In this document: one piece after another, positions 1 through 14,877 of the stretch
How positions within the stretch are numbered: the stretch's first letter is position 1
Layout of the letters: each line of letters begins with the position of its first letter
Source of the DNA: a virus
Lineage: Duplodnaviria; Heunggongvirae; Uroviricota; Caudoviricetes
Virus record (IMG/VR): IMGVR_UViG_2703718796_000007
Reading direction: 5' to 3' (one strand)
DNA length: 14,877 nucleotides
Position numbers and translations under genes: made by a program
Notes under the pieces: model-generated
The model's input: only the letters and a program-made list of their open reading frames with translations
Database searches by the model: none
Told to the model about the DNA's origin: nothing

Positions 1-1218
1 ATGAACAAACTGAGCGATACCTTGCTAAGGAAACTTCATGGTAAGCCAGCGGAGAAAAACACGTTTTATAGCGATGGCGGAAATCTGAGCGTGAAATATT
101 TAACATCAGGGAAATTAACCTGGTATTTCACTTACAGGGCAGGAACGGGAAGAGAGACACGACCGGAACGTATTAAGCTGGGAAATTATCCTGATCTGAG
201 CCTGAAAGCAGCCAGGGAAAAAGCCGCCCAGTGTCGCGCATGGCTGGCGGAGGGGAAAAATCCACGCCATGAGATGAATTACGCCGTACAGGAAGCGTTA
301 AAGCCGGTAACGGTTGGCGATGCGCTCACCTACTGGCTTGAGTCGTACGTAAAGGAAAACCGCGTGGATTATATCGCCCTGAAAAGGCGACTTAATAATC
401 ACGTAATACAGTACATTGGCGCTATGCCGCTGGATAAATGCGAGCTACGGCACTGGCTGGCCTGTTTTGACCAGGTGGCAAAGCGAACACCTGTTACTGC
501 CGGATTCGTGCTACAGACATGCAAGCAGGCGCTTAAGTTCTGCCGGAGGCGGCGCTTTGCAATCAGCAACGTTCTCGATGATCTGAACGTGGCGGACGTT
601 GGGAAAAAACCGGATATAAGCGAACGTGTCTTAAGCACCAAAGAACTGGGCGAGTTATTGCAGGCGCTGGATAAAAAAATATTTTCTCCTTACTACGTCG
701 CGTTAATCCGCCTCCTGATTGTCTTCGGAGCCAGGACGGTAGAACTGAGGTTATCGGAGATCAGCGAGTGGGATTTTACCGAAATGCTATGGACCGTTCC
801 GAAGGAGCACAGCAAAACAAAGGTTGCAATATTCCGGCCCATACCGGAAGCGATCCTGCCGTTCGTCACGCGGCTGGTGGACCAGAACAGGCACACGGGC
901 TTATTACTGGGGGAAGTGAAACAGGAGGCCAGCGTATCGCAGTACGGCAGATTAGCGCACAGGAGGCTAAAACACCCTCAATGGTCATTGCATGACATCC
1001 GGCGCACCTTTACAACCATGCTGAACGATTTAGGCGTTGATCCTCACGTCGTGGAGCAGCTTACAGGCCACCAGATGCCAGGAATGCAACGCGTGTACAA
1101 CCATTCCCGCTATATTGATGCGAAACGCAATGCGCTTGATATGTGGGTGGAGCGGTTGGAGATACTGGCGGGAACACATGAAAACGTAACCACGCTACCA
1201 GTAACCAGAATAAAATAA
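1..1218 (+). CDS. int: Tyrosine integrase, P4-like family with N-terminal arm-binding domain
   Basis: 405-aa ORF starting at window position 1. N-terminus LSDGGNLSVKY...YRAGTGRETRPERIKLGNYPDLSLKAAREKA fits the P4-family arm-binding domain pattern. C-terminal region has box I Arg (GARTVELRL), HDIRRTF (H-x-x-R) and a terminal Tyr context (VYNHSRY). Confidence 0.9.
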   Translation: MNKLSDTLLRKLHGKPAEKNTFYSDGGNLSVKYLTSGKLTWYFTYRAGTGRETRPERIKLGNYPDLSLKAAREKAAQCRAWLAEGKNPRHEMNYAVQEALKPVTVGDALTYWLESYVKENRVDYIALKRRLNNHVIQYIGAMPLDKCELRHWLACFDQVAKRTPVTAGFVLQTCKQALKFCRRRRFAISNVLDDLNVADVGKKPDISERVLSTKELGELLQALDKKIFSPYYVALIRLLIVFGARTVELRLSEISEWDFTEMLWTVPKEHSKTKVAIFRPIPEAILPFVTRLVDQNRHTGLLLGEVKQEASVSQYGRLAHRRLKHPQWSLHDIRRTFTTMLNDLGVDPHVVEQLTGHQMPGMQRVYNHSRYIDAKRNALDMWVERLEILAGTHENVTTLPVTRIK

Positions 1219-1266
1219 TTTTTTTCGTGTTTTTTCAGTATGCGCATACTGGATAAGTGCACAGAT

Positions 1267-1306
1267 ACAACGTGAAACAATGTGCAACAACGTGACACAA
1301 TCACGA
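1267..1306. repeat. Four phased 10-bp repeats (ACAA-NGTGN-N), two containing AACAACGTG
   Basis: acaacgtgaa / acaatgtgca / acaacgtgac / acaatcacga in tandem with a 10-bp period, about 50 bp after the int stop. The 9-mer is the reverse complement of CACGTTGTT found at 7181-7189 and 14618-14626. Confidence 0.5.
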
Positions 1307-1407
1307 ACAAGAGGCCAAAAAGAATACAGATTTGTAAGTTGCTGATTTTTAATGCTCAGCTGGTTTTTTATACATTAGTGAATTACGCGTTAAAGCGTGC
1401 GAAAAAA

Positions 1408-1430
1408 GGCATAAAACAAGATTTTATGCC
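1408..1430. terminator. AT-rich hairpin flanked by an A-run and a T-run (possible bidirectional terminator between int and alpA)
   Basis: GGCATAAAA-caaga-TTTTATGCC: 9-bp stem, 5-nt loop, preceded by aaaaaa and followed by tttgtatt. Confidence 0.35.
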
Positions 1431-1582
1431 TTTGTATTAACATGAATTTAAATGATTTTATCCTGATTATTCCTCTTTCTGTAAACCATACGACATCAAC
1501 ATTTGCCATTCACCACACTAGCGGGAACAATACGACACAATAAGACACCTGATGACTCTTTAAGAAACGAAAGGGGGCAATA

Positions 1583-1771
1583 GTGTTAAGCACTGATCGG
1601 TTTATACGTGAAAAAGAATGCGAAAAGCTAACAGGCCTTAGCCGCTCATGCCGCTACCGCCTGGAAAAGGCCGGACAATTCCCATCACGTCGTAAACTTG
1701 GTGGGCGTTCTGTTGGCTGGTCTTTATCTGAGGTTTTGGCCTGGAAGGATAGCTGCAAGGCAGTTCACTAA
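1583..1771 (+). CDS. alpA: AlpA/Vis-family transcriptional regulator (winged-helix, excisionase-like)
   Basis: 62 codons; GTG start 5 nt after a GGGGG Shine-Dalgarno. LTGLSRSCRYRLEKAGQFPSRRKLGGRSVGWSLSEVLAW matches the AlpA family pattern. Confidence 0.85.
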   Translation: MLSTDRFIREKECEKLTGLSRSCRYRLEKAGQFPSRRKLGGRSVGWSLSEVLAWKDSCKAVH

Positions 1772-1911
1772 AAAGACTGGCGGCACACAGTCGCCACACA
1801 TCCACTAATACAGAGATATAACTATGAAGATTGAATATGCGCCCGAACGTGGGCGGGGATTCGTTCGCCCTGGTGAAACTGAAAAACAACAAAATTGGGG
1901 TTTTTCAGGCA

Positions 1912-1939
1912 TAAAAAAAGCGGCCCCGATATGGAGCCG
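1912..1939 (-). terminator. Rho-independent terminator ending the leftward RHH operon
   Basis: On the minus strand: GCGGCTCC-atatc-GGGGCCGC (8-bp stem with one G-U pair) followed by TTTTTTT (plus-strand A-run 1912-1918). Confidence 0.6.
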
Positions 1940-2014
1940 CCTTTCTGAACAATTAACCTGCTGCGCCTTATGTGTATGTGATCCCAAACATAAGCACGGG
2001 AATGATAGCCGCTA

Positions 2015-2218
2015 TCAGGCTGGTGGGCAATTACCTTGCTTGTTGGGGCCGTATTGTGCTGCCATTTTCATCCGTTCAGAACGTGAATATTTTTTTAGAA
2101 ACTCATCAAGGACAAAAGCGCATGGAGCGAATCTTTCTGATTCATGCTCGAGCGCCATATTTTCGTGCTCTCTGTTCGTTTTTTGCGATGGTGTATTGGT
2201 TGATTCTTTATTGGTCAT
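2015..2218 (-). CDS. Hypothetical 67-aa protein, cassette-1 partner (paralog of 2675..2902)
   Basis: Protein-like ORF. Shares the MTN start and the motif F-x-L-[DE]-[DE]-F-x-x-K-Y-x-R with 2675..2902 (FVLDEFLKKYSRSE versus FALEDFVDKYPRRL). Confidence 0.5.
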   Translation of the reverse strand: MTNKESTNTPSQKTNREHENMALEHESERFAPCAFVLDEFLKKYSRSERMKMAAQYGPNKQGNCPPA

Positions 2219-2275
2219 TGTGTGTACCTGTAAAGCAATGCGCCGGAGTTCCTCACGCCACGGCGCTGATGTTTT
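2219..2275. repeat. Conserved intergenic block, copy 1 (core 2227..2271), between the RHH stop and the partner start
   Basis: cctgtaaagcaatgcgccgGAGTTcctcacgccacggcgctgatg matches 2911..2955 at 43 of 45 positions, while the flanking coding sequences have diverged. Contains the inverted repeat GCGCCG...CGGCGC. Confidence 0.8.
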
Positions 2276-2470
2276 TTATTCTTTGGGTTCAATACCGCGT
2301 TGCTGTAATTCTTTTCGGATTATTCGTTTTATCCAAGCAGCTAAAGAGTCATCACCGTCTTGTTGTTGTGCTTTTTCCATCTTTTCCCGTAAGTCAGGAT
2401 CTAAACGGAACTGGAAAGGAGGATTACCACGCCTTTCATTTTTGTGTGTTGACACGTCAATTACACCCAT
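2276..2470 (-). CDS. Ribbon-helix-helix (Arc/MetJ-like) DNA-binding protein, cassette 1
   Basis: 64 aa; basic N-terminal tail then FQFRLDPDLREKMEKAQQ...SLAAWIKRIIRKEL, the beta-strand plus two-helix pattern typical of RHH repressors. Confidence 0.6.
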   Translation of the reverse strand: MGVIDVSTHKNERRGNPPFQFRLDPDLREKMEKAQQQDGDDSLAAWIKRIIRKELQQRGIEPKE

Positions 2471-2475
2471 ATAAT
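2449..2475 (+). promoter_or_regulatory. Candidate sigma70 promoter, rightward (copy 1 of a duplicated control region)
   Basis: TTGACA (2449-2454), 15-bp spacer, TATAAT (2470-2475). The spacer is shorter than optimal. Followed directly by a palindromic operator. Confidence 0.35.
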
Positions 2476-2481
2476 GTGTTT

Positions 2482-2497
2482 ATGTGTATATACACAT
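2482..2497. promoter_or_regulatory. 16-bp perfect palindrome operator ATGTGTATATACACAT
   Basis: Perfect dyad symmetry immediately downstream of the -10 hexamer; same TGTG...CACA half-sites as the TGTGCGCACA sites at 3184-3264. Confidence 0.5.
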
Positions 2498-2510
2498 TAC
2501 ACACAACTAG

Positions 2511-2555
2511 CACAAAAAACAACGCCCCGCAGTGATGGGAACACATACGGGGCGT
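2511..2555 (-). terminator. Rho-independent terminator on the minus strand (copy 1 of a conserved hairpin block)
   Basis: Stem ACGCCCCG / CGGGGCGT (8 bp, 18-nt loop); on the minus strand it is followed by TGTTTTTTG. Lies between the two minus-strand cassettes. Confidence 0.55.
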
Positions 2556-2674
2556 CTAACCAAACCATTAATTGAGGTAACGATTATGGCTATAAAAGAG
2601 CATAGCTTACTCTTTATACACACACAAACGCCCCGGAAACGGAATAATCCGTTTCATAGTTCGGTTTTGTGCAC

Positions 2675-2902
2675 TCATCCTGGCGGTCGGTTTTTGCCGG
2701 ATTTAAGCCGCCGTGGGTATTTATCGACAAAATCTTCAAGGGCAAATTTTTCTGGTGGCACTAAGCGCGGCGCTGGTGGTGGTATTTTTGTTCTGGTTAG
2801 TTCTTCCTCAAGTCTGGCGCAGGCTTCTGACTGCCTTTGCCGAATGATTTCATCTTCTTGCGTCTGCGTGTCTTGTATTGGTGATAGTGTGTTGTTGGTC
2901 AT
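2675..2902 (-). CDS. Hypothetical 75-aa protein, cassette-2 partner (paralog of 2015..2218)
   Basis: Protein-like ORF; shared MTN start and F-x-L-E-D-F-x-x-K-Y motif with 2015..2218; Pro-rich central segment. Confidence 0.5.
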   Translation of the reverse strand: MTNNTLSPIQDTQTQEDEIIRQRQSEACARLEEELTRTKIPPPAPRLVPPEKFALEDFVDKYPRRLKSGKNRPPG

Positions 2903-2959
2903 GGTACTGCCCTGTAAAGCAATGCGCCGTAGTACCTCACGCCACGGCGCTGATGGTGG
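2903..2959. repeat. Conserved intergenic block, copy 2 (core 2911..2955)
   Basis: cctgtaaagcaatgcgccgTAGTAcctcacgccacggcgctgatg; see copy 1 at 2219..2275. Confidence 0.8.
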
Positions 2960-3157
2960 TTATTCCTGCTCTTTGGCCTTGCGGCGCTGTTCATATTTTA
3001 ATTTGCGTCCACAGGCATCTAAGACCCATGCGGAAAAATTAGCACTAGGATTAGTTAATTTTTCTTGTTCAACGCTGGCATCAATCCCATCTATAAGCTC
3101 ATGTGGGAATCGAATATTTTTCTTTGCTGATTTGTTGTTTGTGTTACCACTAGACAT
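2960..3157 (-). CDS. Ribbon-helix-helix DNA-binding protein, cassette 2
   Basis: 65 aa; IRFPHELIDGIDASVEQEK...NFSAWVLDACGRKL fits the RHH beta-strand plus helices pattern. GAGGTG Shine-Dalgarno 5 nt before the ATG on the minus strand. Confidence 0.55.
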   Translation of the reverse strand: MSSGNTNNKSAKKNIRFPHELIDGIDASVEQEKLTNPSANFSAWVLDACGRKLKYEQRRKAKEQE

Positions 3158-3183
3158 TGATGCACCTCACTTAAATGGACTTT

Positions 3184-3264
3184 ATGGGCGCACACAATAC
3201 AGCAAAAAAAATGAGATGTTAAGTATTGACATGTGCGCACACATGATTTTAATCTGTGCGCACA
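3184..3264. promoter_or_regulatory. Divergent control region with three TGTGCGCACA-type palindromic operators and a rightward sigma70-like promoter
   Basis: TGGGCGCACA (3184-3193), TGTGCGCACA (3232-3241) and TGTGCGCACA (3255-3264). The last two are 23 bp apart and bracket the promoter TTGACA (3226-3231), 16-bp spacer, TTTAAT (3248-3253). A possible leftward promoter TTGCTG...TAAAGT lies near 3175-3205 on the minus strand. Confidence 0.55.
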
Positions 3265-3292
3265 GTTTGAGTTTTGTCACTCAAATTAAGCA

Positions 3293-3326
3293 ACGCCCCG
3301 CAGTGCTCGCAACACATGCAGGGCGT
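3293..3326. other. Conserved hairpin block, copy 2, in the 5' leader of the rightward operon
   Basis: ACGCCCCG...CAGGGCGT (one mismatch in the stem), then CTAACCA and GAGGTA-N4-ATG; parallels 2520-2588, where the same block precedes an ATG at 2586. Confidence 0.5.
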
Positions 3327-3362
3327 CTAACCACCAACGATAGCGAAAGTATCGAGGTAGCT

Positions 3363-3563
3363 ATGAGAAATAATACCACACACCCGCAAGGGCGGGACTC
3401 GCACAACCTGAATAAATACATCTGGCGTTTTATCGCCCTGAGCACGGCACAACCGCGCGTGATTACCATTGAGGCCACCAGCGAACAGGAAGCACGCCAG
3501 CAATCCCCGGCTGGCTGCGTGATGGTATTCGCTGCCCGTATTCGCCAGGGGGTAGGCTTATGA
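3363..3563 (+). CDS. Hypothetical 66-aa protein, first gene of the rightward early operon
   Basis: ATG 4 nt after GAGGTA; shares its stop with the next gene's start (ATGA overlap at 3560). Family not recognised. Confidence 0.5.
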   Translation: MRNNTTHPQGRDSHNLNKYIWRFIALSTAQPRVITIEATSEQEARQQSPAGCVMVFAARIRQGVGL

Positions 3564-4042
3564 GCCAGGAAATCACACTACAACAGGCAGCAGAACGCGC
3601 CCACCAAATCGAAGTTATTTGCGCACTGGCAGAGGATTACCCTGGCATGATGACCGACAGCGAATCAGGGGCAATCATCGGCTTACTTAAACGCCTTAGC
3701 GGTGAGGTCTGCGTATTCCTGAGCGATGAACAGGAAAGAAGAACGCTTATTTCTAACGAAAAAAATGCGGAGGGGTACACCATGTGCAATAACATCCGTC
3801 CGGACGCAACCGCCGCCGCGCTCACTACGCTGATGCTCGCGCTTATTGATATTTCTGTTATTGCTGACAGGGCACATAAGCACGCCACCAGTGAAACAGA
3901 ATATGCCGGGGCTTTCGTTCCTCATTCGCTGGCGGTTATGCAACTTAGTGCTGATATGGCGCTGAATGAGGCCAAAGCTATCCTGATTGCTGATTGTGAA
4001 AATGGGGGGGGGTTATGCGTGATGATCGTTTTAATTCCCTGA
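3560..4042 (+). CDS. Hypothetical 160-aa protein
   Basis: ORF translationally coupled to its neighbours. The 3' end runs through a G9 tract (4004-4012), so the C-terminus is uncertain. Confidence 0.5.
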   Translation: MSQEITLQQAAERAHQIEVICALAEDYPGMMTDSESGAIIGLLKRLSGEVCVFLSDEQERRTLISNEKNAEGYTMCNNIRPDATAAALTTLMLALIDISVIADRAHKHATSETEYAGAFVPHSLAVMQLSADMALNEAKAILIADCENGGGLCVMIVLIP

Positions 4043-4248
4043 AACAAGAATTTTCCGGCGTTCCTGATGATGCGGCTGATGCGCTTTCGTCAATGCCAGA
4101 ACTTATTAGAGCGGCTTTTTTCTTACTTTCCACGAAAGAATATAAATCAACGGGACTTGATGTACTGAATATCGCCGCCGATTATGCGGAATATGTGGCA
4201 GAGGCGCGTTACAGAAGAAAATTTCCTGAGGATGTAAGCCATGCGTGA
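4015..4248 (+). CDS. Hypothetical 77-aa acidic protein
   Basis: ATG directly after the G9 tract, which could serve as its Shine-Dalgarno; 8-nt overlap with the next gene. Confidence 0.45.
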   Translation: MRDDRFNSLKQEFSGVPDDAADALSSMPELIRAAFFLLSTKEYKSTGLDVLNIAADYAEYVAEARYRRKFPEDVSHA

Positions 4249-4474
4249 TATTTACATTGAAACAATAGACCGCGCATTTAGTGCCCTTGCTTACGCTGAA
4301 GGTATGTACGAAATATTGCAAATGTGGCTGGAAACATTTGGCGATAATGAGAGTGATGTAAAGAAGGCGCGGATTATTAAATCACTGATAACTCTCCTTG
4401 AACCTGTAATAACAGAGTTGCAGGAAATAGACTTATTGCACGACAGATATAACGAACAGCACACCGGAGAATAA
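4241..4474 (+). CDS. Hypothetical 77-aa protein
   Basis: ORF in operon context; start overlaps the preceding stop. Confidence 0.5.
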   Translation: MRDIYIETIDRAFSALAYAEGMYEILQMWLETFGDNESDVKKARIIKSLITLLEPVITELQEIDLLHDRYNEQHTGE

Positions 4475-4479
4475 AAATA

Positions 4480-4779
4480 ATGAAACTTAAATATTCTGGC
4501 TTAACTGCCAGTGGCAACACTCACCCTAAATTTACGCGCGGTGATATTTACCGCGACCAGTACGGCGGCACGGTAATGATTAAGGGCGTGGCGGGACGGT
4601 GCGTAACTTACCGCCGTGAAGGTTACGAATATGATTGCGTGATGCCTGTTTATCAGTTCCGGCGTGATTTTTCTCTGGTACAGGCCGTACCGCGTAACGT
4701 GCCCACCAGCAGGGAGAAAGCACGCGCCAATATTCAGAAGATGAAAAACATGATTAACGGATTCAGGGGCAAGAAATGA
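4480..4779 (+). CDS. Small conserved prophage protein (possibly DUF4222-like)
   Basis: GGAG Shine-Dalgarno 8 nt upstream. RGDIYRDQYGGTVMIKGV...VTYRREGYEYDCVMPVYQF resembles a small family common in enterobacterial prophages; the family name is from memory and tentative. Confidence 0.55.
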   Translation: MKLKYSGLTASGNTHPKFTRGDIYRDQYGGTVMIKGVAGRCVTYRREGYEYDCVMPVYQFRRDFSLVQAVPRNVPTSREKARANIQKMKNMINGFRGKK

Positions 4780-6173
4780 AAAGCGCACCGAACTTAAAAA
4801 AACAGCCTTACGACAAGATGACCGAAGTCATCATTTTTGCGGGTAGTGATGCGTGGGCACATGCGAAACAGTGGCAGGAACAGGACGGGCGACTGGCTGG
4901 CGATAATTTGCCTCCCATTGTGCTGGCTGATGATCAACTGGATGAACTGGCAGACCTGAGAATCATCGACGAGGGGCGCTATTGTGTCCGGCTGTACAAG
5001 GCAGGCCACATCAGGCCATCAAATATTAATGCCATTGCGCACAAGCTGGCGGCGGCGGGCGTAACTGATGCGAATTATTACCCCGAAGGGATACACAGCC
5101 AGAAGCGGGAGAACTGGCGCGAATATCTGGAACGGGAGCGGGGGAAAAAGCCAGGGGAAGAACACCACCAGCGAAAAACCACGCTACCGATGAGCGTTGG
5201 ATCTGCCGGATACGACACGCAATTAGATTACGTGGTAAAGGGGATTATTCCGGCATCGTCGCTATGCAGCATATACGGGGCAAGCGGTTCCTATAAATCA
5301 TTCCTTGCTGGTTCGTGGGCGTGTCACGTTTCCACGGGCCGCCAGTGGGGAGGCCGCAGGGTGGCGCATGGCGCTGTTCTCTATGTGGTTGGTGAAGGCG
5401 GTATCGGCGTTCCGCGTCGTGTAAAAGCCTGGGAGGTTGTGCACGGTGAGCAGGTGAAAAATCTGTATCTGGTAAACCGTCCCATCTTTCCGGCTGTCCC
5501 GCTTGATGTTGATGAACTGGTTATTGCTGCCAGTCAGGTGGAGAGGGAAACGGGTAAACCTGTTCGCATGATTATTCTGGACACGCTGGCGCGCTGCTTT
5601 GGCGGCAATGATGAAAATGACTCCCGCGACATGGGGGCGTTTATCCGTGGGTGTGACGAACTGAAACGACGCACAGGGGCCACGGTGCTGGTGGTTCACC
5701 ATTCCGGCAAGGATGAGACGAAAGGCGCGCGCGGTTCCAGTGCATTTCGTGCATCACTGGATGCTGAATACCGGATACGCAGGGAGGACGCAGGAAGCGA
5801 AGCGCTGGTTATCTCATGCACCAAAATGAAGGACGCGGAGGAACTCAAAGAGGCTGCCTATGATTTGCGGGTGGTGGAGCTTTTTACCGACGCTGACGGG
5901 GAGTTAATCACGTCGCTGGTGGTGGTGGATAAGCCGCGCCCTCCCGTTGAACTGGAGCGCATCGAGGAGGCAGGGAACAAGACGGAAAACCATACCGCGC
6001 TATGGGGGTGCATCCGTTCACGCACACAGAACGGCGACAAGTGCACGATCCCGCTGTTACGTGATGACATGAAAAAACTGGGGTATGAAATGAAAAACTT
6101 CCGGCGCTGGCTGTACAAGCTGGAAAAAGATGGGGTTATTCGTATCGATGGGGATGATGTAGCGCCGCTATAA
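4776..6173 (+). CDS. Replication initiator: RepA-like / AAA_25-type RecA-fold ATPase (helicase loader or helicase) with an N-terminal extension
   Basis: 465 aa. Walker A-like YGASGSYKSFLAG; Walker B MIILDTLARCFGG; the VLVVHHSGKD motif typical of RepA/AAA_25 proteins. Followed immediately by iterons. Confidence 0.85.
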   Translation: MKSAPNLKKQPYDKMTEVIIFAGSDAWAHAKQWQEQDGRLAGDNLPPIVLADDQLDELADLRIIDEGRYCVRLYKAGHIRPSNINAIAHKLAAAGVTDANYYPEGIHSQKRENWREYLERERGKKPGEEHHQRKTTLPMSVGSAGYDTQLDYVVKGIIPASSLCSIYGASGSYKSFLAGSWACHVSTGRQWGGRRVAHGAVLYVVGEGGIGVPRRVKAWEVVHGEQVKNLYLVNRPIFPAVPLDVDELVIAASQVERETGKPVRMIILDTLARCFGGNDENDSRDMGAFIRGCDELKRRTGATVLVVHHSGKDETKGARGSSAFRASLDAEYRIRREDAGSEALVISCTKMKDAEELKEAAYDLRVVELFTDADGELITSLVVVDKPRPPVELERIEEAGNKTENHTALWGCIRSRTQNGDKCTIPLLRDDMKKLGYEMKNFRRWLYKLEKDGVIRIDGDDVAPL

Positions 6174-6364
6174 AAGTGAGGAGCAAAAGCGAGGGGGGTA
6201 GAAAGAGGGCCAAAATTAGCCTGCTCTCCCTCACTTTTCGACCTGTATACATCCTCAAAAGTGAGGGGTAAAAAAATACTTATGAAACACACGCATAGAA
6301 AAACCAAAAATCCCAACTGCGACGAAGTGAGACGCTTGAAAAAGTGAGGCGAAAAAGTGAGAGG
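6172..6364. repeat. Iteron-type replication origin: at least six copies of AAAAGTGAGG-like repeats in both orientations flanking an A-rich segment
   Basis: Copies at 6172-6181, 6185-6194 (aaaagcgagg), 6229-6238 (inverted), 6257-6266, 6340-6349 and 6353-6364, plus a degenerate gaagtgaga at 6324-6332. A-rich stretch at 6268-6312. Position directly 3' of the rep gene is typical of satellite origins. Confidence 0.65.
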
Positions 6365-6373
6365 TTGCGAGAA

Positions 6374-6625
6374 ATGACCCAAAAACGCAGAGACAGAACA
6401 GAGCCGAAATATAAGGCGTTAGATATGGCTGAACTGGCTTTAAAGGTGGCAATCAGAACGATAGACCGCCACGCGGGGGAAGGATACGCGAAGGAGCATC
6501 CCGAACTGATAAGCGCATTCATGACAACAGCGGCGGCAAACTTTGCCACGCTGACAGAACGGGAGATTGCCGAAGCGGAACAGGTAACAACCATCAACGT
6601 TAAAACCGGAGAGGTGGAATCATGA
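6374..6625 (+). CDS. Hypothetical 83-aa protein
   Basis: ATG at 6374 is preferred over the GTG at 6344, which lies inside the iterons; stop overlaps the next start. Confidence 0.5.
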   Translation: MTQKRRDRTEPKYKALDMAELALKVAIRTIDRHAGEGYAKEHPELISAFMTTAAANFATLTEREIAEAEQVTTINVKTGEVES

Positions 6626-6927
6626 GCGAACCAAAATTTGGTGAAAAATTTTACAAGCACAACGGACGGATCACGATTCTGCAAATAAGCGCAGCTACAC
6701 CAGGCTGGTGGGTTGAAACAGATGAAGGATCCTCACCCGTGGCATCATGGGCGCTTTGTGTGCTTAGTTACCCTGACCGCGATGTGTATCAGGATATTCT
6801 GCCTGTGATATCCACTGACAAAGGCATGAAACCCGTAGACATCAAAAACATGGGGTTTCAGTGCGTAATGCTCACTGAAAAAATGATGGAAGAGATGAAA
6901 AAGAACAATGCCGGATCGCTTCACTGA
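6622..6927 (+). CDS. Hypothetical 101-aa protein
   Basis: ORF coupled to the upstream gene by an ATGA overlap. Confidence 0.5.
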   Translation: MSEPKFGEKFYKHNGRITILQISAATPGWWVETDEGSSPVASWALCVLSYPDRDVYQDILPVISTDKGMKPVDIKNMGFQCVMLTEKMMEEMKKNNAGSLH

Positions 6928-6936
6928 GGTGGCAAT

Positions 6937-7098
6937 ATGACAGCACAAATTGCAGCTTACGGGCGGCTGGTGGACGACCCGCAGGTAAAACAGAGCAGCA
7001 AGGGCACACCGGAGCCGCCAACGGAGAACTACGCAGACCTGAGAAATGCAGTAAATCGCACTTACGCAGACATGGGGCTGAGCAAATTAGCAGAGTAG
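6937..7098 (+). CDS. 53-aa ORF whose N-terminus resembles the start of SSB-type OB-fold proteins (possible remnant)
   Basis: Strong RBS (GAGGTGG, 4 nt, ATG). IAAYGRLVDDPQVK parallels the SSB N-terminal pattern hhGxLxxDPxV[RK], but the ORF is far too short for an OB fold. Absent from the ORF track because it is under 60 aa. Confidence 0.35.
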   Translation: MTAQIAAYGRLVDDPQVKQSSKGTPEPPTENYADLRNAVNRTYADMGLSKLAE

Positions 7099-7120
7099 GA
7101 ATATCAGAACCACACCATAC

Positions 7121-7150
7121 AGCCGGAGCAATCCGGCTTTTTGTTATTTT
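7121..7150 (+). terminator. Rho-independent terminator closing the early/replication operon
   Basis: AGCCGGA-gcaa-TCCGGCT followed by TTTTTGTTATTTTTT. Confidence 0.7.
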
Positions 7151-7263
7151 TTGTAAATTATTTGTTCGTGGTTGTTCCACGTTGTTCACTGAGCGGATCG
7201 GCATATTTTACCCGAACTGAATCATGATTATTCTCGCCCGTGGTGCCAGGACGCTGGGGCCAC

Positions 7264-7311
7264 TTTCCCGCCTGTTAATGTGCCCGCCAATATTCATTAC
7301 CAGGCGGGAAA
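7264..7311. promoter_or_regulatory. 11-bp perfect inverted repeat with a 26-bp spacer, upstream of the head operon
   Basis: TTTCCCGCCTG (7264-7274) and CAGGCGGGAAA (7301-7311). Confidence 0.4.
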
Positions 7312-7364
7312 ACGATCGGTGCGATTGCTGATTTCCTTATGAAAAACGGTTGAGTGTTTGCCGC

Positions 7365-7402
7365 GTCCTGGAGTTCCTTACTTAACCCCAGGACTTTTTT
7401 TT
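7365..7402 (+). terminator. Hairpin plus T8 tract abutting the capsid start codon; terminator- or attenuator-like, and sequesters the capsid Shine-Dalgarno
   Basis: GTCCTGG (7365-7371) pairs with CCAGGAC (7388-7394) across a 16-nt loop; T8 at 7395-7402; ATG at 7403. The AGGA at 7390-7393 lies in the 3' arm of the stem. Confidence 0.4.
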
Positions 7403-8560
7403 ATGCCGAGAATAATCGAATTACGCCAGCAGAAAACCGCCATTAAAAATCAGATGCGCGACATGCTGGAGAACGCTGAAAAAGAAAACCGCAGTCTTAA
7501 CGATGCTGAGGGCGCAAAATTTGACGAATTACGCGCTAAAGCTGAATCCCTCGATAAAGACATTTCCCGCCTTGAAGCCATTGCAGACGAAGAGCGCAGC
7601 AAGCCAGGTAAAAGCAGTCAGACCACTGACCCCGCAGAACTACGAAACTACATTCTGACGGGTGAAACCCGCGCATTAAGTACAGGCGTTCCCGCTGATG
7701 GTGGTTATACCGTTATCCCCGAACTGAACACCGAAATCATGCGAATGCTGGCGGATGAATCCACCATGCGCCGCATCTGTACCGTGAAGAAAATCAGCAG
7801 CAACGAGTTTAAGCAGCTTGTTTCCGCTGGCGGTGCGACCGTTAACCACGGTGAAGAGGGTAAGGCACGCGAACAGACCAGCACCCCGCAGATTAACGAG
7901 GTGAGCATTAAGCTGTATCCGGTCTATGCGTACCCGCGCACCACACAGGAAATCGTGGATTTTTCCGATGTGGACATCCTTTCATGGCTGACGGGCGAGA
8001 TTGGCGACACCTTCACGGAAACCGAAGAAAGCGATCTGGTTGTGGGCGACGGTGACAAAAAAGCAAAAGGCTTTTTATCCGTACCCCGTGCAGAGAAGAA
8101 CGACAAAGAGCGTGATTTTGGTACGTTGCAGGTAATTAAACCTTCCGAATCTCTGGCGTGGACATCTGCGGACCCGCTGATCGACCTGAAATTTGCATTA
8201 CGTAAAAAATACCGCAAGAACGCGGTATGGGTGGTTAACTCCACGACGGCGGCAAAACTCCAGAAGGTGAAGAATGCGAACGGGGATTATATATGGCGTG
8301 ACCGTTTACAGGCGGGTGATCCTGATACGTTGCTGGGCCTTCCGGTCGAATATCTGGAGTTTATGCCGGATAACGTTATTGCCCTGGGCGACTTTAAACG
8401 CGGTTACTACATCGTTGATCACGAAACAGGTGTTCGCACCAGACCGGACAACCTGACAGAACCAGGATTCATCAAAATTTTCACGCAAAAATATTTAGGC
8501 GGTGGCGTGGTGGATTCGAACGCGATCAAGATTCTGGAACTGCCACAGGACGACGATTAA
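7403..8560 (+). CDS. Major capsid protein, HK97 fold, with an N-terminal coiled-coil (scaffold-like delta) region
   Basis: 385 aa. N-terminal about 100 residues are charged and coiled-coil-like (ELRQQKTAIKNQMRDMLENAEKE...); the body contains VVGDGDKKAKGFL, matching the HK97 MCP family motif NGDGTG..L.GL. ATG at 7403 preferred over the TTG at 7358. Confidence 0.85.
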   Translation: MPRIIELRQQKTAIKNQMRDMLENAEKENRSLNDAEGAKFDELRAKAESLDKDISRLEAIADEERSKPGKSSQTTDPAELRNYILTGETRALSTGVPADGGYTVIPELNTEIMRMLADESTMRRICTVKKISSNEFKQLVSAGGATVNHGEEGKAREQTSTPQINEVSIKLYPVYAYPRTTQEIVDFSDVDILSWLTGEIGDTFTETEESDLVVGDGDKKAKGFLSVPRAEKNDKERDFGTLQVIKPSESLAWTSADPLIDLKFALRKKYRKNAVWVVNSTTAAKLQKVKNANGDYIWRDRLQAGDPDTLLGLPVEYLEFMPDNVIALGDFKRGYYIVDHETGVRTRPDNLTEPGFIKIFTQKYLGGGVVDSNAIKILELPQDDD

Positions 8561-8570
8561 CAGCATACAG

Positions 8571-8600
8571 AAGGGGCTAAAAAGCCCCTTTAGTGTTTTA
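8571..8600 (+). terminator. Hairpin with weak T-tract between the capsid and protease genes (possible partial terminator)
   Basis: AAGGGGCT-aaaa-AGCCCCTT followed by tagtgtttta. Confidence 0.45.
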
Positions 8601-8615
8601 TGGGTGAAAAAAATT

Positions 8616-9173
8616 ATGAAGAGTATGGAAATCCGGTCATCGGAAATCACCACCAGCGCCAGCAACACGCTTACAGGCTACGTTGTTCGCTGGGATAACC
8701 TTTCGGAACTGTTATGGGGGGAGTTTTACGAAAAATTCCAGCGGGGGGCGTTTACTGAGTGGCTTGCGGCGGGTAATGACGTTCGCGGCCTGTATGAGCA
8801 TGACCACAGCATGTTACTGGGGCGTACCCGTTCCGGCACGCTGAAACTGGAAGAGGACGAAACAGGGTTACGCTTTGAACTGACCCCACCGGATACCAGC
8901 ACAGGGCGGGACGTTATCGAACTGGTTAAACGTGGTGATATATCCGGCATGAGCTTTGGCTTTCGTTCCCGTAAGGATGTATGGGATACCACAACAGAAC
9001 CATGCGTGCGCACCGTGCTGGTGGCGGAACTGTACGAAATTACCGTTACATCCGTTCCGGCTTACCCTGATTCCGGCGTGGAGCTGGCCCGCCGTTCCCT
9101 GTATGAGCAGCACCCCGAAAAAATGCCGCGTGCGGATAATCGCCGCTGGTGGGTGGATTTAGCGGGGGTGTGA
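8616..9173 (+). CDS. Prohead maturation protease, HK97 family (S78-like)
   Basis: 185 aa. GLYEHDHSMLLGRT...LEEDETGL...GDISGMSFGF fits the HK97 prohead protease His and Ser motif context. In-frame ATG at 8616 (alternative 8625) chosen over the longer ORF from 8502. Confidence 0.8.
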   Translation: MKSMEIRSSEITTSASNTLTGYVVRWDNLSELLWGEFYEKFQRGAFTEWLAAGNDVRGLYEHDHSMLLGRTRSGTLKLEEDETGLRFELTPPDTSTGRDVIELVKRGDISGMSFGFRSRKDVWDTTTEPCVRTVLVAELYEITVTSVPAYPDSGVELARRSLYEQHPEKMPRADNRRWWVDLAGV

Positions 9174-9174
9174 T

Positions 9175-10386
9175 ATGTGGCCTTTCAGAAGAAAAAAAGA
9201 GCAGCGCAGCATGACGCTTGATGAATTTATGGCGCTGGCTGGCACATCGAACACGGGGGCGGGTGAGTACGTATCATCGGGGACAGCGGAATCACTGCCC
9301 GCCGTCATGAACGCCGTCACGGTCATCTCTGAGGCGGTGGCTACCATGCCGTGTTACCTGTACCTGGTACGCAATGAGAAGGGGAAGGAGGCCCGCGAGT
9401 GGCTTGATTCTCATCCGGTCGATCACATCCTCAACGAGCGCCCGAACGCATGGCAAACCCCCTACCAGTTTAAGCGAATGATGATCCGCCACTGCCTGTT
9501 AAACGGTAATGCTTATGCGGTGATTCAGTGGGGGCGTGATGGTTTTCCGGCGGCTTTACATCCTTACCCGCCGCAGTCGGTGAACGTGGAGCAGACAGGA
9601 GAACACAACTGGCGCTATTGCATCACTGACGCCTACACCGGAAACACCCGCAACTATTTACCGTGGGAAGTACTTCACCTTCGTTACTCCACGGATGACG
9701 GCTTTATGGGGCGCTCACCTGTAACCATCTGCCGCGAATCGCTGGGGCTTGGGCTGGCCCAACAACGCCACGGCGCGAGCGTGATGCGTGATGGCATGAT
9801 GGCGGCAGGGGTTATCACGTCAGGCGAATGGCTGGACGGCGTGAAAGGCAAACAGGCATTAGCCGCACTGGAACGCTACAAAGGGGCCAGAAACGCCGGA
9901 AAAACGCCCATCCTTGAAGGGGGCATGAGTTACCAGCAGCTGGGCATGAGTAACCAGGACGCCGAATGGCTGGCCTCCCGTCGCTTCACCATTGAAGACA
10001 TCGCCCGAATGTTCAACGTCTCGCCGATTTTTCTGCAGGAATACAGCAACAGCACCTACAGCAATTTCAGCGAGGCAAGCCGCGCATTTCTCACCATGAC
10101 GATGCGCCCGTGGCTGGCGAACTTTGAGCAGCAGATAAAAAACGCCTTGCTGGTGGTCTCGCCTGTACCTGGTATCCGGTATCAGGTGGAGTTTGACAGC
10201 GCGGACCTGTTACGGGCCACACCTGGCGAACGCTTTGCCACCTATGAGCGAGGCATCAAATCCGGTGTTATGTGCCCGAACGAAGCCCGCGAACGAGAAG
10301 GGTTGTCTCCGCGTGATGGTGGTGATGAGTTCAGCCAGGCATGGAAACAGGAAGTAAAAATCAGCGAGGGAGAAAAACCGGAATGA
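9175..10386 (+). CDS. Portal protein, HK97 family
   Basis: 403 aa; size, position and composition fit phage portal proteins. GGGGG Shine-Dalgarno 6 nt upstream; 2-nt gap after the protease stop. Confidence 0.8.
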   Translation: MWPFRRKKEQRSMTLDEFMALAGTSNTGAGEYVSSGTAESLPAVMNAVTVISEAVATMPCYLYLVRNEKGKEAREWLDSHPVDHILNERPNAWQTPYQFKRMMIRHCLLNGNAYAVIQWGRDGFPAALHPYPPQSVNVEQTGEHNWRYCITDAYTGNTRNYLPWEVLHLRYSTDDGFMGRSPVTICRESLGLGLAQQRHGASVMRDGMMAAGVITSGEWLDGVKGKQALAALERYKGARNAGKTPILEGGMSYQQLGMSNQDAEWLASRRFTIEDIARMFNVSPIFLQEYSNSTYSNFSEASRAFLTMTMRPWLANFEQQIKNALLVVSPVPGIRYQVEFDSADLLRATPGERFATYERGIKSGVMCPNEAREREGLSPRDGGDEFSQAWKQEVKISEGEKPE

Positions 10387-10721
10387 ACATAGGGCGACTG
10401 CGTGACAGGGTAACGATTCAGACCCTGAAACAGACCAGAGCCATGACGGGCGAAATACTCGAAACGTGGGAGGACGGTCACACACTCTGGGCAAGCGTGA
10501 ACATGGTCAGCAGCAAGGAGGCCATTTCATCGGGTGCAGAGCTGGCGATTGGTACCGTAAGGATCTGGATACGGTACCGGAAGGACATCAACGCCACCAG
10601 CCGGATAAAGGTCAATACGGGGCCGCTGGCGGGGCGTGTACTGAATATCATCGGGCAGCCGCTGCCGGATGCCGCCAGGACACGCCTTGAAATTCTTTGT
10701 CGTGAGGGCGCGGAAAAATGA
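10383..10721 (+). CDS. Head closure / head-tail joining protein
   Basis: 112 aa from the ATGA overlap with the portal stop. GRLRDRVTIQ...LWASVNMVSSKEAISSGAELAIGTVRIWIRYRKDI...RVLNIIG matches the head-tail joining family pattern. Confidence 0.75.
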   Translation: MNIGRLRDRVTIQTLKQTRAMTGEILETWEDGHTLWASVNMVSSKEAISSGAELAIGTVRIWIRYRKDINATSRIKVNTGPLAGRVLNIIGQPLPDAARTRLEILCREGAEK

Positions 10722-11014
10722 CAGAAGAACTTATCACCCTGGAAGAAGTGAAACTCCATTGCCGCATCGATGGCGACGAGGAAGACCAGTTAATCAGCGG
10801 ATACATTGCCGCATCGCTTGAGGCGTGCCAGATACACATAGGCAGGCGCTTTGATGACGGGCTGGAGTTCACGCCAGCCATAAAGATTGGCTGCATGATG
10901 TTTATCGCTCACCTGTATGAGAATCGCCAGATTGTCGCGGATAACGCAAAAACACACGTACCCATGACGATTGGCGCACTCTGGACGGCTTACCGTGATG
11001 TGGGGGTGTACTGA
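10718..11014 (+). CDS. gp6-like head-tail connector (adaptor) protein
   Basis: 98 aa; LITLEEVKLHCRIDGDEEDQLISGYIAAS...FIAHLYENRQ matches the gp6-like connector pattern. Confidence 0.75.
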   Translation: MTEELITLEEVKLHCRIDGDEEDQLISGYIAASLEACQIHIGRRFDDGLEFTPAIKIGCMMFIAHLYENRQIVADNAKTHVPMTIGALWTAYRDVGVY

Positions 11015-11454
11015 TGCCGTGGCAACCATTAAGACGATGTACAGAACCAGGCTGCAACAGGCGCGTGAAGTCCGGCAAGTGTGAGGAGCACAGACGCAGC
11101 GCACGCCAGCAGCAGGACAGCCGGAGAGGCAGCAGCAGGGAGCGAGGGTATACGAGGCAGTGGGAGAAATACCGCGCCATGTATCTGAGTAAAAACCCGT
11201 TATGTGCGCATTGCCTGGAAAAAGGAATATACACGCCCGCCGTGGTGGTGGATCACATTATCCCAATCGATGGCGGTAATGATGTTCTCTTCTGGCCTGA
11301 GTGGAATCATCAGCCATTGTGCCAGGCGTGTCATAACCAGAAAACGAAATGGCTTGATCCGTCCACAAAAAACAAGCGTGCTGCGGGTGGATTCCGTGAG
11401 GAGGAAGAACGGGCCGCTAACCGCAATAACTGGATGTATGGCGCTGATGAATGA
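11014..11454 (+). CDS. HNH endonuclease (packaging-associated)
   Basis: 146 aa. CAHCLEKGIYTPAVVVDHIIPIDGGNDVLFWPEWNHQPLCQACHNQK is an HNH motif with Cys pairs; it sits immediately upstream of terS/terL, as in cos-type HK97-like packaging modules. Confidence 0.85.
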   Translation: MPWQPLRRCTEPGCNRRVKSGKCEEHRRSARQQQDSRRGSSRERGYTRQWEKYRAMYLSKNPLCAHCLEKGIYTPAVVVDHIIPIDGGNDVLFWPEWNHQPLCQACHNQKTKWLDPSTKNKRAAGGFREEEERAANRNNWMYGADE

Positions 11455-11620
11455 GCGGGAACAAAACCGCCTTATCCGTGGACTTATAAGGCAGCGTGAC
11501 GCATGGAAGGCACAGGAAACAGGGCATAAAGATAAAGCATCAGGACGCGCAGAACGCATCACAGCGACGCGATTAAACGACCGTGACCGCGAGGTTATGG
11601 AATGTTTCCGCAATCGCTGA
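11438..11620 (+). CDS. Possible small basic protein (60 aa) between HNH and terS
   Basis: In-frame ATG inside the longer ORF 11204..11620; overlaps the HNH 3' end by 17 nt. No recognisable RBS; weakly supported. Confidence 0.25.
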   Translation: MALMNEREQNRLIRGLIRQRDAWKAQETGHKDKASGRAERITATRLNDRDREVMECFRNR

Positions 11621-11630
11621 TGAGGCAGCC

Positions 11631-11673
11631 GGACGGGGTGGGGGGAGTTTTCAGGACGAACCCGACCCCGCCC
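11631..11673. other. Candidate cos / terminase recognition site (G-rich and C-rich imperfect dyad)
   Basis: GGACGGGGTGGGGGG (11631-11645) and CCCGACCCCGCCC (11661-11673) form an imperfect inverted repeat in the HNH-terS gap, followed by A/T tracts. The position is typical for cos in HNH-dependent packaging systems. Confidence 0.35.
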
Positions 11674-11742
11674 AGAACCGAACGCCTCCTCAAATTTTTA
11701 TGCACGGGAATTTTTTGAAAAATAATCTGGCGAAAAATAAGC

Positions 11743-12099
11743 ATGTCAAGACCACCGAAAGCCCCCGCCTACCTGGATGATATCGCCGTGAAGCAGTGGC
11801 GGGAAAAATCTAGGCAGCTTGCGGAACGGGGAGACCTGACCCCCGCCGACTGGAGCAATCTGGAACTGTATTGTGTCAACTACTCCATTTACCGGAAAGC
11901 CGTTGCAGACCTTGCGGCGCGCGGGTTCAGCATTGTTAACAGTCAGGGCGGCGAGAGCAGAAACCCCGCATTAAGCGCAAAATCCGACGCTGAAAGAGTG
12001 ATGATAAAAATGGCCTCCTTGCTCGGTTTTGACCCGATAAGCCGCCGTAAAAATCCACCGGAAACAGAAGAAGAGGACGAGCTTGACCGCCTGGAATAA
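11743..12099 (+). CDS. terS: Terminase small subunit, P27 family
   Basis: 118 aa; LTPADWSNLELYCVNYSIYRKA...NPALSAKSDAERVMIKMASLLGFDPISRRK matches the P27-type TerS pattern; acidic C-terminus. Confidence 0.8.
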   Translation: MSRPPKAPAYLDDIAVKQWREKSRQLAERGDLTPADWSNLELYCVNYSIYRKAVADLAARGFSIVNSQGGESRNPALSAKSDAERVMIKMASLLGFDPISRRKNPPETEEEDELDRLE

Positions 12100-13744
12100 G
12101 TACGCAGAAGACGTAAAAACGGGCAAAATTCCGGCCTGTAAACGGCTGAAACAGGCCGTTAAACGGTACTTTTCGGACCTTGAAAGCCCCCTTTACACGT
12201 TCGATCGTGAGGTTGTGGAGCGGTTTATTGCCTTTTCCAGGGTGTGCCCGCACGTAAAAGGGCCGATGCGTGGCAGACCCATTGAGCTGGAGCCGTGGCA
12301 GCAGTTCGCCTTTGCGTGCATCCTCGGCTTTAAGGTTAAGGCCACCGGACGGCGCAAATACACGAGCGCCTTTATCGAAGTGCCGCGCAAAAATGCGAAA
12401 TCCACGACCGCCGCGATTCTGGCTAACTGGTTTCTGATTATGGAGAACGGGCAGCAGGATATTTACACCGCAGCGGTGAGCCGTGACCAGGCGCGGATCG
12501 TTTTTGATGATGCGCGTCAGATGTGCCTTTTATCCCGACCGTTACGCAGGCGGGTGAATATTCAGGCCCACAAGGTGATGCACCCGAAAAGCAACAGCCT
12601 GTTAAAGCCGCTGGCAGCAAAAGCGGCAACCATCGAGGGCACAAACCCCAGCCTTTCCATCGTGGACGAATACCACCTACACCCCGATAACGGCGTTTAT
12701 TCCGCGCTTGAGCTGGGGATGGGCGCACGTCCCGAAGGGCTGTTATTTGCCATTACCACATCGGGCAGTAACGTCGTTTCAGCCTGTAAGCAGCACTATG
12801 ATTATTGCTGCCAGATCCTGGACGGCGAAGAGGTCAACGATTCAATTTTTGTACTGATTTACGAGCTGGACGACGAAAACGAGGTTGATGATCCGGCGAT
12901 GTGGATAAAGGCTAACCCTAACATCGATGTTTCCGTGGATCGTGAAAAACTGGCCTCAACCATCCAGAAAGCGCGGGGTATTCCGTCGCAATGGGTGGAG
13001 ATGATGACAAAGCGATTTAATATCTGGTGCCAGGGGGCTACCCCGTGGATGGGTAACGGCGCATGGGCTGAGTGTGCCGGAACGTTCACGGAGGAAGATT
13101 TACACGGGCAGGAGTGTTACGCGGGGCTGGACTTATCATCAACCAGCGATATTTCCAGCGTGTGCTATGCCTTTCCGGTCGGTAAAAATATCATGCTGGT
13201 TTCCCGTCATTATCTGCCGGAGTTCCAGCTACAGAACCCCGCCAATAAAAACCGCGCTGTCTATCGCCAGTGGGCTAAAGCGGGCTGGATACGCACAACG
13301 CCAGGTGACTGCATTGATTACGACCGGATCAGAGATGACATCATGCAGGATGCGGAGAAATTTAATATCAGGCTGGTGGGCTTTGATACGTGGAACGCCA
13401 CGCATCTCAGGACGCAATTACAGGGGGCAGGCTTTGAGGTGGAGCCGTTCCCGCAAACCTACCTCAGATTCAGTCCGGCGGCGAAATCGTTCGAAGTTTT
13501 TGTTAACCGCAGGGTGATTGTGCATCGTGGCGATCCGGTGTTGTCCTGGTCGATGAGTAACGTCGTGATGCAGAGTGACGCGAACGCCAATATCAAGCCG
13601 AACAAGAAAAAATCACCGAACAAGATAGACCCGAGCGTAGCTGCGCTGATGGCGTTTGGTACATTCCAGGCAGAGCATGAGGATTTTGCTTTTGATATAA
13701 GCGACAGCCACCGCCAGAAACTGGAAGAATTTAGCGGGGTGTAA
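12083..13744 (+). CDS. terL: Terminase large subunit
   Basis: 553 aa; Walker A-like VPRKNAKST in the N-terminal ATPase domain and a C-terminal nuclease-domain-sized region; overlaps the terS end by 17 nt. Confidence 0.9.
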   Translation: MTAWNKYAEDVKTGKIPACKRLKQAVKRYFSDLESPLYTFDREVVERFIAFSRVCPHVKGPMRGRPIELEPWQQFAFACILGFKVKATGRRKYTSAFIEVPRKNAKSTTAAILANWFLIMENGQQDIYTAAVSRDQARIVFDDARQMCLLSRPLRRRVNIQAHKVMHPKSNSLLKPLAAKAATIEGTNPSLSIVDEYHLHPDNGVYSALELGMGARPEGLLFAITTSGSNVVSACKQHYDYCCQILDGEEVNDSIFVLIYELDDENEVDDPAMWIKANPNIDVSVDREKLASTIQKARGIPSQWVEMMTKRFNIWCQGATPWMGNGAWAECAGTFTEEDLHGQECYAGLDLSSTSDISSVCYAFPVGKNIMLVSRHYLPEFQLQNPANKNRAVYRQWAKAGWIRTTPGDCIDYDRIRDDIMQDAEKFNIRLVGFDTWNATHLRTQLQGAGFEVEPFPQTYLRFSPAAKSFEVFVNRRVIVHRGDPVLSWSMSNVVMQSDANANIKPNKKKSPNKIDPSVAALMAFGTFQAEHEDFAFDISDSHRQKLEEFSGV

Positions 13745-13757
13745 TGAGGTCAGCAGC

Positions 13758-14039
13758 ATGACAGAAGCCGAAATACTGGGATTAATCCGCCGCGTCTCTG
13801 GAATCAGCCAGCAGCATGACGAACAGGGCACGCAACCGGACAGCGTGACCGCTGAAAATTATGCGCGTGTTGTTGCTGAGGTGATGCGCCGTGATGGTAT
13901 TGAGCTTAACGGCGTGGATATGCGCAACATACGAACCAGAGTCCTTGAGTTGCTGGCATACCGTCGCCGCGTGGAGATGTATCGGGAGAAGGAGAAAATC
14001 ACGTACCACTGGAAGAAGCCGGAGCGGTTACGGCGGTAA
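13758..14039 (+). CDS. Hypothetical 93-aa protein, last gene of the packaging operon
   Basis: GAGG Shine-Dalgarno 8 nt upstream; basic C-terminus. Family not recognised. Confidence 0.5.
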   Translation: MTEAEILGLIRRVSGISQQHDEQGTQPDSVTAENYARVVAEVMRRDGIELNGVDMRNIRTRVLELLAYRRRVEMYREKEKITYHWKKPERLRR

Positions 14040-14121
14040 CTCACTGAGATTAAAGCAAAGCGCGAAATTGCGCTGGCTGAATGATCATTATGATTACTTA
14101 TGTTTACGCAGATGATTAAGG
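14032..14121. repeat. Long direct repeat, copy 1, containing the stem-loop AGCGC-GAAATT-GCGCT and the palindrome AATGATCATT
   Basis: ggcggtaact...ttaaagcaaagcgcgaaattgcgctggctgaatgatcattatgattac[ttatgtttac]gcagatgattaagg; near-identical to 14164..14243 apart from a 10-bp insertion. Confidence 0.8.
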
Positions 14122-14163
14122 CCTAAACCGTTGATTATTCACAATCCCCCATTGGGGGAAGCT

Positions 14164-14243
14164 GGCGGTAACTGGTTGAACTTAAAGCAAAGCGCAAAAT
14201 TGCGCTGGCTGAATAATCATTATGATTACGCAGATGATTAAGG
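14164..14243. repeat. Long direct repeat, copy 2
   Basis: ggcggtaact...ttaaagcaaagcgcaaaattgcgctggctgaataatcattatgattacgcagatgattaagg. Confidence 0.8.
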
Positions 14244-14282
14244 AATGACCGAAGGCGGAAATTCGCCTGTGGTTGATGGGGG

Positions 14283-14302
14283 GAGTTGCAGATCTGCAAC
14301 TC
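14283..14302. repeat. 20-bp perfect palindrome GAGTTGCAGATCTGCAACTC, centred on GATC
   Basis: Exact dyad symmetry read from the sequence, within a 430-bp non-coding stretch dense with other inverted repeats (for example 14253-14268, 14379-14399, 14403-14426). Confidence 0.8.
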
Positions 14303-14608
14303 GACCATGAAATTACGGAAACTACCCGTAGTTTGGGTAGTAAGAGCAACACCCAGATTTTGGGGCTTACTCGTGATACCCAAATTTGGGGTATCGGCGG
14401 CAACCATAACGACTTTCGTTACGGTTGATGCTTTTACCCCATTGAGGGAAAGGTATTACGATAATCATAACACCTACCGAACAGGTAAAGCCCACCAGCC
14501 TGATTAACTGTTAACCGGAAAAAAATTCCGGTAGGGTTCCCGATATGGGAATCCCCATATCGACAGCAACGCCCCCTTAAAATTACCCGCCTTTATATTT
14601 CTTGTGCC

Positions 14609-14626
14609 TATTTGTTCCACGTTGTT
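14609..14626. repeat. 18-bp motif TATTTGTTCCACGTTGTT, also present at 7159..7189 with a 9-bp internal insertion
   Basis: Direct comparison: 7159-7189 is tatttgttc[gtggttgtt]ccacgttgttcac; 14609-14626 is tatttgttccacgttgtt. Confidence 0.7.
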
Positions 14627-14724
14627 TCATACAGTGCGCCGAACGGTGTAGTCACTGGTGTAGTTATTTTGAGTTTTTTTGCACTTCGGGCTTAATTGAA
14701 AATATAATTAAATCAATATGTTAT

Positions 14725-14877
14725 TCAAAATAAGTTATATATAACAGCAATAAATAATGCGAGAATAAACGGCACGATGATCTCGGCGGCAAAACGGATA
14801 CCGCAGAGAATAATGACCAGCATTCCCAACATAATGACGATTTTTAGGCCATTGAGCGTGATGATCGGCTTTGCCAT
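14725..14877 (-). CDS. tqsA: Truncated inner-membrane protein ORF (50 aa) at the element's right junction; first 45 residues match the N-terminus of TqsA/YdgG as I recall it
   Basis: Minus-strand ORF starting at the window edge: [45 protein letters not shown] followed by IYNLF and a stop. The identification is from memory and unverified. Confidence 0.45.

Follow-up and report, generated by a model that had tools for sequence, protein, structure and literature searches.

What kind of mobile element carries a complete phage-type head and packaging module with no tail or lysis genes beside it? The stretch of DNA analysed here (the window, 14,877 nucleotides) raises this question. An initial annotation made from its letters had read it as a capsid-forming PICI (cf-PICI), an element that packages itself in its own capsid and takes only tails from a helper. 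All sequence-testable defining features of this class were found, and the window very probably represents an intact cf-PICI of the EcCIEDL933 lineage, about 14.94 kb long, integrated by its Int into the E. coli gene tqsA at the core ATAACAGCA.

Gene content of the element

Genes were assigned by Pfam, NCBIfam and PHROGs profile searches of the window ORFs. The left arm opens with int, encoding a tyrosine integrase (1–1218, + strand; Pfam Arm-DNA-bind_3 and Phage_integrase), whose annotated start, according to gene calls in the sibling copy L008, falls 12 nt before window position 1. It continues with alpA, encoding an excisionase-type regulator (1583–1771, +; phrog_2790, E 2e-17), and, beyond a regulatory region, with four small early genes (orf160, two orf77 and a DUF4222 gene; 3560–4779, +) that match PHROGs of unknown function. 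A RepA-family replication initiator/helicase follows (4776–6173, +; Pfam AAA_25, E 3e-43; phrog_2850 over its full length). A PADLOC scan of two of the four early genes, orf160 and orf77a, matched none.

We next considered the array of iterons that the initial annotation had placed beside the rep gene. This array is real: the heptamer AAGTGAG occurs seven times in the window against about 1.0 expected, a count reached by 0 of 200 shuffles, and six of the seven copies (five direct, one inverted) cluster at 6174–6361, directly 3’ of the RepA stop codon. This segment is a putative replication origin, and with alpA (phrog_2790) and the AAA_25 replicase the six iterons make up a PICI-type left arm. 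Downstream lies an accessory region (6374–7098, +; PHROGs and blastn against the sibling copy L001 and EcCIEDL933) with orf83, orf101 and a 53-aa ssb’ remnant; PADLOC matched neither orf83 nor orf101, the remnant lying outside the scan.

The right half of the window, all on the + strand, encodes an HK97-fold major capsid protein (MCP, 7403–8560; Phage_capsid, E 2e-61; NCBIfam HK97 equivalog), an HK97-family prohead serine protease (8616–9173; Peptidase_S78, TIGR01543), a portal protein (9175–10386; Pfam, NCBIfam), a head closure protein or head-tail adaptor (10383–10721; Phage_HCP, TIGR01563) and a gp6-like head-tail connector (10718–11014; Pfam, NCBIfam). These five proteins score above the Pfam/NCBIfam cut-offs and are full length relative to EcCIEDL933. 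The element also has packaging genes of its own (Pfam, PHROGs, NCBIfam): an HNH endonuclease (11014–11454; Pfam HNH), a packaging cofactor in HK97-type cos systems, a P27-family small terminase TerS (11743–12099; Pfam, NCBIfam) and an intact large terminase TerL (12083–13744; TerL_ATPase and TerL_nuclease, phrog_9). Within this module sits a conserved 60-aa ORF (11438–11620; phrog_3173, E 1e-34) that is annotated in L001 and EDL933, and 3’ of terL a conserved 93-aa ORF (13758–14039; phrog_1561) without a match in the PADLOC scan. The G+C-rich spacer 5’ of terS (11621–11742) is, from its position, the probable cos region; cohesive ends have been reported for cf-PICIs.

The cfPICI model of SatelliteFinder has 11 core components, and all 11 that the initial annotation had named (int, alpA, rep, MCP, prohead protease, portal, head closure, connector, HNH, TerS and TerL) are present, intact and full length, with strong profile matches. 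Their order, capsid-protease-portal-connectors-hnh-terS-terL, is that described for proteobacterial cf-PICIs. A classical PICI or P4-like satellite relying on helper capsid proteins would have int, alpA, Icd-like, DUF4222 and rep-type genes in common with this element, but the window carries a portal, connectors and TerL, components that SatelliteFinder’s PICI model forbids, and no sid, psu, delta or capsid-redirection homologue appears among the PHROG matches; we consider the chance of such a satellite almost negligible. By its portal, connectors and TerL, the gene content refutes a classical PICI, and the scanned ORFs gave no Pfam or PHROG match to sid, psu, delta or the P4 alpha-type primase.

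Boundaries, flanks and the absence of tail and lysis genes

No tail, holin or lysin gene was found among the window ORFs by Pfam and PHROGs searches, or in the chromosomal flanks. Little room is left for one: annotated genes span 83% of positions 1–14740, no gene-free gap exceeds 701 bp, and the leftover ORFs of at least about 105 aa gave zero PHROG matches. The claim that the element is without tail and lysis genes was therefore borne out by the profile searches, the maximum gap and the flanks alike. A temperate HK97-like prophage was rejected, as a complete virion module with tails and a lysis cassette are absent from the window and its flanks.

The gene-rich part ends in a non-coding right arm (14040–14740) with a 66-nt direct repeat (copies at 14032–14097 and 14164–14229), several palindromes, phased TTGT repeats at 14600–14630 and two GGTGTAGT repeats (14645–14664) that are also found beside attL. 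Set against the undisrupted tqsA of K-12 and the left junctions of L001 and L008, the window shows the 9-bp crossover core ATAACAGCA of attR, the right end of the element, at 14741–14749; the end proposed earlier, 14742, was essentially correct. Positions 14741–14877 (− strand) correspond to host tqsA codons 1–45, the disrupted target, and match K-12 tqsA at 100% identity with zero mismatches. The attL repeat sought in the flanking chromosome is known from L008, an essentially identical copy (GCA_036985005.1), and from L001, where the same core lies 187 bp upstream of window base 1. The full element thus measures 14,936 bp, of which the window holds nearly all, and it forms a small island with att repeats and a terminal integrase. 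In L008 the left flank reads ydgI-ydgH-pntAB-tqsA’, and in the window itself the right flank is the tqsA 5’ end.

At least 24 public contigs, indexed in 157 blocks, carry exactly this variant. In one further locus (L011) the same variant (99.55% identity) has the same core joined to another flank. The same variant with the same junction at a second chromosomal site implies recent integration events.

Could the locus instead be a decayed HK97-like prophage, not a satellite, whose tail, lysis and lysogeny modules were deleted? Its head and packaging genes do belong to the phage-type HK97 family. However, the left arm is of PICI type (int-alpA-icd-rep) and not a phage immunity and replication region, the att junctions are precise, the same 15 kb unit occupies several att sites, and no tail or lysis remnant lies inside or beside the element. 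No true phage exceeds about 40% identity to the packaging genes, and the closest ‘phage’ records are themselves entries of 15–16.5 kb, with no more than 65% aa identity. This distance from true phages agrees with Alqurainy et al. (bioRxiv 10.1101/2022.09.08.507074). Since, in addition, the prototype, nearly identical to this element, has been proven to be a satellite that depends on phage tails, we regard a decayed prophage as very improbable.

Relation to the EcCIEDL933 prototype

The prototype cf-PICI EcCIEDL933, which has been characterised experimentally (Alqurainy et al. 2022/23; He et al. 2025; PDB 9GYI), comes from E. coli O157:H7 EDL933 and was located at NZ_CP008957.1 1680148–1695609. 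The packaging module (window 7116–14041) is 95.8% identical to it in nucleotide sequence, and the MCP is identical to the PDB 9GYI chain at 383 of 385 residues (99.5%; E 1e-255). That entry is the solved structure of the 47.5 nm T=4 EcCIEDL933 capsid. At the aa level, identity to the prototype is 99.0% for the portal, 96.8% for head closure, 99.0% for the connector, 99.2% for TerS and 98.2% for TerL; in the left arm it is 90% for Int (tblastn) and 96.8% for AlpA. The dN/dS ratio against the prototype is 0.02–0.04 for MCP, protease, portal, TerS and TerL, which indicates strong purifying selection on these main head and packaging genes. The possibility that the head and packaging genes are degraded remnants therefore did not hold, all of them being full length.

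A rearranged regulatory region

Between alpA and the early genes we found two regulatory cassettes. Cassette A (2015–2562; PHROGs, sequence, repeats D1 and D5, L001 annotation) comprises orf67 (2015–2218, −), an Arc/YlcI-like gene (2276–2455, −), a rightward promoter (TTGACA at 2449, TATAAT at 2470) and a leader hairpin (2520–2562); the gene downstream of this leader is truncated, and only its start is left. Cassette B (2675–3563; phrog_949, phrog_6196, Pfam DUF3950 in L008, leader alignment) comprises orf75 (2675–2902, −), a DUF3950 gene (2960–3157, −), a promoter at about 3228, a leader hairpin (3291–3333) and an Icd-like gene (3363–3563, +), the first gene of the early/rep operon. The conserved leader hairpin after each cassette is ACGCCCCG...CGGGGCGT-CTAACCA. 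Compared with the prototype and with all complete E. coli genomes searched, the region is rearranged: the 2283–3786 arrangement is contiguous in 0 of 5,426. The accessory region is also altered, as it has lost the ssb and perC genes of the prototype (blastn against L001 and EcCIEDL933), with the ssb’ remnant at 6937–7098 (PHROGs, comparison with EcCIEDL933).

Among sibling copies, TerL is frameshifted in L001 and the portal in L005, and in the Shigella locus L012 MCP appears to be broken into two ORFs; frameshifts in sibling copies indicate that decay does occur within the EcCIEDL933-type lineage. The rearranged regulatory region, the ssb/perC loss, the different Rep type, the sibling frameshifts and the prototype’s lack of response to its host’s prophages were weighed against a functional cf-PICI.

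These features bear on a further alternative, that the element is by descent a cf-PICI but has, in this copy, lost the ability to be induced or transferred. The recombined double cassette, together with the missing ssb and perC, would have uncoupled it from helper control and left a resident fossil. In its favour are the 2283–3786 arrangement absent from the complete genomes, the truncated gene start that is all cassette A feeds, the ssb’ remnant and the frameshifted siblings. Yet the core genes are all intact and under purifying selection, cassette B keeps its promoter, leader and icd-like gene into the rep operon, the exact variant recurs in the public contigs, and it also occupies a second chromosomal site with its junction unchanged. 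We judge this fossil reading unlikely and prefer that of an intact cf-PICI.

The doubling of the cassettes could itself be functional, although we consider this highly doubtful. The two would act as divergent small-repressor/promoter cassettes, with cassette A yielding only a short leader RNA, stopping at a bidirectional terminator, that might act in trans on the homologous leader of cassette B, in the manner of P4 CI or P1 c4. If true, the variant would have gained RNA-based immunity or a changed helper-induction specificity, neither of which has been described for cf-PICIs.

Two further sites may be regulatory. In the int-alpA spacer (1267–1310, −) lie 10-bp-phased TTGT/CACGTTGT repeats (TRF period 10/20); CACGTTGT occurs four times against 0.64 expected, and the repeat positions are identical across all lineage members. 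This array is a candidate for AlpA or Int-arm binding sites. About 225 bp 5’ of the capsid operon, a terminator-like hairpin (7121–7138) is followed by three phased TTGTTC repeats (7163–7192), and this segment (7121–7192, +) is a candidate regulator site.

Proposed life cycle

By homology with the prototype, the element is expected to depend on a helper phage for induction and tails. AlpA is required for induction of EcCIEDL933, and none of the 17 prophages that its host carries induced it (Alqurainy et al., bioRxiv 10.1101/2022.09.08.507074). Induction by a helper phage and a need for phage tails in transfer have been shown for this prototype. A helper phage would turn on alpA, as homology with the prototype suggests; AlpA and Int would then carry out excision, and AlpA would switch on the early and late operons. 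The RepA-type helicase would replicate the element from the iteron origin just 3’ of its own gene. MCP, prohead protease and portal would assemble a small T=4 head, HNH, TerS and TerL would cleave the element’s own cos at its probable site so that one unit of about 15 kb is packaged, and the head closure and connector proteins would complete the neck. The DNA-filled, tail-less heads would finally take siphovirus tails from the phage, inside the cell or after release, with the phage providing lysis, and so allow transfer. The tail type is predicted to be HK106-like because the adaptor and connector are 97–99% identical to those of EcCIEDL933.

Comparison with known systems

The siphoviruses HK97 and HK106 likewise have an HK97-fold MCP, an S78 protease, an HK97-type portal and HNH-TerS-TerL cos packaging. 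In contrast to them, the window element is without tail, lysis and phage immunity modules, its genome is one third the size, its capsid is predicted by homology with 9GYI to be T=4 rather than T=7, and its sequence identity to the phage counterparts is low. Classical Gram-negative PICIs (EcCICFT073, EcCIED1a) have the same int-alpA-rep left arm and AlpA-dependent induction logic, but they are without MCP, portal, connectors and TerL and redirect helper capsids and terminase.

The tqsA-integrated cf-PICIs of complete E. coli genomes, for example in JNE141411 (NZ_AP027256.1) and 2015C-3121 (NZ_CP027340.1), use the same attB as the window element. They have the same int and alpA (98% nucleotide identity over window 1–2282) and a packaging module 96–97% identical in nucleotide sequence, and JNE141411 has a RepA-family rep as in the window. 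They differ in having one regulatory cassette, in keeping ssb and perC and in having window segment 2283–3786 replaced. Several are frameshifted, in TerL in JNE141411 and in the portal in 2015C-3121.

EcCIEDL933 and the window element have a common architecture and gene order, and the prototype also carries GGTGTAGT, phased TTGT arm motifs and the conserved leader hairpin. The window element is somewhat smaller (14,936 bp versus about 15.46 kb) and its attachment core is ATAACAGCA in tqsA, whereas that of EcCIEDL933 is GGACATATTT in the roxA-phoQ intergenic region. Its Rep is a 465-aa RepA/AAA_25 helicase in place of a 710-aa DUF927 protein, which it resembles in its N-terminal 122 aa alone (67% identity); ssb and perC are absent; the alpA-rep interval has little in common with the prototype’s and contains two regulatory cassettes; and HNH is just 88% identical. 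From these sequence comparisons, the differences in att site, Rep type, ssb/perC and regulatory cassettes are read as mosaic exchange. Altogether, the element is already known in kind: it is a close sibling of EcCIEDL933, in a cf-PICI family that was described in 2022/23 and has the EcCIEDL933 lineage as its type lineage.

Gene content of the element

We identified the genes of the window by profile searches against Pfam, PHROGs and NCBIfam, which gave unambiguous identities. The plus strand is a near-unbroken run of genes, beginning with a tyrosine integrase gene (int, 1-1218; window base 1 lies 12 nt inside the annotated gene) and an AlpA-type excisionase/regulator gene (alpA, 1583-1771). 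These are followed on the same strand by an Icd-like gene (3363-3563), four small genes with no assigned function (3560-4779) and a RepA-family AAA_25 helicase gene (4776-6173). The head and packaging module, likewise on the plus strand, encodes an HK97-type major capsid protein (MCP, 7403-8560), an S78 prohead protease (8616-9173), portal (9175-10386), head closure (10383-10721), a gp6-like connector (10718-11014), HNH (11014-11454), a conserved 60-aa ORF (11438-11620), a P27-type TerS (11743-12099), TerL (12083-13744) and a 93-aa ORF (13758-14039). All of the genes named in the initial annotation (int, alpA, a RepA-like protein, the head set, HNH, TerS and TerL) were thus recovered. The presence of portal, connectors and TerL excludes a classical PICI or P4-like satellite.

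No ORF of the window matched a tail, tape-measure, baseplate, fibre, holin or endolysin family in the profile searches, and long unassigned ORFs in other frames had no match in PHROGs. Since assigned genes make up 83% of the element and the longest gene-free stretch is 701 bp, there is no space for a tail module, in agreement with the earlier claim that tail and lysis genes are absent. SatelliteFinder defines a capsid-forming PICI (cf-PICI) by 11 core components and forbids tails and holins (de Sousa et al., PMC10085698).

Three plus-strand ORFs (1824-2474, 1972-2535 and 2532-3563) were rejected as genes: nothing corresponding is annotated in the RefSeq relatives inserted at the same site, and their spans overlap with conserved minus-strand genes and promoters. 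The real part of ORF 2532-3563 is its last 66 codons, which are the icd-like gene. PADLOC gave nothing credible on ten accessory ORFs, its sole match, of 17.6 bits, being Cas8g against a 67-aa ORF, so the variable regions carry no recognisable defence system. An Rfam search of the whole window at E values up to 1 returned four sub-threshold, chance-level matches and no C4- or CI-type RNA.

Insertion into tqsA and a second attachment site

Window positions 14741-14877 match codons 1-45 of E. coli K-12 tqsA, which encodes the AI-2 exporter, at every base. In complete E. coli genomes with this insertion (JNE141411, NZ_AP027256.1, and 2015C-3121, NZ_CP027340.1), the rest of tqsA sits just left of the integrase gene. 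The two parts overlap by 9 bp, ATAACAGCA, which we therefore take to be the crossover core. attR lies at 14741-14749 and attL 187 bp upstream of the window start, and the element measures 14,936 bp. tqsA is split after codon 45, its 5' fragment running five more codons into element DNA before a stop (14725-14877, minus strand), and carriers are presumably tqsA-null. A literature search for tqsA together with PICI found nothing. A tRNA scan found no tRNA, which rules out a tRNA gene as the attachment site.

An essentially identical copy in GCA_036985005.1 differs at a single nucleotide over the 14,042 window positions that it covers, and its left flank reads ydgI-ydgH-pntA-pntB-tqsA'. With tqsA at the right end, both flanks are therefore ordinary chromosome rather than the tail and lysis genes of a larger prophage.

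Comparing the insertion with an uninterrupted K-12 tqsA gave the att core. We rejected a 21-bp repeat close to each end, CGGTGTAGTCACTGGTGTAGT, as the core, because both copies are internal to the element and because it is also kept, slightly changed, in EcCIEDL933, the cf-PICI prototype of E. coli O157:H7 EDL933, which uses another attB. This repeat looks like an arm-type protein-binding site. A GGTGTAGT repeat pair lies inside the element near both ends (14645-14664 in the window, 9942-9961 in the JNE141411 locus, 30282-30302 and 45510-45530 in the EcCIEDL933 locus). Elements with different attB sites share the pair, with a changed spacer. It probably serves as an arm-type site for the integrase and can be taken for an att core.

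The same element variant is present in metagenome scaffold ERZ28570938 (99.55% identity over 4.7 kb), where the same core (GGATAACAGCA) connects it to another host flank (scaffold positions 6150-6260). This flank is a type III secretion cluster in which a PrgH-family gene is followed by a small gene whose product begins MADWNGYIMD, and the junction falls inside the latter gene. We read this junction as a secondary attachment site, and finding one variant at a different flank argues for recent mobility. Since EcCIEDL933 is located between roxA and phoQ in the EDL933 chromosome, the lineage uses more than one attB. Other relatives (e.g. relative H1) align only up to 14686 and may sit at other sites.

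Regulatory cassettes and a putative replication origin

The regulatory segment between alpA and rep consists of two tandem divergent cassettes (2015-3563). Cassette A carries orf67 and an Arc/YlcI-like gene leftward, and a perfect TTGACA/TATAAT promoter with a leader hairpin rightward; cassette B carries orf75 and DUF3950 leftward, and rightward a promoter, a homologous leader hairpin and the icd-like gene, opening the rep operon. Direct repeats of 74 nt (2208-2281 and 2892-2965) and 46 nt (2517-2562 and 3288-3333) link the two. All that follows the cassette A leader is the start of a truncated gene (ATG 2587) and a hairpin resembling a bidirectional terminator (~2631-2665); a short leader RNA could therefore arise from this cassette.

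The leader contains a stem-loop, ACGCCCCG...CGGGGCGT followed by CTAACCA, that is conserved upstream of the Icd-like genes of the lineage. It occurs at 2520-2562 and 3291-3333 in the window, ~12596-12645 in the JNE141411 locus, ~32876-32925 in EcCIEDL933 and ~5289-5335 in a Citrobacter relative, and had no Rfam match. As only one pair covaries among five sequences, we make no structural claim for it.

None of the 5,426 complete E. coli genomes searched had at least 80% of 2283-3786 as one stretch; the exact variant occurs in at least 24 public contigs, and the contiguous arrangement was found in many draft assemblies. At 2466-2468 the window reads CCC where four public copies (L008-L011, including GCA_036985005.1 and ERZ28570938) read CCCC, the sole difference over shared positions. 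This run lies in the spacer of the perfect promoter, which is 15 nt here and 16 nt there; the difference may be due to a sequencing error, or be a variant with a small effect on promoter strength. Mosaicism such as this cassette rearrangement has been described before in the integrase-proximal half of PICIs and cfPICIs (de Sousa et al., PMC10085698). The only live alternative to a functional satellite is that the element is a cf-PICI by descent of which this copy, because of the rearrangement, is no longer inducible. Both the intactness of the genes and the second insertion site speak against such an inactive copy.

Six AAGTGAG heptamers are packed into 6174-6361, immediately 3' of the RepA stop codon. 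The window holds seven in all against 1.0 expected, a count reached in 0 of 200 shuffles, so the iteron cluster that had been proposed as an origin beside the rep gene is a real feature.

Phased repeats, right arm and a putative cos site

Arrays of TTGT/CACGTTGT repeats with 10-bp phasing recur at four sites whose positions are conserved across all the lineage members examined: the attL arm (9895-9925 in the JNE141411 locus), the int-alpA spacer (1267-1310), 225 bp upstream of the capsid operon (7163-7192) and the attR arm (14600-14630). We propose them as a candidate control element, possibly binding AlpA or the arm domain of Int, since their distribution would suit either.

The 700-bp non-coding right arm contains a 66-nt direct repeat (14032-14097 and 14164-14229, 89% identity), partly conserved in EcCIEDL933. 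Each copy holds a GC-rich palindrome (AGCGCAATTTCGCGCT or AGCGCAATTTTGCGCT), and several other palindromes lie in the arm. A putative cos site, placed by position only, is the G+C-rich spacer upstream of terS (11621-11742).

Relation to EcCIEDL933 and other elements

cf-PICIs such as EcCIEDL933 make their own small capsid and package with their own HNH-TerS-TerL; phage tails are all that they need from outside, and their induction depends on alpA (Alqurainy et al., bioRxiv 10.1101/2022.09.08.507074). The heads that they release are filled with DNA but lack tails, and can join the tails of various phages; which tails fit is determined by the adaptor and connector proteins, those of HK106 being used by EcCIEDL933 (He et al., bioRxiv 10.1101/2025.02.11.637232). 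SatelliteFinder detects cfPICIs in 13% of Enterobacteriaceae genomes (de Sousa et al., PMC10085698).

The MCP gene was present at 95% nucleotide identity or more in 359 of the 361 matching complete E. coli genomes (5,426 searched), and at least 80% of the whole window in 139. A Shigella flexneri copy has a 99% identical MCP gene, apparently split into two ORFs, and MCP relatives at 66-74% identity occur in Citrobacter, Erwinia, Rosenbergiella and Gilliamella. In the phage collection the nearest entries to MCP are 15-16.5 kb records at 58-65% amino acid identity, which are probably satellites too; true phages reach ~40% at most. Two of these nearest records, LR881103.1 (16,548 bp) and OR544139.1 (15,321 bp), are deposited as phages; judged by size, they are probably cf-PICIs.

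All 385 residues of the window MCP matched the chain of PDB 9GYI, the EcCIEDL933 capsid (3.24 Å, 47.5 nm, T=4), with two substitutions. Relative to EcCIEDL933, dN/dS is 0.02-0.04 for MCP, protease, portal, TerS and TerL, so these are maintained genes and not degraded remnants. A defective prophage or prophage remnant is rejected: the left arm is of PICI type, the att ends are precise, the flanks are chromosomal, the element is far from any true phage, and its near-identical prototype has proven satellite biology. The reading as a capsid-forming PICI put forward in the initial annotation is supported by the element's own head and packaging genes, the absence of tails, the near-identity to EcCIEDL933 and the chromosomal flanks.

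By homology to EcCIEDL933, on which all functional steps rest, a helper would trigger alpA expression, Int and AlpA would excise the element, and RepA would drive replication from the iterons. T=4 heads would then assemble, HNH-TerS-TerL would package at cos, the neck would be completed, HK106-type siphovirus tails would be captured, and the phage would mediate lysis.

The element is a member of the published cf-PICI family and of its type lineage, and is already known, since the family, its mechanism and even the capsid structure of a near-identical element have all been published. With their own DNA-filled heads and the tails of unrelated phages ('tail piracy'), cf-PICIs move ~15 kb of DNA between strains and even genera. 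Correct recognition of the island avoids a mis-call as a defective prophage, flags a disrupted tqsA and predicts the mobilising phages (those with HK106-type tails). Two points are mildly new: around a conserved packaging module, the modules for integration, replication and regulation have been swapped in mosaic fashion, and a second insertion site has the same 9-bp core. Otherwise the call brings no new biology.

The likeness to EcCIEDL933 is closest over 7116-14041, which aligns at 95.8% nucleotide identity. Amino acid identities are 99.5% for MCP, 99.0% for portal, 99.2% for TerS, 98.2% for TerL, 99.0% for the connector, 96.8% for head closure, 93.5% for the protease (over 200 aligned residues), 88% for HNH, 96.8% for AlpA and 90% for Int. 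Unlike the prototype, the element uses an attB in tqsA, with that 90%-identical integrase, and its initiator is a 465-aa RepA/AAA_25 helicase instead of a 710-aa DUF927 protein, which it resembles in the first 122 residues only. Compared with both EcCIEDL933 and the tqsA-site relatives, ~0.5 kb with ssb and a PerC-family regulator gene (perC) is deleted (6926-7098), leaving a 53-aa ssb' remnant ORF (6937-7098) that starts with 25 residues of the SSB N-terminus. Segment 2283-3786 shows no relation to the prototype. The differences from EcCIEDL933 are modular.

Follow-up and report, generated by a model that had tools for sequence, protein, structure and literature searches.

A conserved hairpin-forming spacer between a predicted ribbon-helix-helix repressor gene and an exchangeable partner gene in Escherichia satellites

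Introduction

What keeps a short spacer nearly unchanged when the genes on both sides of it have diverged? The question is raised by a region of a 14,877-nt viral DNA, an E. coli phage satellite (IMG/VR record IMGVR_UViG_2703718796_000007; this whole stretch is referred to as the window), in which two leftward two-gene cassettes lie next to each other. A sequence-only reading of the window had described them as tandem duplicates, each with a ribbon-helix-helix (RHH) gene and a small partner gene separated by a constrained cis element, and had proposed that they may form a switch of the antitoxin-toxin or repressor-antirepressor kind. To our knowledge, the silencing and helper sensing of capsid-forming PICIs and related Gram-negative satellites are poorly understood beyond the requirement for AlpA. 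Here, the two cassettes were compared with each other and with homologous loci, and the possible roles of the spacer were weighed.

Results

Two neighboring cassettes with homologous spacers

The open reading frames agree with the earlier description of two leftward cassettes (A and B), each with an RHH gene followed by an MTN-starting partner. The features of the region are as follows.

1583..1771, plus strand: alpA (PF05930), a regulator gene immediately upstream of the region
1824..2474, plus strand: long stop-free frame of 216 codons, antisense to cassette A; shares its reading frame with the 2586-3563 ORF
1913..1941, minus strand: predicted intrinsic terminator past partner A, GCGGCTCCATATCGGGGCCGC then T7, read from the sequence
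2015..2218, minus strand: partner A, 67 aa, MTNK-type small protein, predicted helical; phrog_21027
2219..2275, minus strand: spacer A, 57 nt, with conserved core 2227-2268 and hairpin 2240-2266
2276..2470, minus strand: RHH-A, 64 aa (59 aa if a GTG start is used), putative distant YlcI/YnfO or Arc-like repressor
2472..2506, no strand assigned: cassette A control region, palindromes ATGTGTAT/ATACACAT at 2482-2497 plus flanking arms
2514..2556, minus strand: hairpin HP-A, GACGCCCCG...CGGGGCGTT then GTTTTTTG; strong terminator-like, closes cassette B; folding z-score -6.1; inverted repeat I4
2586..3563, plus strand: long stop-free frame, ATG at 2586 behind an SD, antisense to all of cassette B and in frame into the Icd-like gene
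2675..2902, minus strand: partner B, 75 aa, MTNN-type small protein; C-terminal motif FALEDFVDKYPRRLK..RPPG
2903..2959, minus strand: spacer B, 57 nt, with 42-nt core 2911-2952 and hairpin 2924-2950
2960..3157, minus strand: RHH-B, 65 aa, putative YlcI/YnfO-family ribbon-helix-helix-type repressor; NF041551, PF13132, phrog_949
3185..3264, no strand assigned: cassette B control region, three TGTGCGCACA-type palindromes at 3185-3194, 3232-3241 and 3255-3264
3291..3328, minus strand: hairpin HP-B, homologous to HP-A; folding z-score -4.0; inverted repeat I5
3363..3563, plus strand: Icd-like (P4 Kil-like) gene, heading the rightward replication operon; NF033153 at 1.4e-19 and PGAP annotation of homologous loci

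The site homologous to the 1913..1941 terminator was scored terminator-like in locus L003. HP-A is conserved between cassettes A and B in the alignment and, on the plus strand, lies directly 5' of the SD and ATG at 2586; HP-B is located between the cassette B promoter region and the start of the Icd-like gene. Two neighboring cassettes with homologous spacers are indeed present, but they are not simple duplicates, with different RHH types and operator palindromes, and "tandem duplicated" is too simple a term because the two modules are heterologous.

The spacer core is kept by selection

Gapless alignment of the two spacers gave 46/57 identical positions, and 43 of the 45 positions of the core (2227-2271 versus 2911-2955) matched (binomial P ~1e-20 at p=0.3). 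When the cassettes were aligned and identities computed, the genes flanking the spacers shared 52-55% nucleotide and 18-26% amino acid identity (RHH genes, 55% nt and 12/67 aa; partners, 52% nt and 23/87 aa), which upholds the view that the spacer is better conserved than the genes.

The comparison was extended to 81 distinct cassettes; besides the window, the sources were two E. coli genome loci and 109 viral_contigs loci. All 81 of these Escherichia satellite cassettes have a spacer of 57 nt, and the 42-nt core was 89% identical in 318 sampled pairs in which both genes were <70% identical at the nucleotide level (mean gene identities of 56% and 57%). Entropy in the alignment was 0-0.6 bits at core positions, whereas a fourfold-degenerate position in an Arg codon, 27 nt before the RHH stop, was saturated (1.79 bits). 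As this nearby site is saturated, conservation of the core reflects selection rather than recent ancestry, and the hairpin-forming 42 nt are a constrained cis element as had been proposed.

The RHH gene, spacer and partner share one frame, and both spacers of the window are open. A spacer that is itself coding, through read-through or a frameshift fusion, was rejected after in-frame TAA/TAG codons were found at four spacer positions in several variant classes. Together with the lack of codon periodicity in spacer variation across the cassette alignment, these stops indicate that the spacer is untranslated on the minus strand.

A strand-biased hairpin with a terminator-like tail

In the core, a GC-rich stem closes a UGAGG-type loop, and AUUGCUUUACAGG and the partner start come next; the GCGCCG...CGGCGC pairing seen previously was confirmed. 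Its stem arms (GCGCCGUGG / CUACGGCGC) form 9-12 bp, and the U-rich tract AUUGCUUUAC lies directly 3'. Predicted folding energies of the leftward RNA hairpin ranged from -8 to -21 kcal/mol (mean -15.0) against a mean of -11.6 for the opposite strand, and the leftward RNA was the more stable strand in 34/37 variants. Every one-sided stem change converted G-C to G.U on the leftward strand, and in the divergent copy L113a two stem pairs show double compensation (G-C to U-A; C-G to U-A), both consistent with the suggested RNA structure; L144 retains the stem via wobble pairs. Covariation itself was thin, with most stem pairs invariant, double compensations in one sequence only, and a score equalled by 76/500 shuffles. 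No Rfam 15 covariance model overlapped either spacer at E up to 10.

For the commonest variant, the sense strand alone was scored terminator-like (12 pairs, a 3-nt loop, tail ATTGCTTTAC), and each U position of the tail is 88-100% conserved. The U tract is interrupted (AUUGCUUUA), and the tail AUUGCUUU, 5 U in 8, meets the scan rule in this common variant. The two copies of the window have a 9-nt loop, fail the loop-size rule of the scan and were not scored terminator-like; their folding z-scores are unremarkable (-0.8 and -1.3). In L143, where foreign cargo stands in place of the partner, the hairpin and ATTGCTATG are still on the RHH 3' end. Klebsiella, which is without the partner, has a terminator-like hairpin 26 nt past the RHH stop, and a consensus terminator after the RHH gene was present in only one of three other-genus islands.

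We read the hairpin and U-rich tract as a leaky intrinsic terminator, or an attenuator and 3' stabilizer, that would end most RHH transcripts; judged from sequence, the element most likely limits expression of the second gene. The U-rich tract runs on into what appears to be the weak ribosome-binding site of the partner (ACAGG, 8-9 nt, AUG), so the element would double as the partner's leader. Hairpin and ACAGG precede the ATG by 8-9 nt in each partner-family gene seen, including the RHH-less arrays L113, L142 and L144.

This leader could instead be a purely translational device, in which the SD-like UGAGGU of the loop is a 30S standby site or a mini-ORF of 7-13 codons (UUG or GUG ... UGA, with the stop overlapping the partner AUG as AUGA) drives termination-reinitiation into the partner. 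In favor of such a device, the partner's own SD is weak (AGG) and the loop GAGG is near-invariant, but some variants have GAAG, GAGU or AAGG in its place. Likewise, the +1 frame is open in 81/81 cassettes to the UGA overlapping the partner AUG, yet the ATGA overlap is trivial given a second codon beginning with A. Possible starts lie 7 codons upstream (UUG, 67 cassettes) and/or 13 codons upstream (GUG/UUG, 76 cassettes); against their use, the UUG is missing throughout one spacer class (AUCG...), the GUG at 13 codons falls within the SD-like motif and has no SD of its own, and the 12 nt from GAGG to UUG span the paired 3' arm. We therefore consider a translational device unlikely. A CsrA site in the loop was also rejected, with GGA not conserved and GGU in half the variants.

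The loop GUGAGGWAC and the non-U bases of the tail are conserved more strongly than a terminator requires, which suggests an additional sequence-specific reader. The element stays invariant next to two variable proteins, so a reader would have to be one that every island has in common. The same two observations favor a core that is the recognition site of a trans-acting factor, turning the partner on during helper infection; candidates would be a small RNA or a host or helper-phage RNA-binding protein, e.g., an N-type antiterminator on a nut-like hairpin with the boxA-like UGCUUUACA. In line with the latter, we take the 5-bp GC stem and tail to resemble loosely the boxB and boxA of lambdoid/rrn antitermination sites. 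The loop, however, resembles no known boxB pentaloop, and the boxA-like G46 and C47 vary (CG, AT, GA, AC), which a NusB/E site would not tolerate. With the negative Rfam search and no candidate factor found, sensing as the role of the core seems quite improbable. A role of PICI AlpA as a Q-like antiterminator was rejected, as the Pseudomonas AlpA structure uses residues up to 142 and an N-terminal ring, and the AlpA of the window, at 62 aa, consists of the HTH alone. Duplex energies for kissing or long-range contacts of the spacer with the HP hairpins were uninterpretable, as GC-rich self-complementary segments dominated the scores.

Partners without known relatives reassort with RHH types

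Both partners carry the motif F-x-L-[ED]-[DE]-F-x-x-K-Y-x-R that had been pointed out (FVLDEFLKKYSR in A, FALEDFVDKYPR in B). Partner A matched phrog_21027 (2e-12), a PHROG of unknown function, and this was the sole PHROG found for the partners; neither had a significant match to Pfam, NCBIfam or PDB sequences. The fifteen homologues of partner A are all from E. coli, and the divergent L031 partner as a query found itself only. Structure prediction, recommended at the outset, gave an AF2 model of partner A with three helices at low confidence (mean pLDDT 66), and a Foldseek search of the PDB with this low-confidence model returned no fold match. The partners are thus still proteins that match nothing recognized: searches of Pfam, NCBIfam, PHROGs and PDB sequences, and with Foldseek, linked them to no family of toxins or antirepressors.

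Translation of the minus-strand ORFs, on which the earlier proposal depended, was assessed from selection. Purifying selection is clear for the RHH set (pN/pS 0.16), whereas the partner ORFs are weakly constrained (0.38-0.69; partner B, 0.47). The partner is best described as a weakly constrained and, by its model, helical protein without known relatives.

The 12 RHH core types and 4 partner types were seen in 23 combinations; a single RHH type can be found with each of the four partner types, and the partner B type occurs with at least 8 RHH types. Such free reassortment is evidence against a cognate toxin-antitoxin or repressor-antirepressor pair, and the proposal of such a pair is not supported. 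Known type II systems (ParD/ParE, CcdA/CcdB, RelB-like) are similar in having an RHH gene upstream of a small gene on a mobile element, and the RHH protein here is probably autoregulated as well. They differ in that a 57-nt structured spacer replaces the short overlap, the second gene matched no toxin family or fold in the searches above, cognate co-inheritance is not seen (23 combinations), and the partner is missing from homologous islands of other genera where the RHH gene remains.

Reassortment raises the possibility that the core is a DNA recombination joint, acting as a linker common to the modules or as a core site with an imperfect 9-9-9 inverted repeat, and has no function as RNA. Besides the 23 combinations, the sequence becomes type-specific right outside the 42-nt core on both sides, and the breakpoint of the cargo replacement in L143 falls directly after the core. 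Crossovers alone do not conserve a linker, though, and the adjacent synonymous site is saturated; the G.U changes on one strand break a DNA palindrome and keep an RNA hairpin; and no recombinase is associated with the element, which has only two copies in the window. A joint without RNA function is accordingly very unlikely. If the spacer is an attenuator, it may still be the exchange point for RHH and partner modules, because it is the sole sequence common to otherwise heterologous modules.

Predicted RHH repressors face type-specific palindromes

RHH-B matched NF041551 (3.5e-16; 59 bits, cut-off 30), PF13132 (1.6e-6; 28.3 bits, cut-off 25) and phrog_949 (9e-28), and has 115 homologues across Enterobacterales. 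RHH-A reached NF041551 at 6e-4 with 19.7 bits, below the cut-off of 30, and phrog_228 'Arc-like repressor' at 2e-6. The RHH proteins had no significant match among PDB sequences. By these family matches they are predicted YlcI/YnfO-type (DUF3950) ribbon-helix-helix repressors, with RHH-A a distant member.

Three TGTGCGCACA palindromes extend across the back-to-back promoters between RHH-B and the Icd-like gene, where they coincide with promoter-like hexamers of the leftward promoter (3222 to 3194) and of a putative rightward promoter read by eye (TTGACA 3226-3231, 16-nt spacer, TTTAAT 3248-3253). The palindromes differ by RHH type, the cassette A set being unlike the cassette B set, and are type-specific candidate operators at a divergent promoter facing the Icd-like/primase operon. 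Family matches and palindromes together make the earlier assignment of the RHH protein as the repressor of a switch look right.

A long antisense frame leads into the Icd-like gene

The sequence-only reading missed a long stop-free frame on the opposite strand that leads into the Icd-like gene. Over 1809-3560, plus-strand frame 0 contains 2 stops, and its two alternatives contain 29 and 43. The ORF at 2586-3563 ends in the NF033153 domain, and the frame at 1824 starts 52 nt past alpA, behind a GAGA/GAGG SD. The same arrangement was found in L116 (314-aa ORF, MKIEYT... to the Icd-like end), L138, L140 and L141, and ORFs of 331-561 aa ending in NF033153 were found in Klebsiella and Yersinia; Salmonella L136 is an exception, in which the long frame differs from the icd frame. 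Across the spacer, the plus-strand frame is open in 81/81 cassettes and usually continues into the Icd-like gene. Indel lengths could not be used to assess frame maintenance, as blastn gap placement was too noisy even within the RHH gene.

The core might therefore matter within this frame or its mRNA, as a pairing or pause site or a terminator for read-through to the Icd-like/primase operon, or as a sense-antisense kissing loop. A spacer length that is a multiple of 3, the open frame, a nearly invariant ATG (minus-strand CAT, alignment columns 42-44) and a plus-strand hairpin then T6 in cassette A are in keeping with such a role. An open frame cannot account for near-identity over 42 nt, however, and the encoded peptide varies freely (C-K-[ATISV]-M-[RH]-[RLH]...), with a higher pN/pS in the antisense than in the sense frame. 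In addition, A.C mismatches weaken the plus-strand hairpin exactly where the minus strand retains G.U, and other genera retain the long frame without the core. Constraint from the plus strand is highly improbable as the explanation of the core.

The long frame is reminiscent of P4, for which PMC10111431, citing Forti et al. 1999, places the nested eta/kil genes after vis, which is homologous to alpA, and states that translating the eta-type frame prevents termination of read-through transcription. In both cases a long ORF just past an alpA/vis homologue covers an internal promoter and leader hairpin and ends as a short Kil/Icd-like protein. P4 differs in that its immunity is RNA-based (CI RNA, seqA/seqC), whereas no C4, CI or IsrK match was found here (Rfam, C4 and IsrK at E up to 1 anywhere in the window); instead, the long frame contains a protein repressor gene (plus, in Escherichia, the partner) in antisense orientation, and it spans 300-765 codons compared with about 198 in P4.

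Distribution of the element

The element was found in about 31% of complete E. coli genomes (1685/5426), with up to 7 copies each; 2763 genomic copies were recovered. The core pattern occurred in 8 plasmid-labelled Escherichia records. A degenerate core pattern had one match only, in Shigella, among species-representative genomes; a looser pattern gave 19 matches in metagenomes, all by chance and 0 with the hairpin, and phage records gave no match to the core pattern. Spacer conservation in homologous islands thus holds for Escherichia but does not extend to Salmonella, Klebsiella and Yersinia, which keep the RHH gene without the core or partner. It is therefore with the partner module of Escherichia/Shigella that the element goes, rather than with the RHH gene as such.

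Discussion

Our preferred and still tentative explanation, to which we assign a probability of roughly 0.42, is that the spacer element is a leaky terminator or attenuator on the leftward mRNA that doubles as the partner's translation leader. Each cassette would then be a leftward unit made up of a promoter with operators, the RHH gene, the 57-nt spacer, the partner gene and a strong terminator. From the features above we infer termination at the hairpin, down-tuning of the partner and repression by the RHH protein, which would bind its type-specific palindromes in the back-to-back promoter region and repress the rightward Icd-like/primase operon as well as its own promoter. The expected result would be an abundant repressor and a scarce or conditional partner.

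Intercistronic attenuators offer the nearest parallel in architecture (lambda tR1 between cro and cII, and partial operon terminators). They too have a small DNA-binding regulator first, a GC-rich hairpin and U-rich tract in a short untranslated gap, and a second gene that depends on read-through, and the stability of the present element on the sense strand only fits this comparison. In contrast to them, the U tract here is interrupted, the loop and tail sequence is conserved far beyond the need of a terminator, no antiterminator or nut site was identified, and termination is a prediction. Lambda tR1 is moreover Rho-dependent, unlike the intrinsic element proposed here.

A second parallel is the immI region of P22, where the RHH repressor Arc is encoded by the first gene of a two-gene immunity operon, and the second gene is controlled via the arc-ant intercistronic region and the 69-nt sar antisense RNA. 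The cassettes share the RHH gene in first position, the two genes and a region of divergent or overlapping transcription. Their partners, however, are without similarity to Ant, Bro or KilAC proteins, and an RNA from the opposite strand would be a long translated read-through instead of a 69-nt antisense RNA. A promoter scan found no sar-like promoter on the opposite strand, and no sigma-70 promoter was present within the spacer on either strand by scan or by eye.

A more far-reaching interpretation, which is quite improbable, is that the region is an undescribed Escherichia-satellite riboregulator, in which the hairpin serves as a sensor, is read by one factor that all islands share and gates a convergent-transcription switch whose repressor is nested in an eta/kil-type frame. 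The factor might be a helper-phage antiterminator, another RNA-binding protein or the rightward eta-like transcript through its complementary loop. If so, read-through from the alpA side, sustained by translation of the antisense frame, would silence the embedded repressor cassette upon helper infection, and antitermination at the hairpin would free the partner. In that case, Enterobacterales would share a form of satellite immunity not described before, built on a repressor gene that lies antisense within an eta/kil-type frame.

Annotation of this DNA is inconsistent, as it appears by genome either as RHH and partner genes or as Icd-like/BRO-N pseudogenes on the opposite strand. The antisense frame into the Icd-like gene would carry the P4 eta/kil logic over to PICIs. 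Overall, the region presents a testable regulatory module with a predicted RHH repressor and candidate operators at the replication-operon promoter, an exchangeable partner and one invariant RNA element, and if the hairpin gates partner expression, it would be one conserved handle on the induction of many satellites.

Genomic setting of the cassettes

The window is a phage satellite from Escherichia and belongs to the capsid-forming PICI (cf-PICI) type; in it, two leftward cassettes, each encoding a putative ribbon-helix-helix-type repressor (RHH) and a small second protein (partner), lie between alpA and an Icd-like gene.

Features of the window
1-1218, integrase
1583-1771, alpA (PF05930)
2015-2218, minus strand, partner A
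2219-2275, minus strand, spacer A
2276-2470, minus strand, RHH-A
2675-2902, minus strand, partner B
2903-2959, minus strand, spacer B
2960-3157, minus strand, RHH-B
3363-3563, Icd-like gene (NF033153)

ORFs sized like those for primase, capsid, portal-protease and terminase follow the Icd-like gene. Annotated E. coli chromosomes show a near-identical order (int-alpA-cassette A-cassette B-icd-DUF4222-primase), with the insertion adjoining tqsA, and the leftward cassette genes are not discussed in published cf-PICI descriptions. RefSeq annotation of the cassette region is inconsistent (homologous island loci L114 2499-2754, L115 2389-2868 and L116 2348-2941): RHH and partner genes are listed in some genomes and omitted in others, where an opposite-strand "Icd-like" or "BRO-N domain" pseudogene is called over the same DNA. 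Between int and alpA, an AT-rich hairpin (1369-1450, plus strand) gave a sub-threshold Rfam match to BSnc120 (27 bits, E 0.01) and is probably just the int terminator.

A conserved spacer between divergent genes

The sequence-only reading had described the spacer as better conserved than the genes, which proved correct: the 45-nt core it named is identical at 43/45 positions between spacers A and B, whereas the genes share 52-55% nucleotide identity (RHH, 55% and 12/67 residues; partners, 52% and 23/87 residues). Both spacers are 57 nt long, with an ungapped identity of 46/57. For a wider comparison, 81 distinct RHH-spacer-partner cassettes (51 RHH, 45 partner and 35 spacer sequences) were drawn from 109 IMG/VR loci, two E. 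coli genome loci and the window. All 81 have a 57-nt spacer, and a 42-nt core (CAGCGCCGTGGYGTGAGGWACTMCGGCGCATTGCTTTACAGG) retained 89% identity in sampled pairs with both genes less than 70% identical. Core columns had entropies of 0-0.6 bits, whereas an Arg codon lying 27 nt before the RHH stop reached 1.79 bits at its third position, indicating that the core is kept by selection and not by recent common ancestry. These data support the earlier, more general proposal of a constrained cis element, probably acting as RNA. Among 5426 complete E. coli genomes, 1685 contain the element, with as many as seven places in a single genome, and it was not found in phage records; the only finds beyond E. 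coli were one representative genome of Shigella flexneri and one plasmid record from Escherichia albertii.

The spacer is in frame with both RHH and partner and is open in both window copies. Translation on the cassette strand was nevertheless rejected, since in-frame stops occur in other variants, at four different positions, and the variation lacks codon periodicity. No Rfam family matched the spacer, even at E values up to 10, and neither strand contains an internal sigma-70-like promoter.

The spacer hairpin as a putative terminator and leader

The spacer forms a stem (GCGCCGUGG/CUACGGCGC) with five almost invariant outer pairs and a YGUGAGGWA loop. Support from classical covariation is limited: 90% of cells are paired, double changes affect two pairs, both in one divergent copy, and the covariation score is unexceptional. 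The one-sided changes are telling, as each turns a G-C pair into G.U on the leftward strand; a G.U pair is already present in the commonest spacer sequence. The hairpin is also more stable as leftward RNA in 34/37 variants (mean -15.0 vs -11.6 kcal/mol). In the commonest variant the stem reaches 11-12 bp, and a consensus scan called this variant terminator-like, on the sense strand only; the two window copies, with a 9-nt loop, were not called and fold no better than shuffled sequence.

Following the stem, a tail (AUUGCUUUACAGG) leads into the AGG of the partner, then 8-9 nt and the AUG. The element sits exactly at the position expected of an RHH terminator and, across context variants, always accompanies the partner start, which is why we prefer a reading in which the hairpin on the leftward mRNA would be a leaky terminator after RHH while the same element doubles as the leader of the partner. 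Judged from sequence alone, this is the most likely function, with real rivals in a standby site, coupling through a mini-ORF, and a sensor of a trans-acting factor.

Other islands present these parts in altered contexts. In one E. coli island (L143), the hairpin and ATTGCTATG are still joined to the RHH 3' end, and unrelated AT-rich cargo replaces the partner. This replacement DNA (L143 1846-2382) encodes a 178-aa protein resembling a membrane protein, with its breakpoint directly after the spacer core. Degraded islands (L113, L142 and L144) instead hold arrays of partner-family genes without RHH, each gene preceded by an RHH-tail remnant, the hairpin and ACAGG-N8-ATG, and these hairpins carry compensatory or wobble changes. 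Two or three such genes occur per array (L113 5090-5870, L142, L144 1400-1840), e.g., adjoining iha in O104:H4-type strains, with mosaic N-termini (MTNEE.., MDLSPED.., MNENK..) and a common C-terminal module (F-x-L-E-x-F..KYPRRLK..RPPG). Homologues of the RHH-B type, 60-82% identical, occur widely in Enterobacterales. In islands of Salmonella, Klebsiella and Yersinia, RHH keeps its place but is followed by neither core nor partner; a terminator-like hairpin lies 26 nt past the RHH stop in Klebsiella, and none was found by the consensus rule after RHH in Salmonella and Yersinia.

RHH and partner genes are exchanged at the core

RHH-B clearly belongs to YlcI/YnfO; RHH-A is a remote member and matches an Arc-like PHROG. 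Upstream of cassette B, three TGTGCGCACA palindromes (3185-3264) overlap two promoter-like sites placed back to back, one leftward and the other rightward (TTGACA-16-TTTAAT, the latter read by eye); cassette A has ATGTGTAT/ATACACAT (2472-2506). The repeats in both regions are type-specific and overlap such back-to-back sites, and the two cassettes differ completely in the palindrome regions. The palindromes are presumed RHH operators and, given their differences, the two RHH proteins are probably repressors that differ in specificity, with rightward transcription facing each of them.

The RHH set had a pN/pS of 0.16 and the partner groups 0.38-0.69. Partner A homologues are all from E. coli, and its AF2 model, which has three helices and is confident only near the motif that the partners share, had no PDB neighbour. 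RHH core types and partner types occurred in 23 of 48 possible combinations and type-specific sequence starts right at the core edges, indicating that modules are exchanged at the core; a recombination joint is a real rival for the role of the element. The same combinations speak against the suggested toxin-antitoxin or cognate pair, and specific protein-protein pairing, including a cognate antirepressor, is unlikely unless it operates via the shared RHH C-terminal tail.

The cassettes are nested antisense in a long open frame

Across 1809-3560, plus-strand frame 0 contains only two stops (2472 and 2508), compared with 29 and 43 in the other frames.

ORFs of the long frame (split in two in the window)
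1824-2474, plus strand, from the alpA side across cassette A
2586-3563, plus strand, crossing cassette B, with a start behind a hairpin (2514-2556) and SD that copy the Icd-like start
L116 1997-2941, minus strand, homologous island locus
L138 2065-3747, minus strand, homologous island locus
L140 2104-3096, minus strand, homologous island locus
L141 2116-3204, minus strand, homologous island locus

The antisense frame whose third positions match sense third positions is stop-free across RHH, spacer and partner in 81/81 cassettes. Synonymous-codon resampling predicts 0.1-2.1 antisense stops per gene, and none was observed in 18/18 representatives (<70% identity, although not independent). At most loci the stop-to-stop frame spans 300-765 codons, in frame through to the end of the Icd-like gene. 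The O157-type island L116 has a 314-codon ORF starting MKIEYTPERGRGF behind an SD just past alpA, with the Icd-like domain at its end; in Klebsiella and Yersinia the frame (331-561 codons) also ends in NF033153, and at a Salmonella P4-like locus it is not in frame with icd. Near the start of the frame, GGGCGGGGATTCGTTCGCCC (1860-1895, plus strand) encodes ..GRGFVRPGE.., forms a small hairpin and is conserved across islands that otherwise differ in type.

The protein sequence encoded by the frame looks unconstrained: the part free of minus-strand genes shows no codon periodicity (variable columns at the three codon positions, 15/13/11), and pN/pS exceeds that of the sense frames. The long frame accounts for a spacer length divisible by three, but not for the near-identity of the core, because the peptide on the plus strand is variable and the frame persists in other genera that lack the core. 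A plus-strand role of the element is a further real rival to the terminator-leader reading.

A second pair of conserved, strong hairpins (2514-2556 and 3291-3328; folding z-scores -6.1 and -4.0) lies upstream of the cassette promoters, one for each. They are terminator-like on the minus strand and, on the plus strand, ~25 nt ahead of an SD-ATG (2586 and 3363); Rfam gave only chance-level matches for both (R1162 antisense RNA, E about 3.5). Since TTGAGGTAACGATTATGGCT (2572-2600, plus strand) duplicates the SD-ATG context of the Icd-like start (TCGAGGTAGCTATGAGA, 3352-3368), the repeated unit comprises a leftward cassette plus the 5' end of the rightward operon.

As summarized in PMC10111431 from Forti et al. 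(1999), translating a long P4 frame that ends as Kil stops termination of transcripts from the upstream late promoter. The likeness to P4 eta/kil lies in the arrangement of a long frame ending in a Kil/Icd-like gene; unlike P4, an RHH repressor gene is nested antisense inside it here. Overall, the spacer element is undescribed, though familiar in kind, and the more unusual feature, the repressor cassette nested antisense in an eta/kil-type frame, merits experimental follow-up.

What the first reader, a model, noticed from the sequence alone, without database searches (positions are those of the whole stretch)
3184..3264. Three TGTGCGCACA-type operators arranged around divergent promoters: a repressor-controlled switch
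The perfect 10-bp palindrome TGTGCGCACA occurs twice, 23 bp apart, one copy inside the spacer of the rightward promoter and one at its start site. A one-mismatch copy (TGGGCGCACA) overlaps the likely leftward promoter. Block A carries a related 16-bp palindrome, ATGTGTATATACACAT, with the same TGTG/CACA half-sites. This is the architecture of a cooperative dimeric repressor, probably one of the RHH proteins, controlling the decision between the leftward regulator operon and the rightward replication operon.
Basis: partly seen in the sequence, partly recalled or inferred. Interest (0 to 1): 0.5.

Follow-up and report, generated by a model that had tools for sequence, protein, structure and literature searches.

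The report
Repressor operators of a phage satellite
Three copies of a short palindrome sit on the two back-to-back promoters of a phage-satellite island and are very probably the binding sites of the small repressor-like protein encoded next to them, a candidate for the repressor that has not yet been identified in Gram-negative satellites.

Summary
TGTGCGCACA occurs at 3232 and 3255, and a one-mismatch copy at 3185. No simulated window out of 20,000 had three such hits within 80 bp.

The window is a capsid-forming PICI-type satellite. The sites are 12-bp elements of the form (G/A/C)TG-N6-CA(C/G). O1 overlaps the -10/+1 of the leftward promoter. O2 fills the spacer of the rightward promoter (TTGACA-16-TTTAAT). 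O3 abuts its -10 and covers its predicted start.

About 60 related loci keep this layout, from Enterobacterales (Enterobacteriaceae, Morganellaceae and others) and Orbaceae. O2-O3 spacing is usually 23 bp and O1-O2 about 46-47 bp. The central hexamer differs between loci but is shared by the sites within a locus (0.54 versus 3.31 mismatches).

The operator class changes only with the divergently encoded YlcI/YnfO (DUF3950) protein at 2960-3157. It does not follow AlpA, the Icd-like protein, the 75-aa neighbour or the replication protein.

That protein looks ribbon-helix-helix (RHH) like, but the fold evidence is weak. Best reading: it represses the icd-replication operon and autoregulates itself.

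This is a classical mechanism in a family and setting I did not find described. No binding or repression was tested. "Cooperative" and "decision switch" remain untested.

The parts
2960..3157 (-). Candidate repressor ('RHH-B'), 65 aa, YlcI/YnfO family / DUF3950; first gene of the leftward operon
3184..3195 (.).
   Evidence: A matching site lies 46-47 bp before O2 and is followed by (N)ATACA in most of 47 loci.
3194..3222 (-). Leftward promoter P_L: -35 TTAACA (3222-3217), 17-nt spacer, -10 TATTGT (3199-3194)
   Evidence: Promoter scan. TATNGT is conserved next to O1 across loci. SD GAGGTG precedes the ATG at 3157.
3226..3253 (+). Rightward promoter P_R: -35 TTGACA (3226-3231), 16-nt spacer, -10 TTTAAT (3248-3253)
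   Evidence: Read from sequence. TTGAC(A/G) is present at this position in nearly all related loci. The start site is inferred, not mapped.
3231..3242 (.). O2, ATGTGCGCACAC; begins at the last base of the -35 and fills the promoter spacer
3254..3265 (.). O3, CTGTGCGCACAG; starts right after the -10 and covers the predicted +1
   Evidence: O2-O3 spacing is 23 bp in most loci.
3266..3354 (+). Structured leader of the rightward operon: hairpin 1 (3266-3285), conserved hairpin 2 (3293-3326) followed by TCTAACCAC, and hairpin 3 (3338-3354) adjoining the SD
   Evidence: Fold of 3261-3368: three hairpins, z -2.74. Hairpin 2: 88% of cells paired, 10 of 11 pairs with compensatory changes, covariation 0.306 against 0.096 for shuffles. 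No Rfam match.
3363..3563 (+). Icd-like gene, first gene of the rightward operon, which continues to DUF4222 (4480-4779) and the RepA-type AAA_25 protein (4776-6173)
   Evidence: NCBIfam phage_ICD_like 69.9 bits. AAA_25 and DUF4222.
2675..2902 (-). 75-aa protein of unknown function, second gene of the leftward operon
   Evidence: ORF list. No family match. 95-97% identical in loci with a different operator class, so it is not the specificity determinant.
2276..2470 (-). Second RHH-like gene ('RHH-A'); most homologues are 59 aa, which suggests a GTG start at 2455
   Evidence: PHROG 228 'Arc-like repressor' E 2e-6. Sub-threshold YlcI/YnfO hit. Homologue lengths and the JGI name 'HicB family'. 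hhalign to the RHH-B family E 2e-4, probability 46%.
2472..2504 (.). Module A operator region with TGTGT/ACACA half-sites, including the palindrome ATGTGTATATACACAT (2482-2497)
   Evidence: In homologues the outer ATGTGT/ACACAT is kept and the central 4 nt vary. In L050 this compact module sits directly upstream of an icd-like gene.
2522..2660 (+). Copy of leader hairpin 2 (2522-2555) and a truncated icd-like start (ATG 2587): remnant of a second, tandem regulatory module
   Evidence: Direct repeat 2517-2562 / 3288-3333, 87% identical. Alignment with L050 and L051.

Best explanation
The three sites are operators of the 65-aa YlcI/YnfO (DUF3950) protein encoded divergently at 2960-3157. This is probably a ribbon-helix-helix DNA-binding protein.

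Bound at O2 (promoter spacer) and O3 (-10/+1), it would block RNA polymerase at the rightward promoter. That keeps the icd-like/replication operon of this capsid-forming PICI-type satellite silent. Bound at O1 (-10/+1 of its own promoter), it would limit its own synthesis.

Each site is a 12-bp two-fold (pseudo)symmetric element, (G/A/C)TG-N6-CA(C/G). The outer triplets are common to the family, while the central hexamer is allele-specific. The repressor gene plus its operators therefore behaves as an exchangeable specificity ('immunity') cassette.

Shown here: the sites, their promoter-relative positions, their conservation in layout, their concerted change in sequence, and their exclusive association with the YlcI/YnfO allele.

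Inferred: binding, repression, autoregulation, start sites, oligomeric state, and how repression is lifted. AlpA is required for induction of related islands in the literature; its link to this module is unknown.
For: 1. Sites and clustering.
2. Positions on the promoters. The -35 TTGAC(A/G) directly precedes O2, and a TATNGT -10 directly adjoins O1, in loci from Serratia, Klebsiella, Rahnella, Pectobacterium, Xenorhabdus, Proteus, Morganella, Pantoea, Gilliamella and Orbus.
3. Concerted change: central-hexamer mismatches between O2 and O3 are 0.54 within a locus and 3.31 between loci, with 0 of 20,000 permutations as low. E. coli alone has at least eight classes, each repeated 2-4 times: TGTGCGCACA, CTGGAATCCAG, GTGGCTGACAC, GTGTGTTTCA, GTGTTCAACAC, GTGTATTTCAC, GTGCGATTCAC and GGTACGTACC.
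4. Specificity follows only the YlcI/YnfO protein. The window, L001 and L052 have 100% identical AlpA. The window and L001/L003 also share a 92-94% identical Icd-like protein (L052's is 47%) and a 95-97% identical 75-aa protein. Yet the three carry three different operator classes and three different YlcI/YnfO N-termini: KKNIRFPH, KLQARAPH and KLEARVPH. L002 has the window's repressor and operators but a DUF927 primase instead of RepA.
5. The variable protein positions 12 and 14 and the invariant R16 align with Arc Q9, N11 and R13. The same residue pair usually goes with the same operator class in different genera.
6. Fold.
7. In a 94%-identical copy (L055), intergenic substitutions avoid all three sites and the promoter hexamers.
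8. O1 is more degenerate than O2/O3 across loci (1.9 versus 0.5 mismatches). This fits a weaker autoregulatory site.
Against: - No experiment: binding, repression and start sites are all inferred.
- The repressor gene and its operators are physically adjacent, so protein-operator covariation alone could reflect linkage. The within-locus concerted change and the dissociation from other genes are the arguments that go beyond linkage.
- O1 was picked as the best match left of the -35, which biases the O1 statistics. The O2-O3 offset was chosen from 22-29 bp.
- The residue-to-operator relation is not a clean code. L029 has K12/N14 like the window but GTGTACACCCAC-type sites.
- Published work shows that AlpA expression alone induces a related E. 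coli PICI, and reports no repressor (PMC6092414). This module may therefore not be the master control.
Confidence: 0.75

Rival explanations
1. The sites are bound by the YlcI/YnfO protein, but it is not a simple repressor of both promoters. For example it might activate its own promoter from one site, as lambda CI does at PRM. Or it might act with a second factor as a true bistable switch.
For: Three sites with about 23-bp spacing around divergent promoters resemble the lambda OR layout (own knowledge). O1 is systematically weaker than O2/O3. The TTTAAA class has a fourth site in the slot 24 bp upstream of O2.
Against: O1 lies over the -10/+1 of P_L and not upstream of its -35, which is a repressing position. 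No Cro-like partner was found. The first rightward gene, Icd-like, does not change with the operators.
Confidence: 0.1
2. The palindromes are bound by some other factor: AlpA, the Icd-like protein (its PHROG family is labelled 'transcriptional repressor'), the 75-aa protein, a host protein such as LexA, or a helper-phage protein.
For: PHROG label of the Icd-like family. AlpA is the only regulator shown to matter in related islands. O3 reads CTGT...ACAG, like LexA half-sites (own knowledge).
Against: AlpA, the Icd-like protein and the 75-aa protein are identical or nearly so in elements with different operator classes. A host factor cannot explain eight or more operator classes within E. coli. 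The spacing is CTGT-N4-ACAG, not the LexA CTGT-N8-ACAG (consensus from own knowledge).
Confidence: 0.07
3. The repeats are iterons of a replication origin, or structural DNA such as a cruciform or a terminator for read-through transcripts, rather than operators.
For: Regular 23-bp spacing. The scan calls the O2 palindrome plus the following T-run terminator-like on the + strand.
Against: The same sites occur with unrelated replication proteins: RepA/AAA_25 in the window and DUF927 primase in L002. Positions are fixed relative to the -35 and -10 hexamers, not to each other (spacing 23-29 and 45-47 bp). Many classes are only pseudo-palindromic and cannot form good hairpins.
Confidence: 0.03
4. 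Chance occurrence of a GC-rich palindrome.
For: None beyond the short length of the motif.
Confidence: 0.01

Closest known systems
Phage P22 immI region (Arc and Mnt ribbon-helix-helix repressors at the divergent Pant/Pmnt promoters)
   Same: A small RHH-type protein encoded divergently from the operon it controls, with short symmetric operators overlapping the -10/+1 of back-to-back promoters and autoregulation. The beta-strand motif N-x-R-[FW]-P-x-E is shared (P22 facts from own knowledge).
   Different: P22 uses two different RHH proteins with one operator each and controls an antirepressor. Here one protein has three (2-4) sites and controls an icd-like/replication operon of a satellite. 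There is no detectable sequence-family membership in Pfam Arc/RHH models.
Lambda-type immunity region (CI, OR1-OR3, PR/PRM) and heteroimmune lambdoid cassettes
   Same: Three related operators about 23-24 bp apart spanning divergent promoters. Repressor gene plus operators are exchanged as a cassette between otherwise near-identical elements. Two classes coexist in one genome.
   Different: An RHH-like rather than helix-turn-helix repressor. O1 is about 47 bp from O2. No Cro counterpart and no sign of SOS cleavage.
SaPI/Gram-positive PICI master repressor Stl/Rpr with divergent promoters
   Same: The same genomic place and presumed role: a divergent regulator between int and the replication module of a PICI (PMC6092414).
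   Different: Stl proteins are larger HTH repressors inactivated by helper-phage proteins. For Gram-negative PICIs the literature reports AlpA-dependent activation and calls the existence of a repressor unclear. No inducer is known for the protein here.
Phage P1 immI (c4 antisense RNA - icd - ant) and P4 CI RNA immunity
   Same: The first gene of the controlled operon is icd-like and is preceded by a conserved structured leader.
   Different: No match to Rfam C4 or any other family. No complementarity between the hairpin loop and the ribosome-binding site was seen by eye. Control here appears to be by a protein at the promoter.

Membership tests
YlcI/YnfO family (NCBIfam NF041551) / Pfam DUF3950 (PF13132) | Score above the curated cutoff of the family model | tested here: met
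   NF041551 59.0 bits against a cutoff of 30. PF13132 28.3 bits against 25. All 115 homologues carry PF13132 or the family name.
Ribbon-helix-helix (Arc/MetJ/CopG) superfamily | Beta-alpha-alpha topology of about 45 residues | tested here: inconclusive
Ribbon-helix-helix (Arc/MetJ/CopG) superfamily | Sequence-profile match to a curated RHH family | tested here: not met
   No Pfam RHH or Arc hit even at E 10; only a weak hit to the RHH part of HicB_lk_antitox, E 0.22. No PDB sequence hit. Indirect link: the second protein, RHH-A, hits PHROG 'Arc-like repressor' at 2e-6 and aligns to the RHH-B family at E 2e-4.
Ribbon-helix-helix (Arc/MetJ/CopG) superfamily | N-terminal strand with alternating outward polar residues that read bases | tested here: inconclusive
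   K12-K13-N14-I15-R16-F17-P18 aligns to Arc Q9-F10-N11-L12-R13-W14-P15 (the Arc sequence and its contact residues are from memory). Positions 12 and 14 vary with operator class and R16 is invariant.
Ribbon-helix-helix (Arc/MetJ/CopG) superfamily | Dimer binds repeated DNA subsites | not testable with these tools
   Needs EMSA, footprinting or a structure.
Capsid-forming PICI (cf-PICI) | int, alpA and a replication module, plus own capsid, protease, portal, head-completion, HNH, TerS and TerL genes; no tail or lysis genes | tested here: met
   No tail or lysis gene is seen within the 14.9-kb window. Near-identical elements are inserted in tqsA. Mobilisation by a helper was not tested.
Lambda-type immunity region | Tripartite operator between divergent promoters, with a Cro-type second regulator | tested here: not met
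   Three operators and divergent promoters are present. No Cro-like partner was found: the first rightward gene does not co-vary with the operators.
LexA (SOS) box | CTGT-N8-ACAG | tested here: not met
   The sites are CTGT-N4-ACAG or ATGT-N4-ACAC. The sequence varies between elements in the same species.
P1 c4 / P4 CI antisense-RNA immunity (Rfam C4, RF01695) | Covariance-model match upstream of icd | tested here: not met
   No match at E <= 1 anywhere in the window.

The most novel reading that the evidence does not exclude
YlcI/YnfO (DUF3950) proteins are the so far unidentified repressors of Gram-negative PICIs and cf-PICIs. Their allelic repressor-operator cassettes define many mutually non-cross-reacting ('heteroimmune') satellite classes. 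This would let several satellites coexist in one cell. It would also mean that helper-phage induction, through AlpA or an unknown antirepressor, has to overcome this protein.
Probability: 0.4. Interest if true: 0.7.

Novelty: new member of a known kind. Interest (0 to 1): 0.55.

Why it matters

This module gives a concrete, easily testable candidate repressor with defined operators. About a third of complete E. coli genomes match the 2200-3600 query, most hits covering only the leader-icd part (1,769 of 5,426). The divergent RHH-like gene was present in every such locus I inspected.

It also assigns a likely function to a domain of unknown function (DUF3950). It supplies a natural set of eight or more orthogonal small repressor/operator pairs. 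It offers a simple way to type satellites by 'immunity' class.

The mechanism itself is classical, so the interest is for satellite biology rather than for regulatory principles.

Tried and rejected
- Rfam scan of the whole window at E <= 1: only chance-level hits, nothing in 2400-3400. The leader is therefore not a known C4/IsrK-type RNA.
- Sequence search of solved structures with both family profiles: nothing meaningful.
- Foldseek against the PDB: no hit.
- Pfam at E 10: no RHH family.
- Phage collection: the regulatory region and the Icd-like protein match only one 16.5-kb 'phage' record. That record is itself a satellite with the same module. P1 and P4 were not retrieved, so I could not compare the leader with the c4 or CI regions.
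- LexA box, replication iterons and terminator readings were considered and rejected (see rivals).
- AlpA, the Icd-like protein and the 75-aa protein were rejected as operator-specificity determinants.
- RNAalifold on the raw MAFFT alignment recovered only 7 pairs because of register shifts. A hand-specified structure was then tested with controls.
- One hhalign result was circular, because RHH-A was inside alignment A2, and is not used.
- Literature searches for YnfO/YlcI/DUF3950, PICI plus ribbon-helix-helix, Icd-like plus satellite, and PICI plus master repressor plus operator found no description of this module.

Full report
**Observation.** The sequence and a pattern search confirm the finding. 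TGTGCGCACA lies at 3232-3241 and 3255-3264, and TGGGCGCACA at 3185-3194. These are the only matches with at most 1 mismatch in 14,877 bp. The tool's shuffles expect 0.8 matches per window. None of 20,000 Markov-simulated windows had three within 80 bp. At two mismatches the extra hits are scattered and within chance. The block A palindrome ATGTGTATATACACAT is at 2482-2497.

**Context.** The window is an integrative phage satellite of the capsid-forming PICI type.
- Integrase at 1-1218 and AlpA at 1583-1771.
- Two leftward regulatory modules between 2015 and 3157.
- A rightward operon: Icd-like (3363-3563), small ORFs, DUF4222, and a RepA-type AAA_25 protein (4776-6173).
- HK97-type capsid, protease, portal, head-completion, HNH, TerS and TerL genes.

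Elements about 95% identical over about 90% of the window occur in 139 E. coli genomes, inserted for example in tqsA.

**Anatomy of the region.**
- Leftward promoter: the scan finds TTAACA-17-TATTGT at 3222->3194. O1, taken as the 12-mer 3184-3195, overlaps its -10 by two bases and covers the expected start.
- Rightward promoter: I read TTGACA (3226-3231), 16 nt, TTTAAT (3248-3253). O2 (3231-3242) starts at the last base of the -35 and fills the spacer. O3 (3254-3265) starts right after the -10 and covers the expected start.
- The two -35 hexamers are 3 bp apart, back to back. An A-tract lies upstream of the rightward -35.
- Start sites are inferred, not mapped.

**Comparative evidence that these are operators.** In near-identical E. 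coli elements the same three positions carry a different palindrome.
- L001, L003 and L004 have CTGGAATCCAG / GTGGATTCCAC.
- L052 and L060 have GTGGCTGACAC.

A scan of one genome per species with the family profile gave 45 loci. They come from Serratia, Klebsiella, Rahnella, Pectobacterium, Brenneria, Xenorhabdus, Proteus, Morganella, Pantoea, Arsenophonus, Gilliamella and Orbus.

Nearly all show the same order of elements:
1. Start of the small leftward gene.
2. O1, followed by (N)ATACA. This is TATNGT on the other strand, a -10.
3. An A-rich stretch.
4. TTGAC(A/G), then O2, the -10 and O3.
5. A structured leader, then the icd-like gene.

O2-O3 spacing is 23 bp in most loci, and O1-O2 is 46-47 bp. 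It is 25 and 45 bp in L052. The sites therefore track the promoter hexamers rather than a strict helical phase.

The sites fit GTG-N6-CAC. The central hexamer differs between loci but is shared by the sites of one locus. O2 versus O3 gives 0.54 mismatches within a locus and 3.31 between loci, with 0 of 20,000 permutations as low.

Two caveats apply to these numbers. O1 was chosen as the best match left of the -35. The O2-O3 offset was chosen within 22-29 bp.

Six further E. coli icd loci, taken from the evenly spaced hit listing, all have the divergent YlcI/YnfO gene. Their own repeated sites are GTGTTCAACAC, GTGTATTTCAC, GTGCGATTCAC and GGTACGTACC. A CFT073-like strain has GTGTGTTTCA.

In a 94%-identical copy of the window's cassette, the intergenic substitutions avoid all three sites and the promoter hexamers.

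**Which protein?** The operator class changes with the YlcI/YnfO protein and with nothing else.
- The window, L001 and L052 have 100% identical AlpA.
- The window and L001/L003 also have 92-94% identical Icd-like proteins (L052's Icd-like is only 47% identical) and 95-97% identical 75-aa neighbours.
- Yet the three carry three operator classes and three different N-terminal regions in the YlcI/YnfO protein...SAKKNIRFPH...SQKLQARAPH and ...SKKLEARVPH.
- Conversely, L055 has only a 60% identical AlpA but the window's repressor and operators.
- L002 has the window's repressor and operators with a DUF927 primase instead of RepA. This argues against iterons of the replication protein.

The exchanged block runs from the stop of the repressor gene to just after leader hairpin 2. 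It behaves like an immunity cassette.

The window's cassette is in 69 of 5,426 E. coli genomes, once each. Strain JNE141411 carries two satellites of different classes.

**Is the protein a DNA-binding RHH?**
- It is a clear member of NCBIfam YlcI/YnfO and Pfam DUF3950. I found no functional study of this family.
- An AlphaFold monomer gives an extended N-terminus and two helices, pLDDT 75.
- Foldseek, PDB sequence search and Pfam RHH models give nothing.
- hhalign against Arc aligns AKKNIRFPHELI with PQFNLRWPREVL (weak). This puts K12, N14 and R16 on Arc's base-contacting Q9, N11 and R13, which is also from my own knowledge.
- Across the family, R16 is invariant and K13 nearly so, while positions 12 and 14 vary. 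The same 12/14 pair usually goes with the same operator class in different genera. Y or F12 with G14 goes with TTTAAA, T12 with G14 with T(A/T)T(A/G)TG, and K12 with N14 with TGCGCA. L029 is an exception.
- The second small protein, RHH-A (2276-2470), hits PHROG 'Arc-like repressor'. It aligns to the RHH-B family at E 2e-4, probability 46%.

I rate the RHH fold as likely but not established.

**Module A.** The window carries a second, compact module.
- A 67-aa gene at 2015-2218.
- RHH-A. Most homologues are 59 aa, which suggests a GTG start at 2455.
- The TGTGT/ACACA repeat region at 2472-2504.
- A copy of leader hairpin 2, and a truncated icd-like start.

In homologues the outer ATGTGT/ACACAT is kept and the central 4 nt vary. 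In L050 this module sits directly before a full icd-like gene. That site most likely belongs to RHH-A, not to the protein that binds the three sites.

**Mechanism.** I favour the following, with confidence 0.75. The YlcI/YnfO protein binds O2 and O3 and excludes RNA polymerase from P_R, silencing the icd-like/replication operon. It binds the weaker O1 to limit its own synthesis. O1 is more degenerate than O2/O3 across loci.

How repression is lifted is unknown. Published work shows that AlpA, induced by the helper phage, is necessary for PICI and cf-PICI induction, and that its expression alone induces excision and replication of the classical PICI EcCICFT073.

One untested possibility is read-through from the alpA promoter across the leftward genes into the icd operon. 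No convincing + strand terminator lies between them. 'Cooperative' binding and a 'decision' between operons are not supported or refuted by anything here.

**Comparison and novelty.** The logic is that of P22 Arc/Mnt or lambda CI/OR. The genomic role is that of SaPI Stl. The protein family (DUF3950) and the setting are, as far as I could find, undescribed. The field's own statement is that a repressor in Gram-negative PICIs is unclear.

I class this as a new member of a known kind, of moderate interest. It is a well-supported, directly testable candidate repressor with many natural specificity variants.

**Side finding.** The leader of the rightward operon contains a conserved hairpin at 3293-3326, with a copy at 2522-2555. 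It has strong covariation support: 88% of cells paired, 10 of 11 pairs compensatory, score 0.306 against 0.096 for shuffles and at most 0.077 for slid controls. It is followed by an invariant-like TCTAACCAC and a small hairpin adjoining the Shine-Dalgarno sequence. It matches no Rfam family. Its function is unknown.

Noticed in passing
window 3293-3326 (copy at 2522-2555); L005-L049 upstream of the icd-like genes: A conserved stem-loop in the 5' leader of the icd-like operon, followed by TCTAACCAC. 88% of cells are paired and 10 of 11 pairs show compensatory changes. No Rfam family matches. Function unknown; it may be a processing, stability or antitermination element.
   Followed up: partly
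window 3338-3362 and the equivalent positions in L005-L049: A small hairpin (CGATA-GCGAAAG-TATCG here, CGTTA...TAACG elsewhere) lies next to the ribosome-binding site. In many loci the Shine-Dalgarno sequence sits in its loop or 3' arm, just before the icd-like ATG. It could modulate translation.
   Followed up: no
window 2015-2660: A second, tandem regulatory module with a truncated icd-like start (ATG 2587). Several E. coli islands likewise carry icd-like remnants between alpA and the repressor gene, annotated as pseudogenes. This suggests cassettes are inserted by recombination within the leader/icd 5' region.
   Followed up: partly
window 2208-2281 and 2892-2965: A 74-nt direct repeat (84% identical) spans the junction between each RHH gene's stop and the next leftward gene. 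It contains the hairpin GCGCCGT...ACGGCGC. It coincides with the left boundary of the exchanged cassette.
   Followed up: no
window 2532-3563 (+): A 343-codon open frame on the + strand runs antisense through both leftward genes and in frame into the icd-like gene. PGAP annotates extended or pseudo 'Icd-like' CDSs over the same stretch in relatives. This is probably an annotation artefact, but the absence of stops is striking.
   Followed up: no
L052 and L055 (E. coli JNE141411, NZ_AP027256.1): One genome carries two satellites with different repressor/operator classes: GTGGCTGACAC at 1.77 Mb and TGTGCGCACA at 0.98 Mb. This is consistent with heteroimmunity. The window-type cassette is never present twice in a genome.
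   Followed up: partly
L054 2572-2877 (E. coli clone D i14): A YlcI/YnfO protein of 101 aa with a C-terminal extension of about 40 aa. It could be an oligomerisation or sensor domain, as in Mnt.
   Followed up: no
L014, L020, L024, L025, L030, L040: Loci of the GTGTTTAAACAC class have a fourth site 24 bp upstream of O2, in the slot that is empty in the window. Their most distal site lies about 70 bp from O2.
   Followed up: no
L053 (LR881103.1, 'Escherichia phage vB_KppS-Ant', 16.5 kb): A record deposited as an induced phage is a satellite with the same module. Its YlcI/YnfO gene on the minus strand is not annotated.
   Followed up: partly
window 3230-3255 (+): The O2 palindrome plus ATTTTAAT is called terminator-like on the + strand. 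It would only matter for transcripts reading through from alpA.
   Followed up: no
L034 (Erwinia tracheiphila), L041 (Symbiopectobacterium): Decayed copies. L034 has a homopolymer run at the repressor's N-terminus. L041 has lost O3 and part of the promoter.
   Followed up: no

What the first reader, a model, noticed from the sequence alone, without database searches (positions are those of the whole stretch)
6172..6364. Iteron-type origin directly downstream of the rep gene
At least six copies of AAAAGTGAGG-like 10-mers in both orientations flank an A-rich segment immediately after the RepA-like ATPase stop. This is the expected layout for a satellite origin bound by its own initiator and marks the element as an autonomous replicon after induction. 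The downstream gene's apparent GTG start at 6344 lies within the iterons, so its true start is probably the ATG at 6374.
Basis: partly seen in the sequence, partly recalled or inferred. Interest (0 to 1): 0.55.

Follow-up and report, generated by a model that had tools for sequence, protein, structure and literature searches.

The report
Satellite replication origin with iterons
The repeat cluster just after the helicase gene is very probably the replication origin of a phage-satellite island (a capsid-forming PICI); this layout is already known for such islands, and comparison with about 100 related loci suggests which amino acid of the helicase reads the repeats.

Summary
AAAAGTGAGG (up to 1 mismatch) occurs six times in the 14.9 kb window, all within 6172-6362 (0.97 expected; none of 200 shuffles reached six). 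A seventh, weaker copy lies at 6323-6332.

The window is a capsid-forming PICI. It encodes int, alpA, DUF4222, Rep, capsid, protease, portal, connectors, HNH, TerS and TerL.

The array sits where PICI origins are known to lie, immediately 3' of rep, with iteron sets flanking an AT-rich stretch.

Ninety-odd related loci from more than 25 enterobacterial genera keep the same layout, including a head-to-head iteron pair around a TGTATA(T)A core. The repeat sequence itself changes in concert, as GTGAGG, GTGGGG or GTGCGGC.

That change tracks one residue (N441/H/K/S) at the start of the third helix of a predicted winged-helix domain at the Rep C-terminus. In a prospective test, 8 of 10 loci fitted cleanly, 2 had mixed arrays and none was contrary.

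The motor is a RecA-fold RepA/T7 gp4-like helicase, not the AAA+ type of SaPI Rep or the Rep types of EcCICFT073 and the Sakai copy of EcCIEDL933.

The ATG at 6374 is the true start of the downstream gene.

No replication or binding was tested.

The parts
4776..6173 (+). rep: 465-aa initiator-helicase. It has a portable N-terminal domain (aa 1-125), a RecA-fold AAA_25 (RepA / T7 gp4-like) ATPase core (aa 146-314) and a C-terminal winged-helix domain (aa about 400-465).
   Evidence: Pfam AAA_25, E 2.8e-43. Weak match to the RSF1010 RepA helicase 1g8y. Walker A G168-S175, D269 and H308-K312 are invariant in 28 homologues. AF2 models.
5973..6170 (+). Segment coding for the predicted winged-helix origin-binding domain (aa 400-465). 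The N441 codon AAC lies at 6096-6098, at the N-cap of helix 3 (FRRWLYKLEK).
   Evidence: pLDDT 86-94 with H-H-H-beta-beta topology. All top Foldseek hits are winged-helix domains, with rmsd 2.2-2.8 A but E >= 0.03. Residue 441 co-varies with the variable iteron base.
6172..6181 (+). Iteron 1, AAAAGTGAGG; overlaps the rep stop codon TAA (6171-6173).
6185..6194 (+). Iteron 2, AAAAGCGAGG (1 mismatch), 13 nt after iteron 1.
6195..6209 (+). Probable decayed third left iteron (GGGGGTAGAAAGAGG). It aligns with intact third copies in relatives.
   Evidence: Alignment A1 and related loci. Not significant on its own.
6229..6238 (-). Iteron 4, inverted (CCTCACTTTT on the + strand); left arm of the central head-to-head pair.
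6242..6252 (.). Conserved core CCTGTATACAT (palindrome TGTATACA at 6244-6251) midway between the inverted iterons. It is conserved across all iteron classes.
   Evidence: 72 of the 75 loci that have a central inverted pair carry a (T)GTATA(T)A-type core; 63 of the 75 have identical 20-nt spacing.
6257..6266 (+). Iteron 5, AAAAGTGAGG; right arm of the central pair.
6268..6320 (.). A-rich / AT-rich segment; candidate DNA-unwinding region.
   Evidence: GC about 0.40 and AT skew +0.5. Local minimum of nearest-neighbour stability, z about 2. An equivalent AT-rich stretch is present in related loci.
6323..6332 (+). Iteron 6, weak (CGAAGTGAGA; core AAGTGAG at 6325-6331).
   Evidence: aligned copies in relatives
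6340..6349 (+). Iteron 7, AAAAGTGAGG; contains the spurious GTG 'start' at 6344.
6353..6362 (+). Iteron 8, AAAAGTGAGA. Its 3' end (GAGAGG, 6359-6364) also serves as the Shine-Dalgarno sequence, 9 nt before ATG 6374.
6374..6625 (+). Downstream 83-aa gene of unknown function, with its true start at ATG 6374. It belongs to the next module, not to the origin.
   Evidence: 93% identity from Met1 to Sakai ECs_1586, whose upstream DNA is unrelated. Homology breakpoints at 6367-6372. PGAP start calls.

Best explanation
Window 6172-6364 is the vegetative replication origin of a capsid-forming phage-inducible chromosomal island. Rep is the product of the adjacent gene.

Rep appears to be a self-loading initiator-helicase. 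It has a RecA-fold (RepA / T7 gp4-like) motor followed by a C-terminal winged-helix domain. That domain is inferred to bind the AAAAGTGAGG repeats, with residue N441 at the start of helix 3 reading the variable A of GTGAGG.

After helper-phage induction, through AlpA, rep is transcribed. Rep would then occupy three sites: the left direct repeats, the head-to-head pair that brackets the conserved TGTATACA core, and the right direct repeats. It would oligomerise, open the DNA at the core and/or the A-rich segment (6268-6320), and load itself as the replicative helicase. Because this Rep has no primase domain, priming would fall to the host DnaG.

Shown here: the repeats, their non-random clustering, the conserved geometry, their linkage to rep, and the residue-base covariation.

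Inferred: binding, melting, helicase loading, polarity and the source of priming.
For: Clustering: all 6 near-exact copies in 14.9 kb lie within 190 nt directly after the rep stop (0 of 200 shuffles).

Context: the element is a PICI or cf-PICI. PICI origins are defined as the iteron / AT-rich region immediately 3' of rep. This was shown by Rep- and ori-dependent plasmid maintenance for EcCICFT073 (PMC6092414) and by EMSA and cryoEM for SaPI Reps, whose C-terminal winged helix binds the iterons (PMC9371898).

Comparative anatomy: most of the related loci fetched (78 of the 80 from the genome scan could be analysed) carry 5-11 repeat copies at the same offsets from the rep stop (about +1, +12, -55, +84, +144, +171, +183). 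Of 91 loci examined, 75 have the central inverted pair; 63 of those share the same 20-nt spacer and 72 have a TGTATA-type core.

Concerted change: in E. coli loci L086 and L087 the repeats read AAAAGTGGGG where the window has AAAAGTGAGG (one L086 copy reads AAAAGCGGGG), although the L087 Rep is 96% identical to the window's. All substitutions that separate the two classes lie in aa 407-463.

Residue-base association: N goes with A in 24 of 24 loci, S with C in 7 of 7, H with G in 9 of 10 and K with G in 32 of 34.

Prospective test, with predictions written down: H to G, 4 of 4; S to C, 2 of 2; N to A, 2 clean and 2 mixed. P0016 has the L086-like sequence at aa 407-426 but N441, and its origin has GTGAGG repeats. 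This isolates position 441 from the other candidate positions.

Structure: aa 400-465 are modelled with pLDDT about 90 as helix-helix-helix-beta-hairpin, and N441 caps helix 3.

Module boundaries: the array stays with rep while the downstream genes differ (83-aa ORF, SSB, ProQ-like, CoiA-like). Homology with other islands resumes exactly at the right edge of the array.

Other signals: there is no sigma-70-like promoter and no + strand terminator in the array, and no DnaA box or IHF consensus. This fits a self-loading initiator.
Against: No experiment exists for this Rep-ori type. The tested PICI origins use other helicase families: the SF3 D5-type in EcCICFT073, the DUF927/Cch-type in the Sakai Sp7 island that the paper equates with EcCIEDL933, and AAA+ in SaPIs.

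The residue-base association largely follows clades, so the number of independent events is small. Rep codons 407-465 and the origin are physically adjacent and can be inherited as one recombination block.

Two of four N441 test loci have mixed A/G arrays (L090, L095).

The A-rich segment is only a moderate stability minimum.

The full-length Rep model is poor (mean pLDDT 65). Foldseek matches for the C-terminal domain are not statistically significant.

Only one repeat is inverted, so the array is not symmetric about the AT-rich segment as described for SaPI origins.
Confidence: 0.85

Rival explanations
1. The repeats are operator sites through which Rep, or another island protein, controls transcription of the downstream late / packaging genes or of rep itself. 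On this reading they are a regulatory array rather than a site of initiation.
For: The array lies between rep and the next gene. The last repeat overlaps the Shine-Dalgarno sequence of ATG 6374, so a bound protein could occlude translation or transcription. Iteron arrays in plasmids often double as autoregulatory sites (general knowledge).
Against: There is no sigma-70-like promoter in 5900-7400. Gram-negative PICIs are transcribed unidirectionally from upstream (PMC6092414). The downstream gene differs between loci while the array stays with rep, and homology breaks at the right edge of the array. The fixed head-to-head pair with a TATA-like core, followed by an AT-rich stretch, is an origin-type geometry conserved in 75 of 91 loci. 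This reading does not exclude an origin function.
Confidence: 0.07
2. The repeats are bound by a different island-encoded DNA-binding protein (AlpA, the DUF4222 protein or the 83-aa product), not by Rep.
For: DUF4222 is encoded immediately upstream of rep in almost every locus fetched by protein identity. AlpA is a DNA-binding protein.
Against: The switch in repeat class between the window and L087 coincides with substitutions confined to Rep aa 407-463. DUF4222 also precedes the unrelated Rep of EcCICFT073, whose repeats (GGTAGAYA) are different. The Xenorhabdus loci share the repeat class with the window through the Rep C-terminal part. Covariation of the other proteins with repeat class was not tested.
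Confidence: 0.04
3. The array is a packaging signal (cos or pac site) recognised by the island's terminase.
For: cf-PICIs package their own DNA specifically, and TerS proteins often recognise repeats (general knowledge; bioRxiv 10.1101/2022.09.08.507074).
Against: The same rep-plus-array cassette occurs in islands with unrelated packaging modules: a lambda-type capsid and decoration protein with TerS in L084, an HK97-type module in the window, and others. cf-PICIs with the same packaging module (Sakai Sp7) have a different array next to a different Rep. The repeat class follows a Rep residue, not the terminase.
Confidence: 0.02
4. The repeats are a chance or decaying low-complexity purine-rich stretch with no function.
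For: The region is purine-rich on the + strand (AT skew +0.5), and at 2 mismatches the motif is not above background.
Against: None of 200 dinucleotide-preserving shuffles reached the observed count. Repeat positions are conserved while the spacers diverge (L085, 82% identity). The concerted class switches require selection.
Confidence: 0.01

Closest known systems
PICI / SaPI replication origins (Ubeda et al., as summarised in PMC9371898; Fillol-Salom et al. 2018, PMC6092414)
   Same: The origin lies immediately downstream of rep. Short repeats of 5-10 nt occur in two groups around an AT-rich centre, with copies in opposite orientation. The initiator is itself the helicase and carries a C-terminal winged-helix domain that gives cognate specificity. 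There are no DnaA boxes. The element is a helper-induced satellite island. The same cassette, 95.8% identical, lies inside the catalogued island EcCIRM12579.
   Different: The motor is a RecA-fold AAA_25 (RepA / T7 gp4-like, presumably SF4) helicase, not the AAA+ type of SaPI Rep. Only one repeat is inverted, and it forms a fixed head-to-head pair to the left of the AT-rich stretch rather than a symmetric layout. No functional test exists for this Rep type.
EcCICFT073 rep-ori (the functionally tested Gram-negative PICI replicon)
   Same: It occupies the same slot in a homologous island backbone (int, AlpA, Icd-like, DUF4222, rep, intergenic array, small ORF, PerC). The Rep N-terminal 125 aa are 63% identical. 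Its array also has iterons in both orientations around an AT-rich stretch.
   Different: The rest of its Rep is an unrelated D5_N / DUF5906 / Pox_D5 SF3-type protein. Its repeats are GGTAGAYA, not AAAAGTGAGG.
Phage P4 alpha protein with ori and crr
   Same: It is a satellite-phage initiator that combines primase, helicase and a C-terminal winged-helix origin-binding domain reading short iterons (my own knowledge of Ziegelin et al. and Yeo et al.). Long-form relatives of the window's Rep carry a fused Zn-ribbon/Toprim primase.
   Different: P4 alpha has an SF3 helicase and an archaeo-eukaryotic-type primase. P4 also needs a second repeat cluster (crr). No second cluster exists in this window: there is only one stray AAGTGAG, at 3166.
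RSF1010 / IncQ RepA helicase and T7 gp4 primase-helicase
   Same: The ATPase core belongs to the same Pfam family, AAA_25, and shows weak direct similarity to 1g8y. Long-form relatives have the gp4-like Zn-ribbon-Toprim-helicase order.
   Different: In IncQ plasmids the iterons are bound by a separate initiator (RepC), and RepA has no DNA-recognition domain. gp4 has no origin-binding domain either. Here the helicase carries its own winged helix.
Classical iteron plasmids (pPS10, F, R6K, RK2; Rep_3-type winged-helix initiators)
   Same: Direct repeats spaced about one helical turn apart (12-13 nt here) lie next to an AT-rich unwinding element, and they are read by winged-helix domains.
   Different: There is no Rep_3 initiator, DnaA box or IHF site. 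The repeats are 10 nt rather than 17-22 nt. The initiator is itself the helicase rather than a recruiter of host DnaB.

Membership tests
PICI-type replication origin | Located immediately 3' of the replication initiator gene of a PICI | tested here: met
   The first repeat overlaps the rep stop codon. The island carries int, AlpA, rep and a packaging module.
PICI-type replication origin | [quoted passage not shown] | tested here: met
   Copies at 6172, 6185, 6229(-) and 6257 lie to the left, and copies at 6323, 6340 and 6353 to the right, of the A-rich stretch 6268-6320. The AT-richness is modest.
PICI-type replication origin | [quoted passage not shown] | tested here: not met
   Only one copy is on the - strand (6229-6238). 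It pairs head-to-head with 6257-6266, to the left of the AT-rich stretch. All right-hand copies are on the + strand. Relatives have the same layout.
PICI-type replication origin | Initiator-helicase with a C-terminal winged-helix domain giving cognate iteron specificity | tested here: met
   This is met only at the level of prediction and covariation. The fold is predicted with pLDDT about 90. Residue 441 co-varies with the variable repeat base, and 8 of 10 prospective predictions were clean. Physical binding was not tested.
PICI-type replication origin | Rep- and ori-dependent autonomous replication | not testable with these tools
   This requires cloning and replication assays. Published tests concern other Rep families (PMC6092414).
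SaPI Rep (AAA+ self-loading helicase) family | AAA+ ATPase core homologous to SaPI Rep / Cch | tested here: not met
   Pfam assigns AAA_25, a RecA-fold RepA family. The PDB sequence hit is RSF1010 RepA. Foldseek returns Rad51/RadA cores. By contrast, the Sakai cf-PICI Rep is DUF927 + HTH_56 (Cch-like).
Capsid-forming PICI (cf-PICI) | [quoted passage not shown] | tested here: met
   Pfam hits: Phage_capsid, Peptidase_S78, Phage_portal, Phage_HCP, Phage_connect_1, HNH, Terminase_4, TerL, Phage_integrase and Phage_AlpA. Gene order matches L001 and the Sakai Sp7 island. Absence of tail and lysis genes was judged only within the 14.9 kb window.
Rep_3-type iteron plasmid origin | Rep_3 initiator, DnaA boxes and iterons of 17-22 bp | tested here: not met
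   There is no Rep_3 hit and no DnaA box in 6172-6364. The repeats are 10 nt.
P4-type ori / crr system | A second cis-acting repeat cluster (crr) and an SF3 alpha-type primase-helicase | tested here: not met
   No second repeat cluster exists in the window. The helicase is AAA_25, not D5/SF3.

The most novel reading that the evidence does not exclude
This Rep-ori cassette may represent a distinct class of bacterial self-loading replicative helicase. In this class a RecA-fold, presumably SF4, motor carries its own winged-helix origin reader. A single residue at the N-cap of helix 3 sets iteron specificity (Asn for A, His or Lys for G, Ser for C). The fixed head-to-head iteron pair around the TGTATA core would be the site where two hexamers assemble back-to-back. 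That would make it a bacterial, SF4-based analogue of the SV40 T-antigen and papillomavirus E1 origins, and would give a simple code for predicting replication incompatibility and cross-talk between co-resident satellites.
Probability: 0.35. Interest if true: 0.55.

Novelty: new member of a known kind. Interest (0 to 1): 0.33.

Why it matters
The result fixes the origin and its exact boundaries in a capsid-forming satellite island. It also corrects the start of the neighbouring gene.

It shows that the rep-ori unit is an exchangeable cassette. At least three unrelated helicase-initiators, each with its own iterons, occupy the same slot in E. coli PICIs and cf-PICIs.

The residue-441 / iteron-base relationship is a testable specificity rule. 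If it holds, it would allow replicon specificity groups to be predicted from sequence, and so whether co-resident islands can cross-activate or compete. It would also make orthogonal Rep-ori pairs easy to engineer.

None of this overturns current understanding of PICI replication.

Tried and rejected
- **Promoter or terminator reading.** No sigma-70-like site was found in 5900-7400. The only terminator-like hit inside the array is a weak 5-bp stem on the - strand. The 11-bp inverted repeat folds well as single-stranded DNA (-9.6 kcal/mol, z -4.5), but no T-tract follows it on either strand.
- **DnaA boxes and IHF sites.** None occur in the array, and window-wide counts are at chance.
- **Degenerate copies at 2 mismatches.** Not above chance, so they were not claimed.
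- **Strong DNA-unwinding element.** The A-rich segment is only about 2 sd less stable than average, and 12 other stretches in the window are less stable.
- **Fold search with the full-length Rep model.** The model is poor (pLDDT 65), and the only hits are weak RecA-fold ones.
- **Fold search with the C-terminal domain.** All top hits are winged helices, but E >= 0.03. This is consistent with the fold, not proof of it.
- **Direct experimental precedent.** I looked for one in the functionally studied islands. EcCICFT073 and the Sakai Sp7 island (stated in PMC6092414 Table S2 to be the same as the EDL933 element) carry different Reps and different repeats. The EDL933 record NC_002655.2 is not in the collection. 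A first guess at the CFT073 coordinates landed in a lambdoid prophage.
- **Figure 2a of PMC6092414.** It shows iteron sequences only as an image, so I could not establish whether this repeat had already been printed.
- **NCBIfam.** It gave no useful names.
Full report
**1. What is in the sequence**

The stop codon of the 465-aa ORF 4776-6173 is TAA at 6171-6173. The 10-mer AAAAGTGAGG starts inside it, at 6172.

Allowing one mismatch, this 10-mer occurs six times in the 14,877-nt window, and all six lie between 6172 and 6362:
- 6172+
- 6185+ (AAAAGCGAGG)
- 6229-
- 6257+
- 6340+
- 6353+ (AAAAGTGAGA)

Dinucleotide-preserving shuffles give 0.97 hits on average, and none of 200 reached six. The 7-mer core AAGTGAG adds a weaker copy at 6325-6331. 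Six of its seven occurrences in the window lie here, against 1.0 expected. At two mismatches the pattern falls to background, so I claim no further copies from the window alone. Alignment with relatives does suggest a decayed third left-hand copy near 6195-6209.

The single minus-strand copy and the following plus-strand copy form a perfect 11-nt inverted repeat (6228-6238 and 6257-6267). It surrounds the palindrome TGTATACA at 6244-6251.

The A-rich stretch 6268-6320 is real: GC is about 0.40 and AT skew is +0.5. It is the local minimum of nearest-neighbour duplex stability. However, it is only about 2 sd from the window mean and is not among the twelve least stable stretches of the window.

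**2. What the element is**

Pfam assigns the following:
- an integrase at 1-1218
- AlpA at 1583-1768
- DUF4222 at 4480-4779
- an AAA_25 (RepA-family) ATPase at 4776-6173
- an HK97-type capsid, an S78 prohead protease, a portal, a head-completion protein and a head-tail connector
- HNH, a P27-type TerS and TerL

.

This is the gene set and order of a capsid-forming PICI (bioRxiv 10.1101/2022.09.08.507074; criteria restated in 10.1101/2025.02.11.637232). The closest complete E. coli genome is 95% identical over rep and the array, and has the same gene order.

**3. What is known about such origins**

[quoted passage not shown] The EcCICFT073 rep-ori segment maintained a temperature-sensitive plasmid in a manner that depended on both rep and ori (PMC6092414).

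SaPI Reps are self-loading helicases. Their C-terminal winged-helix domain binds iterons lying just downstream of rep (PMC9371898).

The remaining question was whether it applies to this particular Rep and array.

**4. The tested islands carry different cassettes**

EcCICFT073 has the same backbone as the window (int, HTH/AlpA, Icd-like, DUF4222, rep, intergenic array, small ORF, PerC). Its Rep, however, is a 584-aa D5_N/DUF5906/Pox_D5 protein. It shares only the first 125 residues (63% identity) with the window's Rep. Its repeats are GGTAGAYA.

The Sakai Sp7 island is stated in PMC6092414 Table S2 to be the same as the EDL933 element. It has the window's packaging module but a 710-aa DUF927 + HTH_56 (Cch-like) Rep, followed by ATAACCCGCA repeats.

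So at least three unrelated initiator-helicases, each with its own repeats, occupy the same slot. No published experiment addresses the RepA-type cassette.

The same cassette, at 95.8% identity, lies inside the catalogued island EcCIRM12579: the H28 match at 1443655-1444160 falls within 1438155-1449376. The authors state that all their islands share the origin organisation.

**5. Comparative anatomy**

A scan of one genome per species with the Rep protein returned 80 loci from more than 25 genera of Enterobacterales. In most of them the 300 nt after the rep stop hold 5-11 copies of a 9-mer at nearly constant offsets: about +1, +12, -55, +84, +144, +171 and +183.

With the further loci fetched later, 91 were examined for the central inverted pair:
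- 75 have the pair.
- 63 of those have exactly the same 20-nt spacer.
- 72 have a (T)GTATA(T)A-type core in the middle.

The repeat sequence is not constant. It is GTGAGG in the window and in Xenorhabdus. It is GTGGGGG in Serratia, Pectobacterium, Morganella and others. It is GTGGGGA in Pantoea, Kluyvera and Kosakonia, and GTGCGGC in Kosakonia cowanii, Leclercia, Phytobacter, Enterobacter and Citrobacter amalonaticus.

Within a locus nearly all copies share the same variant. This pattern is hard to explain without one sequence-specific binder per lineage.

**6. Which protein reads the repeats**

*Domain swaps.* The repeat class follows the Rep tree built on the C-terminal 335 residues, not the N-terminal domain. 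The window's N-domain resembles that of L002 (54% identity), which has GTGCGGC repeats. Its residues 131-400 resemble Xenorhabdus Reps (63-78% identity), which have GTGAGG repeats and a fused Zn-ribbon/Toprim primase in place of the N-domain.

*A switch within E. coli.* L087 encodes a Rep 96% identical to the window's, with only scattered differences up to residue 406 that do not track repeat class. Yet the repeats in its origin read AAAAGTGGGG. L086 shows the same switch, with one copy reading AAAAGCGGGG. The substitutions shared by L086 and L087 and absent from the GTGAGG-class Reps all lie in residues 407-463. L085 keeps GTGAGG although its spacers have diverged strongly (82% identity overall).

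*One residue tracks the variable base.* Across all loci, the residue aligned with N441, in the motif K-x-F-x-R-W-L, tracks the variable base:

| Residue at 441 | Variable repeat base | Loci fitting |
|---|---|---|
| N | A | 24 of 24 |
| S | C | 7 of 7 |
| H | G | 9 of 10 |
| K | G | 32 of 34 |

The exceptions are loci with few or no recognisable repeats.

**7. Prospective test**

Homologues from the protein database shuffle residue 441 against the other candidate positions. I wrote down predictions before fetching their DNA.

| Prediction | Loci | Result |
|---|---|---|
| H gives G | L089, L091, L094, L099 | 4 of 4 correct |
| S gives C | L097, L098 | 2 of 2 correct |
| N gives A | L088, L100 | clean A arrays |
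| N gives A | L095 | hybrid: A-type left and centre, G-type right cluster |
| N gives A | L090 | mosaic; its right half is that of L099 |

.

L088 is the most informative case. Its Rep has the L086-like sequence at 407-426 but N441, and its repeats are GTGAGG. Two Reps with Gly at this position have GTGCGC-type repeats.

The score is 8 clean, 2 mixed and 0 contrary. The mixed cases suggest either that Asn tolerates G or that not all repeat groups are essential.

**8. Structure**

The full-length AlphaFold model is poor (mean pLDDT 65). Residues 400-465 are confident (86-94) and form three helices followed by a beta-hairpin.

Modelled alone, the domain has pLDDT of about 90. All its top Foldseek matches in the PDB are winged-helix domains: DtxR/IdeR (including DNA complexes), MepR, PcaR, cullin WHB and the MCM4 WH domain. 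They align at 2.2-2.8 A over 62-72 residues. The E-values are not significant (0.03 or higher), so this is consistency rather than proof.

N441 sits at the N-cap of the third helix. By general knowledge of the fold, this is the usual recognition helix. Asn with adenine and His or Lys with guanine are common pairings, also by general knowledge.

The ATPase core is RecA-like. The evidence is Pfam AAA_25, a weak match to RSF1010 RepA (1g8y), and Rad51/RadA fold hits. Walker A, Walker B and the HHSGK motif are invariant in 28 homologues.

**9. Rival readings**

- **Transcriptional operator.** This cannot be excluded as a second function, because the last repeat supplies the Shine-Dalgarno sequence GAGAGG (6359-6364), 9 nt before ATG 6374. 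However, there is no promoter-like site. The downstream gene varies between loci while the array stays with rep.
- **Packaging site.** This is contradicted by the presence of the cassette in islands with unrelated packaging modules, and by a different array in islands with the same packaging module.
- **Another binding protein (AlpA or DUF4222).** This is unlikely. DUF4222 also precedes the unrelated EcCICFT073 Rep, which has different repeats. I did not test covariation for these proteins.
- **Chance.** Excluded by the shuffles and by the conservation pattern.

**10. The downstream start codon**

The 83-aa product read from ATG 6374 is 93% identical, from Met1, to Sakai ECs_1586. The DNA upstream of that gene is an unrelated array.

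In many E. coli genomes homology to the window begins at about 6367-6372 (query positions 248-253). PGAP starts the gene about 200 nt after the rep stop in L001, L084, L086 and L087.

The GTG at 6344 lies inside a repeat and has no Shine-Dalgarno sequence.

**11. Mechanism proposed**

Shown:
- the repeat cluster and its conserved geometry
- its linkage to rep
- the residue-base covariation
- the predicted winged helix
- the absence of DnaA and IHF sites

Inferred:
- After AlpA-dependent induction, Rep binds the repeats through its C-terminal domain.
- The 12-13 nt spacing of the direct repeats places neighbouring protomers on one face of the helix.
- The fixed head-to-head pair positions two assemblies across the TGTATACA core.
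- The DNA opens at the core and/or the A-rich stretch, and Rep loads itself as the fork helicase.
- Because this Rep lacks the Zn-ribbon/Toprim primase present in its long-form relatives, the host primase would be required.

Polarity, stoichiometry and the first melted bases are unknown.

**12. Novelty and score**

The kind is known, and a 96%-identical cassette sits in a published PICI. This is a new member of a known kind.

The added value lies in five points:
- the exact anatomy of the origin
- the conserved central pair and core
- the recognition that this cassette uses a RecA-fold rather than an AAA+ motor
- the modularity of the rep-ori slot
- a testable one-residue specificity rule

Interest: 0.33.

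Noticed in passing
window 4776-5150 (Rep aa 1-125); L083 5242-5616: The N-terminal 125 residues of this RecA-fold Rep are 63% identical to the N-terminus of the otherwise unrelated SF3/D5-type Rep of EcCICFT073, and 54% identical to that of L002. Long-form relatives (Xenorhabdus, Serratia) carry a Zn-ribbon/Toprim primase there instead. It is a portable alpha/beta domain of unknown function (pLDDT 70-90), and it does not determine iteron class.
   Followed up: partly
L083 about 7184-7206; L027, L028, L032, L033, L035-L038, L092, L093, L097, about 90-125 nt after the rep stop: A motif of the form AAAGCC..GCCATTACTGG lies in the centre of 11 origins of short-form Reps (background 0.03 per 260 nt). 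It also lies in the EcCICFT073 origin, although the iterons and the helicase family differ there. It is absent from the window's origin. No explanation.
   Followed up: partly
L095 2605-2850; L090 2599-2850; L099 2396-2640: Hybrid origins. In L095 (Rep with N441) the left and central repeats are GTGAGG but the right cluster is GTGGGG. L090 is a mosaic whose right half matches that of L099 (Rep with H441). Recombination inside the AT-rich centre seems to be tolerated. This implies either relaxed specificity of Asn or that one repeat group is dispensable.
   Followed up: partly
window 4776-6364 compared with L083 5242-7284 and L096 6601-9103: Three unrelated Rep-ori cassettes occupy the same slot, between DUF4222 and the small-ORF / SSB / PerC genes, in E. 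coli PICIs and cf-PICIs. They are: RepA-type with AAAAGTGAGG, D5-type with GGTAGAYA, and DUF927/Cch-like with ATAACCCGCA. The right-hand recombination boundary lies at window 6367-6372.
   Followed up: yes
window 6622-6927: A 101-aa ORF with no Pfam or NCBIfam match follows the 83-aa gene, at the position where many related islands (L084, L086, Sakai Sp7) encode an SSB. L085 has both this ORF and an SSB. The window's island therefore seems to lack its own SSB.
   Followed up: no
window 6359-6364 and 6171-6173: The origin is packed tightly against both neighbouring genes. The first iteron overlaps the rep stop codon, and the last iteron provides the Shine-Dalgarno sequence of the next gene. Rep bound to the origin could therefore affect translation of that gene.
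   Followed up: no
L092 1762-2010; L093 2617-2860: Enterobacter-type Reps with Gly at the position of N441 (motif RKGF) are followed by GTGCGC-type repeats. This is a further iteron class, not seen in the genome scan.
   Followed up: partly

Follow-up and report, generated by a model that had tools for sequence, protein, structure and literature searches.

The window, that is, the whole stretch of 14,877 nucleotides analysed here (IMG/VR record IMGVR_UViG_2703718796_000007), is a capsid-forming PICI (cf-PICI) of the EcCIEDL933 type, a phage satellite of E. coli. Its genes, as identified with Pfam, lie on the + strand and begin with a tyrosine integrase (1-1218), an AlpA-family regulator of 62 residues (PF05930; 1583-1771), a primase-type AAA protein (4776-6173) and a PerC-like remnant that ends at 7098. 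The first gene of the packaging operon (7403-8560) codes for the major capsid protein, with the HK97 fold, and is followed by genes for a prohead protease, the portal (9175-10386), a head-completion protein, a connector, HNH, a P27-type small terminase (TerS) and the large terminase (TerL). It is this series, from the integrase, AlpA and primase to the capsid, connector and terminase genes, that places the window among the cf-PICIs. A preliminary description of this DNA, made from its letters, had taken the open reading frame at 7403 for the capsid gene, and its match to Phage_capsid (PF05065, E = 1.6e-61), as well as the like annotation of RefSeq relatives, bears this out. No tail or lysis genes were found with Pfam in this gene set, and both the set and the order of the genes are as in EcCIEDL933 (10.1101/2022.09.08.507074). 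In EcCIEDL933, AlpA is the master activator and is induced by the helper; the window is such an element.

The corresponding locus of E. coli 2015C-3121 is 99.7% identical to the window, and its RefSeq annotation agrees with the assignments above. Near-full-length matches to the window are present in 358 of 5,426 complete E. coli genomes (about 7%), and the 361 bp around the hairpin that precedes the capsid gene, herein H3, in 420 of them. For comparison, genomes, metagenomes and viral contigs were mined for related loci; the 173 obtained gave 139 distinct capsid-upstream sequences. A search by term of two cf-PICI papers returned no description of the packaging-operon promoter, its leader, a terminator or H3.

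Predicted promoter and leader of the packaging operon

A terminator scan detected a canonical intrinsic terminator at 7121-7149 on the + strand, formed by a stem at 7121-7138 and a T-rich tail, with a score of d = +37. This terminator is predicted to close the transcription unit of the PerC-like gene and to insulate the capsid promoter. An equivalent terminator is found in every lineage, either at the position that it has in the window or in the stretch that separates the repeats from the -10 element described below.

From 7149 to 7189 (+ strand; roughly -91 to -51 relative to the predicted transcription start), a conserved TTTTGTAAATTAT head is followed by phased 10-bp repeats, TTGTTCGTGG, TTGTTCCACG and TTGTTCAC. 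The phased array of 10-bp TTGTnn units covers 7151-7189, and the repeated motif noticed previously at 7159-7189 is real and belongs to it. The TTTTGTAAATTAT head and phased T-rich units of 10-11 bp recur in almost all of the 139 distinct relatives, and they probably represent upstream activator sites or curved DNA. They are not the iterons of a replication origin, as the iterons of the window (AAAAGTGAGG, 6172-6356) have a different sequence. Elements of the E. coli lineage carry the same decamer arrays close to int/alpA and at their right end as well. That the repeats are AlpA sites is unproven, because class C elements keep them at the capsid promoter and have no such arrays elsewhere in the element.

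Downstream of the repeats we predict a sigma70-type promoter of the packaging operon (7207-7234, + strand), with the -35 element TTTACC at 7207-7212, a 16-nt spacer and the -10 element TATTCT at 7229-7234. In 82 distinct sequences, a -35 element reading TTTAC or TTTTC, a 16-nt spacer and a -10 element reading TATnTT, which ends 5 nt before the first hairpin of the leader, are all conserved. Moreover, because some relatives carry a divergent gene upstream, a promoter must sit in the gap upstream of the capsid gene. The predicted promoter scores under the threshold of a simple scan, and the transcription start, at about 7240, is predicted from this fixed-distance conservation.

Transcription from this start would give an untranslated leader of about 163 nt, consisting of two hairpins, H1 and H2, a linker and, as its last element, H3. 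For the leader as a whole the folding energy is -67.9 kcal/mol (z = -4.7), and none of 200 shuffled sequences was as stable. Folding places H1 at the 5' terminus (7240-7263, + strand; GTGGTGCCAG-GACG-CTGGGGCCAC, with GACG as the loop). H1 is nearly invariant, with only a few sequence types among the relatives; an RNAalifold analysis of 20 diverse leaders revealed changes on both sides of its upper stem in 3-5 sequences per pair. H2 (7264-7311, + strand) is a long hairpin with a 14-nt loop, and the inverted-repeat search that detected it upheld the repeat reported earlier at this place, the 17-nt arms being 94% complementary. The sequence of H2 is wholly different between lineages, with compensatory changes in up to 9 of the 20 sequences per pair. 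The same MAFFT and RNAalifold procedure missed H3 as a consensus helix, because its stems cannot be aligned by sequence, and H3 was tabulated by a script instead. No Rfam family matches the leader or H3, and the search for similar leaders found none in true phages, the sole matches being cf-PICI-like records.

Two other functions of the leader were considered and rejected. The only mini-ORF that could encode a leader peptide (7339-7353, MKNG*) lacks a Shine-Dalgarno (SD) sequence and is not conserved in L044, a relative whose leader is discussed below. Nor is the leader the cos site: the packaged cf-PICI record LR881103 begins 22 bp before terS, which therefore puts cos at the hnh/terS junction. 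In sum, the preliminary view that the 250 bp upstream of the capsid gene form a dense control region is well founded, since they hold a putative insulating terminator, phased repeats, a conserved promoter and two conserved hairpins.

Hairpin H3 at the capsid start codon

H3 (7365-7394, + strand) was found by RNAfold and by the repeat search. Its stem has 7 bp and, beyond an A.C mismatch, another 3 bp, closed by a loop of 8 nt; the folding energy is -12.7 to -14.1 kcal/mol. In its core stem, GTCCTGG (7365-7371) pairs with CCAGGAC (7388-7394); in the inverted-repeat search the arms extend over 7365-7375 and 7384-7394, each 11 nt long, 91% complementary and 8 nt apart. A hairpin and eight T before the capsid ATG had been reported at this place, with coordinates that agree with the sequence. 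The 7-bp stem then drawn stands, but its 16-nt loop is not free, as 3 more bp form within it. A U8 tract (7395-7402, + strand), which may serve as the tail of a terminator, as the spacer between SD and AUG, or as both, begins at the first base after the stem and abuts the ATG (7403-7405). The SD sequence AGGA (7390-7393, + strand), 9 nt before the ATG, lies in the 3' arm of H3, paired with UCCU (7366-7369). It was also regarded from the start as the sole candidate, and inspection of the last 25 nt before the ATG disclosed no other purine-rich one.

The tract is polymorphic in length. All of 31 related loci of the E. coli lineage carry T7 or T8, with T7 in 24 and T8 in 7, and because the length varies the tract must be non-coding. 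An in-frame TTG at 7358 is thus ruled out as the capsid start, as the polymorphism would shift the frame.

It could be argued that H3 is incidental and has no regulatory role, being for instance an SD sequence and an inverted copy of it inherited by descent. Its local stability is modest (-14.1 kcal/mol by RNAfold, z = -2.48, with 5 of 200 shuffles equally stable), its stem is nearly invariant within the E. coli lineage, so that there is little covariation there, and AT-rich relatives have no hairpin of any kind. A coincidence of stem and T-run is, however, rare. Perfect stems of at least 7 bp with a loop of 3-20 nt end at only 0.37% of the positions of the + strand, and the window has four T-runs of at least T7 on that strand; about 0.015 coincidences between the two are therefore expected by chance, and one is seen.

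The relatives also speak against an incidental origin. Every enterobacterial lineage has a hairpin of -13 to -16 kcal/mol whose end lies 1-11 nt ahead of the start codon, and three unrelated 7-bp stems occupy this same position in different lineages (GTCCTGG/CCAGGAC, TGGTTTC/GAAACCA and CTGCATG/CATGCAG). G.U or compensatory changes, although few as independent events, are found in variants L104, L044 and those of class B, which suggests that it is the RNA of the + strand that counts. In L104, two changes in the loop create 11 contiguous bp. L044 has a 10-bp stem with an upper part of different sequence. Both variants keep or strengthen the pairing. In the L044 leader, the 5' arm of H3 together with 6 flanking nt matches the window exactly although the linker around it has diverged, the leader being otherwise 62-82% identical. 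The 3' arm and U8 of L044 may owe their conservation to recent recombination, given that they adjoin the first 255 nt of the capsid gene, a segment with 88-100% identity to the window. Pieces of the loop (CGTC...CTTAAC) are common to several lineages but are paired differently, which suggests that H3 was remade rather than just passed on by descent. H3 is not essential to the family, because AT-rich lineages, in which the leader is short and unstructured, manage with neither a hairpin nor an SD sequence. On balance, we regard an incidental hairpin as improbable and conclude that H3 is a real and selected RNA structure.

We then asked how H3 would behave as a terminator. Every T-run in the window was scored with a d'Aubenton-Carafa-type formula that combines the hairpin energy per nucleotide with a U-tract score. 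H3 with T8 obtained d = +21.3, the fourth-highest value in the window on both strands; the T7 form scored +14, L104 +20 and L044 +25.5. H3 and U8 thus make a credible E. coli intrinsic terminator by their anatomy, from which we infer termination. The simple terminator scan of the window passed over the site only on account of the one mismatch in its stem. It had been suggested that this terminator stops read-through from upstream; the anatomy assigned to it holds, but not that task, because the terminator at 7121-7138 already does the job and H3 is not a barrier of this kind.

Termination does not appear to be the conserved function of the H3 position, because most related lineages lack the U-tract. 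The E. coli lineage has both hairpin and U-tract, and so does L044, where, as mentioned, recombination may be the source. In classes B, C, E and F only the hairpin is kept, as the 1-11 nt between the equivalent of H3 and the start codon are not rich in U, and no terminator-like site was found between the predicted start and the ATG. Termination would thus at best be specific to the E. coli lineage.

H3 is also predicted to mask the ribosome-binding site, as had been proposed. Folding shows AGGA base-paired in H3, as in known operators, and the predicted cost of opening the ribosome site (-18 to +12), about 14.5 kcal/mol, is among the highest of the genes of the window. Other genes with a high cost, those for the portal and HNH, overlap or abut the preceding open reading frame, but the capsid gene does not. 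Because it is the first cistron after an intergenic gap of about 300 nt, an upstream ribosome cannot open H3.

These observations raise the alternative that H3 is only a translational operator or an element of mRNA structure, which hides the ribosome-binding region and may in addition stabilise the leader or give it its shape, with U8 as a favourable U-rich spacer between SD and AUG that causes little termination. The enterobacterial lineages do conserve the hairpin at the start codon and not the U-tract; the spacing in AGGA-N9-AUG suits a ribosome site well, both T7 and T8 are tolerated, and the missing call in the simple scan points the same way. On the other hand, an unbroken run of seven or eight U immediately after a hairpin of -13 to -16 kcal/mol is what defines an E. 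coli intrinsic terminator anatomically, the score is above zero, and both the L104 and the L044 variants make the stem more terminator-like. We consider a role in translation only rather unlikely.

A proposed dual function and candidate routes of relief

Most likely, H3 acts in cis to limit capsid expression. Our preferred reading, to which we give about an even chance (roughly 0.5), is that it does so in two ways, as a negative element of the leader that attenuates transcription and also masks the SD sequence. SD masking would most likely operate in all enterobacterial lineages, with termination added in the E. coli lineage. The mRNA of the packaging operon would start at its own promoter, at about 7240, and carry H3 at the 3' end of its leader. 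With its seven or eight U, H3 would act as an attenuator, so that many transcripts would end just before the capsid AUG; in those that read through, the stem would pair with the sole SD sequence and lower the initiation of translation. The output of capsid protein would then be set by the firing of the leader promoter after induction of the island, together with whatever stops H3 from forming.

As a kind of element H3 is ordinary, a leader attenuator and an SD-sequestering hairpin in one. Intrinsic terminators act as leader attenuators before the first gene of an operon in lambda, where tR' follows PR', and in the E. coli S10 leader. In P. aeruginosa, the terminator tB precedes alpB (PMC7969949). 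H3 shares with the three a GC-containing hairpin and a perfect U-tract, a dedicated promoter upstream and the first cistron downstream, and, as with these attenuators, a short leader RNA is the predicted default product. It differs in that the analysis revealed no antiterminator, loading site or leader peptide, in that the U-tract is itself the spacer between SD and AUG and abuts the start codon, and in its occurrence in one lineage only. The SD-sequestering operators of phage and bacterial mRNAs likewise place the SD sequence in the 3' arm of a stable hairpin ahead of an uncoupled first cistron. In contrast to these, H3 has no known repressor, activator, sRNA or temperature dependence; at -14 kcal/mol it is too stable to melt spontaneously, and the gene that it precedes encodes the most abundant structural protein.

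Capsid protein is needed in large amounts and yet would be doubly blocked by H3, an observation that counts against the dual reading. Because the protein is made in large amounts, a double block would need a mechanism of relief. None was found among the candidates, namely a helper factor, AlpA, and H1 and H2, and our search for a trans-acting factor or a switch that opens or closes H3 was likewise negative.

In the preliminary description, the hairpin was proposed to keep the head genes off until the helper supplied an antiterminator, activator or RNA chaperone. The anatomy of H3 is compatible with this idea, and helpers do control the island, but they do so through the induction of alpA (PMC6092414). 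Moreover, a preprint (10.1101/2025.02.11.637232) reports that tail-less cf-PICI capsids arise with no helper phage present. Such satellites assemble capsids of their own and set tail-less particles free even then. No antiterminator was identified. The leader, absent from real phages, has no features of Q-type loading: the promoter spacer, CGAACTGAATCATGAT, is not conserved across the relatives as a Q-type binding element, and positions +1 to +25 are occupied by the GC-rich H1, with no TATAAT-like hexamer that could act as a -10-like pause. We consider it very improbable that a helper factor unlocks the head genes at the leader, and the earlier claim is not upheld.

AlpA itself was rejected as the antiterminator. 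The antiterminator of this name in P. aeruginosa is an eight-helix, Q21-like factor with a binding element between -35 and -10 (PMC7969949, PMC9371919), and it shares only the name with the PF05930 AlpA of the island. The latter is a 62-residue, Xis-like protein that matched 8c3t only in a search of the PDB, and the same search revealed no detectable similarity between the two. The P. aeruginosa motif GGGACGN5GGTA is absent as well.

It seems conceivable that the relief is built into the leader. The enterobacterial cf-PICI packaging leader, of about 130-165 nt, would then be an undescribed cis-regulatory RNA, a self-contained switch in which H1 and H2 override H3, either by modifying RNA polymerase in a put-like manner or through pairing of the H1 segment CCAGGACGC (7246-7254) with its complement GCGTCCTGG (7363-7371) in the 5' arm of H3, which would free the SD sequence and block the terminator. 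H1 and H2 abut each other and span +1 to +72, matching HK022 putL in place and size (PMC9378689); put RNA, too, comprises two stem-loops, about 72 nt in all, that open the transcript and precede a terminator. The near invariance of H1 and the strong covariation of H2 speak for such a switch, and complementarity between H1 and H3 recurs with different sequences in four families, for example as AGACGUGA/UCACGUCU in class B and as GACGGGA/UCCCGUC in the L046 type. However, in duplex energy H1:H3 does not surpass shuffled H1 controls, and the alternative structure would cost 3.5-9.3 kcal/mol relative to the minimum-energy fold. The stems measure 24 and 48 nt, unlike those of put RNA; putL and putR can be aligned with one another, but by eye neither has any apparent similarity to H1 or H2, for which Rfam also gave no match. 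Furthermore, most lineages have no downstream terminator in the leader for H1 and H2 to override. A switch of this type therefore appears quite improbable. If it existed, the default product in the E. coli lineage would be a terminated RNA of about 160 nt with an Hfq-type 3' end, possibly an sRNA, and the satellite would time capsid synthesis by itself, with no need for a helper factor. No Hfq-bound sRNA matching the leader was found by sequence in the O157 supplements of Tree et al. (PMC4104026).

Together with the predicted promoter and the rest of the leader, H3 offers a concrete cis element for the timing and the level of capsid production in these satellites. If H3 truly attenuates transcription, the leader present in about 7% of complete E. 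coli genomes may also give rise to a small RNA.

Candidate control elements in and around the capsid-operon leader

Two adjacent hairpins of the predicted capsid-operon leader behave very differently among the related loci. H1 (7240-7263 in the window, with equivalents in the related loci L003 to L173) is almost invariant in most lineages, and its sequence, GTGGCACTCAGACGTGAGCCGCCAC, was found in more than 75 distinct leaders, whereas the sequence of its neighbour, H2 (7264-7311), changes completely between lineages. This suggests that H1 is recognised in a sequence-specific manner, whether in the transcript or in the DNA at +1 to +25. Closer to the capsid start codon, the T-tract that follows the third hairpin (7395-7402) is polymorphic among the fetched related loci, 24 of which have T7 and 7 have T8. 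Such variation in length is as expected from slippage in a homopolymer, and the spacing between the Shine-Dalgarno sequence and the AUG is workable with either length.

The capsid control region is immediately preceded by an ORF of the PerC family (6937-7098). It codes for only 53 residues in the window, as opposed to 82 in the closest RefSeq relative, and may be truncated, or its start may lie elsewhere. On the 3' side of the capsid stop codon, at about 8566-8600, the sequence GGGGCTAAAAAGCCCC forms a GC-rich hairpin of about -15 kcal/mol with an interrupted T-run and a terminator score of -4.4. This hairpin may stop part of the transcription and so determine how much capsid protein is made relative to the later proteins.

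Mosaicism, repeats and the ends of the element

By sequence comparison, the capsid gene itself is mosaic between the window and the related locus L044. The first 255 nt or so (7403-7660 in the window, 1012-1270 in L044), which encode an N-terminal scaffold-like region, are 88-100% identical, as against about 60% identity over the remainder of the gene. The window also has three long direct repeat pairs with 84-89% identity, two in the early region (2208-2281/2892-2965 and 2517-2562/3288-3333) and one after the large terminase gene (14032-14097/14164-14229). In the near-identical RefSeq locus, Ash and Icd-like pseudogenes are annotated in the early region, which points to duplicated segments.

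Directly after the primase gene, the motif AAAAGTGAGG(N)AAAA occurs three times in direct orientation (6172, 6257 and 6340) and once inverted, near 6229-6240; the region (6172-6356) is probably the island's replication origin. L174, a class B relative, has different iterons, GTGTTCACC, at the same place. L174 (LR881103; 16.5 kb), although deposited as a 'phage', is a packaged cf-PICI genome; the record begins 22 bp before terS (L174 1-22), and the cos site is therefore placed at the hnh/terS junction.

Phased decamer arrays

Arrays of a TTGTnC decamer, phased at 10 bp, occur after the integrase stop codon (1263-1312, minus strand), upstream of alpA (1449-1481, plus; 1525-1550, minus), upstream of the capsid promoter (7149-7189, plus) and adjoining the right end (14591-14630, plus). 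The phased pattern has 14 matches in the window against 2.2 expected, a number reached in none of 200 shuffles, and the segments at 7154-7186 and 14594-14626 are 79% identical. The same arrays are present in other elements of the E. coli lineage that have different int and alpA alleles, but class C elements keep the array at the capsid promoter only. AlpA, the arm domain of the integrase or another protein are candidates for the putative binder of these arrays.

Follow-up and report, generated by a model that had tools for sequence, protein, structure and literature searches.

Genetic organization of the right end of the island

The window, i.e., the whole stretch of 14,877 nucleotides analysed here, carries a capsid-forming PICI (cf-PICI) inserted in tqsA. 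The rightward operon of this island contains capsid, portal, HNH, TerS and TerL genes as well as the island's last gene (13758-14039, + strand), which is the final one among about 25 co-oriented genes and whose 93-aa product belongs to phrog_1561 (E 5e-57). The first-pass annotation placed the stretch under study (14032-14470) directly after the terminase operon; in fact, the 93-aa gene intervenes after terL. Its product belongs to a narrow family (39 clusters at 50% identity) never found fused to a known domain, the single-sequence AlphaFold model is poor (three helices, pLDDT 57), and a contig scan with the protein recovered one locus only.

The segment called here the tail is located between this gene and the attR arm. 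It begins at the stop codon of the 93-aa gene, which is itself the TAA of the first repeat box, the first repeat having its onset inside the last codons of the ORF, and it stops some 140 bp short of the Int arm motif. The attP P-arm (14612-14664, + strand) is composed of TTGTTCCACGTTGTTTCA and the doubled motif CGGTGTAGTCACTGGTGTAGT (14644-14664). An IHF consensus (14711-14723, - strand) adjoins the core, and the probable crossover segment ATAACAGCA (14741-14749) is situated at the right-end junction with the tqsA 5' fragment (14734-14877, - strand). The doubled arm motif recurs upstream of int at attL (L001 1688-1708), and a doubled attP motif has been described for related PICIs (PMC10111431). 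The window resembles those integrase attP arms in having a doubled, co-oriented motif in both arms, outside the stretch under study: the doubled GGTGTAGT is present at 14644-14664 and upstream of int, with no copy in 14032-14470. The proposal that this stretch is an att arm region with Int sites is thus not sustained, the Int arm motif being elsewhere.

Neither Pfam nor PHROG families were found for the ORFs local to the stretch. A 50-aa ORF (14276-14428) was called by PGAP in a 100%-identical genome, but it loses its frame or its start in 99%-identical relatives (a G6 versus a G5 run) and, elsewhere among the tails, an in-frame TGA interrupts it. As for the alternative frame opened by the ATG at 14308, other tails have either a stop after 29 codons or no ATG. 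A small protein, either this 50-aa hypothetical or a 29-66-aa peptide starting at 14308, would find some backing in the PGAP call, in the 52-60-aa ORFs that gene callers give in three other genomes, and in a 9-nt deletion in L026 that preserves the 14308 frame. However, a 1-nt frameshifting indel separates near-identical islands, most tails bearing the block called M2 (see below) have no start codon or contain the in-frame TGA, the C-terminus is not conserved, no family matches were obtained, and the region is unannotated in most genomes. A small protein is therefore very unlikely, and the suspicion that the stretch is non-coding was well founded, since no family matches and no frame is kept across homologues.

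Sequences of the tail are present in 1122 of 5426 genomes, at 1-6 places per genome, which are PICI right ends in the cases examined. The 93-aa gene and the tail follow four packaging modules (cf-PICI, Rpp-type, ClpP-MCP fusion and HE-PICI) and have been found at five insertion sites (tqsA, phoQ, clpS, thiM and a lambda-like capsid gene). Judged from these sequence comparisons, the stretch is a non-coding right-end tail common to many E. coli PICIs and constitutes a PICI-wide module, present in at least four PICI types and at five insertion sites.

Repeats, palindromes and hairpins

Two direct repeats had been claimed at 14032-14121 and 14164-14243, and both repeat alignment and blastn (81% identity) bear them out. 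They share a segment of 66 nt (14032-14097/14164-14229, 89% identity) and another of 24 nt (14098-14121/14220-14243, 96% identity); the first repeat holds a 10-nt additional copy, TTATGTTTAC. The repeat region can be divided into units that begin with a box. Unit A1 (14037-14121, + strand) consists of the box TAACTCACTGAGATT (14037-14051), the hairpin AGCGC-GAAATT-GCGCT (14059-14074) and an X module (14077-14121) of helically phased TTATGATTAC-type repeats. Unit B (14124-14159, + strand) has the box TAAACCGTTGATTAT followed by the hairpin TCCCCC-ATT-GGGGGA (14145-14159), and unit A2 (14169-14243, + strand) is composed of the box TAACTGGTTGAACTT (14169-14183), the hairpin AGCGCA-AAAT-TGCGCT (14191-14206) and an X module (14209-14243). 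Within the X modules, a 7-10-nt motif occurs 3-4 times, spaced by 10-11 bp. A GAAATT loop had been attributed to both repeats; it is present in the first, while the hairpin of the second is closed by AAAT. The third stem-loop, AGGCG-GAAATT-CGCCT (14253-14268, + strand), was correctly described and recurs as GGCGGAATTCCGCC in other tails.

Downstream of the units, the 20-bp perfect palindrome at 14283-14302 and the inverted repeat AACCATAACG/CGTTACGGTT, located at 14402-14426, are also as first reported. The near-palindrome GATACCC-AAATTTG-GGGTATC exists as well, at 14375-14395 rather than 14379-14399. A further palindrome, CGATATGGG-AATC-CCCATATCG, is found at 14541-14562.

The description of the stretch as packed with repeats and palindromes agrees with quantitative comparisons. 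Ten inverted-repeat axes (stem of at least 6, loop of 3-8) are present in 14032-14562, against a mean of 0.76 (maximum 3) in other 531-nt windows of the island and 0.71 +/- 0.86 (maximum 5) in dinucleotide shuffles, so that hairpin-capable inverted repeats are about ten times commoner in the tail than in the rest of the window or in shuffled sequence. Folded as RNA, 14276-14445 gives z-scores of -6.9 on the + strand and -8.9 on the - strand, and 14032-14275 gives -4.1 and -3.8, respectively; none of 200 shuffles folds as well as either native segment.

The strand asymmetry of this structure is weak, both in G.U counts and in the MFE of the two strands. By MFE, 23 of 33 tails give a slightly more stable fold on the + strand than on the - strand, and pairs possible only as G.U on the + strand occur in the CGGCCCA/TGGGTTG stem family and, as U.G, in 14374-14396 and 14310-14334. 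On the other side, the 14402-14426 hairpin favours the - strand (A.C on the + strand), and the z-score of 14276-14445 is better on the - strand. A consensus scan of 13700-14877 detected no intrinsic terminator on the + strand; the - strand has two weak terminator-like matches (14206-14191 and 14074-14059), a count not above that of shuffles, and the 14402-14426 hairpin is followed only by GATGCTTTT. No Rfam family matched the whole window at the gathering threshold, and no tRNA or tmRNA was found. A sub-threshold resemblance to manA (RF01745; 18.8 bits versus a threshold of 55.2) was discarded, the pseudoknot being missing and the match not being reproduced in the homologous tails L003 and L004. 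A type III antitoxin (ToxI-like) array, in which near-identical tandem repeats precede an endoribonuclease toxin gene, was also rejected: the units are heterogeneous and no gene is located between the array and attR.

Modules of the homologous tails

The comparison set comprises 33 distinct homologous tails with 47 distinct unit variants. Three kinds of modules, called M1, M2 and M3, are present in these tails. M1 is formed by 1-7 head-to-tail units, each with a box TAAC-N3-4-YTGAKATT (pattern TAACCCGYTGATATTYYCGG) and a hairpin 7-8 nt past the box whose sequence varies while its pairing is kept. Of the 33 tails, 32 have one unit or more. A perfect hairpin of at least 5 bp occurs in 34 of the 47 unit variants (3.2 in shuffled sequence), and 27 of these 34 begin 7-8 nt after the box; the other 13 variants have no 5-bp stem. 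The stems show 12 different sequences (for instance, AGCGCA/TGCGCT, AGCTCA/TGAGCT, AAGTGCA/TGCACTT, AACGCA/TGCGTT, CCCCC/GGGGG and CCTCA/TGAGG) and are less conserved than the box; in the MAFFT alignment of units, the hairpins of all units do not fall in a single register. At the position of unit B, related tails carry CCTCA-ATT-TGAGG, in which both pairs are changed on both sides. The compensatory pattern proposed in the first-pass annotation is thus real as regards two-sided changes, which are demonstrated by homologous units elsewhere, and not as regards the hairpins at 14059 and 14253 on which it was based, since these are not demonstrably homologous. Variable stem sequence with kept pairing points to a folded single strand rather than to a protein operator, and stems of 5-7 bp would be too short for stable cruciforms.

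M2 (14283-14396, + strand) is a folded block, optional among islands, of about 115 nt. It is very stable and contains five hairpins: the 20-bp palindrome (14283-14302), two overlapping alternatives (14310-14334 and 14321-14341), and those at 14340-14370 and 14374-14396, the latter containing the near-palindrome mentioned above. M2 is 92-93% conserved where the adjoining gene is 79-83% conserved. These properties would suit a discrete trans-acting sRNA, made of M2 and perhaps M3, either processed or separately transcribed, that acts on host or helper-phage genes. Such an sRNA would also agree with the long GC-rich hairpin with a short T run that follows M2 in both tail types, with the duplication of M2 in two IMG/VR contigs, and with the recurrence of its 20-nt palindrome within KilA-N-type genes of prophages, in two lineages sharing only 38% overall identity. 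However, no upstream sigma-70-like promoter was detected, Rfam gives no match, the only covarying pair found in M2 is the one closing 14374-14396 (C-G/U-A/U.G), many PICIs have no M2, and, given the great size of the collection searched, one isolated 20-mer match is little more than chance would give; a scan for diverse KilA-N genes returned near-identical copies only. We regard an sRNA of this kind as improbable. Mobilisable islands deprived of the whole region would have spoken against its importance. What is found is that the CFT073 island and, probably, an EDL933-type island, which have been mobilised experimentally, do not have 14283-14396 and keep the repeat units.

M3 (14399-14536) is present in most tails. 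It includes the AACCATAACG/CGTTACGGTT hairpin, with a 1x1 mismatch that is A.C on the + strand and G.U on the - strand, a second hairpin (14437-14448), an inverted TTATGATTA copy (14460-14470), a Chi site (14492-14499, - strand) and a palindrome (14514-14532). The Chi site is conserved and lies just outside the stretch under study.

The modular make-up of these tails could have arisen with little or no selection. Tandem duplications of the 3' end of the gene together with its downstream hairpin would have left a mosaic of scars, PICI modules being swapped at short common "linker" sequences and palindromes being kept by template-switch repair. The units indeed end in GGCG(C)GGTAAC, resembling the last codons of the 93-aa gene, their number is variable, blocks are common piecemeal to different islands, hairpins have decayed in the variants without a 5-bp stem, and M2 is missing from mobilisable islands. 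Nevertheless, largely neutral debris does not account well for the near-universal presence of at least one unit, the fixed placement of the hairpin relative to the box, the retention of hairpins far above that of shuffles, or the slower divergence of M2 than of the adjoining coding sequence, and we consider it rather unlikely.

Replication and packaging

A cis packaging site (TerS-binding repeats), a second origin or a replication enhancer similar to the crr of P4 might be expected from two direct repeats of about 85-130 bp in a satellite with a P4-type primase and from the short phased repeats of the X modules. P4 crr consists of two direct repeats of about 120 bp that share iterons with ori. 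The tail resembles crr in that a satellite with a P4-type primase carries a non-coding segment with two direct repeats of about 100 bp, but the tail shares no iteron with the island ori and no phage record matched it: the phage collection, searched in distant mode, contains no record similar to the tail. The ori iterons AAAAGTGAGG occupy 6172-6383, immediately following the primase gene, and the iteron AAGTGAGG is absent from 13700-14877. This location agrees with the PICI ori reported 3' of pri-rep (PMC6092414), and the idea of a second origin in the tail is abandoned.

With respect to packaging, islands with the same tail have cosN upstream of rpp/terS (PMC6739421; PMC9026076). For instance, the cosN of L004 is upstream of a terS-like gene, 1.25 kb before the tail, and the distance from cos to tail varies between island types. 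The lambda-type cosN GGGCGGCGACCT is absent from the window even when 2 mismatches are allowed. Lambda cosB (R sites and IHF I1) and PICI cos (PMC6739421, PMC9026076) resemble the tail in combining repeats with an IHF consensus; however, cos is upstream of terS/rpp, whereas the tail has no cosN and follows unrelated packaging modules and TerS types. The packaging site suggested in the first-pass annotation is not supported, cosN being upstream of rpp, not in the tail, in classical PICIs with the same tail modules, and the packaging or second-origin explanation, crr-like enhancer included, is largely refuted and scarcely probable.

IHF consensus sites

The complement of the M1 box fits the IHF consensus WATCAANNNNTTR. 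A perfect match is present at 14124-14136, on the complement of the + strand, within the unit B box, so that the IHF-type site suspected initially has a good candidate; the other two boxes of the window miss the consensus by two positions. Counting the one beside the core (14711-14723), the window has 2 matches versus 0.64 expected. The perfect complement YAANNNNTTGATW is present in 25 of the 47 unit variants, with one mismatch in 8 more, and the columns that show no variation among the aligned units (TAA, TGA, T) correspond to IHF consensus positions, although these repeated matches are not independent because the units are related by duplication.

If the boxes are true IHF sites, the tail might be a DNA architectural array, either a bendable, IHF-coated extension of attP or an element for nucleoid or packaging compaction. 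The consensus matches just described and the 10-11-bp spacing of the X-module repeats, which resemble protein-binding repeats, argue for such an array. Against it, two of the three boxes in the window deviate from the consensus, the stretch is 500-700 bp from the crossover, the number of units differs among islands with the same att site and arm motif, and the co-variation of the stems is left unexplained. An array of this type seems an unlikely main role. Nonetheless, a pure RNA-hairpin model leaves unexplained why the box, which matches a DNA-binding consensus, shows higher conservation than the stems.

Possible function of the tail

We tentatively favour, at somewhat less than even confidence, that the tail forms the structured, REP/BIME-like 3' end of the late-operon transcript, a trailer that shapes transcript ends and insulates attP and int. 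Transcription of the rightward operon, on the + strand, would continue into the tail. Its short GC-rich hairpins may block 3' exonucleases, as REP/BIME elements do, and may act as partial stops or processing points that fix the 3' ends and the stability of late transcripts. In the integrated island, the hairpins would limit transcription across attR into host genes; after excision, int immediately follows in the circle, with the same orientation, and the hairpins would limit read-through over attP into int. M2 would be a conserved folded RNA element inside this trailer, in which DNA-level features would be embedded, such as the IHF-consensus boxes before the unit hairpins, with the Chi site close by.

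A trailer is supported by the position of the tail, its spread across PICIs, the retention of hairpins (34 versus 3.2), the folding z-scores of -4 to -9, the conservation of M2 and the lack of a conserved ORF. The absence of a canonical + strand terminator and the weak strand asymmetry count against it, and stems might stay perfect without selection if quasi-palindromes are corrected by template switching. Since a tail may have anything from 1 to 7 units and islands known to be mobilised have no M2, any role would be modulatory rather than essential.

A bolder possibility, which we consider a long shot, is that the tail encodes satellite regulatory RNAs, the unit array and M2 being cut from the late transcript and the M2 palindrome pairing with its identical counterpart in KilA-N (antirepressor-type) mRNAs of resident lambdoid prophages. 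M2 and KilA-N RNAs could pair because the palindrome is self-complementary.

Comparison with known elements and significance

The REP/BIME elements of E. coli are extragenic clusters of short imperfect palindromes that follow the last gene of an operon in variable copy number, and RIP/RIB elements (BIME-1) carry IHF sites between successive palindromes. Their proposed roles include mRNA 3' stabilisation, termination and DNA architecture. They exist as hundreds of dispersed genomic copies in alternating orientation and are linked to a RAYT-type transposase. The tail is alike in its palindrome clusters after the last gene, the IHF consensus between palindromes and the variable copy number. However, its units are all head-to-tail with stems that differ from unit to unit, they are confined to PICI tails in the few places per genome given above, no RAYT-type transposase is associated with them, and no resemblance to the REP consensus was seen by eye.

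In lambda sib retroregulation, an att-adjacent RNA structure controls int, and in Tn916 there is read-through across the circular junction. The tail is likewise a structured non-coding segment beside attP that is linked to int only in the excised circle. In contrast to sib, it is upstream of int, not downstream, and has no sign of an RNase III site.

Published PICI maps show int, alpA, pri-rep/ori, capsid and packaging genes, and cos. The literature searched does not describe the 500-900 bp that separate attR from the last gene of PICIs, and the reports on Esr41 (from a different island, OI-43) and on SpLE2 sRNAs contain nothing bearing on the tail. PICIs are studied intensively as gene-transfer agents and engineered "drones". 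With its anatomy, modularity, conservation and retained pairing in view, and with ori, cos and the Int arm excluded, the tail provides modules that are defined sequences to delete or retain in island engineering; if inert, it marks safe cargo space. The control of late-transcript ends and of int expression after excision may also be looked for here, as may IHF dependence and RecBCD/Chi protection. Should the regulatory RNAs exist, the box-plus-hairpin units would be a previously undescribed family of phage-satellite repeats, and pairing between M2 and KilA-N would let PICIs influence helper-phage induction at the RNA level.

Position of the tail within the island

E. coli chromosomes match the window at 99-100% identity, and the element is inserted inside tqsA. 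In the annotation of an identical genome, a single strand carries an integrase, regulators, primase, SSB, PerC, an HK97-type capsid, a protease, portal, head-closure and connector proteins, HNH, a P27-family TerS and TerL, with two short hypothetical proteins after TerL. Such gene content is that of a capsid-forming PICI (cf-PICI; bioRxiv 10.1101/2022.09.08.507074). The first-pass annotation placed the repeat-rich stretch at 14032-14470 after the terminase operon, but it is directly preceded by a 93-aa ORF (13758-14039; phrog_1561, function unknown) and not by terL, and the first repeat starts within the last codons of that ORF. Since this ORF is the last real gene and a 5' fragment of tqsA lies at 14734-14877 on the - strand, the stretch belongs to a tail between the 93-aa gene and attR. 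The 93-aa protein belongs to a narrow family (39 clusters at 50% identity), and the three helices predicted with low confidence give no functional lead. Within 1-6200, integrase length and primase coordinates are out of line with those of L001, a genome 100% identical over the right end; this mismatch of the left half indicates a mosaic of left and right halves.

Of 5426 complete E. coli genomes, 1122 contain pieces of 14020-14480, at one to six places per genome, and different islands share different blocks; a phage collection searched with the stretch gave nothing similar. The context is constant in all islands examined: the 93-aa gene is followed by 550-1250 bp in which no genes are conserved, and host DNA comes next. 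It occurs in cf-PICIs at tqsA, phoQ and thiM, in classical Rpp-type PICIs at clpS, phoQ and tqsA, in islands with a ClpP-capsid fusion, in the CFT073 island and in a helper-embedded PICI that interrupts a lambda-like capsid gene. In the latter (contig L135, 5000-5700, within the major capsid gene) the 93-aa gene is degraded, and box-plus-hairpin units and the 20-bp palindrome are present; directly after the palindrome come four GCAGCATGTATT repeats in tandem, which probably serve a different integrase as arm sites.

Modular organization

Alignment of 33 distinct tails resolved three modules. In M1 (14031-14275), units are arrayed head to tail, each consisting of a box (TAAC-N3-4-YTGAKATT), a gap of 7-8 nt and a hairpin whose stem measures 5-7 bp and whose loop is A/T-rich and 3-6 nt long. 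The stop codon of the 93-aa gene lies inside the first box, and GGCG(C)GGTAAC, a sequence similar to the 3' end of that gene, closes many of the units. The three units of the window (A1, B and A2) have boxes at 14037, 14124 and 14169 and hairpins at 14059-14074, 14145-14159 and 14191-14206. Other tails carry one to seven units and one was counted with none, at least one being present in 32 of the 33. In contig L022 an IS3-family element (HTH_Tnp_1 and rve ORFs, ~3282-4540) directly follows the first unit hairpin, TTCGCC-AGC-GGCGAA.

Two window units also contain an X module (14077-14121 and 14209-14243) of three or four 7-10-nt repeats of the TTATGATTAC type spaced by 10-11 bp, a motif that clusters in the tail only. 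Here and in four homologous tails (L003, L008, L016, L041) it comprises, in order, a short palindrome, the sequence ACGCAGA, a third copy of the half-site one helical turn on, and AGG. Variants with other half-sites exist (ATGATTA, ATGACC/GACCAT, ATCACC/ATCATC), in which all three elements change together. The X module may be a cluster of protein-binding sites, or it may form an alternative RNA pairing.

Besides the 20-bp palindrome, M2 (14283-14396) contains four hairpins, two of which overlap as alternatives; the module is present only in some islands of each type. Two IMG/VR contigs hold the block twice, ~435 nt apart (L042, 4532-4551 and 4966-4985; L091, 1041-1060 and 1477-1496). In five tails (L005, L006, L007, L010 and L012, ~190-550 nt past the stop codon) M2 gives way to a different block, in which four GTGAC repeats are spaced by ~10-12 nt and a + strand hairpin (ATGACGTGGCCAACGTCAT, then TTTTTT) resembles a canonical terminator. 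M3 (14399-14536), found in most tails, comprises a hairpin, further palindromes and a Chi site on the - strand at 14492-14499.

The palindrome GAGTTGCAGAT(C/T)TGCAACTC (14283-14302; contigs L032, 552-571, and L051, 5503-5522) also lies within prophage genes of KilA-N type, encoding ELQICNS there. More than 80 IMG/VR contigs carry it in this setting, and the proteins concerned fall into two lineages that share only 38% identity overall; a scan for further lineages returned near-identical genes only. In these genes, the DNA flanking the palindrome is unrelated to M2. The sharing could reflect chance plus descent, or a common nucleic-acid signal.

Secondary structure and coding potential

The direct repeats, hairpins and 20-bp palindrome of the first-pass annotation are present, with two corrections: the loop of the second repeat is AAAT/AAAATT instead of GAAATT, and the near-palindrome assigned to 14379-14399 is a GATACCC...GGGTATC hairpin at 14375-14395. 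Structure in the tail is far beyond chance. Ten inverted-repeat axes with stems of at least 6 bp occur in 14032-14562, against a mean of 0.76 (maximum 3) in other island windows and 0.71 (maximum 5) in dinucleotide shuffles. Folding z-scores on the two strands are -6.9 and -8.9 for 14276-14445, and -4.1 and -3.8 for 14032-14275. The tail belongs to no Rfam family.

The proposal that the region is non-coding was borne out, as its ORFs matched nothing in Pfam or PHROGs and no frame is conserved among homologous tails. PGAP called an ORF (14276-14428) in one genome, but a G6/G5 difference puts it out of frame in a 99%-identical island, and other tails have an in-frame TGA. An alternative ORF from the ATG at 14308 stops after 29 codons, or lacks the ATG, in other tails. 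A small protein is very improbable.

Conservation of pairing

A perfect hairpin of at least 5 bp follows the box within 30 nt in 34 of 47 distinct unit variants (3.2 in shuffles, maximum 9), starting 7-8 nt past the box in 27 of those 34, and the variants that keep it have 12 different stem sequences. Compensatory change had been claimed from the hairpins at 14059 and 14253; those two are not demonstrably homologous, so their comparison is not covariation in this sense. Among related units, pairing is kept through two-sided changes (AGCGCA/TGCGCT, AGCTCA/TGAGCT, AAGTGCA/TGCACTT, AACGCA/TGCGTT). At the position of unit B, CCCCC/GGGGG alternates with CCTCA/TGAGG, both sides being changed. Variable stem sequence with constant pairing argues against a sequence-specific dimeric protein site and for a folded single strand; we infer that 5-7-bp stems are too short for stable cruciforms. 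One-sided and decayed hairpins are present too. Neutral duplication with recombination scars, in which template switching would maintain the palindromes, is a rather unlikely account: the units are duplicates and different islands share different blocks, while hairpins are kept far more often than in shuffles.

In island pairs, M2 is 92-93% identical where the adjacent 93-aa gene is at 79-83%, although the sample was partly selected via the palindrome itself, whose removal lowers identity to ~90%. M2 varies too little to offer much scope for covariation; one pair closing 14374-14396 is C-G in 17 sequences, U-A in five and U.G in four. With respect to the structured strand there is a slight lean towards +. 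Stems that need G.U pairs on this strand are those of the CGGCCCA/TGGGTTG unit family, the U.G of 14374-14396 and a U.G in 14310-14334, whereas in the 14402-14426 hairpin an A.C on the + strand is a G.U on the - strand. In 23 of 33 tails the + strand has the slightly more stable fold (mean -161 vs -157 kcal/mol). A simple scan for canonical terminators detected none on the + strand; its two hits, both weak, are on the - strand.

The CFT073 island, whose genes are ordered as in EcCICFT073, carries three units, a Chi site and the arm motif and lacks both M2 and the 14402-14426 hairpin; in an O157:H7 island adjoining phoQ, seven units are accompanied by M3, and M2 is missing. In a genome search, strain ATCC 43894, which we take to be EDL933, showed the hit pattern of the latter. 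Both prototype islands, CFT073 and EDL933, are reported to be mobilisable (PMC6092414; 10.1101/2022.09.08.507074). Mobilisable islands lacking the whole region had been named as its refutation; M2 is absent from CFT073 and probably from EDL933-type islands, but both keep the unit array. M2 is therefore not needed for transfer. That M2 is a trans-acting sRNA, a role its folding and conservation would suit, seems improbable.

Attachment, origin and packaging sites

Roles as an att arm region, a second origin or a packaging region of TerS-binding repeats had been suggested for the tail. The 21-mer CGGTGTAGTCACTGGTGTAGT (14644-14664), preceded by TTGTTCCACGTTGTTTCA, recurs co-oriented just upstream of int at the other island end. 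The TTGTTCCA..TTGTTTCA plus CGGTGTAGTCACTGGTGTAGT segments, co-oriented at both ends (14612-14664; L001, 1640-1708), lie ~90 bp before and ~140 bp after the crossover, are conserved in islands at tqsA, phoQ and clpS, and are probably Int arm sites. The 21-mer matches a feature that has been reported for the integrases of related PICIs, an attP motif doubled in one orientation (PMC10111431). The crossover region is marked by an IHF consensus (14711-14723) together with 9 bp (14741-14749) that also occur at the attL junction. The att arm therefore begins ~140 bp past the end of the stretch at 14032-14470.

The predicted origin (6172-6383) directly follows the primase gene, the location described for PICI iterons (PMC6092414), and is the expected PICI origin. 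Its iterons, AAAAGTGAGG(N)G at ~85-nt spacing around an AT-rich stretch (GC 0.43), have no AAAAGTGAGG counterpart in the tail. Lambda-type cosN is absent from the window, and a classical PICI with the same tail has cosN upstream of its terS-like gene, the published position (PMC6739421, PMC9026076). A TerS-specific site is unlikely, given that the packaging modules preceding the tail are unrelated to one another. The tail was rejected as cos site, ori/crr or Int arm, and packaging or origin functions can hardly be expected of it.

Chi and candidate IHF sites

The 14.9-kb window holds 17 Chi sequences (GCTGGTGG), where ~0.45 are expected for a random 8-mer and the E. coli average density would give ~3. 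They lie at 873, 2019, 2772, 5687, 5915, 6704, 6966, 9017, 9145, 10149 and 13372 on the + strand, and at 3475, 4703, 5165, 8650, 10594 and 14492 on the - strand (CCACCAGC on +). The site at 14492-14499 is in a block common to most tails; going right from the presumed cos, no correctly oriented Chi comes before it. At least one Chi in this orientation is present in 31 of the 33 tails. The Chi sites suggest RecBCD protection of linear or rolling-circle satellite DNA. Some tails have an extra + strand Chi directly after the first hairpin.

The box complement fits the IHF consensus WATCAANNNNTTR, perfectly in 25 of 47 unit variants and with one mismatch in eight, although these matches are not independent, the units being duplicates of one another. 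The invariant alignment columns (TAA, TGA, T) are IHF consensus positions. In the window the match is perfect only in unit B (14124-14136), the two A units being off by two positions. The boxes are candidate IHF sites. That the whole tail is an architectural IHF array is doubtful: the boxes would suit it, but it does not account for the covarying stems.

A possible 3' trailer

We tentatively read the tail as the 3' trailer of the late operon, transcribed and similar to REP/BIME elements. On this reading the hairpins would determine the 3' ends and stability of the late transcript, shield host DNA from late transcription and, in the excised circle, insulate the co-oriented int from it; the putative IHF boxes and Chi would sit within the trailer as features of the DNA. 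Position, short GC-rich stems, kept pairing and a modular, dispensable character favour the trailer, while the absence of U-tracts and the strong box conservation weaken it. Among known elements, REP/BIME sequences with IHF sites (RIP/RIB) come closest, being alike in logic and position; the tail differs in sequence, uniform head-to-tail orientation, stem variability and restriction to PICI tails. No description of the tail was found in the PICI papers examined, and a literature search with tail sequences gave no match. In a much-studied class of satellites, the tail is an unmapped part that is apparently under constraint.

Follow-up and report, generated by a model that had tools for sequence, protein, structure and literature searches.

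Dedicated site-specific integration at a 9-bp core, ATAACAGCA, splits the E. coli gene tqsA at the right end of the window, by which we mean the whole 14,877-nucleotide stretch of DNA that was analysed; we put the probability of this reading at about 0.93. Judged by its genes, the ~15-kb window is a capsid-forming phage-inducible chromosomal island (PICI; capsid-forming type, cf-PICI), and a functional loss of TqsA, which we hold with less confidence than the split itself, is predicted from what remains of the reading frame. As the preliminary description of this DNA had proposed, the right junction falls inside tqsA, the integration truncates the host gene, and the target is a protein-coding gene and not a tRNA gene. 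The split parts codons 1-46 from the remaining ~300, and the window contains no tRNA gene. Earlier publications already describe the junction with its core, the disruption of the gene and this class of element.

Megablast against 5,426 complete E. coli genomes identified window positions 14741-14877, read on the minus strand, as the first 137 nt of tqsA at 100% identity, and the last base of the window is the first of the tqsA start codon. Across thousands of complete E. coli genomes, the alignment of intact tqsA to the window starts at 14741 and includes nothing further left. BLASTP of the 50-codon minus-strand ORF at this edge against K-12-type full-length TqsA (344 aa, locus L002) returned 47/48 identities with an E value of 1e-27, in agreement with the earlier identification of this ORF as the TqsA/YdgG N-terminus. 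Residues 1-46 are native and residue 47 is Y where TqsA has L; N48 matches TqsA again because the element sequence resembles the target there. The preliminary description had read 45 native residues followed by IYNLF and a stop; the match to TqsA stands, and the count is corrected to 46 native residues and four element-encoded ones (YNLF). It had also placed the divergence at about 14740-14742, which is the right place for the break (14740/14741), with the stop codon itself, a TGA, lying at 14727-14725. The exact 50-aa chimeric product is recorded in 1,832 blocks of public assemblies.

The attachment sites were compared three ways, using an empty site for attB (L002), a related occupied genome for attL (L003) and the window, together with L003, for attR. 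ATAACAGCA is the only stretch shared by all three, and strand exchange must therefore fall within it. In the plus orientation of the window, attB reads CACCAGCGGGTTAAGA-ATAACAGCA-ATAAATAATGCGAG, attL reads ...GGGTTAAGA-ATAACAGCA-TTTTATCAATTAGTG and attR, in the window and in L003, reads ...AAAATAAGTTATAT-ATAACAGCA-ATAAATAATGCGAG. This direct repeat common to both junctions corresponds to tqsA codons 44-46, and its attR copy lies within the range of 14735-14750 that had been predicted for the core (Table 1). Around the core, the reconstructed attP GTTAtatATAACAGCAtTttATcA matches attB GTTAagaATAACAGCAaTaaATaA at 18/25 positions. The palindrome that overlaps the core is a putative core-type integrase site; its element-side GTTA mimics attB GTTAAGAATAAC, and the extended homology is imperfect. 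Relatives at the tqsA site align to the window through 14877, whereas those at roxA(ycfD)-phoQ lose similarity after 14686. The exact 23-mer spanning attR had no match in species-representative genomes.

Table 1. Coordinates of features in the window, with the evidence for each
Feature	Window position	Strand	Evidence
Tyrosine integrase, P4-type arm-binding domain	1..1218	+	Pfam Arm-DNA-bind_3 9e-19, Phage_integrase 2e-16
AlpA-family regulator/excisionase	1583..1771	+	Pfam Phage_AlpA 5e-18; PHROG excisionase and transcriptional regulator 1.7e-17
RepA-like replicative helicase, satellite replication module	4776..6173	+	Pfam AAA_25 2.8e-43; 'helicase RepA family protein' in relatives
Head module: HK97-type major capsid, prohead protease, portal, head closure, head-tail connector, HNH	7358..11454	+	
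TerS (P27 family) and TerL	11743..13744	+	NCBIfam sm_term_P27 1.9e-16; Pfam TerL_ATPase, TerL_nuclease
Tandem 12-bp repeats GGTGTAGTCACT / GGTGTAGTTATT, putative arm-type integrase sites	14645..14668	+	Only two matches in window
Core-proximal right arm, specific to tqsA-targeting elements	14687..14740	.	roxA(ycfD)-phoQ relatives diverge after 14686
Chimeric 50-codon ORF: TqsA residues 1-46 and element-encoded YNLF	14725..14877	-	Translation, BLASTP
12-bp perfect palindrome GTTATATATAAC, overlapping the core, left part of attP	14734..14745	.	Read from sequence
attR copy of 9-bp core ATAACAGCA	14741..14749	.	attB/attL/attR comparison; single occurrence in window
tqsA native 5' end: start codon (14877-14875) to second base of codon 46	14741..14877	-	Megablast and BLASTP

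The window begins inside int and attL lies outside it; the left junction was deduced from relatives whose integrase and right end are identical to those of the window. These are NZ_AP027256 (L003), whose element is of the same kind (96% identity), and NZ_CP061914 (L001), with an 11.6-kb satellite; in both, the integrase is identical at 405/405 residues and the right end is 98-100% identical to that of the window. Among the 5,426 complete E. coli genomes, the best match to the whole window reached 96.4% identity over 90% coverage. The occupied locus in L001 and L003 runs pntB / tqsA remnant / int ... / tqsA 5' end / ydgV-mdtJI, with terL before the tqsA 5' end in related genomes, and the empty site runs pntB / tqsA / mdtJI. 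The 3' remainder of tqsA, which the preliminary description had expected beyond the left edge of the element, was located in these related genomes to the left of the integrase. It is a remnant of 906 nt annotated without an N-terminus, and the 5' piece on the other side is a 144-nt fragment annotated without a C-terminus; PGAP labels both halves pseudogene fragments. A second copy of the core sits beside the remnant in L003 (3805-3813) and also in L001.

The remaining 301 tqsA codons stand behind two in-frame stops (TGA, TAA), the attL side reading ...KNTN-stop-stop-N-AVILNPLVQHMVR in the tqsA frame. No replacement start is present, and the remnant has no in-frame Met before M54; an ATG formed at the attL junction (AAAATGCTG) was considered as a new start and ruled out because its frame differs from that of the remnant. 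In intact TqsA, a protein of solved structure (7NB6), the Pfam domain PF01594 (AI-2E_transport) extends over residues 14-328, and the split falls inside it. The remnant lacks PF01594 profile positions 1-31, and in L003 its reading frame is otherwise intact, with full Pfam coverage of its part. Outside the window, L003 also contains a 60-codon hypothetical ORF (3819-4001, minus strand) that covers the left arm and arm repeats and points toward the remnant. This ORF shares the frame of the remnant but is cut off from it by the TGA and TAA, and a new, element-supplied N-terminus that restores tqsA was ruled out by these two stops.

Occupancy of the site was surveyed with a 201-bp probe centred on attB in 5,423 complete E. 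coli genomes. The probe matches in one piece in 5,170 of these and not in one piece in 253, while the attL junction is found in 247 complete genomes and the right (attR) end of the window in 241. Overall, tqsA is split in about 250 of the 5,423 genomes (~4.7%), and the site is empty in ~95%. No genome among the 5,423 has more than two places that match the probe; therefore, none combines a split with an intact tqsA. All of the occupied junctions read at base level (L001, L003 and L007-L016) break at the same position, and the junctions of the ~250 occupied genomes align to the same ends.

One and the same attR junction, with its 50-aa ORF, adjoins at least three types of cargo (L007-L016, downstream of 10153 in each locus). 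These comprise HK97-type cf-PICIs, elements with a lambda-E-type capsid and an HDPD decoration protein, usually accompanied by a Nu1-type TerS, and a third type that encodes a 629-aa ClpP-protease/capsid fusion. Replication genes vary as well, with either a RepA-like helicase or a D5_N primase. The integrase of the window is identical (405/405) to those of other tqsA-site elements with differing cargo, and the int-att module is common to several satellite types.

The integrase has the composition of a P4-type enzyme, with an N-terminal Arm-DNA-bind_3 (DUF4102) domain and a C-terminal tyrosine recombinase domain in which the R-HxxR-H-Y catalytic residues are visible as ARTVELR, HDIRR, GH and VY motifs. 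Position 1 of the window is an internal ATG of this gene; identical genes in RefSeq start at a GTG 12 nt upstream, outside the window, and encode 409 aa versus 405 aa. Its integration module resembles that of P4 in pairing an Arm-DNA-bind_3 domain with a catalytic domain, in the position of int beside attP and in the tandem 12-bp arm repeats on both sides. In contrast, the two integrases share 23% identity over 303 aa (E 6e-14), the arm repeats differ in sequence and the cargo is unrelated. A tRNA 3'-end target is typical of P4-type integrases without defining them: P4 targets a tRNA-Leu gene, whereas the element of the window targets the interior of a protein-coding gene, tqsA.

The tandem pair of 12-bp repeats lies ~75-95 bp inside the element from its right end, and relatives have an identical pair at their left end, directly upstream of int (L003 3942-3965). 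Taken alone, the count of two is weak, with 20 of 200 shuffled sequences reaching it. Because the repeats are paired at both ends and the annotated layout of P4 is alike, with tandem 12-bp arm repeats by int, then the core, then tandem repeats on the far arm, we read GGTGTAGTCACT/GGTGTAGTTATT as putative arm-type integrase binding sites. Other short features were observed in the same region. Two near-identical terminator-like hairpins, AGCGCAATTTCGCGCT (14059-14074) and AGCGCAATTTTGCGCT (14191-14206), each followed by TTGCTTTAA, lie on the minus strand between terL and the right arm, opposite the satellite genes. Such hairpins might block transcription coming in from the tqsA promoter; terminator-like hairpins are no more numerous here than in shuffled sequence. 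Upstream of the arm repeats, at 14515-14562, the non-coding right arm has two more hairpins, both short and perfect: CCGGAAAAAAATTCCGG, and CGATATGGG/CCCATATCG with a loop of 4 nt.

The attP junction predicted for the circular form, GTTATATATAACAGCATTTTATC, has an exact match in one metagenome contig, CYGL01000683.1 (L006, 11,271 bp), at 8757-8779 on the minus strand; the exact 31-mer of the predicted attP had no match in IMG/VR. Alignment identifies this contig as a circular permutation of a related 11-kb satellite without tqsA flanks. In it, the right end and right arm lead through ATAACAGCA into the left arm, int and primase, and the sequence then returns toward the capsid gene; the two contig ends map ~140 bp apart on the integrated relative. 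This arrangement suggests an excised circle or concatemer, or a packaged form, and a tandem integrated array could be an alternative source of the junction. The contig, which represents the related 11-kb satellite and not this cf-PICI, suggests that elements with this int-att module circularise at ATAACAGCA.

Near-identical cf-PICI cargo is also found at a sister site, roxA(ycfD)-phoQ. In one such locus (L004; 3805-3814, 3986-5215 and 20026-20035), the integrase is 90% identical (364/405) to that of the window. The 41 substitutions that distinguish the phoQ type from the tqsA type are concentrated in the domains that bind the arm and core sites and are sparse in the catalytic domain. Both versions of attP have the int-proximal arm from TTTTATCAATTAG onward in common. 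They differ in the core (GGACATATTT versus ATAACAGCA), over ~55 bp of the arm next to it and in the arm repeats, GGTGTAGTTAAT in the phoQ type versus GGTGTAGTCACT in the tqsA type. In elements of the EcCICFT073 type, the core adjoins the 3' end of phoQ, sharing two bases with its stop codon, and the coding sequence is not evidently disrupted. Bands of nucleotide identity fail to separate tqsA-type from phoQ-type integrases, the two overlapping at 90-95%. Species-representative genomes contained only one relative of the integrase, a Shigella flexneri locus at 90% identity, which may be of the ycfD-phoQ type. As far as the aligned proteins and sites can tell, the tqsA/phoQ integrase pair is a natural specificity swap, and 90%-identical integrases with different targets could make it easy to map, in a natural system, what determines site specificity.

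Assignment of the window to the cf-PICIs follows from its gene content and order, which fit the description of proteobacterial cf-PICIs. The left end encodes an integrase, AlpA and a RepA-like helicase, all on the plus strand, with small ORFs, including a DUF4222 protein, between AlpA and the helicase. To their right, the element possesses its own capsid, protease, portal, connectors, HNH protein, TerS and TerL. The head proteins match Pfam Phage_capsid (1.8e-61), Peptidase_S78 (7e-48) and Phage_portal (2.5e-90), and the connectors and HNH protein match NCBIfam gp16_SPP1 and put_DNA_pack and Pfam HNH (9e-8). Among the ORFs scanned with Pfam, NCBIfam and PHROGs, of which a few short ones had no match, none matched a tail or lysis (holin) family. 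The same content and order recur in the cf-PICI family, whose prototype is EcCIEDL933 (Alqurainy et al. 2022 preprint, de Sousa et al. 2023): int, alpA, replication genes and capsid-protease-portal-connectors, followed by hnh-terS-terL, without tail or lysis genes. The likeness is one of gene content and order. According to the Alqurainy preprint, there are six attB sites for cf-PICIs, and four of these also serve classical PICIs.

L003, the closest relative at the tqsA site, lacks a variable accessory stretch that the window has at 2283-3799. Within this stretch, an open frame of 343 codons (2532-3563) is recognisable only at its C-terminus, as an Icd-like cell-division-inhibitor domain (residues 296-339). 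The Icd-like protein of relatives is encoded by a separate 65-aa gene with an 'ash family' pseudogene upstream, and the 343-codon frame may be a fusion or may have been called too long.

Both integration sites were known from classical E. coli PICIs: EcCI042 and EcCIK1516 have the core ATAACAGCA at tqsA, and EcCICFT073 has the core GGACATATTT at ycfD-phoQ, listed as a separate site (Fillol-Salom et al. 2018, ISME J, PMC6092414 Table S1). Derived independently here, both cores equal the published ones (PMC6092414). The preliminary description had considered a protein-gene target notable; the target is real, but with the site and core already published for E. coli PICIs its notability is weaker. 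EcCI042 and EcCIK1516 share with the window the tqsA site, the 9-bp core, an int-alpA left end and a rightward organisation, and the integrase of the 11-kb tqsA-site relative L001 is 100% identical to that of the window. In contrast, EcCI042 and EcCIK1516 are ~11-kb classical PICIs, whereas the window, at ~15 kb, encodes the full HK97-type head and terminase set. In the tqsA-site relatives of 11 kb found here, a lambda-E-type capsid gene occurs together with a head-decoration gene and, in most of them, a Nu1-type TerS.

Disruption of tqsA also has precedent. Bobay et al. 2013 (PMC3603311) name it among conserved genes disrupted by prophage integration, and Mageeney et al. 2020 (PMC7192596) present it as a 'regulated gene integrity' candidate with three E. 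coli elements of 11, 15 and 16 kb. Like the window, these TIGER elements (Eco282.16.tqsA, Eco33.11.tqsA and Eco557.15.tqsA) are 11-16 kb long, integrate in E. coli and interrupt the UPF0118/AI-2E domain of tqsA near its N-terminal end, a likeness drawn from names and domain coordinates. The same kind of domain disruption is found here, with PF01594 split at one position by at least three cargo types that carry identical integrases.

We propose that the element's own tyrosine integrase recombined attP with a dedicated attB inside tqsA, and that strand exchange within the 9-bp ATAACAGCA yielded attR at 14741-14749 and attL beyond the left edge of the window. The native promoter would then drive only the 50-residue fragment, approximately the first predicted membrane-spanning stretch. 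Because the remaining 301 codons would have neither promoter nor start codon, the AI-2 exporter TqsA is most likely inactive in carriers while the element is resident, and an N-terminally truncated TqsA starting at M54 may conceivably persist. Precise Int/AlpA-dependent excision would be expected to restore tqsA.

Several other readings were weighed against dedicated integration. A junction created by chimeric assembly, or a chance resemblance to tqsA, has in its favour only the coincidence of the window end with the tqsA start codon, and 137 nt at 100% identity, together with the same junction in 241 complete genomes and 1,832 assembly blocks, makes it negligible. We also regard as very improbable that tqsA is an accidental or secondary site, with the true target elsewhere, such as a tRNA gene or the ycfD-phoQ spacer. 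Bobay et al. 2013 (PMC3603311) suggested that sparsely populated disrupted-gene sites may be secondary, and a 90%-identical integrase does use ycfD-phoQ; however, every junction read at base level breaks identically, the alignments of the ~250 occupied genomes share their end points, and attP carries tqsA-like sequence around the core (18/25). Moreover, the ycfD-phoQ elements differ in core GGACATATTT, core-proximal arm and 41 integrase substitutions, and the two sites are listed separately (PMC6092414). Hardly more credible is an element that leaves tqsA active by supplying a replacement N-terminus or start. The 60-codon left-end ORF runs toward the remnant in the same frame, yet it stops (TGA, then TAA) before reaching it and has neither a Pfam match nor any resemblance to TqsA residues 1-46, while the PGAP pseudogene calls and the absence of profile positions 1-31 from the remnant also speak against rescue.

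A further possibility would add to dedicated site-specific integration, not replace it: the split could act as a regulatory switch ('regulated gene integrity') that turns AI-2 export off at integration and on at excision, to the benefit of host or element. tqsA is among the candidates of Mageeney et al. 2020 (PMC7192596), several independent cargo types use the site, and the L003 remnant retains an intact frame with full Pfam coverage. Against this, ~95% of genomes have an empty site, intact remnants are equally expected after recent insertion, and any site-specific element splitting a dispensable gene would look alike; we consider a switch of this kind unlikely. We place somewhat less belief in a fuller proposal, in which helper-phage or SOS excision restores the AI-2 exporter as a functional, reversible switch and, separately, the conserved TqsA(1-46)-YNLF fragment is possibly made as a small membrane protein. 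The idea of a tqsA switch was already put forward as a candidate by Mageeney et al. 2020 (PMC7192596). If true, it would couple quorum-signal export or biofilm behaviour to satellite induction, and the TqsA(1-46)-YNLF fragment, if made, might affect the TqsA pentamer or the cell.

Overall, dedicated integration into tqsA adds little beyond a correct annotation of the window as a cf-PICI in the published tqsA attachment site of PICIs. For the host, carriers are probably without the TqsA AI-2 exporter, which could skew comparisons of quorum sensing or biofilm formation between strains.
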